64,000 nt of DNA, from contig CDPCPM010000021.1 in NCBI GenBank assembly GCA_976551045.1, forward strand, positions 1,116,001-1,180,000. The letters run 5' to 3'. Below the pieces are notes generated by a model. It did not search any database. It saw only the letters and a program-made list of their open reading frames with translations, and had not been told where the DNA came from. Positions within the stretch are counted from its first letter, which is position 1. Each line of letters opens with the position of its first letter. Positions 1 through 64,000 of the stretch are shown here, piece after piece. Position numbers and translations under genes: made by a program. Source of the DNA: Glaucostegus cemiculus (lineage: Eukaryota).

Positions 1-1312
1 AGATTGATGACAGAAGTTTGAAGAAGGCAGGGCAGTGTAAGTTGTCCATACGAACTTCAGTAAGGCACTTGACAAGGCCCCACATGGTAGTCTGATGCAG
101 AGGTTAATGCACCCAGGATCCAAGGCAAGCTAGCTAATTGGATCCAAAACTGGCCTGGTGATAGGAAGCAGAGGGTAGTGATGGAAGGATACTTTCTTGA
201 TTGGATGTCTGTAACCAGTGCTGTATCACAGGGATCAGTGCTGTTGATCATATACTTTAACTACTTGGATGTGAATGTAGGAGGTATGATTAGTAAGTTT
301 GGGAATGACATGAAAGTTGGTGGTGTTGTGGATAGCCAGGATGGTTGTGTAAGGCTACAACAGGACAGACAAGATGGAAAACTGGGTAGAGCATTGGCAG
401 AGGGAATTTAATCCCGATAAGTGTGAGGTAATTCATTTTGGGAAGTCAAATAGGGATAAGATATGTACAGTAAATGGAAGGGCACTAAGGGATGTTGATG
501 AACAGAAGGACTTTGGGGTTCAGATCCATAGTTCCCTGAAAATGGAATCACAGGTAGATTGGATGGTAAGTACTGTGCCTATTGTCTGACATGGGAGTGC
601 CAATGAAATCTCGTTGTTCTGTTGTCTCAACGGCTCAATGACAATAAAGCAATCTTGGATCTTGAAGGTGGCATACACTGTGCTTGCCATCATAGGTCAG
701 AGCACAGAATATAAAAGCTGGGATGTTGCAACTTTACAAAACACTGGTTAGACCACACCTGGAGTACTATGTGCAGTTCTAATCACCACACTACACTACA
801 CCACACCATAAGAAGGACGTGGTTGTGCTGGAGAGAGTGCAGAGGAGATTCACCAGGATCTCGGTTGGATTGGAGATCTTAGTTCATGGGAAAGATTAGA
901 TTAGCTGGGTTTGGTTTTCCCTGGAGCAAAGGAGGCCGAAGAGTGACTTGTTATTAAATAAAATTAGAGGGACAAACAGGGTAAATAGTCAAAACCTTTT
1001 CTGTCTGGTAAGGGTATCAAAAACAAGAGAGCATAGGTTTCAGGTGAGAGGAAGGAGTTTTAAAAGGGGATTTGAGGAAAAAGGTTTTTTTTTATATACA
1101 GAGAGTGATTAATATCTGGAACACTCTGCCAGAGGTGGTGATGGACTCAGATACATCATTACCTTTAAGAGACATTTTGACAGGCACTTAAATAGGTACA
1201 GAAGGATACATATATAGTGCAGTTAAATGGGATTAGTGTATATGGGCAAGAAGGTTGGCATGAACATGGTGGGCCAAAGGGCCCTTTTCTGCACTGTACA
1301 ACTCTATGACTT
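1..1312 (+). mobile_element. CR1-clade LINE (HER1-like), degraded 3' part of RT ORF plus 3' tail
   Basis: ORF pieces VTSAVSQGSVL, GGMISKFGNDMKVGGVVD and WQREFNPDKCEVIHFGKSN match the CR1 RT/C-terminal consensus. It ends in the tail gtgggccaaagggcccttttctgcactgtacaactctatgac and carries many frameshifts. Confidence 0.93.
571..664 (+). mobile_element. Short insertion inside the CR1: 3' end of another non-LTR element (Rex1/Babar-like tail)
   Basis: The CR1 text ...gtagattggatggtaag resumes as aaggtggcatacac after 94 bp that end in tgacaataaagcaatcttggatcttg. Possible aag duplication at 568-570 and 665-667. The family call is inference. Confidence 0.6.
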
Positions 1313-2415
1313 TAATTATATACCCAAATGAATCAATTTTTTTCCACAAAAGAGACTTTAAGCTGTGTTAACATACCATCAAACAGTATTGGGCATACTT
1401 TAATAACTGTGCAGTCCTCAAGTTATATTTTAGTGTGTAATATTAATAACTGCATTATGTAACTAGTAACAGCAGACAGGTGATCAATAAATACTTATCT
1501 GAAATCTATATATAGTCTGGGCTAGGAATTTTTTGCTGCAACCTTTTAAGTACATTATGCAAATGAATTTAATCTAAAATACTTGTGCTTCAATTATGAG
1601 ATTTCAAAAGTTCATTCTGATCTTCTGTACTCAAAATGTCAACATTCACAAAAGCTGCTGGACTCGTAGGGAGTGACATCTAACTGTGATGCTACTTGGG
1701 TAAAATTCATTTGCATAACCACAGAGAAGTGGGTCTTAACTTAAAGGGCAAGGCCTGCTTCTGTATTATTCAAAATGGACCAGCCCTGCCTGGTTTGTGG
1801 TCAAGGGAGTTAGAGGCTTCAATTTCCTGAGTGGGAGGTCTTTGATGTTCAATTCCACACATTTCCCTCAATGACAATGTCATATGATATGGTCCTGACC
1901 CCATCTTTGCCCCACAAAAGCCCTTACTGACCACCTCCACGTATCCTCATTCCCCACCAAACCACCCAACCACAAACCCAGCCCTCAGTATCTCCTCCCT
2001 TAAATGTTCTTTTTCTCTCTGTCTTGTCCCTTCACTTGATAATTCTGACTGCTTGTCCTATACTTCCTATCCTCTTGAAACAAATAATACATCCCAAGCA
2101 ATACAGGACATACTTGACTTCGATAGTGAGACAAATGTGCAGCCACCAAGGTCTTTGTGCACATTTACGTATGCTTTGCCTGTCCATTGTGCTGGCTTCC
2201 TTGCATCTTATGTCTGACACAATGATAGCACTGATGCGCCTGCTACAAAACTGAACCACAGCCAGGCGAGGTATCAGGACCATCTTGTGCCACGTGTATG
2301 AGAGATGTGTTGTCCTTTTTTGCCAATTGGCCATCCCCTTATATAAAGTGGCATCACCTTATTACCAGTGGATATCAGTGCTTTTCCTACCACTCTTGGT
2401 AATGAATAATTGAGA

Positions 2416-2792
2416 TAAGAACATGTGAAGCAGGACCAGCGTTAGGCCACTCAACCCCTTGTGTCTGCTCCATCAGTCAGTAAGATCATGGCTGGTCTGA
2501 ATATAACCTCAAACCTTTACTTCTGTCTACCTCATCCATCTTCCCCCAGTAACCAACCTTTTGCACCCTCACATTTTAAGCTCATTTCTATATCTGCCAT
2601 AAAAATATTCAGTTTGCTTCCAAGGCCCTTTGGAGAAAACAATTCCAAAGACTTACAACCTTCTGAGAGAAAATAAATCTCATCTCTGCTTTAAATGAGT
2701 GACCCCTTATTTTTCCAAATAGTAACTTCCTAGTTTTACATTGTCCCACGAAAGAGAACAACTTCTCCGTTCTGTCACAGCCGCTCAGCATC
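2416..2792 (-). mobile_element. CR1 LINE 3' fragment
   Basis: Minus ORF 2609-2791 ...GHSFKAEMRFIFSQKVVSLWNCFLQRALEA; reversed CR1 tail ataagaacat...ctgctccatc...aagatcatggctg. Confidence 0.85.
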
Positions 2793-5700
2793 TTGCTGAT
2801 TGTATCATGGAAAAATAATTAGTATGTCACATGAAGCAAAGAATCAGGCACTGGAATTAATTATCTGAAATGTAAACAGCATTCAACACCCTTAGTTTGA
2901 CATTTTCCCCAAAGTCTGAAAAAAATATTTTTGCATTGAGTATTTCTTTTGCATTAGGTTTAAATTAACATTACATCTCCAAATACTTTGTTTCCTTAGA
3001 AAAGAAGCCATTTGTATCATTTCAGATCCCGAGAACCTTGAAGCTAATCTGCCTGGACCTCTCAGGTCATATGAGATCTTGCATGCTGCTCAAAAGGACA
3101 TGGAAAATCTATCCTATTATTTAATTAGAAATGTGTCACCTGTACAATCATAATTTTAAATATCTTCTCTGATCTTTCACAAGGTTGCCTTTGCTTCTCT
3201 GTATTGGGCAAGGTGAGAGATGAAGAAAACTTTTATGCATTGTGTCACCTTCAACTTCAATTGTTTTCCCACTTTTATTTGGATTTCCTCACAAGTATTA
3301 TGAGATACATAGTCACAAATCCATTCCCAGTCAATAACACTAAGTGTGTTGTATTTTCACATTGGTATGTTGTACTTTGCCTCAGAAATTCATTGAAAAT
3401 GGAAAAGAAATCAGAAGCAAAATACAACATGGTGACATGACCACACAGTGCACTTACCATTATTACCCAAAAACGTTCCAAACTAACCAAATCTACTTGG
3501 GTGATAGAAACACTTAAATATAATTACCACAGTAGAAAATGCTTCTTTCATTGGCTAATGAGCTTTTTGATTTTCCCTTCAATGAATCTTGCAAGCAGAG
3601 TTATCAGAGCTTGGCTGTATCCCAAATGTTAAGAAGATTCTTGTTTGGTACCACAGACACCATCCTGTGAATGTACAGTTTTATTGGCAGACTTTTCATT
3701 GCAAAGAATGTTTCATTGTGATTAATTGTTATTATCTGTCCAGCTTTCTTTGTGCCAGCCAATGGATGAAAGAAATATATATATTTTATTAAGAAAACTA
3801 GTTTCCTGCTCCCTCTATTGGTAAAGGCTAATAAAGGGCTATGCTGCCGTTTACTTTGCAGATAAAAATGTTCCCTCAAGAGTACATAATCCAAATTGCA
3901 AACATGGCTCAAGTGAATTACTAAAATCTATTTACTTTTCTTGTTTCACAAAAGACTTTGTTGCATTAGACATAGTATTATGAGTTAGCTGAATCTGTTT
4001 TCCTCAGAAGCCCTCATATATTTTCCATACCATTTCTGTCCAAGGTTTAGTTTGGTGCCTTTTGACCAGTGAGATCTGAACTGCTGTTTCAATTCCAAGT
4101 AAATCAAGGTTTTTTAGTGAAATAGATTTGTTACTTGCGCTATGCCTTGCCATCTACTCACAGAAATTGTGCGTCAGTTTATAGGTGGGGTAGGGTTTCT
4201 TATGTATTAGCCCCAAGGAGAAGTCCCCTTGAGTGACCTTAACCATAATACAGGCATCAACTCATAACTAATTTGACATATCCATATCGAATTGAAGCAC
4301 ATGCTAATTCTTCTGCTGTGGTGACGGAAGTATAAACTATTATTTCCAGCAACAGGAGTCCAACATTCCATTTTCATGTTTTCAGACTAGTTACAAATGT
4401 TGTTTCAACAATCAAGATTCTCTTTTCATTTTGAAAATGACCAAAGAATCGCCTTCTATCGTTGAGCTACAGAAACTTAAAAACATCCTCAGATCCACCA
4501 CAGTTGCAGAAGGCAGTGTTCCTTTGGTTCAGTACATCAGACTTGGAGCACTTGTCAGTTATAAATAATGTGCAGTTTAAATAAAATCTCCAGGCCAGTC
4601 CAACTTGATTTAAATTTTGAAAATTAGCTAGATCATTTAAATATTTAATCTTGGTTTGTAAGCAATATTCAAAATTCAACTCTTCTGTTTATTGAAGGCG
4701 TGAAAAACCATGGCTTTGTATGGAATAAATTGGTAACCTTGGCTGTTGACTATTGGAATAACGCTATGGGATTTCTGACAAGTGGATGGTATTATGCTGT
4801 CCATCTGACCAATGATTCTTTCAACCAGGAAGACATAATGGGTTGTGCTGTGAAAACCAAGTGGATGGCTCATCCTCACGACGACTAAATAGCTGCAGCT
4901 AGGGAGCTCACATCATAGTTATGCCTCATTTTCAGGCCCCATGTATTTCCTTTGTGCATTTTGAGCAGCTTGCTCGTTGGCGAGGAATGAAAGTGCAGGA
5001 AGAGGATGGGAAGATTAGGAGTAACCAACCTTGGGGGGAAATCCGTAAATAACTGCTTACATAGCCAGAACCTTTGTTGTTACACGGCCTGCAGCAGTGC
5101 TTTTAAGAACCACTAGTGCCAATGGACAGAACCTGTATGATGGACTCTGTACCCAACAGCTGCAATTAACTAGCAAAAAGCCCTGGCCTTCATTGACAAC
5201 TGGTCTCCCACTTTTTTTGGGGGCAGGAACATATGCTGCCCATTTTGAGACCCACCCACATCACAGAAGCCTCAGGCATGTGATTTTTATTCACTTAATT
5301 ATCAGCTGCTGCCCGCCCAGTTTTTGCAGGAGCACGAGGCAGTTTGCAGTTGTGAATAGGCTCTAATCTCTTTCAGACCTAGAACCACATCTGTGAGTCC
5401 TGAGACTATGCATAAAATCAATGGTTTCTTTTGGGGCTTATTGATGTATGAGATGCAGTGCTTACAGTCTCCACAATTGGTTTGGAAGCTGAGGCATCAA
5501 TTGTACTAAGTACTATTTCAGCTGCTCAATATATGTGAACAGGGGATTATTGCCGAGCATATTCTGTTTAGCCCATTTCCTTTTGTTTCTGGGCTGGAAT
5601 ATGCAAAGTCATCTGGCGGAAAACCACATGCACTGCCATTTTGAACTTGACCCACTAAAGCAATGAAATAAAGGAAGCTATAAATTTATTTGTGGTGGTA

Positions 5701-7362
5701 ACAAAATACCATCATAAAAACCTGCCAGGTACTCAGTGCAGTCTCTGATCCTTTACTAGCATCTTTCTTAAATTTCTTCTAAAATCCAAATCACCCCATC
5801 TCCTGTGAAGTTCAGTCAGAGCTTCCAAAGCCGATGATTTTTGAGGAATGTAATAATGTTTCTGGGACAAGTTCAACAACAAAATAAGATGTTTAGTTTA
5901 GTTCAACAGGGCAATAATTGGACAATCCTGCACCTATCTCCAAGTCTCAAAGTTCAGAGATTCAGTTTTACAATTGCCTCACTATCATAATTAGCAAACT
6001 GAAGTAAATAAAAAAGGAGTGAGACTCAGAGCAATAAAAGAGTATCCATAAGTAAGGGTTAGTATTTCCTAGAAGAGAGAACAGTCATCGGAAACAAATA
6101 CAATACATGCATTCTCACGAAGTCAAGGGAAACTGGAATACTGTGCTTTTGTGATGAAGAACTTACATTGCCAAATTGCCCTATTCCTCTGAGGCACAGA
6201 TGGCACAAAAGACAGCCACAGCCTTGTACACTGTTCACGGATAAGAAAGTGATGAGATACATCTGACTTACAGGGATTTATTTTTCAACTCGCTGTGATT
6301 CATGTGAACTAATCTGAGACCCAAACAGAATTTTCAATTTACCGTTTTAAAGAACTCTAATTTTAAAGTATTCTAATAAAGCTTAAATTCTACAGTAACA
6401 AACATAGCATTTGTGGGTGTGTTAAAGGAGAAGGGACGAGGAACAAAATCATATTGTTCCATTCTGTATTATAAATACTGATAGAGTGGAGTCAAGGATT
6501 AGAATTCAAACTGGACTCCAGGCACAGTAACAGATGGACATTTTGATCATCATCATTTCCTCAGGTCTAAGTAGAGCAAACACTGCTTTACCAAAACGGC
6601 AAATAACATTTTATGACAACTTATGATTACTTATTTTTTTAAAACACATTTTTATATCATCATAACAACTTGTAACTTTAACAAGACTTTATAGACTTTC
6701 CACTTAGTCCTTTCCTCAATAATTCTCCCATCTATCACTTTCAAAATGAATCAAAATGATTCCATGTGATTGTCAAGGTTCAGGGTTGGTTGGGGGGGGG
6801 ACCATGAGAGAGGTACTTCTGCTGAATAATTTAACAAGGTAAAGATTCTCCAATCTGGCCAAAGAATCTCCAGCTGAAATGTGGAATAACTTGCCTTTGA
6901 CAAAGGACAATATAGTGGTAGGGGATTTGAAGCTGGGGCTCTGAATGATCCGCTTTAGCTTGTAAAGGGATCACTGAAGAGCACCTATGCCTCTTTGGTT
7001 GCCCTTCCATGAGCACCCTTTTCAAATACTGTTGTTGCTGACTCTAATTCTTACTTATAGGGATGCTTATTATTTCATGTTCCTGCTGCTGCATTTGTCA
7101 ACAGGATCACCTAAATAAAGGAGACTCTCTGGGACAATTCTCATTAAGTGTTCACCAAAATGAACAGCAATGATTCTGGAAATTCTCTGGTGGCCTTGAC
7201 CTACACATTGCAAATGTCGTGCTATTCTATCATGGGAGGTCATCTTCCTCCTTTGAACACCCTGCACCAGAATCTTCAATGCTGTTCAGGAAGCATGGTG
7301 CCTCCTCCCTCGTCACTGAGCGGTCCTGTAACATTCTGCTTTGTGGCAGCTGGTGCAGTGTC

Positions 7363-8620
7363 ACAGAATCGTAGAGCATGGTCATTTGGCCTTACTTGTC
7401 CATGCAGTGGGCACCCTTCCATATTAATCCTATTTTCAGCAATTGGACCACAGCCTTCTACACCTAGGTGATTCAAGTGCTCATCGTGACACTTCTTAAA
7501 TGCACCTCAGTTTCAACCACTCAGGCAGAGCATTCCAGGTACTTAACACACTCTGGATGAAGAAGGTCTCCCTCACATCCCCTCTAAATATCTTCCCCTT
7601 TACTCTAAATCTATGTCCTCTAGTTTTATCTACCTCTGATCTGGGGAAAAGTATCTTGCAGTCTACTCTATCATGCCCACTCTTAACCTCCTCTGCTCCA
7701 GGGAGAACAGACCTAGCTTCTCCAGTCCCTCCTCATAACTGAACTGCTTCATCCAAGGCAACATCCCGGTGAATCTCCTCTGCACTCTCTCTGGCACTAT
7801 TACATCCTTCCTATGCCATGCTGACCAGAAATGCACAAAGTACTCCAGCTGAGGTCTGACCAAGGTTTTAGAAAACTGGAGCACAACCTCCCTGTATTCA
7901 ATGCCCCAACTAATGAAGGCCAGTATCCTATATGCCTTCCTAACCATGTTGTCTACCTGTGTTGCCATCTTCAAGGATCTATGGACCTGTACTCCAAGGT
8001 TCCCCTGTTCATCAATACTCCCTAAATCAATCACAGTATATGTCCTAGCATCATTAGCACTCCCAAAATGCATTGCCTCGCATTGTGTCTGCATTAAGCC
8101 CCATCTGCCATTTTTCAGCCCATTTCACCAACACATCAATATCTGTCTGCAGCCTGAGACTACCATCCGCAATGTCAACAACTCCGCCAATCTGTGTCAT
8201 CCACAAACTCTTGGATCGTGTCATCCATGAACTTATGGACCATGCCTCCCACATCCAAGTTATTCATGTATATTACAAACGGCAAGGGTCCCAGCTCTTT
8301 GTGGGACACCACTAGTCATTAGCACCCAATTGCAAAAACAACCCTCTACCATCACCCTCGGTTCCCTATTGCCAAACCTATTTTGGATTCAGTTTACCAA
8401 TTTGCCCTGGATCCTATGGCTCCTAATCTTTTGAACCAGTCTCCCATGTGGGACCTTGTCAAAGGGCTTACTATAGACCATGTAAATCACATCTACTGCC
8501 CTGCCCTCATCAATATATTTTGTCACTTCTTTGAAGTAGTGAATCAAATTGGTCAGACAGGATTTGCTCTGAACAAAACCACATTGGTCATTTCTGATTA
8601 GAGCCTGCCTTTTCAAGTGA
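7363..8620 (-). mobile_element. CR1 LINE, 5'-truncated, degraded RT ORF
   Basis: Minus ORFs QCGFVQSKSCLTNLI..DEGRAVDVIYMVYSKPFDKVPHGRLVQK and KTLVRPQLEYFVHFWS..ERVQRRFTGMLP..YEEGLEKLGLFSLEQRRLR. Confidence 0.95.
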
Positions 8621-10419
8621 TCATTAATCAGAAAAGTGGTGTGTGGTGGGTACATTTATTGCTCCATGAAATTTGCTCTAATCACAGACAAGTAGAAAAT
8701 TGCAGGGAACTAGTTTCGGATCTCCAGGCAAATGCAAATCATGGCAATCAGTAATTAGGACCAAAATTGTGTGCTAAATTGAAACTCTCAAACAGGCCTT
8801 TTTTATTAGCATAGTAGCCATTTAACATCTGCTTCTACCCTCTGGCCAAAAATCACACCCTTTGTGCATTTTGGGGAATGTTGTTGTACTTTAACATCCA
8901 TTCAACGCAGAATGAGAAATTATCATTTGGCCCAGTGAACTGTTTTCTTTCACCGAATATTATCCTTCGATGACTGCGTCAAGCATTTCCTTTGCTCCTT
9001 CAAGCCGCTCATGCAGCAACCCACCAAAAGAAAGCTCAACCAAAGAACTTAAAATTTAAGTATTAATTATTAATTCTGTTTCTTTCACTGTAGTTGCCAC
9101 CTGCCTCTCCTGAAAGTTTCCACTATTTTCTGTTCCTCTTTCATTCCACTTTTATTTTCCCTTGTTTTCGAGGTTATCACACAGTACATTAATCTTCTCT
9201 AAGGGATCTCTTAACCTCTGTCAAATGTTCATTCATTCTTACAACTTCAATTGGTTTTGGCCCACAATGTTGTCCGAACTGGTCAAACAACATTTCTCTC
9301 TGAAACAGCCTGGTTCATTACTTAGTCACTAGGTGAGGTCTTCGGTGTCTGGATTTAAAACACAACATATATAATTGCGCAAAACAAAATATTAGACTGG
9401 TCTGGAAAGTGTTTGTTCCCTTTCCTACTTCTCTTCAAAGGCCTAATTACCGTGACATCGGTAAGGTTCAAGTGTCAAATGCTCCCTTAAGCAGGTGGGG
9501 AAAACAAAAGAGTTAGCTTACAGTAAATGGAGTCAAATTTGTCCTAAATCAGTCAACATCCCGCTCTGTGCACACTTTCTCGTTTTGCATGGTTAGAGTC
9601 AGATCTGTTCAATGAACATTACACATTCAGTGCAGTTAATGATGGGAAGGGACTTGAAAATGAAACGTAGCAGCTTTTTCTCTCCAGCAAAATGCGGGAT
9701 GAATGTGAGCTTTCATGGAGATTGTACCTTCTGCTCACCATGGCTGCCATCAGGGTCTTCCGGTTCATATTCAGCACAGGTAGTGAGTAGGGATCAAGTT
9801 CCCTGTCAAAATTACAATCCTATCAATCTGGCTCCACTTCAGTGCCAGCTCCCAAAAGTCAAAGGACAGTGACTTCGCTCAATGCTCAACGAAGAGGATT
9901 CTGGTAGACATCCAATAATCAAAGTGAGATTTTGTTTCAAACTACACACAAATACGTTGTGTCATTCAATATCTCAAAATATCTAACTTAACTATTTCCT
10001 ATGACGTGCACTGCCTTTGTTAAGGTTATTAATTAAGTAATTTGCTCACAGTGTGACAAGAGGTCTGCATGATCATTTATTATTAATTCTGCTATAGTTA
10101 GGAGTTATCTTAAGCGAGTGAGTCTGCAAGCCAAAACAAATGCCTGAGGTGTCATTAAATATGAAGGAGTCAAAGCCTGAACAAGAGCATTATTGTTGCA
10201 TGCACTGCTCTTCCCACACCTCCTCACATTAGTTCATTTAAACTGTTGCTGATAAATGAAACAGATCATTGAAGTTAGTAAACAGAGCAAAAGAAAAATC
10301 TCTTTAATAGTACAAGCAAAATGACATCTGTGTTCCCCTTATCTCCAGTGTGTAACCATCCTTTGTACACTCTGTGACATTCCACCAGAAACCATTTATC
10401 ACTTTTCTTAATAAAAGGA

Positions 10420-10940
10420 AAAATTGTAATATTCCCTTTGTGACAGGAGGTGTATTGCTCTGGTCAATCCTAAATCAAGGTGTACATTCCAGGTTATCTG
10501 GCAAAATTTATCCCTCAACTAGTACCACAAAAACAGGATTATCTGCTCACTTTCATGTTGCTTTTTGTGGGAGCTTGCTGTGTACAAATTAGCTACATTC
10601 CCTACAGTGCAACAGTGATTAAACTTCTAAAGCAATTCATCTGAACAAAACACTTCGCGGTAACCTAACACACTGAATGAAGGCTTTCTTCCTGGTGTTC
10701 CGAGACCAAGTTCAAAATACTAAAGAGATTATTCTCCACATTTGCTACCTGCTCGAACTGATGAGGCAATCCAAGTTGCATTGTGGGATGCATATTACTT
10801 GCCTAAGGAGCTACATTCACCAGTTTCTGGGGCACAGACACACATTTGTGAAAAAAAATCACACTCCTGAATTGAAGGCTGGAACGAGAGACTTCTGCAG
10901 TCAGAAGATGTGAAAGGCAAAATATAAATGCTTGTCTTTT
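10420..10940 (+). mobile_element. Deu-domain SINE (SacSINE1-like), 3' part, tail apparently interrupted at about 10685-10905
   Basis: tttatccctcaac..aaaacaggattatctgctcac..gtgggagcttgctgtgtacaaattagct..; the L2-type tail tgaaaggcaaaatataaatgcttgtctttt is at 10911-10940. Confidence 0.7.
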
Positions 10941-11004
10941 TGGATGCATTGGCGTGACATATTCAAAAGAGTATGCAATAGTTTAAAATACATTTTAAGC
11001 TTTT

Positions 11005-12020
11005 AGGTCATAGAAATTTATGACACAAAAGTGGCCAACCACATGCATTCCACCCAAATATGCTCTTTTGGTTAAATTCATTTTTTGCATAGCAGATTGT
11101 GGCCACCAATGTGCTCATTGAGCTACTTTTTAGAGATGATGAGAATTTCTACTTTCACCACCCTTTCATGTAGTGAGCTCTGGACCCCACCTATTTGTTG
11201 TGCAAAATCACTTTTTCTCAGCTTCCCTCTAATTCGTCTACCAATTAATTTAAAACTATGGCCCCTCATTATCAACCTCTCTGCTAAGGGAAGTAGGTCC
11301 TTACGGTTTACTCTGTCTAAACTTTCCATAATCTTATACATCACAATTATGTCTCCGTTTCCTTCATTCCAGAGAAACTACCCCAATCTCTCCTCAGAAC
11401 TCTAATTCTCTTGCATTGGCAACAACCTCATGAATCTTCTCTGTACTCTCTCCAGTTCAATTGTACCTTCCAGTGGTGCAGGGGGCAGAAATGTACACAG
11501 CGCAGTTGTGGTCTGACTAGAATCATACAGCTTTAATATGATCTCCCTACATCTGTATTCCTTGCCTTGGCCAATAAAGACAGGTATTCAGTATGCCTTC
11601 TTAACTATTTATCTACCCTTTGGGCCAAGCACGACCTTCAGGAATTTATGAACATGCCTTACAATTCTTCCCATTTGGCACAGAAGAGGAGATGAGGCCT
11701 GAGGCAGATCTATCATGTGTATATTGAATGATGGGGCCAGCTTGAGAGGCCAAGTAGCCTACCACGCTCCTATTTTCTTTTGTTCTTTTTTATTGTAGAT
11801 TCCTCGGCCTCCCAAATGTGTCACCTCACGCTTCTCTGGATTGAACGTGCCCATCTAACCAGTCTACTTTTGTGCCCTAGATTTTTCTACTTCACCACCA
11901 GCCTCAAGGCCAACTTTAGTATCATCAGCAAATGTAACCCTTATGTTCAAATTCAAATCATTTACATGGACAGCCATAAAAAGCAAAGGGCTCAGAAATG
12001 AACCCTGCTGAATTCCACAG
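11005..12020 (-). mobile_element. CR1 LINE fragment, old
   Basis: Minus ORF 11123-11344 MYKIMESLDRVNRKDLLPLAE..RGHSFKLIGRRIRG; downstream text parallels 7363-8620. Confidence 0.85.
11676..11792 (+). mobile_element. CR1 3' tail nested in opposite orientation inside the 11005-12020 CR1
   Basis: gaggcctgaggcagatctatcatg..attgaatgatggggccagcttgagaggccaagtagcctaccacgctcctattttcttttgttctt resembles the reverse complement of the tail at 13548-13640. Confidence 0.75.
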
Positions 12021-13547
12021 TTTTTCCATAAAAGGAAAATTACACCTACTGTAGGTGTATGGTGAAACTGATTATAGTGCCCAGAGCTTTCTGTATCATT
12101 GCACTTTCATAAATTGATTCTCAGGAAATGATCCTCACCATCATCACCAGTAGTTGTTGTCCATTCATATGCACCCATGAAAAAAGTAGGCAAGTACGCC
12201 ATATAGATTTACCTGTATTCCAGGCAACACTCCAAGTACTTCAGCTCATCAGCTTAAAAAGGTGAAACAAATTTGTTTCACAAGCATTTCACAGAAAATA
12301 TATTTTTCCCTAAGAAACTATAGCAATAAAATAATTCATGAAATTGGTTTAATAACTGAAACTTTTTAACTTTGATTCACAGATGCCAATAAATTGTGTC
12401 TGACAAGGACAGTCAGCTTTCAAGCAGGCTATCATCCACAAGTTGATATCTGCAGACAAAGATCACAGTTTTGCGACCCCAAATTCACCAAGTGAATTTT
12501 TATATTGTTAAGATCTGATCCAATTCTTAAATGTGCTTTGAAACATTTGAAAAGGCTTTGTCCACTCATCAATAATTCATCTGCAGCTATTGGAAAATGT
12601 AAGTTTTTAACTACAAAGAAAAATAAATTCATTCTTAAAAACAGTAACAAGAAGGTGGTGTTTATTTAAGCTTGGTACTGTACACATTTTCTTATTCACA
12701 GATGAAAATGTGCCATACTCAGTATAGATTTTGGGATACTGGGAGTACACTGTCAAAAATCTAACCAATGCAATATACTTGCACCATCCACCTGCTACAC
12801 CGTGCCCCCCCGCCACACCCATGGTTTGTAATTCATTCAGGATTTCACCTATGCCTGTTGAGTGCAGCTGCAGCTTAGAATGGAATCATGTCTCCTGCTA
12901 CATTTATGGTGGTCGCTTTTTACATAATATAGACTTTTAAATTCAGAAACATGTACAGTAATTTTTGGAGATGGGGCACCCCTCTCACTGACGTTGCTCA
13001 GCTTTTACTGCTTAGAAAATGAATGACAACTGTTTAGGGCCATTACACTTTAGGTGCGCAATGGGTCAACAAACACCTGTTCCAAGGCCCCTCACTGGAA
13101 AATTCAGTAGAGCATACGACCCAAGGGATCCCAAGGTCCACAAATCATCTGCTGCCAGACACACATCATCATAAGCACTAGACTATAAAACAACCATAAT
13201 TTCAGGAAGCCCTTAATTTATTTATTACACTGCTAATGGATTTGATTACAGTCTATACAGGTATCAACACTCCTGGCATACCATTACATCTAATTTAACA
13301 TGCATTGATCATGAATGAAAATCCCATGTACACACTTCCTTCAGACTTTGTATTCATAATTTACTCGTTTTATTTTCCCCAGAGATCAACTAATATTGCT
13401 TATGTGCACAATTCTCACCAACTCCATACCTCATCCCTGCTATTATGAACAATGGTCAGGTTCTTGTTGTAGTCCAATTACAACAACTTTAGTCACCAAA
13501 TGCCTCTTGGCTTTGCTGCCCTAGGTCTGTCACTGCTGACAAGTGTC

Positions 13548-15030
13548 TATAAGAACATAAGAAATCGGAGCAGGAGCAGGCTATCTGACCTATCAAGCCT
13601 GCTCCGCCATTCAATAAGATGATGGCTGATCTGGCCATGGACTCAGATCCACCAACCTGCTTTCTCCCCATAAACCTAAATTCCCCTACTATGGAAAAAT
13701 CTATCGAACCGTGTCTTAAATATACTTACTGAGGTGGCCTCTACTGCTTCCCTGGGTAGAGAATTCCACAGATTCACTACTCTCTTGGAAAAGCAGTTTC
13801 TCCTCATTTCCATCCTAAATCTATTCCCCCGAATCTTGAGGCTATGTACCCTCGTTATAGTCTCACCTACCAGTGGAAACAACCTTCCTGCCTGTATCTG
13901 ATCTATCCCTTTCATAATTTTATGCATTTCCATACGATCCCTTCTCATTCTTCTAGATTCCAGCAAGTACAGTCCCAGCCGACTCAGTCTCTCCTCAGAA
14001 ATTAAGCCCCTTATCTCTGAAGTCAAACTGGGGAACCTCCTCTGCACTGCCTCCAAAGCCAGTAATTCTTTCCTCAGGTAAAGAGACCAGAACTGAACAC
14101 ATTACACCATGTGCGGCTTCATCAGTACCCTGTACAGTTGCAGCATAACCTCCCTGCTCTTAAATGCAATCCCTCTAGCTATGAAGGCCAACATTCCATT
14201 TGCTTTCTTGATAACCTGTTGCACCTGCAAACCAACCTTTTGCAATTCATGCACAAGCACTCCCAAGTCCCTCTGTGCAACAGCATGCTGCAATCTTTCA
14301 CCATTTAAACAATAATCTGATCTTCTATTTTTCCGTCCAAAGTGGATGACCTCGCATTTACCAGTGTTGTACTCTATCTGCCAGACCCTTGCCCACTCAC
14401 TTAGCATCTATATCTCGCTGCAGATTCTCCGCATCCTCTGCGCAATTTGCTTTTCCACTCAATTCAGTATCTTCCACAAACTTAGATACGCTACACTCGG
14501 TCCCCTCTTCCAAATTGTTAATATATATTGTGAACAGTTGCGGGCCCAGCATTAACCCCTGTGGCACCCCACTCACCACTGATTGCCAACCAGAGAAATA
14601 CCCATTTATCTCAACTTTCTGCCTTTTATTGGTTAACTAATCCTTCGTCCACGCTAACACATTACCCCCCAACTCCATGCATCCTTATCTCATAGCCAAG
14701 TCTTCTATGTAGCACCTTATCGTACGCCTTCTGGAAATCCAAGTATACAACATCCATCTGTTCCGCTCTATCCACTGTATTCATTATATACTCAACAAAC
14801 TCCAGTAAGTTTGTCAAACAGGACCTGCTCTTCCTGAATCTATGCTGTATCTGCCCGATGAAATCACTCCTATCCCGATGTCTCACTATTTCTTCCTTAA
14901 TGATAGCTTCAAGCATTTTCCTTAACTACAAACATTAAGCTAACTGGCCTATAGTTGCCTGCTTTTTGCCTACGTCCTTTTTAAAACAGTGGCGTGACAT
15001 TCTTTCAATCCACTGGGACCTGCCCAGAGT
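13548..15030 (-). mobile_element. CR1 LINE, best-preserved copy in the window (RT to 3' tail), frameshifted
   Basis: Minus ORFs QHRFRKSRSCLTNLLEF..MDVVYLDFQKAYDKVLHRRL, VSGVPQGLMLGPQLFTIYINNLEEG..SKFVEDT, EWARVWQIEYNTGKCEVIHFG and EAVQRRF..VVNLWNSLPREAVEA; tail ataagaacataagaaatc. Confidence 0.97.
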
Positions 15031-17349
15031 ATTTTGGTATGCCTGGAGATAGTTGCTCAGGAAATAAGTAGTGGCCTGAGGCAGATCAATACACTGTCAA
15101 GTTGCTGTAGTAATTGACTCCAAAATATATATAAAGGTGCTTGTAAACTTTACTCCCACAGACCACATCAAATATTCAGAGGTGCAAAATGACACTATTC
15201 TGCACAGCCTCAGCAATCACAAGCTCAAGTTGTTTATACCACTCAGTGAAATATACTTGACATTCACATTCTACTGATTGAAGAAAATCCACCAAAAACA
15301 CCCAGATAGGTTCCCTGTTTCCATCCTTGGAAGAAAGTGGGAATAATCTTAGAATTTGAGCTTGGCCATTTAGACAGACATTGGACAGCACTTTTTGCAT
15401 ATAAGAAGTGCGGTAGAAATCTGGTATGCACTCGCACAAAAAAATATGGACAACTGGGATTCTCAAGGTTTTTTTTTAAAATGGACTATAACTATCAAAA
15501 ATCTATTGCTTTCAGTCGAGTTCTCGAATGGTATATTTTCCTCTGTTTGTTATTTATTAGAGAGACAGTAAAGATAACCCCTAAGGCAGAGTGACACCCA
15601 CGTAGACTCTGGTCTACGGAAATCCAGTGAAAATGACAGTGGACATCAGTTCTACTGAGTACAGAATGCCACAGATGCTTCCTTTGCATCTTCTCCATGT
15701 TAATTGGACTTGCTATATTCCCCAAAGGAAAACCATTCAGCACATTTTCCACATAATGTAGAACAATAGATTATTGACATTTAAATAGTGTTGGAAATCG
15801 TGTGTGAGATAAAGAGCAAGAACTCGAACTGTGAGGTTCACAGAAGAGCATTGTTGGGTTTCCCTGTGTAATGCCCAGCTTCAACCAACTGTTGGTTTCA
15901 GTGCAATGTCCCCCATTGAGGCATTGCAAGTTCTCACATTGTTGGCATGTCACTTAGGAGGTGTAATCTTTGTAGGCTTCGCCAAAAGGAATGCACCATA
16001 ATGAAAGCAATACTCTTCTGCTGACTAGAGAGCATCACTAATGAATGAATGGATGCCACAGCATTGGCAGTGGGAGTGTTGGATGTGATCGGGGTACCTG
16101 GGCAGACTGGTAAAGAATCATGCCACTAGAGGCACATGCAGAAGGACCACAGAGGCCAGGGTTACAACCAGGCTTACCCAACAGGAAGGTCTCTGTACAG
16201 ACTCAAGTGCAGTTTCTGAATGCCTGCAGTTCGGGAAAGCCTGTCATGCAGACAAATCCCTTTGCTCACTCTGCCAGTTTCTGTGAGCTAAAGTCTATTC
16301 TTCTGCGTGAAGTTTGGATGACCTCCCTTAACGCAGCAATGAACAACAAACTATCAGATGATGTAAAAAAAAATCAACAGCAATAACCAGAAATGAACTG
16401 CATGCTAGCAAGTTCAGAATGACTGCACCCTAAACTCCTTTGGTAAAGCAGTTTGAGGCACATGTGAGGTTTTAATTTACTGTATGTTGTAAGAAACAAT
16501 AGAGATCTCAATTAAGTCAAAGAATGCATCTGGACTATTAGCTCTTTAAGAAGTGTGGTTTTAGGCAAAACAGGGTTAACAGGGTCTAGTTGCTCAATGA
16601 GGAAATAAGAAACGCTGTCTTCTTGGAATCAATGAAGTTGAAAATCTCCACGTGAGCTAATTTTGTACAGCTATTGACATCATTTGGGGGGAGTTTTATT
16701 CTAGAAGAATTTTGGAGAACAAGCATTCGGCCAAAAAACATGAGATGAATTTCCTAATCAGGACAAAGCCACCCAGAAAAGTGTGCAAAAATTAGTCTAG
16801 GTTAAGCTGATTTCCACAACACAACTCTACATTGTGTAAATAAACTCTAAGCCCAATTTTAAAATAAGAAAAAATTAAAAATAGGAAGTTCTTTCCTGAC
16901 TCAGGCAGAATAATGATAAAATGCAAATAAAGATTATAAAGCAAGGACTTCTTCTGGTAAAGATTTGGCCAAGTGTTTGGATGTGCTAAGGGATTAAAAA
17001 ATCTTGTATTCTTTATTAAAATAATAAAAACCTTTGGCTTACAATTTAAATGAATTTTATGCTGATGCTTTTTCTAAAAAAAAATTTCTTTCTTTTTCTT
17101 TAATCTTACAAACTATTATCAAGTTTAAATCTTTGTAGCTACAAGCAATTTGGGGATATTATGGAATAGTTTAATATTTTTAAATAAAAGCAGCAGTAGG
17201 TCAAATGTCTATTGTATCTATGCCTCTGTTCAATAGCTGATCCACAACCCCACCTCCACTTCCACACTCAGTCCACATATTCTTTGGCTCCCTTTTAAAA
17301 CCAATGAATCCATTTCTTGAATATGCTAATAACAACATAGAGAACAATT

Positions 17350-17812
17350 GAGACAGTGCAAAAGAGGTTCACCAGCATGTGGTTTGGAATAGAGAGCTAT
17401 GGTTATAAGGAGAGATTGGATATGCTGGGTTTATTCTCACTGGCACTTAAAAGGCCAAGTGGTGACCTTATGGAGGTCTACAAAATTATGATGAGCATAA
17501 ATAAGATCGATAGAATCTTTTTTCTGCAGGGCAGTGAAATCTAAAACTAGAGGACGTGTTTAATGTGAGACGGGAGAAGTTAAAAGGAGCTCTGAGGGGC
17601 ATGTTTTTTTTAAACACACAGGTGGTGAATATTTGGAATGAGCTGCCAGGAGGAGATAGGGGAGGCATTTGGGCAGGTACTTGGATAGGAAAGGAGTAGA
17701 AGAATACAGGGCTATTACAGGCATATGGGATTAGCAGATAGGCATCCCGTCGGCTTGGATAAGGTGGCCCATAAGGGTTCAGTCCTGTGCCGTATGTTTC
17801 TAGGATTCCATG
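17350..17812 (+). mobile_element. CR1 LINE 3' fragment
   Basis: ORF 17356-17544 QKRFTSMWFGIESYGYKERLDMLGLFSLALKRPSGDLMEVYKIM; tail ..gtcctgtgccgtatgtttctaggattccatg. Confidence 0.9.
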
Positions 17813-18451
17813 AACAGCAACAGAATTCTGAAGTGAAGACTTTGAAAAATTGCTCCTATCTCATTACTAGATGCCCAGTCTTGTCACCCAAGACCCCACT
17901 TAGCTATAGGTTCAGCCTCTTAGCATATTAGAACTGAAATAGCAATTCTGTTTTTTCTCTACACAAGTTTCCTGTTGGATATTTCCAGCATGTTCCACCT
18001 CCATCCATGTTAATATATTATCCTAAACCTCATGAATGCCTAATCTGCGAAATAATTTCTCGAGAAGCACCTTACGAATTGCCCTTTGATAATTCAAATA
18101 CACTGAATCTCTTGGGTTCTCCTTTACCTAAACTGCTGGTTAAAAATCTGGCAAGTTGTATTTGTTTCCTCTGAAGCTACGTTGATACTGAAAAAAAATC
18201 ATAGTGATTTCCAAAGTGCCGAGTTATCATATTCTTAATGATAGATCCCATCATTTTTCCAGCAACTTATGTTAGGCTATTAATATACACTCTCAATTAA
18301 TCAGGTATATTGAATTTACCACTCAATAGTTAGTAATGAGGCAATTTCCTAAGATGATATATTGTACTAGACTATTACTGAATGCATAGAATCGCAATAA
18401 AATTTACTCTTCCTGTCATCCTTTAAAAAATTCTTAAGATATGATTGATGT

Positions 18452-19445
18452 GACCCTTAGCCGTTCTTAATGGCCAGGTTGCCAAGAGAAAGTAGTTGTT
18501 TCTGAGCTTTCTCTTTGAACTGCTAGAACCCTTGTGCTAATGCTGCTTCCAGAAAACTGCATAGTAGGGATTTTAAGAGTTTGGACCTACCGATAAAGGA
18601 TTAGCAAATATTTGGTGGGGTTACCATGACGTGTTAATTTAGAGGTAAACTTGGGGATGTTGGTGTTCTTCCATCACACCAGTTCTTTCCTTTGTGAATG
18701 GTCAAGTATCAAGGGAGGGAGAAGTTCCTTGGTGAGTTGCTGCAATTCTCACTGTATATTGTTCATAATGCAGTAAGAAAGGGGGTAGAAACTGGACACA
18801 CTAGCACTGATTAAATGACTTGTTATACACAGACAAACACAGGAACAGGCCCTTTGATCCACTTGCACAAGATGGTGGTGAGCTTCTTGACTGCATTTGT
18901 GATCTCATTCTTTGAGGTATGTGGCTAGCATTCCCTGGCAATCCTGAATCAAATCTTGTAGATTGTGGATTGGTTTAAAGGAATTCAGAAGCTGAGCCAC
19001 TTACTGCAGAGTACACAGTCTCTTTCCAGTTCTTGCAGCTGCAGAATGAACATGGCTGGTTCACTTAGGGTTGTTGATCCTGCAGGATGCAAGCATGATG
19101 GTACCATTGAGGGAAGATGGCCAGGCTTTTTCTTGTTTTAGCCCAAATTTAGATGTCATACACAACACTACGGTTGACTGACATAACAGAGGAACTGTGA
19201 ATAGAATGCAACTCCATGTTGTTAAAAAGCCCTTCTCCCGACCTCATGATAGAGGACTTGTTATTGATGAAACTGCTGAAGGTGGTTGGGTTGAATTTCC
19301 TGCCCTGAGGAACTCTTGCACTGATGCTTTGTGGTTGCAGTAATGAGCCTCCTGCAACCACAGCCACCTTCCTTTATGTCCACCAAGAAAGGGCTTTCAC
19401 CTTAACCCAATTAATCTCAGTTTTGCTGAGGATGCTTGGTGCCAC
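18452..19445 (-). mobile_element. Second CR1/L2-superfamily LINE family, degraded
   Basis: Minus ORF 19149-19367 VVAGGS..QPQSISARVPQG..PTTFSSFINNKSSIMRS (GVPQG RT motif); the left part resembles the reverse complement of 34525-34885. Confidence 0.75.
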
Positions 19446-21899
19446 AGGAATTTGAAGGGAAACAATGCACACATTTAACAAAAGCTGATGTAATACACAG
19501 AAGAATGCTGAGTCGATGTTATCATGAATCAGGAGTGTTAAGATAACTTAAAAAGATTTGTGAGACTGCCACTTCTCTTACAATTAGTGCTTGAGATTCA
19601 GGTCTTTAAGACAGGGTTTGGTACGGTGAGCTTTCCACCCAATTCAACCCCTTCCAGTGAGTTTGCCTATATGCAACTGAATGAGCCCAATCAAAAGTGC
19701 AAATTCAGTATTTTAATAATGTTCTCTTACTCACGCTGCATGGCTAATAACAGAGGAAAATTCCTGGTGACTCTAGCTAATGACGATTACTCCTCTGATG
19801 CAGTTAATATTTCCATGAGCAAAGACAAAGAGGTTGAATAGGAATAGCAGGATGATTGGATGGGATGGGAGGGGAGGGGAGTGGAGAGGACAGAGGTTGA
19901 GGAAAGGTCTGGCCATGGGCTTGCTCTTACTGAACCTTCAATTACAATATTCCTTGTTGGGAGACTGCTCTAATTTTAAAATTAATTATTGAGCTGGTGT
20001 ACACGTCATATATAGTGGCTGAAGAAAGGCTTCAAATTTTGATACATCAAGAGCCGACTGCAGTATTATCAGCCCTGAAGCCTCAGTAGATCACTCTTGC
20101 ATTACCAAACCAAATTTGTAACACACTTCAGTGTCAATCTGTTTATACAGGGGTGGAGGTTAAAATTCACACTGTATGCTGTGTGAACATCACCGTTTAA
20201 CTACATTATGAGCACAAAAAATTGTTGGCCCGTGATGCACAATGTAAATCTTTCCTCTTGGTTTTACAACTTGGATTACAGATTGATTTCACATATCTGC
20301 ATGTGCCTAAAGATATTATCATGTGAGGACACAAATTCCCTGGGATTAGCATGCCACAGAAAGCACCAATTAATTCAAGGTCAACATTTTGAACAATAAC
20401 AAAGTAAACAAGTCAGTGCCCTGATGTCTCAAGTGGTTGAGCCTCCTTCACTTCCAATGAGAAGAGCACAGTTTTGTGGTGAGGGTTGTTTGACATTTAC
20501 ATCTAGCTAATACAGCTTAATGTACGAAGTGAGCTCTCAGCTGAAGTACAAATGGAAGTTGGTTCTGAAGAAAGGAAAGAAAGTTGATTGCATCATCATC
20601 AACACTGGCCTCTTTGCCATGGTCGGATCCACTATATTAGTGACCACAGTACACAAATTCTCGATGGACTGTAAAGTCTTAAGGTTGTGAAAAGTGTAAT
20701 ACTGTTAAATCTTACTTTCTTTTTCTACACCAATCATGTCACAGCAGCCTGTTCTTTCCGTCAGAGATTGAATTCTTGCCATCAGCTGACAAAAGCAGCA
20801 AGGAAAAGGAAACATAAAACTGAATAGTCTAGATGTTGCATTAAAACACAAATATTTGAGATATTGGATTCAAGTTTAAAACAAATAATCCTTGATTTCA
20901 ATGTACATAAAACAAGGAACCTAGTCCACAAAGCCTCCTTCACATTGTTCTATTTCATAAATAATGAATAAATAATTATAATCTATCATTCCAATTATTA
21001 ACTAACAGCCCTAATAATATTCTAACCTGAGCAGCTGTTCAAAGTGCTTCAGGAATAAAAAAAATAACATGCCCTTGATTTAATTTTTCTCAAAAAGCAC
21101 TGATGATCAGAAAGTCATGAAAACATTGCGATGACTTATTGAGCTTTAAACACAGCCAGTCTTTTCATGCAAAGTCAACTCCCTCAGATCAGCACCAGTT
21201 TCATATCCAGCAACTTCAACTAAACATATGAAGCTCGAACAATCTCAATCTCATCATGTAATTAAATCCATCAGAACATCAGCGGCTGGAGATCTAAAGT
21301 CTAAAACATTGATGAACATGCATTCTTATTGCAGCATTTCACACACTGTGGGCCACGTTATGAAATTGAGCTTAGAGGTGCAGGATTCCGAAAACAAAGC
21401 TCAGAACCATTCATTCCCTATGCATCATCTTCCTATTTTAGTTGTCTTAACAGGTGAAGTCACATGCATAGGTTTAACCAAATGCCAACTATAATCCCCA
21501 GAGGTTAAGTATTGGGAATTAATATTCCTTTGTGTGTATGACTTGGTGTTCTCACTACTTACACCAATGATGAATATCTGAACAATCATATTTGAGACAT
21601 TAAAAATTATGAAGATTGATAATAAATTGCATCATTATATATACAGGAGAGTGCAAATTGGAGAAATACATTATGACATATTCAGCTGTTCCCACATTAC
21701 AAGAGCCTTGTTATAATATTAATATCACTTTTCATACACCTTAACCCTATTTTCTGAATTAAACAATGGAAAAAAAAGATCTGAGATTGGGCAAGTCATC
21801 TTTCAAAATTTTAATCTCCTGGTTTGTTGCCAAATAAATTGACTTTCTCAAGTTTATTTGACAGGTTTGTAATCCACCATTTTTTCTCATGGCTGAAGT

Positions 21900-23320
21900 T
21901 ACATCATCAAGGCCAATAGTAGCCCAAACACCAAAATGTCCAAGAATAAAGACTAGATGAACACATCAGGACATTAATACTCATTGGAAGAAACACTTTG
22001 AAGACCTTCTCAACCACATCTAGAGGCAGAGTTGATTTGTTCACCATATGCCAGCTCCAAGAGAAACGGAGGGAGCAGGACCAGCCACTATATCTGGTCT
22101 TTGTTATCCTTACTAGAGCCTTTGACTTCATTAATATCCTCCTCGAAATTGATCTCCATTTTACATTTGCTTCATGATGACATGCAAGCCACATAGTAAC
22201 TAACAGGTCTGAAATAGAGCCAATCTCAGCAAAGACTTGTGTTAATCAAGGCTGCACCACAGCCCCAGCAATTTTCTCAGTCTTACTTGCTGCAATATTT
22301 TGCCTCACCTCCAACAAATTTTACATGGGGGAGGAACTAATCTTCAGAATTACAGGGAAATTATTCAACCTGGAGCAAACACACTTCAAAAAACAAAGTC
22401 ACCTCAACCTCAATAGTTGAGCTGCAGTGTCCAGATGATGCTTGCACTTATGCACATTTGGACTCCAAAACTCCAGTCATGGTTTTGATGTGCATACAAG
22501 ACAAAAGGCCTTACAGTCAGAAACTGTCGACAAAGCCCATCCACCAACCTGATCGCACTGTGCCACACTGTCAGCTGACAATACAAGTTCATGGAGAGGC
22601 CCTGGTAAAGTGAACCACTTACCATACTAAGAGCCATTTCTTAGTAAAGGCAAGCATCCGTGATGAGATTTACCATTGCTGTCAATGTGCCAGCATAGCC
22701 TTTAGCCGATTGAAGAAAAAGGCACTTGAAGACTTGGTACAAAATTCATGGCCTACCAGCAGTGCTCCCTGCCCTCTGATATGCTTCACAGTGCTGAACT
22801 ACCCGCCACAGACACCTCCAGGCACTGGAATGATACCAACAACATCACCTCAGCAAAATCCACCACATTCACTAGAGGAATAAGTAACCCCACATCCTCA
22901 GTATCAAGGCCCTATTTGTACTTTTGCTACTTTGGGAAGGCCAATTTATTCACATGCCCAACACCAGACTCCAAAACAAACACTATTCTCCCTCTATTCC
23001 TGGACACCTCTTCCTATGGAAAAGATTCAAGGATGGGTTCAAAGCTTCCTTAAGGAAATGCAACATCCCCACTGACTCCTGGGAAATCTCTGGGCCATGA
23101 CTATTTGGGATGGTATCCAGAACTTGAGTCCATGCATCACAAGTGCATGGAACCTCTGGATAAGCAGTGGAAATGGGTGCACCAGGTCAACATTTACCCA
23201 CCTGCCCACATCTGTGTAACTGTATATGGTTCACACATTAGCCTCATGAGCCAACTCAAAACCCACAAAACTGGAGTGGAAGGACATCATCCTTTACCTT
23301 GAGAGATCACCAAGAAAGGA
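21900..23320 (+). mobile_element. RTE-clade LINE, heavily deleted
   Basis: Manual translation gives HFEDLLN, QLQEKRREQDQPLYLVFVILTRAFD, VNQGCTTAPAIFS, GKLFNL, VELQCPDDA (YADD-equivalent) and the C-terminal VYGSHISLMSQLKTH. Confidence 0.85.
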
Positions 23321-26300
23321 GGGGGAGTGTATGATTTGCAGGGCTCCCACCCCACTGATCACTTATAATGTGGGTCACTCCTTCCACATTGCTTGTCGAG
23401 AAGTTGCTTTCCTACTTTATATAACATCATTAAAATAGGGCTGTGTAGCACCATAATGCTATTTGCAAAACTCCAGTGAAGCTCACAATCTTCAACTGCA
23501 AAGTTCCCAGAACAAGGTTTTCCTATGTGATGCTGCACTGTATCAGTTTCAGTACAGTACAGTACTCCATTGATCTATTGCAAGATCTCATCTTGAAACA
23601 GCAACCTCAGTAGCTAGCTCTTAAAGGGGCAGACTACAATACAAGTAGTCTGCCTTCTGAAAGAAAGGATGCTGCAATGATGGGAGAAGCAAGAGAGAAG
23701 GCTCCCAAGGACATTGTGGGACACAAGACAGGCCAATGGAATTGCATCTGCAGGAGGTGTGTTCTTTCTGCTAATGGTTCACAGAGACTCTCAAGTTGCC
23801 AGGGAGGTATAGATTAACAGTACAGGACTGCAGCAAATGAATGCCACCTTTTGGAGAACTCTGCAACTCTAGCAAATCTCAGCGTTTGCACTGCCTACTC
23901 CTGTGGGCTGAAGGAGAAGTCGGCAAAACCTTTGGTCCCAGCACCCAGTTAACCTCCCAACTTAGCAGTAAGCAGAAGACTGAGAGATGTGCAGAGATCA
24001 GTGGCGGCAGCCTGGAACAATTCTGAGGCCAGCAAGCCGGGAGTGCTTGTGACCCCGACCTCCACAGGCCATGCAATCTTGGCACTGGAGTCTGTTTTGG
24101 AGGTTACAGGAGGCTATATCTCAGTGGGGACCAAGAATCCCATTTGAACATTGGCCCCTTACTTAGCACTGTTTCAGAGGGTACAGGGTTAGTAAAAATT
24201 GTCTGATCTGTGAATAATTAAGAAGCTTAAGAACCAATGAATTATAAGCAGGAGATGAATTTTTGGCTTTGCATTAGTGTTGTCATCTTTTGGGGGCAAT
24301 TCCGTGCTGGATAAAAATCTCCAGTGCTGAAGATAATCCTGATGGAAATTCAGGGGTGAACTTTCCAATCAGGCACCAAGAAGCCTGGTATTGGGAGCAA
24401 TACTGCTCTACTCTAGGTTATGGCAATTTTCAACTGCACAGCATGATTTTTTTTCAGAGATTCATGAAGAAATTTCTGGGCCACTGTGTTTAAGAACATT
24501 CTTCAATTATGACTCCATTTTTTTGTACCTCACCCTTGCTTGGCAAAGCATGCCAACAATCCACCTCACTGGCTGCAATAACAGGCACTATATCTTGCCT
24601 TTCAGCATGTGGACCAGCCATTCCCCAGCCACTGAACGTGTTGCAAAGATTGCATGCTTGCCCATCACCGACAAGACTCCAACTCTGACTCCTCTTCACC
24701 AATGAACAGCCTGGATCAGCAGTCTGCCCAAAAGAATTTGAAACCTGTCCTGTGATCCCTCAGCCTTATTCACTTATCTGCTAATTCCTGCACTTTGGGG
24801 ATTCAGAGACGCTTTAGGCTGTAGGTTTCAGCTGCAATAACAACAACAACAATGCTTGGTAATAGGGCAATGCCAAGGAACGTCTTGTTTGTGGGTCCAC
24901 TGCAGCAAATTTCAGTAGCAGCCAAAGACTGAGGTTTCAGTACTACTTATGGTCCTTATAGTTCTACCTTACACATTGCATGACTGGAAAATCATGGGTC
25001 ACAGTGGATAGCAGGCCTAAGGTCATGACCTGGGGGGTGGTAGGGGGAGGGATGATGTTAAAAGTCTAAATGGGGCCTGGGGATTGAGAAGAGTCCCACA
25101 TCAGGGCCTGGTTGGGGACTGGGGGTGGGGGTGGGGAAGAAGCAACTTGTGTGGGTGGGCAGTATCAGCCAAAGGTAACCATTTTGGGGCAGAATTAAGT
25201 ATTGGGGACCTACCAGAGTCAGGTTCCACCTGAGTCAGGTGAGCCTGCTTTAAATCAGAAGCTCCAAAGCAGCATTTCAGAGAAATGGCTTGATTCCTTG
25301 CACAGTCAAGGCAGAAGTCACATCATCCATACAAATGAGCTTCACAACTGCATGGTTAAATCTCCAGGGTGCCATGATCTGACCCTGAAATGCTTACAAT
25401 CACATTCCACCCCTGAAATAACTGCTTTTCATTCAGGTGACAGAATTGCTCGGTTCTTGTCCCTTTAAGGACTCCTATTTATGACCTTTGAGCAACACTT
25501 AACAAGTGGGACTTGAAAGGATTTTAAACACTGGGAATTTAGTAAATATTTTCATGCCTGAAGCTATGATTTCACCCCTTCCATTAAAGATGATGAAATC
25601 TACAGTTGATCATAATAAATCCAGTTAGGTGCTGGCAACTTACAGGCAAGAGATAATGAAGTAGACATTTAAAATCGATCACAATGCAAACACATGCAAA
25701 ATATCTACTCCTGGTTGTACTCACCTATGCACATCGAGTTCTATTGAAGTCAACAGATTTTAAGTACTTTCAAGAATATAAGGCTTAAATATTAAGTAAA
25801 TATTATACTTTAGGTATAATTATGGTTTAAATTTAAGCACATAAAAAGAATTGAAGCATGAAGAAAATGCATTATTATTGAACAAAAGTACTTGGGAATA
25901 GAATGAGGGGAGTTTACTTCCTACTTCCAATATGTTCAGGGTCTTGAATGAGTGTTGGTTTCTGCACTGCCTGTAAAAGCAGACAATTATTAAACAGGCA
26001 ATACAGGAGTCAACAAGAGGTCAAGGGGAAGTGACAGAAGATAGGTCCTGGATATGGAAATGTCTGGAGTTTCTGATAATTTTAAATAAGACTCTGGGCC
26101 AAATGAAGAGTGTTCACATCTGCATCCATTCAGTAAAAATGTGAAGCTGCAGAAGGGAACAAACCCTCATCTATCCATCAAGGGGAAATTCTGGGATAAA
26201 CTGGGATAGAAGCTTGCACCATTCTTTGCAAAGGTGATTTTTCCACATTCATTTCTCAACCCCTCAACTCCTACACTCAAGCCCCTTCCTCACTCATCAT

Positions 26301-26787
26301 CATCTTCAGTCTCTGGCACTTTTTTTTTAAGTTTACCTCCCACCACCCCTTCCCCAATCTAGCTTGAGTGTTTGAAACTAGGCTCGATAGGATTCTTCCC
26401 CAATCCACCTAAAAATTCCTCAACCACTGATATTTAAATATATATCCTGTTTATCTTTCACAGGGAACATTTTTTTTTCCATTGTGTAACAGTCAAGCAG
26501 GATGTGTTACAAAAATAACTGACTACCTTACTCATAATGTGGCTGCAATGGGACCTTGCTACAATTGACTGTTCTCTCGTTGAAAATCAGGCACTGCTAA
26601 CTTGCATGTAACTGATGTCTTGTATTCTAAACTGAGGTACTGAGGATTTTTTTTTACACGCACATTCTTCACCTTTGGCATTCTACGATTACAGATTGTG
26701 TTCAGCATGGCTTAGGTGCATGGCAAGGTTCTTTATGTAGAAAGAAGACAGACAAAAGGCTGTACTTATCAATTTTGATTTTGCAAC

Positions 26788-27110
26788 CTTGGCCCATCCT
26801 AAAGATCTTTATAGCTGGTGAAGAACTTTCTTTCTTTGAAGTGCAATGATCACTGTAATGTAGGAAAATTGACAACTAATTTGCACACAGTAGGCTGCCA
26901 TAAGTAGCAAGATTAAATAGTTTAGATATTTTTAATGATGTCTGCTGGATAAAGATCGACTTTTACACTGGGGGGAGCTTTCCTGTTCTTTGAATTGTAT
27001 TATGGAATCTTTCACCTGAAAGGGCAGATGGGACTTTAATATGTCTTTTGAAAGACAGTGCCTCAGATAGTATGACAGTCTGTCAGTATCATGTTGGAAG
27101 CTGGGGGTTA
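26788..27110 (-). mobile_element. Deu-domain SINE
   Basis: cactgtaatgtaggaaa..aactaatttgcacacagtagg..atggaatctttcacctgaaagggcagatggg..gaaagacagtgcctc is homologous to the reverse complement of the 10420 and 49170 copies. Confidence 0.75.
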
Positions 27111-27499
27111 CCTTCCACTGTTCTAGAATCATGGATGACTGCAAATGACTCCTCTAAGATCAGCCAATAGTGCTGTAGTGTTGACTGCTGTTTGATCATG
27201 AAATGGTAGTGTTAAAAACTGCCAGCTCAAAGTATATGTTAAGGCAAGACTGTTGAAGGAATCTGGCCAGTTCTCTGCCAGCACAGATGATTACAGAATA
27301 CTTATAAAATCTCTCCAGTCATTTAATAGGGTGAACATAATCCTGAACGCGAACCAATCAGGAAAACCAAGTTACTGCAGCTAAATCATTTGGAAATAAA
27401 TGTCAGATGAAACTTTCAGTGTTTTGTGTAAGGCTTGTAGCACTTGTGATCGGAAGGGGGAGGGACTCAGGATGTTTTGGAGATCGCCGATTCTCCTAT

Positions 27500-27720
27500 A
27501 GTAAAAACAAAACATGTTGGAAACCTCCAGCAGGTCTGGCAATATCTGTGGAGAGAGAAATAATGTCGACATTTCAGGTCAGAGACCTTTTATCAGAACC
27601 AGAAATCGATCATGTTTTAAGCCGTAGTGAGGAGGGTTGGGGAGAGAGGCAAGGGGAACATCTGAAATAGGTTAGTCTAAGAGAGACTGAATGATAATAA
27701 AAGCGGTGGCGATGTCAGGC
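27500..27720 (-). mobile_element. Penelope-like element 3' terminus with hammerhead remnant
   Basis: tgttggaaacctccagcaggtctggcaatatctgtggagagagaaa. The minus strand 27599-27565 reads gtt CTGATAA A AGGTC tct GACCT GAAA TGTC gac. Confidence 0.75.
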
Positions 27721-28074
27721 AAGATCAGGTGTTGCTTTTCAAACACTATTTCTTGTCTCCGGCTCTTTTCTGCTGATAGAAACACCTTCTTTTTCCCTCC
27801 CCAACCACAATCTTCTCTAGGATAGAAATTTGCCCCCAGTCACTTGCAGTGAACATGCTTCCAAAGTTCAGTTCCATTTAAATCAATGGAATGAAACATC
27901 AAAAATTCAAAGCACCACCCAACCATGATTATATAGCATGTTTGCAAGCAAATGAGAACAAATTTCATGTGCAAAGGGTAAACCTCCTAAGTATGTGGCA
28001 AGTTTAACAAAGCACACAGCACAACAACCTGTACGGATTAGACAATCCTGGAATATTACTGAAAAATAAGTATC

Positions 28075-28170
28075 AGCTCTGATACAAGATCATTAACATG
28101 AAGTACTAATCTTGTCTCTCTCTCCACACATGCTGCCTGACTTGCTGGATTTTTCCAGCATTTTCTAGGT
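28075..28170 (+). mobile_element. Penelope-like terminus, strongly decayed
   Basis: ctctccacacatgctgcctgacttgctggatttttccagcattttct is shared with the other termini. Confidence 0.6.
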
Positions 28171-31100
28171 TCATTGAAAAAGCAAAATATGGAAACGCAG
28201 ATTTGAATTTGTGAAAGGGAAAGTTGGAGCTGGTGGCAGACAATGCGATGTACAATGTGGGATTAACAGATGGAATGGATTTCCAGGTGGAATATTGAAG
28301 CTAAAACCAGCAACCCATCATTTCAGAAACAATCAGATGTTACAGTGGGGGTAGGGGTAAGTGGAAGGTCATTCTGGATGAATGAACTAAGAGAGGCAAA
28401 ATGACCTTCCTCATCCAATTTAATCTTGTGATATGAATTTAAGCTCCCAGGGGTGACAGAATAGTGTCCCTAGGGAGACATTAACCTAAAAAAAAATGAA
28501 ACCCAAAGGGTTAAAGCCCCCATTACAATAACAGGCTGAGGAATGTCAAATGAACTCATCAAGCATTTGTTCCCTAATGTCACCAGCAGTAATATGTAAT
28601 CTTAGAGCTTCAGTACGGACACGAGCGGAATCAGGAAACATCTGTATGAGGTCAGGGGATTCAGAAACTGACTGATCAATCATTCAAATACAATTCCTAT
28701 TATATTTTAAATAAATTTTATTCCAAAGGCTATACTTCAAAAAGCTGGAAGAATTTATTTTTAGCAGGATGTTGTACAGGATTTTAAAGACTTGGGCTCT
28801 GTAGCTGAAGCAGCAAACATTCCACTGTGGAGGATCTCAGGCTGAATTTGTTGGTTTGTTTTCTCCATTCTGATCCTCCTCTAATTCTGCGACCCATTTT
28901 TAAACAAAAATACATGGGCTGCTTTGCACATTGACCAGCTTCATTTTATAATCTATCTGAGACTCACAAAGCCAGATGCCAGACCTCAACCCATCTCTTG
29001 CTTTACTGTGTCTGACCCTGGAGACATTTGTGATGATTCAAGTCAAACTCAACCAGGGCTCACCTCCTGCCTCCCTGCTGTTTTATCACCAGATTGAAAT
29101 CATACATCCATATAACCCAATAGCCTTTCTCCTGGGTGCTAGTTTCAAAAATGGGGCAGTGTAATCCAACTGAGAAGATGGATCTGACCCACACAGTTCT
29201 TCCAGCTATCCATTTGGAAGCAATCTCTTGCATGAGACTTGGAAAAAAAAATCTTCAAAGCCAGCATACTGTGTACAAATAAAAGAACCTAACCAAGGCT
29301 ATTCAGTATGTTCTTTTTAATGACAGGAATTTATTATATTATAAGGAAACCTTCATCTTGTTATACAATATCAGCAAATTAAAATAGATTTTTGGATGAA
29401 GGGTGAATAAAACCAATTTCAAGACCATGCTGTTTGACGATTTAATTTTGGTCTCTCACTGCTTACTCCTCTTCTACTGCCTGACACAAAGTAAAATTCA
29501 ATACTTCAAGGACTATAATAACATATCTGAAAGTCTCAACAGACTGTAGTATATAGCCCTGGGTGCATGCACATTATTATAAGGAGAGATTTGTGCGGCT
29601 TCTCGAATAATTTTCTTAAGAGAGTGGTGTTCATCCTAGCACAATGGAACACGCATAATTTGCATGTGCTAGACGTATAAAAAGATGCTTTTCATTGTTA
29701 GTCTCAATATCTCCGTTTCGTTTTCTACTAATTGAAGGTTGGGGCAAAAATCCCTGAAGGTCAGTAAATTCATTATCAAGCCACTGGATGATTTGCAAAG
29801 TCAGATGTGTATTAATTTTGGGATCTTGCATAATACTGTAATGGTACAGTATACACAGTCCTGGTATTTCCCATCCACATCCAAACCCCGAACCACCCCA
29901 AGCATCCAGTTGCTCATTCTAACCTCCTTGGGACACACCAAAAGGCCTGCTGTGAGGCTGGCAGATCAAAATGAACTTTGCCAATGGAGCAAGCAGCCAG
30001 TGAGCTGTAACAGGTGTCTGTGGCTCACCATGAATATGTACATGAGGTCTGAGAAGCAATTCATGACAAACCTCAGGGCTTGGTTTGGATGTGAGCTGCC
30101 TCAGGAGGGCTGTGCCTGATTCTAAAAGCACCCTACCTTAAAGTCAGGTGTGAACTATATTTGATATTGTTTATTTTCTTTTGGGAGTCTTACACTCTGC
30201 TTGATTGGGTTGTGGGTTGGGTAGGAATGGTGGGGTAAAGGCTTAACGGGCATGAAAAAATTTGCTGATGACACTGTTCTCGATTCTGGCAAAGCAACAA
30301 GCTATATCTCTAACTGAGATATATGCTACACCATAGTGAGGTACAGTGGTGGGGGTGGGGGGGGGTAAGGCAGTGGTTGTTAGTATTGGCTGGAGTGCGA
30401 GGCAAGGTGGGCTGTTTGCTGCCTATTTTTCTTTTTATCTATTGTGTTTATGGAATGTGTTTTTCGACAATCACCATCATGTAACTTAACATCCAAATGT
30501 GAATCCTTAGACATCTGCTCTGTCTTGTCTTTCGTAACAGGAGACATGGTTAGACCCAAGTCATTCAGAACAGATCGCCTTCAAATGCACTGACTATGCC
30601 AACACTTATTTTATTAACTTTCCCAGGTAAACTCCTTGGATAAGCAAATTCATGAATTTAATTTGATTATTCGAGGCCTATTAACATAAAGCAAAGCTGC
30701 AAGATCTATTTTTCAGTTCTGAAGCATACACAGCACACATTCAAAGCATCACCTTTTTGCTCAGTGTTAATCAGATGGGCTCCATTCTAATCAACCATAA
30801 AAACTACCGTAACACTTCACAGACCCCATGATTCAAATAAAGTTTTCCTCTTGTCACCCCATTCAAAAATCCTCTTGGATCTTGCTTGGATATAATAGGC
30901 TTACTGGCAAATCCTCTGAATCTCAGAAGACAAGCTAACTATTGGAGGGTTATTTCTATGTCTTAAAGGATCGGTGCAGCAAATTTCAAAATCTTATTAG
31001 TTTTGCTCATTTGGAACATTCACCATTGGCTGTTAAAGAGCAAAATATGTTTTGACAAAGCTTTACAGGAAACAATAAGAATCAGTTGAAATTATCTGTA

Positions 31101-32754
31101 TTTCAGTGTAATTTGTATCTGCCTAACTGTAATGTAATAACTGTTTAGAAGAATAAAGTAATGCCCTGGACAATGCAGATACTTCTGTCATTCATTATAA
31201 GATCTTTTGGTGAAGTAAGGAAGATGTGGCTACAAGCACTTGTCCTGCTGATTCTGAGAGTCAATGGAACAATTAGAGGCTGCTCCTCCCTGCTATCACA
31301 ACACATATGCAAGCATAAGCAGCAGGCTGCCAAAACGAAATTGTGATACAAGTACACTCAACTTGTCTCACATTTTCTATTGGTCCTTTAGGGTTTTCAT
31401 TTTCACACCAGCTGATGGAGTCCAAGTGGGATGGGCTGATGGGGTGTAGATCAATACATTAAGATATGGAGATTGATCAATTCCCTCAGTGACCACATTA
31501 ACAGAGTCCTAAATGTGAACTCTGACCAGTGGAATGGCTTAAATTCTATTCAACCTCACCATTTTCAAAATAAGAGTAATGCAGGTCAAAGGTCTCTGTT
31601 TCCTATTAATTAGTGTGGTTTTCCTTTGGGAGACTAACTGTACAGCTAAATAACCCTGCTTGTCAATAGCACAATCTGCATTCATGTACAAATTTTCAGC
31701 CTGCAAGTACTTCCTCATACATGTGTCACATGCATCTTGAAAATCTGCACTGGGAAAAAAATGTTTATGCACCAAAGAGCCTGCATTACTCTATTTTAAA
31801 ATTATGAAATGGAGAAACTACAGTTCATTAACTGGCTAAAGTGCAGCTTGACTGATGAAACTCTGCAATGTAGGTCCCTAATGAACTGTGTCTGAACATT
31901 TTCCATGCACTTGCCTGTTTTATGTTTAATGACCAATGGACAGTTTCATAAATTAACTATTGCTGATCAGAAATCTGATGTGCTGGAAGCAGTCACTGCT
32001 ACCCTTACAAAAATGTCATGTCAGCATCTGTACTGAACATTTACCAAACAGGTTCTTAGTCTTGATGAGAAACTCATTTTGATGCCAATAAATGTGGAAC
32101 CACAAACTTCTTTATCTCACTTATTGATTTTCTTTTTTAAGCACTCAGTAGGTGATGGGAATATTGAAACATTGGTATATCAGTGCTGGGAATATGAAAA
32201 TATTGATATATTGACCATAAGAAAAATCAATGATCTATGTTAATTCAGCACGATATGGCTACAAATCTGTTGAAGATGAAGTAATCATTGGAATTATCAA
32301 GATTGTGTCAGGAAGGTCAGGCAAATCGATCAATCCTTTTGAAAATCAACATGTAATAAGCACAATATGTGTTTCTCTGCAGCAGTCCTGCAGAGATCTG
32401 GAGCGCGAGACTAGAAGGTATATCAGCACCAAAGTGTAAGTGAAGCTTTTATCCATTGATCCACAATACATCTATGCTGTGCTTCTACATGACTAACGGA
32501 GAAGTATTGTACATTTTGGTATCTGATATGTGAGCTGCAATGTGAGGGGAGAGGCTGTTGAGAGGAGTTTGCGTGTACAGGAGGGAGCTCACTAACGTGC
32601 TTGCTTCATTATTTAACTATTTGAAAGGGGCAGAAATGTATTAACATTGGAGGTACATAATTACCAGATTAGACTTTGTAGTGCATACTGTGGGATAGAA
32701 AATTGCCTAAGATACCATCCATCCTTACACTGAAGTCAAGCAAACTGAATATCA

Positions 32755-32998
32755 GGTAGAAATCAACAAGAAAACTACAGATGCTGGAAACTCAAAATGA
32801 AAACAGAAAACGTTGGGAACACTGATGAGGTCAGGCAGCATCTGTGAAAATTGAAAAAGTTAACATTATGGATCAGGAGTTCTTCATCAGATGTTCTGTT
32901 CGGATGAATGGTCCCAGACCTGAAACATTAACTGTTTCACTTTCCACAGATGCTGCCTGACCTGTTGAATGTTTCCAGCACTTCTCTATTTTTATTTC
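32755..32998. mobile_element. Foldback (head-to-head) pair of Penelope-like termini, each with a hammerhead remnant
   Basis: Left ggtcaggcagcatctgtgaaaa pairs with right tttccacagatgctgcctgacc. The right arm 32898-32932 reads gtt CGGATGA A TGGTC cca GACCT GAAA CATT aac. Possible TSD aatatca at 32748-32754 and 32999-33005. Confidence 0.8.
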
Positions 32999-34524
32999 AA
33001 TATCATCTTCACCCATTTTGCATTCCTTTCTGAGACAAATTAAAATTCATCCCTTGGCTACACCGATATCACGTTTTGATACTTCCTAATTTTTTTGTGC
33101 TGATAACCCAAGTATAAGAGTTTTCTACAAATCACTTTACCAGATGTTTCAGAATGAGAAGCTACTACCATTTTAAAAGCTGTATGAGACCTCTAGCTTT
33201 CATATAATTATTAAGCGTCAAGCAACCAGTGCAATAAGAACAGAAAGCATACCTTCTCAGTTTAGGGAAATCACAAACTCCTCCTTTCAGCAGCATAAAG
33301 ATGCTGACAATTTACACAAAATCAAACTTCTTTCATTTGCATTCCAACAATTTTAGGCAAATACAACCAATTAGACCTAGAATAACTCACCTCAATCTTC
33401 ATTTAATGACCCATTAAAACTGTTCTGCTGTACTGACAAGCTGGATTTACAAAGTAGCTACACAAAGTTATTTGATTTGTGCCACTTCTGAAATACAGTC
33501 TCTGGGCAGATCATGGAAAAGGAACTAATAATGATAAGTACATGGTCATGAAAACAAATGTTCAGCAATAAAATCAAAGGCAGACTTCAACAGATACCTG
33601 ATAACTAATATTGATAATCACCATTGACATTTCAATGACTCCAGTCTTACTAACATTTAATTAAAGGACTCTAATTAGTTCAGCAAAACAGGAGCATTTA
33701 CAAGATTATCTCTGACTTGTATATAAATGAATGTGGCACATATTATGGTTGGGGAGGTACTGCAGTTGTGACTAATATTCAGTAATGAGCAGCATAAAAA
33801 AGGTCTGGTGGATCGCAGTCAGCAACAGACGTGCCATCAGATGACACCTCTGTTTTATGCCAAGGTTTTGTGCCTCATCAAAGCAGCATGTGCATGAACT
33901 GCTCCCTCCTTGCTGCTAGCATTTTTTGTTTATGCAATTCTGCAGTGAGAATGAAAGCCCTAAATCTATCCTTTTAACACAGTCACCCCACACAGGGCAC
34001 AACACACATTTCCTTCCTACTGTCTGTATCTGAGCTACATCACAGACTTCTGGTCTCCTGCCTGCAAGTCTAACCTCAGCTCTTTGAAGACCCTGGGTGA
34101 CAGGGTGGAACTGAATAAAGGATGAGTGCTCAGTAAAGCAGATGGAGGAGTGGTGGATCCTTAACAACAGCAGTGATATAGGGATCTCTTGGCCGTCACT
34201 TTGACAAGCTAACAAACACTAACCCAACAAAAAGGTTCATTTGATGCTTCCTTCTCAGTGCAGTTGGAGAAACGTTTGGTCTTACAATGAATAGTACTGT
34301 GAGGGTCATCAATCGGTACCCAATGAAAGAAAATCCATACAGCCTACTGTACATCTTCTGCACTGCCTGTGTCAAGCACAGAGCAAACCATTTTGTAGTG
34401 TTCAATTGATTTGTTTTTTTTCCCCTGTAGAGAGGCATTCTTCATCAATGGATTTCCGCTTGCGAGACAGAATTTCCGGTGCCTAAACTACTGCTGGAAG
34501 TATGATCAAAAACAGTATCAAAAT

Positions 34525-34888
34525 GCATTCATTCCCTCCACCACTGGCATACCATGGCTGCAGTGTGCATCATCTACAAAATGCTCTATATTTAATCAGG
34601 AAGCACCTCCCAAAAACCCCAGGACCTCTGTTACCATGAAGAGCAAGAGCATGGGGACATCACCACCTGCAGGCTCCCTTTCAAGTCTAATGCCATTCTG
34701 ATTTGGAAATTCATCCGAATCTAACTCCCTTAACTTTCTACTCAATATACTGGAAGTAGATTCACTGGAAGAACTGCAGCGGTTCAAATAGGTGGCTTAC
34801 CACCACCCTCTCAAAAGTGGTTAGGGATTGGTAATAAATCTTGGCCTTGCAGTCAATGCCCATATCCCAATAATGAATTTAAAAAAGG
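34525..34888 (+). mobile_element. 3' end of the second LINE family (same as 18452-19445)
   Basis: attccctccaccactggcatacc..gaactgcagcggttcaaataggtggcttaccaccaccctctc..ttagggattggtaataaatcttggccttgcagtcaatgcccatatcccaataatgaatttaaaaaa. Confidence 0.8.
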
Positions 34889-35309
34889 AGGATGAATGAA
34901 TTGAAAATGGTTGGAAAGCGGTGAGCATGTTTTCTTTGCTTTTAAAGGGCGTTACAAAAGTGCAATCAGCGAAAGCAATTTTGAGTGCTTGGCCAGGATT
35001 TTGTAGGCAGGGGAGAAGTGATGGGTCTTGCCACTAACATTGGAGAAAGCTGCCAAAAAGGATCTCATGATCTCAGTGGTATTGGCTTCCCCTTCCCTAT
35101 GTCTCTGCTGCCAGGTCAAAATGGATCACTGGCATTCAACAACAATGATGTCATCAGCTGGGCTGAGCAGCAAACCACACTGAGACACCAAGCTGTGAAG
35201 TATAAAGCACATTTTTTAGTGACTAAAGCCTGAATATTTTAAGCATCTTATAGTGAATGAAATGAAGTTTGGAGAACATACACATTGATAGAATGACACA
35301 TGAATGATA

Positions 35310-35425
35310 GAAAAATAGGGGGTTATGTGGGAGAGAAGGGTTAGATAGATCTTAGAGCAGGATAAAATGTCGGCACAACATTGTGGGCTGAAGGGCCTGT
35401 ACTGTGCTGTAGTGTTCTATTGTAC
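35310..35425 (+). mobile_element. CR1 3' tail
   Basis: gtcggcacaacattgtgggctgaagggcctgtactgtgctgtagtgttctat matches the tails at 1260-1310 and 52045-52080. Confidence 0.8.
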
Positions 35426-35936
35426 TAAGGTAAAAGATTATATATCGTAAGCAGCTTTCTTAAATAAAAAGGAAATATTTCAAAATCATCCATCATTTCA
35501 ATAATTCTTCATAAGTAACTTTTTAAGATTTATTTTCACTTAAAATTAACTGGTGAAAAAAAAGACTTGATTTTCTCCTAAATTTTTACTGCCATTGCCA
35601 TCACTGGAGTTGCCATCTAATCTTGTTTCTGACTATGACGGTTATTTGGCTCAGGTATGGATTAATTAGATGGTATTTGTGTAAGGGTTACCAATCCTTC
35701 ACAAATTGCTCTGGAGTCATTAGGAATTCAAGATTAATCTCCTGGACACTGCTGCAGTCAAACCTGGGAAGAAAGTCACTGGGGTGTTGAAACAGAATCA
35801 ATGTTTTTGTCAGTTTCTTTGAACAGGTTACTTATTAGTAGTGAAAAGAATTTAGGAATTAAAAAAGGCTCTTTTGGGTGGGGCAGTTGGGAGCGGAGGG
35901 AGGCGAGTCATGTGATAAAAAAATCCAGGTTCATAT

Positions 35937-35974
35937 TCAATCTAAAGTTATCAATGTTGATAACTTTAGATTGA
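35937..35974. repeat. Perfect 18-bp inverted repeat with 2-nt spacer
   Basis: tcaatctaaagttatcaa-tg-ttgataactttagattga. Confidence 0.95.
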
Positions 35975-35979
35975 GGTAG

Positions 35980-36679
35980 CTTTTTCTCAAACATATATTT
36001 TACTCATAATTTGTACAGGACATGTCTTTCTCTACCATCACTTTACCATCAATTCAAAACATTCTGCTGCAATACCTCATGCTTGCTCCTTAAACGATTC
36101 ATTCATGAAGCATTTGAGAATCTGTTCCTGCAGTCCCCTCCCCCTAGCTCAGTGGCAACAGAACCCTCTGTCCTACCCCACAGATCCTTTGCAGTGACTC
36201 CACTGAGCTTCAGTGCATCCTTCGGCATGTACTTCTGCACCTTGGAATGTGCCAATTATTTGCGGACATAAACTTACACTGGAAGACCAAAGCACAGATT
36301 TCACCAAGTTGATAATCTTCCAGCAGCAGTTGGTGTTTGCCGCAGTATTCCTTCTTCAGCCCTTTGCCTCTTCTACCCGTCACCTCTCAGTTTATTACAT
36401 CTTCTCTCCTCCCCCACCCACTAACTTTCACCCCCCTCACCTGCACTTGCCTATCACCTGAACTCACCTATCCCCTCTTTGCCTTGTGTACTCCTCCCCC
36501 TCCCCCCATCTTCTTATTTTGGCTTCTACCCTCTTCCTTTCCAGTCCTGACGAAGGGTCTTGGCCCAAAATGTCAACTGTTTATTTCCCTCCATAGATGC
36601 TGCCTGACCTGAGTTCCTCCAGCAATTTTTGTGCATTGCTCCAGATTCCAGCATCTGCAGAATTTCTTGTGTCTTGTGT
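35980..36679 (+). mobile_element. Penelope-like element remnant with pyrimidine-rich UTR, hammerhead motif and candidate 10-bp TSD
   Basis: attgaggtag at 35970-35979 and 36680-36689; hammerhead-like 36542-36579 cagtc CTGACGA A GGGTC tt GGCCC AAAA TGTC aactg; possible YIG-motif remnant tacactggaagaccaaagcacagatt at 36275-36300. Confidence 0.7.
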
Positions 36680-38772
36680 ATTGAGGTAGTTTTACTCCTT
36701 GTGACAGACAGTCACACAGACATCTCTAGTCTGCTTAGTGGCGAGTTCCCCTGTCATATCCAGGAAAGCACCTTTTGGTAACATGCACTTCTGGAATTCA
36801 AAGTGCTGATTTGTTGCCCACTCAGGAGTAACAATGTTCAGTACCTGCTACATGACGTGACTTTATTGCCTCACACCACGTGACATTCCATTTGTTGCTC
36901 ATGCTAAAGAATCCCTTCCGTTAGACCATTTGTCTCTGAGTTCAGGAGAGACAAATCACCAGTGATGTCATTGGCCGAGACCAATGAGGAACAATGGTAG
37001 CTTTTTATTTTAAATTTGGCACTGCCCAAGGTCCTTCCTTGCCCGTGTCAACTTCAAACTCACTGTTGTTTGTTCATGTAAATGTCTTGTAAGTCAGAAT
37101 TCTTCATCTCATGTACCAAGCTAATACTCCAACATGCTGTCTGTCATCATCCACCCTTTCCTATCCATACTTAGCAATGACCCAACCAACAGAAATGGAC
37201 AGAAAGTATGTACTTCCTTATAAACCACCAAGAAAATGTGTACTGTGTATTACAGAGACATTGATCTGGGGAGAAATCTGGAGATCCACTCAGCCTCTGT
37301 CCCAAGATTTACAGCAATGAAGCCGGGAAACAATAATGAGGCAGTAAAGCTTTATGTTAGTCTGATATTGATCTTGTCATTTAATTATATGGTACTTATA
37401 TAATGTTATACCATAACACCCACTGCAAAAACAAAGTCAGCATTGCCAAGCAATATCAGTGTTGCATGATTAAACTAATTCAGCCAAAGATGAAGAGGAA
37501 ATGCTTCCAAGGCTCTTAAGTTTTTTTTATTAAAAATGTTTGATAACTATTCTGTGAAACTAGGTTAAAGGCAACGTATAAACAGGAACTATTATTGATG
37601 TCAAAATTATCAACTGTCAGACCAACATATGTTCAAAACAGTTTTCTTGGAGTTTCAGGTGGACTTTGAGATTGTTAACCATGATTTTGAGGAAATTAGA
37701 AATGTAGGAATGTTTGTTTGCATTAAGATGGACTGTTGGAATCCAATGGTTAAATTTATATTTAAACAAGGGAGCATACTTTTTGTTGCAAATCTAACGG
37801 TTGGATGGTTTTATTGTAAAAAAACCTATTTTTTCAGTGGCTCATAACAGAGCATGTTGGTCACAAAACAAAAGCAACTGAAGCTTTGGATATAATTGTT
37901 AATCTGGATTTCTGAAGTTCAATTCAATTCTTGGTATCAAGTGTATTCAATCTGTAACTGCAGCAAAACTTGTATAAAATTGAGGCAACGGGTAGAGTAT
38001 TATACACACATTATAGAAAATATGAAGCAGTGATCTAATCAACAGGTTCAGGTATCACCAAAAAGTACAAAACCATGGATTAAATTTGAAATTGGGCCAC
38101 TTGTGTGATAGATGCCAACTAAACGCTCAGGAAAAAGTGAGGATTTGTCTATTCATGTATAAATGTTTTAATAGATAATTAGTCTAAATTCTTCATAACA
38201 ACCTCCTTGTTACTAATATTTTACTTTCATAAGTATAAAGTTACATTGCTTTGAATTTTAATTAATTTTGGAATTTTCTAAAATTCTTTTTCTTTCTAAT
38301 TCTTCATCTCTTTTTTAAATTTTTCTTTGCTCTTTAGACATGATTTGGATTTGAATTAGCTATTTTAATTTACACTTGCTTGACCCTGTGTGCCTCATTG
38401 AGGGCTCTTCAACATGATTGTTGACAAAAGCAGATCCTGTTGACATAGGTCCAGATCTCCTATGGAGGCTGACACAGCATCTGGTTCTCCAACTACCACA
38501 ACTTTGGGCTAAATGTAAATAAAGAGGTTGTGAGCAAGCATGAATCTAATGAATCACTTGCATCCTTTGCCACTGAAATATTTTCAACTTGAATCTGTCT
38601 AAAACAATGTTTAATTAATCATCCAATAACCTAATAGCCTGAATTTTCTATCTGAACACCAACAATTATGGCAGACTGACCTACATTTCTTCATGAATGT
38701 CCTAAAGTTCAGCACTAGCATTGGTTTAAGCTAGTAGTGGCATCTTCCTCAATGCTGCCTGTTGTGCAGGGA

Positions 38773-38796
38773 CAGTCAGCAACATGTTGCTGACTG
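38773..38796. repeat. Perfect 24-bp palindrome
   Basis: cagtcagcaaca|tgttgctgactg. Confidence 0.95.
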
Positions 38797-39274
38797 CTTC
38801 TGTGATGTTTGATAGGGCAGTGCAGATTTCCCAGGTCTCAGGCTGGGAATTCTGATGCTCTCTGTGCCAGATTAAACATGGTACAAGTGAAATCAATATA
38901 ACAAAATGGCTGGCTGGCAAGGGTAAGAAACTTATTTTTTAATTTATTTTTTTTATTTCTTTAAGAGTTTAATTTATTTTTTAAAAATGACAATATTCAT
39001 TTTTTAAATTTATTTATAGTTTCCGTTTGATTTGAAGGTTTGTGAATATCAAAAATATGAAATATTCAATTTAAGTGATGGCTTTGACAGCTGATGAACT
39101 TGGGGCTGGGTCAAGCAGGAAGCCAGCTATCTTGGGGTCAGGGGAACATCTGCCCCCAATATTATTTCATTACACTCTCACTTGCACTACACTTGTTTGT
39201 ACTCGCCATATCTGTCTTGCTGGAAGATCAAAACAAGAATGCCTTTTCTGAAAAGACTGCTCATGTGGTAAAAG

Positions 39275-39410
39275 AAATAAAATCAGAAAATGCTGGGAAC
39301 TTTCAACAGATCAGGGAGGAATAGAGCCAACACTTCAGGTTAGTGTCTTTTCATCAAAGGCAGAATGACAGATCATTAACTTGCAATGCTAACTATTTCT
39401 TTTCACTGCT
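39275..39410. mobile_element. Very decayed foldback pair of Penelope-like termini
   Basis: aaatcagaaaatgctgggaac..acttcaggttagtgtcttttcatca then gatcattaacttgcaatgctaactatttct; same layout as 32755-32998. Confidence 0.5.
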
Positions 39411-39429
39411 TTTCAACAATATGTTGACT

Positions 39430-40560
39430 ACTTTAGCAACAATGTATTATTAAAATATTCAAAGCAGATTTAACATAGTAAAACATTCAGAGGGATTTTG
39501 AAGGAAATAAAATTCCTATGTGTGGAGATATTAGGCCAGACAATAACACCGTGACCATGGAGATCATTTTAAAAGAGAATGGAGAGGTAAAGAGACTAAG
39601 GTTATGGGAGATACAATTTCTGAACTTTGGGCTTTAGCAGCTGAAGGCATAGCCACCAACTGTGGAGTGATTAAATGTGGAGATGCTCAAGAAGCATGAA
39701 TATAAGGAGTTCCAGACAGTCGGAGGGCTTGAAGAGATTCGGGATTTAGAGGGAAGTTCAAGATTTTAAACCAAAATGAGGATTTTTAAATCAAGATGTC
39801 ATTTAGTTGAGATTCATTGTCGGTAAGTGATCACAGGGGTGATGACTGAGTAGGACCTGGAGCTGTTAAGGATAAGAGCAGCAGTTTTGGATAGTGTGTG
39901 GAACAGGAATACATTGGAATATTCGAGCCTTAAGTGACAAAGGAGTGGACAGCGGTTTCAGCAATAGATGAACTAAAGAAAGGGAGAACAAAAGTAATGT
40001 GACAGAGGAAGAAATAGGCATTCTGGGTAACAGTGTTGCTATGTGGTCTAAAATTTACCTAGGGGACAAATATTAGTTCAGTTTCAGAACATTCCCGGAA
40101 GGGGAAATAATATCATTGGCCAGGGAACAGATTTTTGTAATGGGGAAATCAAAGGCAAAGCTCTTGGTCTTCCCAGTCTCTATTTTGGGAAATTTCTGTT
40201 CATCCACCACTTAATATCAGATGAACAATCTGAAAAGGTAGAGATGAGTATCCACATGGAAACTAAGATGACATTCCTGAGAGGTAGCATATGGATGAGG
40301 CCTGGGGTGTCAGGATAGATCCTTGGGGAACACCAGAGGTAACATTATGGGAGTGGATAGAGAAGTGATTGCAGGTGATTCTTCAGTAACACCTGGATAA
40401 ACAGGTGAATGCAGTCCCACCCAGCTGCATAACCGGAGAAGAATGGTGTGTGAAACACGTCAAAGGTTTCAGATAGGTCACAAAGGACAAAGAGGGATTC
40501 ACAATGGATCTCATCAGCGACTGGCAAGAGCCATTACAGTGAAGGAGCAAAAACCTGACT
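39430..40560 (-). mobile_element. L2-clade LINE, degraded
   Basis: Minus translations SLFVLCDLSETFDVFH (LDLSAAFDTVDH motif) and VTSGVPQGSIL (40312-40344); the 3' region resembles the reverse complement of the L2 tails at 52790 and 56555. Confidence 0.85.
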
Positions 40561-40589
40561 GAAAGAATTAATTGACAAGGTTAAAGGGA

Positions 40590-41390
40590 ATCTGAAACAA
40601 AAGCAGAAAATGCTGAACACTTCCAGCATCAGTGGGGAGAGAAACTTTGGGTCAAGCACCTCAACAGAACTGGAAAAGTGAGAAGACAAGTGTGTTCAAA
40701 GTTTCAGGGGGTGGGGGAAGAGAAAGAGTAGAAATAGATATCGGTCAAAGGTTGCAGGCAAAAGTTGTCAAGATAACAATTACAAGCTGTCCCTGGGTCA
40801 TGGACACCTGACTGATGGACAATCCTATGTATGAACGAGCTCCCATAATATAATTAAATTCAAAAGTTCGACGTATGTACCTATGAAGAGCATAGTCACA
40901 GAAGTGATTGCAGATTACCCACTTTTAGTAATTGTTATTTCTGAGCAGCTTTATTTGCTTTCGATGCCATCCATTACAATACTATGGAGATATGTTTATC
41001 ATGTCGAGTCACTTTCGTGTATTTTTTGACTTATGGACAAAAATCGACTGATGGACGCCTGTAAAAATGGAATCCGTTCGTTACCTGGGGATGGTCTGTG
41101 CTTTAAAACTGGCATTTTGAGACAGAAAGGAAAAATGAAGCAAATTGAAAAAGAAAGGTACAGCCATATCAGTAAAGACAGGGTAAAAAAAGAGATTCAT
41201 CTGAAATTGTTAAATTCAATATTCAATCCTAATGCCGATAGCGTGCCCAGGAAGAAGACGAGTTGATGTTGAGCTTATGCTGGGCATCTTTTCAGCAATA
41301 TAGAAGGCTGATGAACAAGAAGTCAGAGTGGGAGTAGGACAGAGAATTAAAATGATCGGAGACTGGAAGTCCCAGGCCACCCTTGTATGC
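40590..41390 (-). mobile_element. Penelope-like element remnant (GIY-YIG C-terminus plus 3' terminus), split by a MITE
   Basis: Minus 41369-41198 translates LPVSDHFNSLSYSHSDFLFISLLYC*KDAQHKL / HQLVFFLGTLSALGLNIEFNNFR*, a typical Penelope endonuclease C-terminus; terminus aaagcagaaaatgctg at about 40600. Confidence 0.8.
40783..41098. mobile_element. Tigger/pogo-like (Tc1-mariner) non-autonomous MITE, about 316 bp
   Basis: Imperfect TIRs caagctgtccctgggtcatggac and revcomp cagaccatccccaggtaacgaac; flanks TA (40781-2) and TG (41099-100); internal repeats gactgatggac/gacttatggac. Confidence 0.7.
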
Positions 41391-44300
41391 TCTAAGAGTT
41401 ACTGAAAAGATAGGTTCAAATTTGGAAGTCTGACTTTATTTCAGACTTCCTGCATCTACAGTATTTTGGAAAATAACAGGCACATGGTGTTGACGATAAT
41501 TGTGCTCTGTTTTTTGACAGGTTACTAGTTTGCTTGTTACCGCATTATTTATGAATGAACAGTCATCCAAAACTCCCAGCCCCCACCTCACCCTGCCACC
41601 CACTCTCCCAAACAAGCAGATACAATTACAGCCAGGCTCCGAAATAGCAGCCACGAAACAGCAGCTCCTGGCCACTGCTAGCACACGTCAGACTGCAAGA
41701 GAAATGTGAAAGGTTGAAGAGCTCAGCAAAATTTTTACATGCAGGATGAGGCCAAAGCAAAACTCACACGCCATCGCCAATTGTGGACGGCAGATCATCT
41801 ATCAGTGGACAAATGCAGGAACTTTGGAATGCAAGTTCTCAAATGAAATAATATATCTTTTAAAAGCCAATGCCCATTTCAGGCCCAAAGCCCATACATC
41901 AAGCCACAGGCGCTTGTGGATACACTTTAGAGTCATTAACCTTACACCTGTCTACTCTTGTCCTTCACCATGATCCCCTGCCCTTGATTTTATTTTCACT
42001 CCCTGTTCATCTTCCTACTCTGTAATATAAAACAGAGGGGCTTGTAGAATAATTCAAAGCCAGTGGAGCAGGGACATAGTTACAAATCTCTGCCACGAGC
42101 ACAGTGACGGTGAAAGGCAGTTTGTCAGTTCTGCACCAGGTGACCTTTGTGACACAGACACGAGGTGAAAATATTGTCAGTGAGTAAAACAACGGACTGC
42201 TGGGTCTCTGATTAAATAATTAACTCCTTTGTAGAAATGGCTGCAGAGCAGATGTCATTAATACATACATTTTTTAAAAAGCAGGAACCAATGTCAAGTT
42301 TGAGCCAACTAATTCTCACCTACACAGGCTATACTGGATATAAACTAGAGAAAGATACATTAGGCAATCTTAACCCTTTCAGTGTCCCACATGCCAAATA
42401 CATTCCTAAAGATTGAATTGTTGCTTTTGGACAGCAGCTGAAGGACTCCCATTGTCTCTTGACCTGTCTGAGAGAATAGCATCAATTCAGGGCTGCTCAT
42501 AAACTGACTTTATTGTTTATGCAGACCATGGATGTTGTTGCAAGACTACCAGAGTTGAAGACACTCTTGCAGCATTGGCTGAAACTTCTCCCCTCCTCAG
42601 TATTAAATACCTGGCATGCATTTTGCATTGTTTTCCTCAGTGCCAGCATATGCTCGGGGATTCACATTAGGCATCAGCAGGTGCCTAAGCCCTCTGTCTG
42701 CTATTTTCACAGGGAAGCTGTCACGAGTAGGGAAGCTTTGTACACTGAGCTGTGAACCTGATTGATTAAATGGAAGCCTGAGATGCTCCAATAATCTCCC
42801 ATAACCACTACCACCCTCACTCTGCTTAAACTGTGGCTATAACTCCGTAAGGTAATTGATTTAGAGATGCTTTAATTAATTTCCAGAGCTTAAAAATACA
42901 AACACAACTAACTTTAATTATTCAAAGCATATAAAGCAATCCTCTCTTGGATGAAAATATGAAAGCATTCACATAGCACCTTTCATATTCACTTCTGGAC
43001 TTCCAAAGCACATTACAGGAAATACTGAATGAGTTAATGGCATTCCTGTTTCAAACACTTAAATATAACCCAACAGCAGAAAACAGATCTAATGCACACA
43101 CTGTCATTGCCAACTAACTCAGTTATAAGGCCATTAGTTAACAACCTTGGAGTAGATTTTCCTATTCCCGCTCTTGGTTGCATTTGGCTTCCCGAGATGG
43201 AATCAAAGAAGAAATTCTGAATGCATTCTCATAATGGATTCTTCACAATATTCCACCCATTTAAACTAATGGATGGAAAGGGGTGGTCTGCATTAAGGAT
43301 GCACTCACCCTTGTTGAATCTCCTTCACAACCAGTCCCAACGTCTGCTGGATTAGGTACCTGGAAATAAATGAATAACACCCTCCCTAACCTACCCCAGC
43401 AACATGTCCTAACTTCTGAAAGGCACCTAAATTGCATCAATTTAACTAGTATATCCGATTCCCAGATCTACTCTCATATGGGCTTCTCTGAGTGGGAGTG
43501 CACAGTTAGAGATTAGGGAGAGCAAAAGACTGAGACTAACCATACTCATTTCACATTGTGTCCTTCATGGCAGCAGTCAACTGGTTTGAAATCCTAGTCC
43601 AGAAATGTCAGCCCTTTGAATGCAGACATTTACCTTAGTGTAATAATGCCCCTACTAAGCCAGTAAGCAAAGGCATGCCATATGAAAAAAATAAGCATTT
43701 CACAAACAATATCTCCAGCATAAATTATCTGAACATCCTACTTGCTGTCATAGATTGCTACAGAACTTAGAGACAAATATTTTTTCAGGTAACAGGTTTT
43801 CATTTATAACTGAATAACTAGACTCATCATTTACACTCTTAATACTATATGTTATAATATGTTATGTATATCTGCTGCAAAGAATAATAGCTAGAAATTG
43901 GATTTCACCCATTTTTGGTGTCTGGACAAGCATTACATTTTGCTCTGTTGCCAAATCAGGTTTCACTAAAAGTAATAGTAAAAGTGGGATACACTTGCTT
44001 TTTGAAATTGTTTTTGTTCTTTCTTCCCTTTAAGAAAGGTTTAAACCCAATATTGGCAATTCAGTAGGCAGCTGCTGTGTTATTCAGGGTTCCATGGAGA
44101 AATGGGGATGAGATGATTGTGGCAAACTGGGGGGGGGGGGAACTGGGGGGGGGGCAGATAATGGAAAACGGGGCTGTAAGTGCACGTGGGTGGAGAACCA
44201 ATGGCAAAAGGTGCTCTGTACTGTGTGTGGCCCCAGGTCCTGATGATATCTGTGCCACAGACCAAGGCTCCTGAGACCTGAAGACATCAGAACAAGGAGG

Positions 44301-45264
44301 ATTTGATCTGTGCTCGGCATGGCTGGTGGTGGGATTTTTAAAGTATTAGACTGAGGGAGATTTATAAAATGTAAAAGTGACGTCCCGTAGGGAACACTTC
44401 AAATGGCGCATCATTCACTACTTTCAGCATGATGTACTATTTTTTTTTTGAGAGTTAATAACATAGGTTGTGACTTTTTGATCCAATTTCTGTTGGCAAG
44501 TAAATAATGAAATAATGGGTGATGGGCATATTGATGACATCATCTTGAGCGAATTCCAGTGGAAAATGACACCTGCATTAGGGTGAATCATGACAGGAAG
44601 TTCCTGATCATGATGTCTCAATATGAAGTGGTTTCAAGCACTTCAGAACATACAGAAAATACACTTGCTGAGAGATTTACACATAAAACAGATAAAAGCA
44701 GGTCTAACTTCCAGGCATACAGGACCACATGCAGGTATTCCTCTGGTATCAAACATAAAGTGAATAGAATTTGTGACTGGGCAACAGCTGTAGAAAATTG
44801 TGCCCTGTCACAATATTCAATAGAACAGACTTAAAACCGTGAAATTATCAAAACTTTCTCCTCAGATAATGTCCTTCACAACAGGAAAATCACAGAGAAA
44901 TTCACTGAACAGCATCACATGCTGCACCAAGGATTTTGGATTATTAGCTATTACTCAGATTGTGCAGGCATGGAATATGGACTATTCGTCAAACCTCAAG
45001 AACATTGAAAAGTCATGTCAAAATCAGTAAACAATAAGAAGTGATAGTTATCATTCATAATCAGTCTGTGGGAATCCTGATCCAAGTAGAAAGTTGCATT
45101 CATCTATGGAGCACAGATGAAGCATCTCAAAATTGAGAAAAATCAAAGCACACCACTTCTAGTACTGACTTTACTGAAAGGCAACAAAACTCTGATAATT
45201 CACTATCCACTTGATTGGAATTGTCAATCATTTAGCATCTAGCTCTTCAGGTGATATTTCTCCT

Positions 45265-45505
45265 GCTCCCTTTAAATTCACAGGGATGCCATTCCAGGGC
45301 CCCTTCTTGTGCCTCCTTGAAATTCACTGAGGTCCTGCTTCCCATGGCTCCTTGAAACTCGTAGGGCCCTGTTTCTCACATTCCCTTTAAATTCACTGGG
45401 GTACTGTTTCCCATAGTCTATTTAAATTCATTGGGGCCCTATTCCATGTGCTCCCTTTAGACTCATCAGAACCCATTGCCTAGAGTCCCTTGAAATTTAC
45501 TGGAT
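45265..45505. repeat. Degenerate minisatellite, unit about 34-35 bp, about 7 copies
   Basis: Recurrent ctccctttaaattcactgggg(t/c)cctgtttcccat at about 45267, 45312, 45347, 45381, 45416, 45451 and 45486. Confidence 0.85.
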
Positions 45506-47061
45506 TCAATGGAAAGGTTATTATACTATGGTGGATTACCTCAAACAGAGTGAATTGTTACATGCAATCTACCAGTCCAATACTTCCAAAGTCCTGAGCA
45601 TGCTAGATTAATACTCTTACTATAAGTGTTACTATTGGAGAAAGTGGTTGAAAGCATCTGAAGTCTCTGATCTGTATATGTAACTGCAAATACAGAAATA
45701 ATTTAGGCTAGAAACATCACCTGGTCCATTTTGAAAACAGGAGGCAGAATTTGTAAAGACCTTGGTTGGTTACACTTTTTGATTTGTTCTTTGATCATAA
45801 ATCTATTTTTTTCTTATGGAATTAATCATGGATTGCCTCCCAAATTCCCATATACCCTGTTGTTGAGAGTGAGACCATTTAGCAATTCTCAATGTTTTCA
45901 TTTACACAGAACTCTGCTAGAACACAGCTCACTAAAGGAGACATGAAATTAAGCCAAGTAACAAACAGTAACGTAAAGCAGGAAAATGATTCTATGATAT
46001 CAGTCAGTGGGATTCTTGCCTTTGAGTTTGAAGTAGTAGGTTTATGCTTGTTCCAGGCATTAAGCTGATACTCTGGTTTAGATTATGGACTGCATTCTTG
46101 CAGCAATTTTGTCCTCAGCTGTTAAATCAAGGTCTCGTTTGCCTGTTTAAATGAATGTTAAACATTCCATGACACTATTCAATGAGCCCTTTCTAACACC
46201 AACCATCCTGAGTGCACTTTAATGAGAAAGCCAATTAAACTCAAATTAGGACCAACTTTATTAAATAGGGTCCACATGGAACTGGATTGAGTCCATTTAT
46301 ACTCAATGAGAGCAGACCTTAAAACAGAACAGTTGGCTGAAAATAGCTAGGCATTTTGCAACCTGAAAGCTTAGTTGTGATGCCTGGCAAGTGAGAAAAC
46401 CCCTAGCTCTCTGCGGATCTCCCTTTAAACAATGAGCTACCCCATAATGGCAAGTTCTTCTTCTCAGGCAAGGATCACTCCCTTGCGTTGTTTCCAGTCT
46501 TTTAAACAAATACAAAATGGGAAGAGTGCCATAGCTGGTGACAACAAGCTGTATTGTCCCAAGAACATCTGTTTCCGTCTCTCAGGCAGATACATGCAGT
46601 GAGTGTGAGTGCTGGGGCCTGGGCTGGATCAGCCACAAACACTGCAGGGCAGCAGAAAGAACTGAAAATTGTTGGCATTACATCTGGCTGAGCAATCTGC
46701 AGCCAATCCACACAGGAAAACCCCTTTAAAACATGACATATTCATTCTGTTTGATTTACGTTGCATTGCCTTTTTTTTCTCTCTCCCAGGACCCTGTCTT
46801 GATTCCAAATCACTTTTGATCCCAGCCCACAGTTTCAACTGACCAACTAATTTTCCGTTCACTTCCATTGGACGGCATTCCTAATCCAGGCAGCACATAT
46901 ACAATCAGAAATCTGATCTAGGCACAAAATATTCTGCAACTATTCAGGGCTCAGACACACTTGGCAAGCTGAGCATTGTTAGATCTGTACAGTAAATGTC
47001 AGTCACCAAGCACATCATCAGTACTTAGCCCTGCTTTTTGTCATGAAGTTGTTATTTAGAT

Positions 47062-47260
47062 TTATTTATAAAGTGCCCTTAACATCTTCAGGATGTCCCA
47101 AATCACTTCACAGCCAAAAGGACTATTATGCAGGCAAATGAGGCAGCCAGCTTGTGCGCAGCAAGGTCCCAAGATAGCAGTGGGATAAAACAGGAATCAT
47201 TCTGTTTACTCCTGGTATTGTTTGAAGGAGAATATTGGCCTCGAATGTTCTGGGAAATCA
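47062..47260 (-). mobile_element. Deu-domain SINE 3' part
   Basis: atttataaagtgccct..caggatgtcccaaatcacttcacagccaa..gcagccagcttgtgcgcagcaaggtccca. Confidence 0.8.
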
Positions 47261-47489
47261 TAGCCAGTGAGTCTAACATCTGTAGATAAAATGTCAAAAG
47301 ACTTAAGAAATATGAAACACCTAGGGAAAAACATAAGGAGGAGAAGGGGAAAGAGGGCATTTGGCCACTCAAATTTGCTCAGTGAGATCCCAGAGTCATA
47401 GTGTCACAGACTGGTTGATCCATGTTCCCATATTATTCCCACATTTCCTTGGTGCCTAAACAAAATTCTGTTAGTGCCCAAAAAGTCAG

Positions 47490-47885
47490 CACTATTTTAA
47501 GGAAGGGAGATCAAGCTTGGCAAAATAGAATTCTTTGAAGGTTAGATAAAAAGAAAACCAGGCCCTTGACTGTCAGGAATGACTGGCTTTATTTAACAAC
47601 AGGCCCTGGAGATACTGGATCTCATTTTATTACAGCAATGAGGGTTAAAAGCAGATCTGATAGAGGTGATCAAAGGTTTTGATAGAGTAAGTCAGGAAAT
47701 ATTACCAATCAGATTAGCAGAACAATAAGATACAGTAATTTGTTCTGAGTCAGAGCTGTTAAACATGAGGTGCCGATCATAAAAAAAAATCATAAAGTTT
47801 TAAAAGAAAAAGTGGATAGCTCTTTTAGAGGATTGGTATTGGCTTGATAGACCAAATGTAGTCCTGTAACTCATTGTCTATGGAC
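47490..47885 (+). mobile_element. CR1 3' fragment, very old
   Basis: gagggttaaaagcagatctgatagaggtgatcaaaggttttgatagagta (RL.xDLIEV.KGFDRV-like) and a tail-like ggcttgatagaccaaatg. Confidence 0.55.
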
Positions 47886-48992
47886 CCACTTTCTGCAGAA
47901 GAGCAACAAATAATGAGCGAGGTTTCTCACAGGATGCCTTTGTGTGTAATTTCATAGAATAACCTCAGTACTACAAAAACAAGGAGTCAGTTGTACCTTA
48001 GCAGGAAGCACTCGAGCCTCTGAGTCACAAAGCTGTACAGCGAAATACCGTCGCAGACACTCAAGTGCAAAATTTAGGTTGATTTTCCAATGCTGTGCCA
48101 AGGGAGTTACTTGTCCTTGGATGATTATGCTTTATTTGAACAGAAGCAAATTTTAGAAGCAAAGGACAAAGCACAGCTGCCCATTGTCATAATTTTGGTT
48201 GGTTCAAGTTAGGCATCATCAATTGCAATTTTAGCACAAGCAGATTAATTTCTACCTCTTTGGATGCCAATATGGCTGTAACACTTTCCACATTCATTGA
48301 ACAGCAAAAGCTCTTCATGAGCTGAGTAACGGCTACTTAACTGCAATTTCTTCTTTATTTCAGACTATGATTTGTGGAAATACACCAGGCTGATGTTGTC
48401 AGGCAAAGGTACAGTAAGAAAGCATCAATAATGTTCCAGCAGCTGATGGCGATCAACATAGCAACAAGCTACTGCTCGGCAACCAAATTACAGCTTTAAC
48501 TGTATTAAAACATCAAATCAAGAACTACTGGGTCTGTGCTAGGAATTCCATCCGCTTTATTGGTCTCCCTGCACATGTGTTAAAATTTTGAGCTTCCTTG
48601 ATAGGTTAAGGCTTATTTTAGGGAGACTGATTTGAAATTTTGATTGTCCATGCACAGAGCCATGGTCTGCTCTAAACCACTCACCTAATCTCATGCCTCA
48701 TGGTTATATGCAAGTTTCTATGCTACTTTTACAAACAGAGTTTTAGTAATGAATATCAGTCTTTCCATTAAAGCTGATGTTTTATGTATTCTAAGCCGTA
48801 CTGTGCTCATATCCTTTTTTACAGAAACAACTGCTTGTGTCCAGTCATTCTCAATGTCTGGTTACAGACTTCAGCCCTCTTTCATAGCACTTAGCTCATT
48901 AGGTTATTACATAGCACTGTGCAAACATGAATTAATGAACTTATACTAATAATTTTTGGGGTTTACACCAACATCAATAGCAGACAAGATTA

Positions 48993-49165
48993 AAACAATG
49001 CTGGAACTAATCAGCAGGTCAAGCAGCATCTGTAGAAAAGTTACCAAGTTAATATTTCAGGTCAGTGACCTTTCATCAATTCAAAATTATTGACCTGAAA
49101 TGTGAGTTCTGTTTTCTCCCCTCCTGACGTATTTTGGATTTCCAGCAGATTTGTGTTTTCAGATT
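48993..49165. mobile_element. Foldback pair of Penelope-like termini with hammerhead remnant
   Basis: tgctggaactaatcagcaggtcaagcagcatctgtag..atttcaggtcagtgacctttcatcaa, then tgacctgaaatg..atttccagca. The minus strand reads TTGATGA A AGGTC act GACCT GAAA TATT aac. Confidence 0.75.
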
Positions 49166-49169
49166 ATAA

Positions 49170-49570
49170 TACTCTTGGTTCTAAATCAGAAAATTATTTG
49201 TTCAAGTCTCATTACAGAGATTTGAGTACAAATTCTAGGCTGACACACCACAGAGGTAATGGAGAAAGGGCTGTCATAAATATTGTCTTTTGGACAAGAT
49301 GCCAAGCCATGAACCAGTTTGCTTTCTCAGGTGGATGTAAAAAACACATTTTAAGAAGAACAGGATGTCTTACCCAGTGTCTTTACTGAGACGTTTATCC
49401 CTCAGTAAAACAGATTTATCTCCTCATCATCATACTGCTGCTTACTGAACTTGCTCTATGCATTTAGAATATTATGTTTCCCTCTATTACAATGGTGGCA
49501 CCATTTCATTGGCTATAAGGATTCTGGGACATCATGGAAAATACTATTTGGATAAAATCTTTTCTCTTTT
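49170..49570 (+). mobile_element. Deu-domain SINE, nearly full length, old
   Basis: tRNA-like head remnant ..tcagaaaattatttgttcaagtctc, then gagtacaaattctaggctgacac, ctcaggtggatgtaaaa, tttatccctcag..aaacagatttatct and cattggctataagg. Confidence 0.75.
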
Positions 49571-50191
49571 TACCATTTTGTTTTTACCTGATGCAAACAG
49601 AAAAACTTGCTTTGACATTTTACTGAGTTTAGTTCATCCATACTTGGTATAAACTCAAACTTTTGAAATGTTTCTTCCTTTCTTGTTATTAAGATGAATC
49701 CTATTAATTGGTTCCATTTGTCCAATACAAAATTCAAAGTCCTATTAAATTTTATTAAAAATTTAAATTTAAAATCATGAAATCAAGCATCCCTTTCTCC
49801 TGAATTGGCTTCAGAGCAAATATACACAAATGAATAATTTTTCTGCAAAATCTGGCTGTTGGGTTCACTACCGCTACATTTGATTGCATCCTCACCCAGT
49901 TCTTTTATCCCTGGTCATAGGAAGATGTATGGTTGTATTTAACATTTCTGTGCATTAGCAAGGATACTAAAATAAAAGATCCAACTTAAAGTAAAGAGTT
50001 TTTATTATAGCAATGTCACACCAGGCAGTGCAACTTTGGTAAAAATAAAGAGGGAATAGCCATTGGTGATGGAAAACCAAGCAAACAAGTGCAAACACTT
50101 TTCTAAAGCTGGCCCATTTAAAGTTATAAATAGGGGAGTTTCTGTGGAAATTCAGAAACCAGTCCAAATGCACAGTTAGATTTGAACAATG

Positions 50192-50282
50192 GAGACTGCA
50201 GATGGAATATGGAGCAACACACTAGATGCTGGAGGAACTCAATGGGTCAGGCAGCATCAATGGAGGGAAATGGACAGTCAGG
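50192..50282 (-). mobile_element. Penelope-like terminus fragment
   Basis: gactgcagatggaatatggagcaacac..tgctggaggaactcaatgggtcaggcagcatcaatggagggaaatggacagtca is the reverse complement of about 36575-36665. Confidence 0.75.
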
Positions 50283-51399
50283 TGCTGGAAAATGCCAATG
50301 TTTAATGGTATGAAATGGGCACACTGGGTCAATACCAATTGCCATTTGCTGGCAGTGTGAAGCTAGCAGAACTGTCTGCCACCTTTGCACAAACATGGCC
50401 AACTAAGTACGGCTCACAAATCTCTTGTGTCACTGGCCTCTGGCATTGAAAGATAGAGAATGGGAATTAGGTGAGCCTTGCTGTCTCTGCAAAATTACTC
50501 AACACAAAGGCTGAGCCACTTGTCCATCTTGTCCATGACGATTCATAGGGTATGCTGCAATGGCTGAGAAGGGTATTGCTTTCTGACTATGGCAATATGG
50601 TGATACTTCAGAGTATCTCCAATGTGGAAATAGTCATGAGGCATTGCAATTATTATTAATACCTAACAACTAAGGATAGCAAAGAAACAGGATCACCTGG
50701 AGTTACTGTTCCTGTTTTGCATCCCATCTAACTGCTGGGTGGAAGATACAGATTTGTGGATTGCAGATGAAGCCATTATTAGTGTCAACCTCTACAGTAA
50801 TCCTACACTGGGGCCTAGAGATTCACCCCACCCAACACTACCTCACTTACTGAAGGCTTCTGTGACAACAGCAGTGAGACAATCCTCAGTCTTGATTCAC
50901 TGGTAACTCTGTGTACTGCATGACCCATTGCCCAGTTTAAATCTCACCATTTGGGTCATAACCCCAGTTTCTCATATTCAAAAATGAACATGTCCAAACC
51001 TCGAGGTCCTGCTCATCCTGCTAGATCATTGTGGATGGTTTCTTGGGTGAGGTGCTAAAGGCGTTAATACCAGCTGTGGAACTGCAGGCAAGGAGAACCC
51101 ACAGTGTTAGGGAAGGAATGGGGAACAAATGTGAAACTAAAAAGCTACAACAGCTCCAGGCTTTCCACAATGTTGGTGAGACATGAACTCCAGCAGATAA
51201 TCCTAATTACAGCAGTGTTTTTAAAGATTGGTGCAAGGCGAAGGGAAGGTGGGGTGAGAGTGGAGTAGTGGAAATTGAGATGCCAGGACTGAGAGACCTT
51301 GTTCCCCTTCTTGGATGATGTAAGGAATCCCATGGCATTATTTGAAAAGGAGCAGAGGGGAGGTTTCCCCCACTCCTGATCTATAGTTAGAGTAGTTTG

Positions 51400-52080
51400 G
51401 GAAGTCAAGTAGGGGTGGAACATATACACTAAATGAATGTTATATAAGGAATGTTGACAAACGGAGGGATGCAGGTCCATTATGGCCTGAAAGTGGCAAC
51501 ACAGATCGATAGGGTGAAGAATTAGTTCAGGGCATACAATATAAAAGTTGGGACTTTGCAACTTTACAAAATACCAGTTAGACGGCACTTGGGAGTATTG
51601 TGTGTCTGATTGCCACACTATAAGAAGGATGTGGTTTCACTGGAGAGAGTGCAGAGGAGATTCACCAGGATATTGTCTGGATTGGAGGACTTTAGTTATG
51701 GGGAATTAATAGATAGGCTAGGTTTGTTTTCCCTGGAGTGAAAGAGGCTGAGTGGTGACCTGATAAGGTATATAAAATGTTAAGAGATATAGATTGGGTA
51801 AATAGAAGCTTTTTCCCATAGCAAGGGTGTTAAAAACAACAGAGCATAGGTTTACAGTGAGAGGAAGGAGTTATAAACGAGATTTGAAGGGCAAGTTCTT
51901 TTTCTTTTTACACAGCAAGTGGCTGATGTGTGGAACTCACTGTCAGAGGAGATGGTGGAGTCAGATAAAAACACTATGCTTAGGAATATGGATCTAATAC
52001 AGGAAAATGGGATTAATGTAAATGGGCAAAAAGGTCACATGGATGTGGTGGGCCAAAGGGCCTGTTCCTGTGCTTTATGA
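51400..52080 (+). mobile_element. CR1 LINE 3' fragment, close relative of 1-1312
   Basis: gcaactttacaaa, ggagagagtgcagaggagattcaccaggat, gagcataggtt..gtgagaggaaggagtt and tggtgggccaaagggcc are shared almost verbatim with the copy at 727-1290. Confidence 0.92.
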
Positions 52081-52084
52081 ATAA

Positions 52085-52260
52085 AACCAAAACAGATAAA
52101 CTATCATTTTGTTTTATTGCTGCTGCGGGACCTTGTTGTATGCATTGGCAGCTGTGTGTCTTCCAGTACAACTATGGTTACTGAAGGATACTTTGTAATG
52201 TGCTTTGGCACAATCTGGTGTCAGGAAAGGTGCTAGGAAAGTGCAAGAATTTCTTTTACT
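52085..52260 (+). mobile_element. Deu-domain SINE 3' part
   Basis: aaaacagataaac..attgctgctgcgggaccttgttgtatgcattggcagctg..gaaaggtgctaggaaagtgcaag. Confidence 0.7.
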
Positions 52261-52480
52261 TTCAAACACAAAGCTGCTTTGTGCCTCAGAATCACCAAGA
52301 AAAAAACTAATGAATGATAAAGAATTGAGTAATTACTGTTAACTGCTAAATCACCACTTTACTGTTTTTGACTAATGTGGATCAACATGAAAATGCACCA
52401 ATATTTAACCCTCCTGAAAACTGCTGTCTTTTGTGACATTTTGTTTTTAGCAAATATCAGCAAAGCTTGAAGATACAAGG

Positions 52481-52578
52481 GAGACACAACAGACTGCAGA
52501 TGCTGGAGCAACACACAAAGTACTGGAGGAACTCAGTGGGTCGAGCGGCATCTGTGGGGGGGAATTCCCCCAGCAGAT
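52481..52578 (-). mobile_element. Penelope-like terminus fragment ending in a small hairpin
   Basis: gagacacaacagactgcagatgctggagcaacacacaaagtactggaggaactcagtgggtcgagcggcatctgtggggggg-aatt-cccccagcagat. Confidence 0.75.
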
Positions 52579-52789
52579 TGTTTGTTGTTTGAACGTACTA
52601 CTTTGTTTCAATGTGATCTCCTTGCTCTCTCTCTCTGCATTGGCAGATTATACATTGCTTTTCTGTATTTGTGCATAGAGACTGTAAACAAGATAGCTGA
52701 TCTGCTTGACTTGACTAGGGATGGATACAAGAACAATTGGTTTAAAACATTTCAAAACATAGTTTGCAGAACAAACCTGTTGCACACTG

Positions 52790-53050
52790 TCCTCTGCTAT
52801 ATTTCCCTCCATTTGGGATCTCTCCACATTTCCAATTCAGGGCACTTACACATCCCCAATTTTTATTGCTCCACCATTGATGTCCCTACCTACAGTTAAC
52901 TGGGTCCCAAAATCTGAAATTCTTTCCCTGAGCTTTGGCATTTCTTTTCCTTCTTTGAAGATGCTCCTTAAAACCTACCTCTTTGATCAAGCTTTTAGTC
53001 ACCTTTCTTTATATTTCCTCATATGGCTCTGTTTTTATATTTAAAAAATT
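52790..53050 (+). mobile_element. L2 LINE 3' fragment
   Basis: ctccaccattgatgtccctacctacag..cccaaaatctgaaattctttccctgag..ctccttaaaacctacctctttgatcaagcttttagtcacc (LLKTYLF). Confidence 0.8.
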
Positions 53051-53354
53051 ATGTGACTTATTTGATGATTCATCCACAAAGTACTTTGGGAAATGTTACT
53101 GTGTTGAAAGTTCATAAATACAAGCTTTTGTTCTGCATGGCTTCTGGGGAACACTGGGAATGATGTATCAAGACCAGTACAATACTTATCTTCCAGTGAC
53201 CAACTTAGGACAGTTTGTTTGTGCATACTCAGCTAAGAATAGCATCCTCTTCACTATATATTTATAGAGAGAGTACAATAAAGTTCCATCAGCAGAAAAG
53301 CAAGTAATATTTCCTGGCTTTACTTTGTTCCAAGTTTTTTTTAATTGCACTCTT

Positions 53355-53725
53355 TAGAACTTGCAATTCAGAAATTTACTGGATCTATAAAACAATATAA
53401 AGGGCTTTGCAGCCAAATGATACTCTACTGAAGAGCAGTTACTTCTGTAATGTAGGCTACGTGGCAGACAATTTGTGGACAGCAAGGATCCATTAACATG
53501 GACCAAATTATCTGTTTTTCTAAGTGATGTTGATTGTGGCATAAATGCAGTGGTATCAGAGAAAATTCTCCTACTCCAAAATAGCATTGTCGGATCACTT
53601 AGACCAGACATTTTCCTCCTTTAACAGTGTTCTTGAAGGATGGAACTGCAGAGAATGCAGCACTCCAAAGTATTGCATTGAAGTCCAGACTTTATAATGC
53701 ATTCTCTTGAGTGGGATGCAAACTC
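53355..53725 (-). mobile_element. Deu-domain SINE
   Basis: ctttgcagccaaatga..tgtaatgtagg..gcagacaatttgtggacagcaaggatccatt..atctgtttttctaagtgatgttgattgtggcataaat. Confidence 0.75.
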
Positions 53726-55364
53726 ATCTAATTCTGATACCAAGTGACAACAACATAAAATTACGGCCATAAAGATCAACTCAGCACTGTTGAAAAGAAT
53801 TTCAATCATTTTAGGACCCAATAGTTTCTAACACATGAATTTTCTCTAATTTCTATCATTTTGCCCACATCTCAATGGCGCAGCTGTTGATGTAAGCAGA
53901 TGTGTGTGTGTGTGTGTGGGGGGGGGGGGTTGCGCTCCCAGCATCACTCTGCATATAACCATCGGGAGTTAAGCAAGAAGGACGTGGTTCAGGACCCTTC
54001 TAGTTGTCTCTGGAGAGGCTTTAACTTTATTTGCTCCCTCAGCTAAGAGCAATCACTTCTTTAAAAATAATCAAAATACATTTTAATTGGTCCATTTCAA
54101 GTTAACACAAAAAGAAGAAAATTTACGTAGAAGAAAGTCTGCACTTAATGCAAAAATAACTTCCACTTCTTGAGTCTTAATTTTCTTTGAAGAGAGACTC
54201 TCCCCAATAAAACACGTAAAAGGAGAAAAAAAAACAGCAGTGGAATGTAAAGTAAATGACATGGTGAAGAACTTTAACCTTAACTTCCCTACAGTATCCT
54301 CAGTTACAAATAGTTGCTTTTCACAAAGCCAGTGTGCCTTCAAAAATGTCTACAGAGGCAAATGTTGCCATCAGTGGCTGCAGTTAGGTTTGGAAGGAAG
54401 CGTTCATTCAAATCATCACTCAGCTCTTTTTCTACTTTTCCATACTAGAACTCACTTCACTTAATCCAACCACAACAAACTTTTGTAAGCAAAATGGATT
54501 TTCCACATGTGCTATACTGCAAAATCATGCAAAGGGCAAACAAGTGGGCAATTAATTATAATCTGCAACTTTATTAGAGGATATATACTTGTAAACAAAC
54601 TCAGAATTACAAATGGCAATTTACAAAATCACCCTGTGTGCTGTTTTCATACTGAAGTGTAATCAATACAATCATACCAGTTCTGTGAAACGGAGAAATA
54701 TACTCAATACTTTATCATTTAGTCACTTCATAAAATGCCTTCAGATAGCATGTAACAGTATAAATGAAACCTTTTGTCCTTTAGACCTCTTTGAAATGAT
54801 GAGATTCAGCCAATTATTCCATTTAATGATCCTCGTGTTCCCTTTAGGTACAGATGTGGCGAAGAGCCTAGTGACATATAACAGTGGAGCAGACAGATTG
54901 CTGAATCACAGAAATCCTTTTGTAGAGAGTCCACCTGGTATGTTAATGCCCAGTTAACGTTTAGGGGCAGTGACTAAAACAAGGCTTGAAAAGATTGTTC
55001 TTCAAAGGCACAAAACTGGTAATTGTTTTCTATTCCTATTTTCATTGCACAGTTATGTGAAATTGCTATTTCTAGTACATTCTGTTGCTACTCTGGGCTA
55101 CTTGATACCTCTTTCACTGGCCCTGTCAACTACATCAACTCAAGTCTTGCTATTCTCTGCAGATGACATTTTATCTGGAAGCATTGCAGCACTTACCTCA
55201 ATCCCTAGGGACTGCAATTTACTGAAATTAAGTCACCAAGTGCTGAATTTTGAAATTAAAATGGACAGCATAGCAACATCTGCAAACAGAAAAGACCTTC
55301 CACAATGTGTTGAAACAAGGTGCCCAGAGAAAACTTGTCTTATATCTTTAATAACTCTGGACTA

Positions 55365-55615
55365 AAAAGCTGGTATCAGTAATGGTGACTTTTTGGATTG
55401 TCATAAAACCCATCTGGTTCACTAATGTCCTTCAAGGAAGGAAATCTACCACCCTGGCCCAACCTGGCTGACGTACGACTCCAGATGAACCAATATAGCT
55501 GACTCTTAAAGCGCCTTTGAAATGGTCCAACAAGCTGCCTGGTTCAGGGACAATTTAGGATGGGCAATAAATCTTGACCTGGCCAGTGACTTCCACATCC
55601 CATGCACATAATAGA
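55365..55615 (+). mobile_element. 5'-truncated SINE sharing its 3' tail with the second LINE family
   Basis: aaaacccatctggttcactaatgtccttcaaggaaggaaatct..; the tail ttaggatgggcaataaatcttgacctggccagtgacttccacatcccatg aligns to 34821-34870. Confidence 0.85.
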
Positions 55616-55966
55616 TAATGATGAATTCACTGTACATACCCAGCATCTATTTTTATTTCACTGGGATGTCTTTTGCTCAGCTTGATTGGGATGTCCTTGA
55701 TCATTAATTCACAGGTTCTTACCAGTGAACCAGTGTAATGGGCACTGCATTCCTGGGATGTGAAGAAAAGAGACTGAAGAGATACCAATAATCAAGCCAA
55801 CTCAACCCCAAGCTTCACATGCATCTCCAATGAAGAGAGATTGAGTGGATTTGGATGTTTATTTGAAGGGGTTTAGAAGAAAGGGGAATAACAGGATAAA
55901 CATTGTGGGGCTCTTTCCCTCTAGAACCAGATGTCACATTTATAGAGAAAGGACTGCACTGAACTT

Positions 55967-56215
55967 CTTTTAAAATGTTATTTACAGCGTAGTAACAGGC
56001 CCTTTCAGCCCAACGAGTCCGCGCCGCCCATTTTAAAACCCCAAATTAACCTACCCATACGTCTTTTAGACTGTGGGAGGAAACCCGAGCACCCGGAGGA
56101 AACCCATGTAAACACGGGAGAATGTACAAACTCCTTACAGTCAGCGATGGGAATCGAACCCTGATCGCTGGCGCTGTAACAGCGTCGCACTAACTGCTAT
56201 GCTATCGTGCCGCCC
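55967..56215 (-). mobile_element. Young tRNA-derived V-SINE (HE1-like), full length
   Basis: The minus strand starts GGGCGGCACGATAGCATAGCAGTTAG (A box 56194-56204), has B box GGTTCGATTCC (56150-56160), V-domain TGGGTTTCCTCCGGGTGCTCGGGTTTCCTCCCACA and a CR1-like tail GGGCTGAAAGGGCCTGTTACTACGCTGTA; many CpGs retained. Confidence 0.93.
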
Positions 56216-56224
56216 ACAAAATAA

Positions 56225-56435
56225 AAAATTTTCACTCAAAGGGACAGAATTTTTGGAATTCTCTATCCCAGAGAACTGACTGCTCCACCAATGTATATAT
56301 TAAGACTAAGAGAGAGATTTAGGGATCAAAGGGAATCAAGGAATATAGAGGTGGGACAAGAAAGTGTTGAGTTGGAAAATTAGTCACAAACTTAATGAAT
56401 GATGGAGCAGGCTCAAGGGCCAAGTTTCCACTTGT
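56225..56435 (+). mobile_element. CR1 3' fragment (probably the host of the V-SINE insertion)
   Basis: ttcactcaaaggg..ttttggaattctctatcccagaga..aaagggaatcaaggaatata..aatgaatgatggagcaggctcaagggcc. Confidence 0.75.
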
Positions 56436-56554
56436 TATGCGGTTATTGTTGAAACTTATGATGTCATTTCATTTGACTTTATTTGGAAAGCTACTATCCC
56501 TTGAACTTTGCTTCCTCCTCTCATTTTTTCCCCAGTTTGCTGCCTCCGTGGCCT

Positions 56555-56890
56555 TGTCTGCTCTATCTCAGGTCCTAAGTTCCTTGGAGATATCTGTGTT
56601 CCTCTAATTCTCATCCCTCATGCATTCTTGATTTCTATTGCCCCCTAATATTGACGTCTGTGCTTTCCGCTTGCAAGCATTAAATCTCTTAAATTCACTC
56701 CCCAAGTTTCTCCACATCTCTAACCCTCTTTTCAATTTTAAGACACCCTTTAAACCTCTTTGTCCAGGCTTTTGGTCATCTTTCCTAATGCCTCCAAATT
56801 GTGCCTCAAAGTTAAATGTTCCTTGATAACATTGATGTAAAATGGTGAAGTTTTATTATGTTAAACATGCTATATAAATGTAATATGTCA
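56555..56890 (+). mobile_element. L2 LINE 3' end
   Basis: Parallels 52790-53050 and ends ttttattatgttaaacatgctatataaatgtaatatgt. Confidence 0.75.
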
Positions 56891-57479
56891 CCACATAGCC
56901 TCCTTTGGTCAGGATTATAGAAAGTCTAAGCATGAGCAAGCTGTTAATGCCAGCTTTGAAAGTTGCTCCAATCAATTAACATAATTCCAACTGCAACACA
57001 ATGAATAAGCCACAATCCATTTACCTTTCTTTAGAAGTGAAAAGTTAGGAGACTGCAACTTTCTCCACCAGACCCTGATTTGGCCTGATTAGGTTCACAA
57101 GCTGAATATTATTAGATATTCATCTCAATACATGATGGTGGTTATTACCGAATCACGGAGAAACATTACAGCTTTGGACAAAACCATTTGTCAGTTCATA
57201 CTTCTTCCTAATTTCAAGAGAAGCAGCTCTCCTGTGTTGTTGCCCTTAATGTGAAAATGCTTGCAGACTGACTCGTCTCTCCATTTCTTCATTTGTGGGC
57301 TAGCAACTTCAATTGTAATTCCCCATATCACCTCTCTGGGGCTCTGCAAACATATACTAATACCCATACTCACCTCACACCAACGTCAGTTTTGCAGCCA
57401 TCAGGTATTCAAATCCACTGATTTAGCTTCAAGGCAGATCTCCCAGCACTGCAACTCCAGCACCTCTCCCCCCTAATGA

Positions 57480-57800
57480 ATCCCATTATCATCTTTCTTA
57501 CTTTTCAGATTCCAGTACTAGTAGCCTTGTATTCCCACTTATCACTCTCCTGGCTGTCTTCACCTTCACTTTGCCCCCATCTGGCTCCACCTGCCTTTTC
57601 TTTGCCTGTCTCCACCTATTATCCACCTGTCTGTTTCCCAACTCCACCCCTCCCCCATCCAGATTCATCAGCCCAACATCCTTCACCATTCCTTGGTCCA
57701 CCAATCACCTTCTGGCCCCTGTCTCACCACTTCCCCTCTCCTCTTCATACCGTCATCTTGAAATATTGACAATTCCTCTCCCTCCACCTAATTGGTTGAA
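57480..57800 (+). mobile_element. Penelope-like pyrimidine-rich 3' region, decayed
   Basis: C/T-rich text with ccacctattatccacctg and caccaatcacc, followed by tgaaatattgacaattcctctcctccac; resembles 36400-36600 and 62640-62880. Confidence 0.55.
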
Positions 57801-57989
57801 TTAAGTTGACATGCACACACACTGCTAATCAACACTGATGCCACTGTCAGTAAACAAGCAATTAATCCCCACACCCGACAAACAAGTGGGTAAAAGGAGG
57901 TACCTGACTGGAAAGGTATAAAAAATGTAAAGTAAGAAGCTAATAGCTATTTCAATGTAGTTTTTTCCCCTCTGACCTGGATAGTCTTA

Positions 57990-58365
57990 TCCAGAGCTAC
58001 AAGCATGAGATCTAGACTGACTTTCTAATGTGGTCCTGAGGAAATACTTAATTGTTAGAGGTTCCAAACTTCCACTGAAGTGTTAAACTGAAGGCCTGTC
58101 TGCCTCTCTGCTGGGAATAAAATATTTCAGGGCACCATTCTGCAGAGGAGCCAGAGGCTTCTTCTCAATGCCCTGACCAATGTTTATCCTCAGCTAATAT
58201 TACTAAATAGCTTGCTGTTTATTCAGACCTTGATGAATGCAAACTACTCCCTGTGATTCCTGCATTACCACATTGAGGATTCCAAAGTACCTCAGAGGCT
58301 TTCCTAATCTCCAAGGTTCCAGTGACGTTGTGAATAGCACCCTATAGATAAAGCCCTCTTTCACA
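57990..58365 (+). mobile_element. Deu-domain SINE, old
   Basis: atctagactgac..gtgttaaactgaaggcctgtctgcctctct..ggcaccattctgcagaggagc..gccctgaccaatgtttatcctcag. Confidence 0.7.
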
Positions 58366-58679
58366 ATTTAATTTTGATAGTGTATCATCCAAAATAAAAT
58401 AATTATACTTGATGATTAAAATAAACCAAAAACCTATTATAATAAACTCCAATATTAATATCCCACCAGTATGAAATTTAATAGTACACTCATTCTAACA
58501 CAATTATAATGCTATAACTTTCTGTAATAACTCAATTTAATATTAATAAGTCTTAATTAAAACATCTTTCATTTTCTAACCTTACAGAATAACATTCAAG
58601 AGTTTTGCAAGCCTCTTAATACAGCATATTATGTTATCCAAAACCTCCTTTAAGAAATGTACAGTTATATTGAATGTTG

Positions 58680-58835
58680 CATATGAACCTCCCATTGTAA
58701 TGAACATTGATACTCTGAACCTCACACTATGACTTATCATAATGAGAACTTCCTGTTGTTAATGAACACTGATAATATGACCCTCCCAATATAAACAACA
58801 TTGAGAGTGTGAATCTCCTGTTATCACAAGCTCCA
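58680..58835. repeat. Degenerate tandem repeat, unit about 30-32 bp, about 5 copies
   Basis: atatgaacctcccattgtaatgaacattgata / ctctgaacctcacactatg.. / tgagaacttcctgttgttaatgaacactgata / atatgaccctcccaatataaacaacattgaga / gtgtgaatctcctgtt. Confidence 0.75.
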
Positions 58836-61800
58836 ATCTTATAAACTTTTAATATTCAAATCCTTCCGATTTATTAAATGCTATTATATCCATTGCCCTA
58901 AATATATAACAACCTACAGCGTAACAAGTTTCTTGTTATTGACAAATCGCTTCTCCCACTTCAGAAGAAACCCTTTCATATAAATAAAAGGGAGCTCCAG
59001 CCTTGATAAGACAACCTTCAATAATAAGGACTTTTATGACTATTGCAAGTTTGTAATCAGGAGATCTAAAACCACCAGGAGGCCACTGGCTCCTACAGTA
59101 CTTTGGGATCAATAGCTCATTATAGTTCTAAGTTAAGGAGTTACTATATAGCTCAGGCCTGTGAGTTATTTTCTAACGCACACTACAGAGATTTACACTG
59201 TCTCTTGTGTCTATTTTGAGGGTGGCACCTGCAGCGTGTGTATTGTGAAGTACCGTCTGAAAACCCTCTCCTCACTCTTTGCTGCTTTTGAAGGGAAGCA
59301 CATAAAGGGATTGAGTCTTATAAGTTCCTGACCATCTGGATTTAATGTGTACGCCAGACAGGTGAATCCTGAAGAAATCTGAACAATCTGAATTTAGAAA
59401 CTCTTACAGTGGAAACAGTTTTGTGCTTGAGGAATTTTTGTCTCAACAAAGACTCAGCACAATGCATCTTTGGCAATAAAACATAATTTCCTGCTTAGGA
59501 TATTTCTTATTGTGTTCTAAGAATGGAATGCAGTTCTCAACAAGAATATGATGAGTAAACAACTTTGACACAATCACACTTATCTTCTATAAATGGTCTG
59601 TGTGTGTGATCAAGAAAATAGAAATCAATTGCTGCCATTGGTTACTGGAAAGAAATGCCTGATGAAAGTATTGGTAAGAAGCTCCCACAGTAACTGCACA
59701 ATTTCTGAAATGAGAGTTGATCGAAGACTTCCTTCCACAATCCATTTGGTGTTTAAACATCAGTGAAAGTGTTGGAGGAACAGAGTTAAGGAGCAGCATT
59801 CAGATACAGACTACAATTAATTTGATTTATGTATAGACTCACAATGTAGGAAAGAGCAGTCTAGTTTCAGTTGAATTTTGCTTCTGTAAGTGCCTCACCA
59901 ATAAGTACAGGAATTGTTGCTGTTGTGTGACTCAGTCATCCTGGTTTGTTAGGCATATTTCTTTATTCTCTTTAATAAAGAGGAAACTAGAGAGGACAAA
60001 GCGTTTCTAAACTACCGCAGAAAGGTGGTTGTGTTTCTCCCACTTTTTTTTATACAGGCTATTTTCCATGCAATGTCACATTGCCATCGGGTCAATGATT
60101 ACAGATTACCTGCTATTCATCTTAATAAAAGCTTAATAGCTGTAGTAATTGGAAAAAAAATTAAATAGGAATGTTTCACTTTGGTTAAATATCCATTGTA
60201 GTTCTAGTACCTCATGTCATTTTTAGGAAGGTACTATAACAAAGTACAATCATTTTATATATGCTGCTGAAATCAGAGCCTGCCTCTCTGATATAAGCCT
60301 AGTCGACCTTGATTTTATATGTGGGGTATGGGTTGGATTGGGTTTATGACCTTACAGTTTAGGTTTGACCATGCTATGCCATGCTGACTTGGTACCATCC
60401 AGGTCAGGTGATTTTGTTAGTAAATAACTGTCATAAAGCTGAGAACTTCAGCTGTATTTATTTGGTGTTCTGTTCTCAACAGATCAATAGCATGTTTGAT
60501 GTTGTTATACAGTGAAAGTCCAATCATGTCAGGTTAGGCTGAAAAATGGAAAAAAAAATTAAGTACTCGAATTTGAATCAGGTTTGGACTAGCTGTGATC
60601 AGGAGAGGTTTTAATTCTGTTTTACTTGAAATGATTCTACACTGGAAATAAGATGGTCAAGGAAAGAATGGTTGGTCACAGGTCTATCATATCAGCCCTG
60701 AACAGTGTTGTGTCACTCCTGGTGTGCTCACATGGTTCTTCCTCACATCATCTTGGCCACTCCTCTCCAGGAGTGGATGGTGGAAATGGTAAGAGGGTAC
60801 ATGTTGTGTGAGCCGCCAGGAGGGGTTATATATTGCATTGATATTTGACTGTTCCTAGCAGAGGCATTAATGCCTCCAGAGCTACTTAAACTACAGGTCT
60901 TACTATTAAAGCTTAAGACCTACATCAATCTGATCTACACCAGTACTTCAAGTTCAGGCACTCAGTGGTTCCACCTCTTAAGCTTCAATAGTAACATTCT
61001 GTCATGCTGCTTAATTCTGAGGAGACAACTCGGGGATAAAAAGTGAGCTAAGAATGCTATTAAGTGGACGTGGTAATGACAGATGAAATTTAATCAGAAT
61101 AGTTTAAACATCTGTACATAGAAACAAAACAAAATTTACATTCATTATTATTTCATGAAAAGAGCCAACAGAAGAAAGGATGAAGTTGAAAGAGGCCTTT
61201 CAGTGGATTTGATGCTGGACATCTATGGCCACCTTCAGAGCAAGGGTAAACAGAGTAAATGGCCAAAATCCAAAAGCTAGTTAGAGTAAAGATCTGCTTG
61301 GGAATAAAATTAAAAGCTGACCCTAGCTGATCCAACCACAGCCAATCCGAACCCAATCTCTGAGTCAACCCAATCCAATATTATACATAATATTGGTCTG
61401 TTTGAGGCTGAAGCATTAAATATTGATCAAGAGGAGAGGACACATGCAATAATACTAAGAAAATTATCTTGATTTAAACTACTGAGTCTGACCCAACCTG
61501 AACCAAACTGGAGTGTTTTATCAATGCATTCACGGGACCCAAACCATGCACGGAGCCAGATCCTTTCAGGCTTGGGTCAAAGAGACGGGTCCAATTTAGA
61601 GGAATTTCTTATTGCGTTCTGCAAGTGAAATGTCAGCAGACATTTCCAGTACTGAGTGCATTTGTGGTCATTCAAACAAGAGGGAGTTCCATGCCTTGGT
61701 GCAAATTAAAAGACAAACTTGACTCTGACCCCTCAGAAATACAAAAACTATGACAGGTTTTCAGCTTTGAAGGGAAGTGATTTCATACAGGCGCAGGAGA

Positions 61801-62359
61801 TAGTTAATAGTATGGAGTAGGCAGATTCAGAACACACTTCAAAGCAAATCTTAACAGTCGGACACAGTTTCAAAATGCACACAATAAGACATATGTTAAC
61901 ATGTGGACATCAAGCAGGCCTCCTGCCCCTGTGGACAAGTATAGCAGGCAAGAATATAGATCTGAGGGGGATTCAAGTCAAGGAGCTTGTATCCTCCTTT
62001 GCCCAGAATGGTTGAATTTGGGAACAGGAATAAAACAATCCACTGGACTGTTCTTGAGCTAATCTGATGTGCATATCACTCAGTTGCTACAAAGGGATGC
62101 AGTATATTTTGGATATTCAGTGTATGAATTGGAGTTGACTATCTTGCACTTTAGTGTGAAAAGTAAATGTATGTGACTGTTCCCTAAGTTTTTTCTATTC
62201 TACCTTTCATATTTGGTGATTAAATTCAATTCGCTTGCTTCCTTTAAGATTTCAATGGAGCCTGACAACATGGAAAGGAGCTTAATGCCCAGGTGCAAAA
62301 ACAACACGATGCTGGAGGGAATCAGCAGGCTAGGAAGCATCTGTGGAGAGAAACGAATG

Positions 62360-62393
62360 GTCAATGTTTCGGGTCAGGACCCTTCTTCAGGAC
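62360..62393 (-). ncRNA. Minimal type-I hammerhead ribozyme motif (core boxes intact, stem III decayed)
   Basis: Minus strand: gtc CTGAAGA A GGGTC ct GACCC GAAA CAT T gac. Confidence 0.7.
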
Positions 62394-62831
62394 TGAAGAT
62401 AGGAAAAGGGGAAGCCCAATATATAGGAGGGAAAAGCAGCGATAGATAGACAAAAGAGGGGAGGCAGGGGACCTTACAGCCTAATAGGATGAACATCGAA
62501 TTCTCCCACTTTAAATAAACCAACCACCCCCACCATGTCTATTTTATTTTCTTTCCTTTCCTAGCCCCTCTCTCTTTTTTCTCCTTGCCTATTTCTTCTT
62601 TTTTTCTCCCCCCTCTCCTCCCCTCCCCTCAAGGGGGTACCTGCCTCCATACCTGCGACCCATCCCCTGGTGGATCTGCTCTCCTCTCCTCCCCCACACC
62701 TGCCTATCACTCTCTCTTACCTGCATCTACCTATCACCACCTTGTGCCCACTCCACCTCCCCTCTTTTGTCCACCTATCACTGCTCTGTTTTTCCCTCCT
62801 ATATATTGGGCTTCCCCTTTTCCTATCTTCA

Positions 62832-62865
62832 GTCCTGAAGAAGGGTCCTGACCCAAAACATTGAC
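62832..62865 (+). ncRNA. Minimal type-I hammerhead ribozyme motif (G12>A, probably inactive)
   Basis: gtc CTGAAGA A GGGTC ct GACCC AAAA CAT T gac. Confidence 0.6.
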
Positions 62866-64000
62866 CATCTGTTTTTCTCTGTGGATGCTGCCTGGCCTGC
62901 TGAGTTCCTCTGGCATTTTGTTTTTTCCTTACTTGGATTCCAGCATTTGAAGTCCTTTGCTTCTCTATTAATAATGCCCAGGGCATTGATATGCATACTT
63001 TGGGACTTGGAATGCTTGGCTTTCAGTGGACTAAATTTCATTTAATTTAAAAAGTAAGAATAAAACCCTATTTTCAAGGTGGACATAACTGAGGTGAACT
63101 GTATTCTTCTTGTGCCAAGCAACATTTTGTTCACTCTTACAGACCAGTATGTGGTAATTGTAACTGAAATGTCTTTGCTACGCTCTGACTGTGCTCCTCA
63201 TTATCTTTTGGAATGTTTGTATGAGAAAGTGGGTAGTTTTAGTTGCTTTATGTTTTCTAAGCTAACCATCTAACAGTGCAATATAAAGTTTTAAAAGTCC
63301 AGCTATGGCCTTGGGGATGGCAAGAAGCTGACATATTTAAAGCTGTTTCTTTGCAGTTTTTACAATAAAGGAAACATGTCAAAATTCATCAGAAAAATCT
63401 AAACATTTTTTAAGTTAATTTAATTAAAAAATTAATGCACATTTATCTTAAGTAAGATAATTAAATTGTCCTATTAAATAAAGAACATTATTGTGAAATT
63501 GCAGGAGTTACTTAATGTATTCTTATTGGGGTTGATTCCATTAATGGAACTTGCAACTCTACTAGGTGCTAAGGTGTTCTAAAAGGAAATACAGTACAGT
63601 AATAGCGAGTTTCTGTTGCACGCACGTCATAACAGGATCCAGCTGCAGCCTATTAAAATCAGCACAACTCTCCTTTTGGTCTGTCAAGACATTTCATCAT
63701 GAGAGAAGCAACCTAGGAAGTGATTCCTTTCATCAACTGTGTTAACTCTACTTCCCAATCCAATTATCAAACTGAGACAACACTATCTCAGAAAACTACC
63801 CACAATGTATATTAGTTTTTCTGTGTAATAAACATTCTCCAACTTTGAACTGGGATGTAAGGTTTGCTATGTTTTAGAGAACACCGATGATATTAAATTG
63901 TTTTCTCTTTAAAGGTTGAAGAGTTAAAAGTACAAAAGTAATCTGATGGAAGTTTTAGCTCATCAACAAGATATGATCTACCAAGAATTTAATTTTATTT

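Follow-up and report, generated by a model that had tools for sequence, protein, structure and literature searches.

Decayed minimal hammerhead motifs in the end repeat of a likely endonuclease-bearing Penelope-like element

The question raised by this locus is whether the hammerhead-like motifs scattered through the window (the whole stretch of 64,000 nucleotides that was analyzed) are a reservoir of working ribozymes or the remains of a mobile element. The motifs are very probably decayed minimal type-I hammerheads in the end repeat of a likely endonuclease-bearing Penelope-like element (PLE), present as short, often mirror-image, and likely inert insertions. The six stretches named in the original prediction were confirmed in position and strand, all shaped CUGANGA-A-stem II-GAAA-NN-UH, as was the worn minus-strand partner of the 32898 copy (C3 at 32890). 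They are carried by a repeat of about 105 nt, the motif plus about 70 nt, found as 14 pieces from about 10 insertions, with four head-to-head pairs among the pieces, one of them weak. A profile built from the six named copies recovered 13 pieces at E<0.01, including the six seeds, and none in each of 10 random windows; the motif family is above chance level. The predicted density of about one copy per 10 kb was too low if family pieces are counted (14 in 64 kb) but too high if intact motifs are (1 in 64 kb). Pieces other than those of the best-preserved insertion are as follows.

17931..17994 (+), very worn piece outside the range of the original prediction, profile E 1.7e-4
27496..27675 (-), family piece with motif 27565-27599, G8A, A10.1-U11.1 subfamily, head-to-head with 28074-28171
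28074..28171 (+), worn family piece with motif 28076-28110, four core changes
32770..32893 (-), worn partner with motif 32859-32893, G12A and A13U
32894..32997 (+), family piece with motif 32898-32932, U4G, no 10.1-11.1 pair, adjoining the 32770..32893 piece back to back
36399..36665 (+), single 3'-end copy with motif 36544-36577, G12A, G10.1-C11.1 subfamily
39277..39360 (-), worn piece with motif 39326-39360, C3U and A15.1G
40589..40717 (-), worn piece with deletions within the motif, profile E 0.0098
48982..49085 (-), family piece with motif 49048-49082, C3U, stem I broken, A10.1-U11.1 subfamily
49091..49158 (+), weak inverted partner with the 3' half of the motif only, profile E 0.1, aligned
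50193..50279 (-), tail-side piece without motif, homology beginning at the first base past the predicted cut
52483..52563 (-), tail-side piece without motif

The insertion at 62283-62982 is the best preserved and has the full layout of a PLE insertion, with a target duplication of 11 bp, an inverted 5'-truncated copy, a tail of 46 nt on one side, and the stub of an endonuclease-like ORF.

62283..62293 (+), left target-site duplication of 11 bp, exact 11-nt repeat of 62972-62982
62294..62465 (-), inverted 5'-truncated arm, end repeat without tail, 148 of 177 columns identical to the plus arm
62360..62393 (-), motif with intact core, C3 at 62390, G12 at 62370, predicted cut after 62363, G10.1-C11.1 subfamily
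62468..62518 (+), 16-codon ORF stub (GTLQPNRMNIEFSHFK, stop), similar to the C terminus of PLE GIY-YIG endonucleases
62519..62925 (+), 3' region of the plus arm, rich in pyrimidines, with the end repeat (pLTR), matching 36399-36665 at E 6e-16
62832..62865 (+), motif changed by G12A at CpG position 62855, where the inverted arm retains G
62926..62971 (+), one-sided 3' tail of 46 nt, missing from the inverted arm
62972..62982 (+), right target-site duplication

We identify the element as a likely PLE because the target-site duplication, inverted truncated arm, and one-sided tail match the EN+ PLE unit as described in PMC3846280 (Arkhipova et al. 2013) and PMC8557442 (Craig et al. 2021), which likewise has a head-to-head inverted 5'-truncated copy, a one-sided tail, and a target-site duplication of about 8–11 bp; the tail is 46 nt here compared with 30–40, and the window is without a full ORF. 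The call rests on this layout and the 16-residue stub, with no reverse transcriptase (RT) or full endonuclease linked to a motif in the window, where 265 frames gave four weak RT matches and three marginal others against Pfam. Published PLE endonuclease ends read E-x-x-W-I-x-x-LGT-x-x-P-x-GLN, and by eye the stub appears to resemble them, while it had no match in Pfam and neither GTLQP nor EQHLI matched exactly among the PLE peptides of the PMC8557442 supplement. Contigs from sequencing runs extend the stub upstream with letters reading EEQHLIFRLG, which likewise resemble the published ends; contig depth is very high across most of 62519-62925, and many contigs depart from the insertion at 62921-62926. 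Target-site duplications were clear at one of eight insertions examined, with none clear at the seven older ones. The longest identical run between the two arms is 65 nt. Over 37 nt the plus arm differs by A-to-G at four sites, and ADAR editing was weighed as their source, in the hairpin at 62.3-63.0 kb, and set aside; two of the four fit the contig subfamily form and the other arm, and two are left without explanation.

The original assignment to minimal type-I hammerheads of the PLE kind was borne out, in that descriptor, consensus, and the extra base after A9 all match. Such motifs (min-HHR) were described from metazoan pLTRs in 2014 by Cervera and De la Pena (PMC4209133), and those here are similar in being type I, with CUGANGA and one extra base, a 5-bp stem II, and GAAA-NN-UH without a real helix III, in a common form whose 15.2/16.2 is probably palindromic, in a short stem I, in occurring mostly solo or as opposite-strand pairs 100–700 bp apart, and probably in numbering thousands per genome (published counts are about 4,000 in coelacanth and 9,000 in Xenopus). 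Among the motifs of Fig. S3 in PMC4209133, that of oyster has nearly identical stems. Differences are that loop II is just 2–3 nt here and that one subfamily closes stem II with A-U as opposed to the usual G-C, although A-U also occurs in Fig. S3 in coelacanth 2, D. willistoni, and shrimp. Compared with the canonical type I hammerhead, the motifs have no helix III beyond A15.1-U16.1 and no Rfam matches at E<=1. Poseidon PAc of Anolis carolinensis (Frangieh et al. 2024), as presented in PMC11167929, has a hammerhead near the pLTR/ORF junction with short stems, as here, and an optional tail with an RT start site at each boundary, as is likely here; however, its ORF begins at stem II, whereas in the present family about 20 nt separate the cut site from the nearest conserved ATG, which follows an acceptor-like signal, and PAc has been assayed, with protein-assisted cutting. 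Fig. S3 of PMC4209133, with its 56 motifs, and Table S1 of that paper include no shark, ray, or chimaera, and a search of article texts, most of them open-access, found nothing on shark or ray hammerheads. A vertebrate source for the window is supported by a LINE fragment at 13679-14101, whose named relatives are limited to bowfin and crane, with no named match for the elasmobranch source given in the original prediction. The present data add one lineage of vertebrates, which is likely that of cartilaginous fish, to a class known since 2014.

The copies had been thought to share the consensus, but five of the six named ones have a change in the catalytic core (G8A, U4G, G12A, C3U with a broken stem I, and G12A at 27565, 32898, 36542, 49047, and 62832, respectively). 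Of the nine complete motifs, just one fits the published descriptor of minimal hammerheads, which runs stem I, CUGANGA, stem II, GAAANNUH, stem I, with its core intact, the other eight failing through core changes. In its strict form the descriptor had a single match in the window, at 62390 on the minus strand, compared with 0.01 on average over 100 dinucleotide shuffles, and allowing one core mismatch gave five matches, three of them family copies, compared with 0.17. The extra A between A9 and 10.1 is present in all nine complete copies. Variation between copies looks mostly like neutral decay after insertion, much of it at CpG. Changed sites were about as frequent in the core (13/99, 13%) as in the tail (51/318, 16%; p=0.53), a comparison of nine copies with little power in which subfamily differences inflate the tail figure. 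CpG observed/expected in the window is 0.18, and positions 15.2/16.2, written (C/U)(G/A) in the original prediction, read TG in four of nine copies, CA in three, TA in two, and CG in none, as expected from CpG decay. TA is itself palindromic and present in published motifs, and a change there need not be decay. Positions 15.2/16.2 are palindromic in two of nine copies, the intact-core copy (which reads CA) not among them, so that core and dimer palindrome are both intact in none. G12A was found in three of four copies with C11.1 and none of five with U11.1 (Fisher p=0.048, hand-computed). Folding of the whole insertion gave pairing probability 0 for stems I and II of the 62360 motif, which is predicted to be buried inside a hairpin of about 170 bp. 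With eight of nine cores broken and a hairpin predicted to enclose the remaining one, the dispersed copies are likely inert fossils. The proposed very large ribozyme reservoir therefore holds for motif fossils but not for working ribozymes, and counts of motif copies are not counts of ribozymes.

Selection on RNA structure across subfamilies had been proposed from covariation in both stems, and this survives in part. In stem II, pair 10.1-11.1 is compensatory (G-C in five of 10 aligned copies, A-U in four, unpaired in one), but the contrast of GGGTC with GGCCC is a one-sided wobble. In stem I, pair 2.1-1.1 is compensatory (U-A in three, C-G in two, U-G in two, and unpaired in three of the 10), but the stem is paired in just 62% of cells. 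Of 500 shuffles, 11 attained the covariation score, more than the five or fewer of 500 that, according to the tool, related sequences may reach with no structure, and 79 of 500 attained the count of pairs changed on both sides. On the aligned sequences, we take the two compensatory pairs to be real, marking one split between two subfamilies, and because the copies are related the covarying cells amount to approximately one lineage split and not many events. U11.1 is a lineage state and not decay, since simple CpG decay would give a G-U closing pair at 10.1-11.1, which is absent from the aligned copies. The two pairs point to selection on master elements while the remaining variation looks like decay; the signal is of past selection on masters and not of a reservoir of working ribozymes.

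Contigs of four runs have G at 16.2 in 64–68% of depth at 62365, among 40 variant rows listed of 137 that do not include G12, which suggests that the common family form keeps the palindrome. Those of the A-U subfamily mostly read AGUU-C ahead of the core, unlike the window copy, giving U2.1-A1.1 and C3; they were picked by likeness to the 49047 copy over a 52-nt stretch and are no independent test of 10.1-11.1. The 48982..49085 piece had 44–325 matching contigs per run in the four runs, and repeat depth in run X1 was about 1e4–1e5 times flank depth, which is not a copy number.

A mechanism consistent with these patterns can be outlined from PMC11167929 and PMC8557442 as follows. The PLE protein would nick DNA and start reverse transcription inside the RNA at two ends bounding the tail, with most copies stopping after 100–500 nt, so that the motif would be copied far more often than the ORF. 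In a master element, cutting after GUH would require a second copy to complete helix III through the ACGU palindrome, protein-aided folding, or both, and the swaps between G-C and A-U and between C-G and U-A would reflect selection on masters. Once a copy is inserted, decay at methyl-CpG would likely remove the palindrome (CG to TG or CA), together with the general base G12 in the G-C subfamily. Cleavage by PLE minimal hammerheads is poor in published work, dimers included (PMC4209133), and in Anolis the motif cut only when the protein of the element was present (PMC11167929), for which reason failure of a consensus dimer to cleave would be a weak refutation.

Alternatively, the short copies, chiefly of the A10.1-U11.1 subfamily, could be a non-autonomous SINE-like or retrozyme-like family that starts at the hammerhead and is mobilized in trans by PLE proteins, which we regard as rather unlikely and which would be compatible with a PLE origin. 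Past the A-U core, contig ends in all four runs agree for about 5–10 letters and then pass into low-agreement A/T-rich sequence, and many copies thus seem to begin just upstream; in the window, the alignment of three pieces begins no more than 7 nt from C3, and fold-back joints cluster at 62382-62395 (12 among the 15 listed of 302). However, five pieces run 30–360 nt further upstream, one into the ORF stub, and if RT initiates internally, close to the 5' end of a PLE transcript, as reported in PMC11167929, the same fixed-start stubs would arise with no need of a separate family. In favor of the alternative, a 2026 preprint on non-LTR retrozymes by Li, Clavereau and Pollet (bioRxiv 10.64898/2026.07.22.740005) derives the retrozymes of animals, which also have type I hammerheads, from PLE ends and reports them in the sole chondrichthyan genome sampled, but they are defined by tandem arrays with at least two complete motifs; there are no arrays among the 14 pieces and no same-strand complete motifs closer than 3.6 kb in the window.

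Within the preferred reading of a PLE end repeat, the role of the hammerhead is called unclear in PMC8557442, and cutting was dispensable for insertion in vitro in PMC11167929. A YAG behind a pyrimidine tract, followed by ATG, was found in six of nine complete copies. One speculation, which we hold to be improbable, is that the hammerhead lies within a PLE 5' intron, with the 3' strand of stem I as branch-point motif and the acceptor about 20 nt past the cut, so that cleavage and splicing would compete and decide between mRNA and reverse-transcription template. If this were true, cartilaginous fish, with tens of thousands of datable fossils in two subfamilies, would be the best system for PLE-hammerhead function, and such fossils could show whether insertions begin where the RNA is cut, as is seen in the 50279 copy. 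The modest value of the family is as material, in that very high copy number, a division into two subfamilies, fixed 5' starts, and a splice signal that overlaps could together allow the role of PLE hammerheads to be tested statistically.

That some dispersed copies are working, host-selected ribozymes cutting host transcripts is highly improbable. One copy does have a perfect core, and amniote intronic hammerheads are thought, according to PMC6155905, to be domesticated from retroelements, but apart from the eight broken cores, this intact 62360 copy has no stable helix III, its palindrome is lost, and its nearest same-strand partner motif is more than 13 kb away. A read-through transcript would make the complement of the motif first, and its stems I and II have a predicted pairing probability of 0. 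No host exon was recognized in the window, where a crude exon finder gave nothing convincing. It is hardly credible that the motif is a chance hairpin in an ordinary repeat and never was a ribozyme, since, although Rfam had no matches, the loose pattern CTGANGA..GAAA was at chance level (8 matches compared with 6.7 expected), and folding z-scores of the six named copies were -1.2 to +0.3, the strict descriptor matched against 0.01 expected, both core boxes, extra base, palindrome, and two compensatory pairs are in register, and such motifs are reported precisely from PLE end repeats.

Scans of collections gave no further copies in viral contigs, prokaryote genomes, or phages, and six metagenome loci matching a 21-nt tail motif were without a hammerhead upstream and were set aside as chance.

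The anatomy, subfamilies and broken cores of a repeat family carrying hammerhead-shaped motifs are established here, and the motifs are very probably decayed copies left by a Penelope-like element (PLE)-type process, with selection acting on master elements and decay following insertion. Six hammerhead-shaped stretches were found where the original prediction had placed them:

27565-27599 (-), hammerhead-shaped motif
32898-32932 (+), hammerhead-shaped motif
36542-36579 (+), hammerhead-shaped motif
about 49047-49080 (-), hammerhead-shaped motif
62360-62393 (-), hammerhead-shaped motif with intact core
62832-62865 (+), hammerhead-shaped motif

A profile built from these copies, each with 70 nt of downstream sequence, recovered 13 pieces in the window at E<0.01 (six being the seeds) and also a weak partner piece at 49091, with 0 matches in each of ten random windows. 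Since eight of the 14 pieces are joined in four head-to-head pairs, the set represents about 10 insertions. The repeat unit runs from the motif, complete in nine pieces, through a pyrimidine tract and CAG-ATG to ~45 nt more. A pyrimidine-rich stretch at 57380-57790 (+), part of which reads LQPSGIQI and which faintly matches the motif's 3′ half (57759-57787, family-profile E 0.06), is perhaps an older PLE end; nhmmer gave no confirmation of such an end there.

The insertion at 62283-62982 is bounded by an exact 11-bp target-site duplication and has three parts:

62294-62465, inverted arm, 148/177 columns identical to the forward arm
from 62468, forward arm, opening with 16 codons
46-nt tail, on one side of the insertion only

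The duplication, inverted arm and one-sided tail are the same as in the PLE insertion unit outlined in parts of PMC8557442 and PMC3846280; no clear duplication was seen at seven older family insertions. The 16 codons read GTLQPNRMNIEFSHFK and then stop, and upstream of them contigs carry on with letters reading EEQHLIFRLG. Matched by eye, the stub and these letters appear to resemble the end of PLE endonuclease domains, E-x-x-W-I-x-x-LGT-x-x-P-x-GLN (section of the PMC8557442 supplement); Pfam gave no match for the stub. A separate non-autonomous short family, itself compatible with a PLE-type origin, is rather unlikely. Contig depth in sequencing run X1 was 1e4-1e5 times higher in the repeat than in the flank, a ratio that is no copy number, so the repeat is taken only as very abundant. 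A 65-nt run (62371-62435, 62790-62854) is identical in the two arms, possibly through gene conversion, while nearer the tail the arms differ at numerous positions. Within 35 nt, TG replaces the CA of the family majority (93-97% in X1) twice, at 62880-62881 and 62911-62912 (+). TCCAGCA, repeated ~30 nt apart at 36617-36660 and 62905-62950 (+), appears to flank an optional tail and may mark two reverse transcription start sites. Run X4, of a different organism code, spans both insertion flanks (62200-62290 and 62979-63050), with an 8-nt insertion at 62288.

According to portions of PMC11167929, the protein of an Anolis element cuts AT-rich DNA and primes reverse transcription at two internal sites bounding the tail, the element's hammerhead cleaves only when the protein is present, and insertion in vitro does not require hammerhead cutting. 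By analogy, the family stubs would have been made by the same process; master elements would have kept the hammerhead fold under selection, and inserted copies would decay quickest at CpGs; the dimer palindrome and G12 happen to be among these sites. Homology of one motif-less piece (50193-50279, -) begins with the nucleotide that directly follows the predicted cut site, which is what reverse transcription of self-cleaved RNA would produce; it is a single case, three other truncated pieces beginning elsewhere.

The original prediction of hammerheads identified a real feature of the correct class but overstated function, as the core is altered in eight of nine complete motifs (G8A; four changes; G12A with A13U; U4G; G12A; C3U with A15.1G; C3U; G12A). 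Relative to the column majority, core and tail changed similarly (13/99 versus 51/318 positions, p=0.53), so that no copy-level selection is visible in this small test. The window has a CpG observed/expected ratio of 0.18; among the nine complete copies, dimer-palindrome positions 15.2/16.2 read TG in four, CA in three, TA in two and CG in none, and G12 was lost in 3/4 copies where C11.1 creates a CpG versus 0/5 with U11.1. The intact-core copy, 62360-62393 (-), has ACAU where the palindrome would stand; in contigs from four runs, G at 16.2 (62365) makes up 64-68% of depth. Its stem II had a pairing probability of about 0.3 alone and 0 within the insertion, and its stem I 0 in both; because the insertion is predicted to fold as a ~170-bp hairpin, the motif's own stems are predicted not to form there. 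None of the six seed copies folded better than shuffles, and minimal motifs are described in part of PMC4209133 as inactive monomers and weak dimers. A single intact core in 64 kb carries a Poisson interval of 0.03-5.6, which is not narrow enough to estimate the number genome-wide. That these are working ribozymes under host selection is very improbable.

Covariation was assessed in 10 aligned copies, one row (40645) being partial and badly aligned. Paired cells made up 74%, versus 23-46% in slid controls; of 500 shuffles, 11 reached the covariation score and 79 the count of two-sided pairs, which is not strong given related sequences. The signal is carried by stem II closing pair 10.1-11.1 (G-C in five, A-U in four) and stem I pair 2.1-1.1 (U-A in three, C-G in two, U-G in two, unpaired in three). 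No G-U occurred at 10.1-11.1 among these copies, which argues that A-U is a lineage state, not CpG decay. Contigs resembling the A-U form numbered 44, 325, 249 and 201 in four runs and mostly read AGUU-C ahead of the core, a stretch in which the copy in the window departs from them, and therefore U2.1-A1.1 and an intact C3 are assigned to that subfamily. Thus the two stem swaps originally proposed as covariation are real, but they reflect roughly a single divergence of master lineages.

A loose core pattern occurred at chance level in the window (8 versus 6.7), and the strict minimal-hammerhead descriptor from the PMC4209133 supplement matched once, at 62390 (-), where a mean of 0.01 was obtained over 100 shuffles; a chance origin of the motif is scarcely credible. 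By analogy, the family would work like metazoan PLE minimal hammerheads, whose descriptor the sequence of that copy fits. A canonical Rfam hammerhead was rejected, Rfam giving no match for the family motifs, as was a non-LTR retrozyme, there being no tandem array. The 56 motifs in the 2014 supplement (PMC4209133) include no chondrichthyan, and no publication on PLE hammerheads of sharks or rays turned up in a search largely outside subscription journals; in the portions available, a 2026 preprint (bioRxiv 10.64898/2026.07.22.740005) reports hammerhead retrozymes from one chondrichthyan genome and a whale-shark preprint describes PLE expansion in introns.

A YAG ~20 nt past the cut site, after the pyrimidine tract, is kept in 6/9 complete copies, preceded by a branch-point-like stretch overlapping stem I. 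On a crude scale, four of the five complete copies that were scored rank in the top 1% of the window's AG sites; contigs also hold a subfamily form without the putative acceptor AG. PLE 5′ introns are known, one in D. virilis ending against the motif (PMC4209133, in part). Competition between splicing and hammerhead cutting on one RNA may occur but is improbable.

Other repeats in the window were:

1-1230, 7660-8660, 13680-14930 and 51400-51970, CR1-like LINE fragments, mutual repeats with weak RVT_1 matches and vertebrate relatives
21900-23300 (+), disrupted LINE ORF matching RVT_1 weakly, presumably RTE-like
45249-45502, degraded tandem array with a unit of ~35 nt
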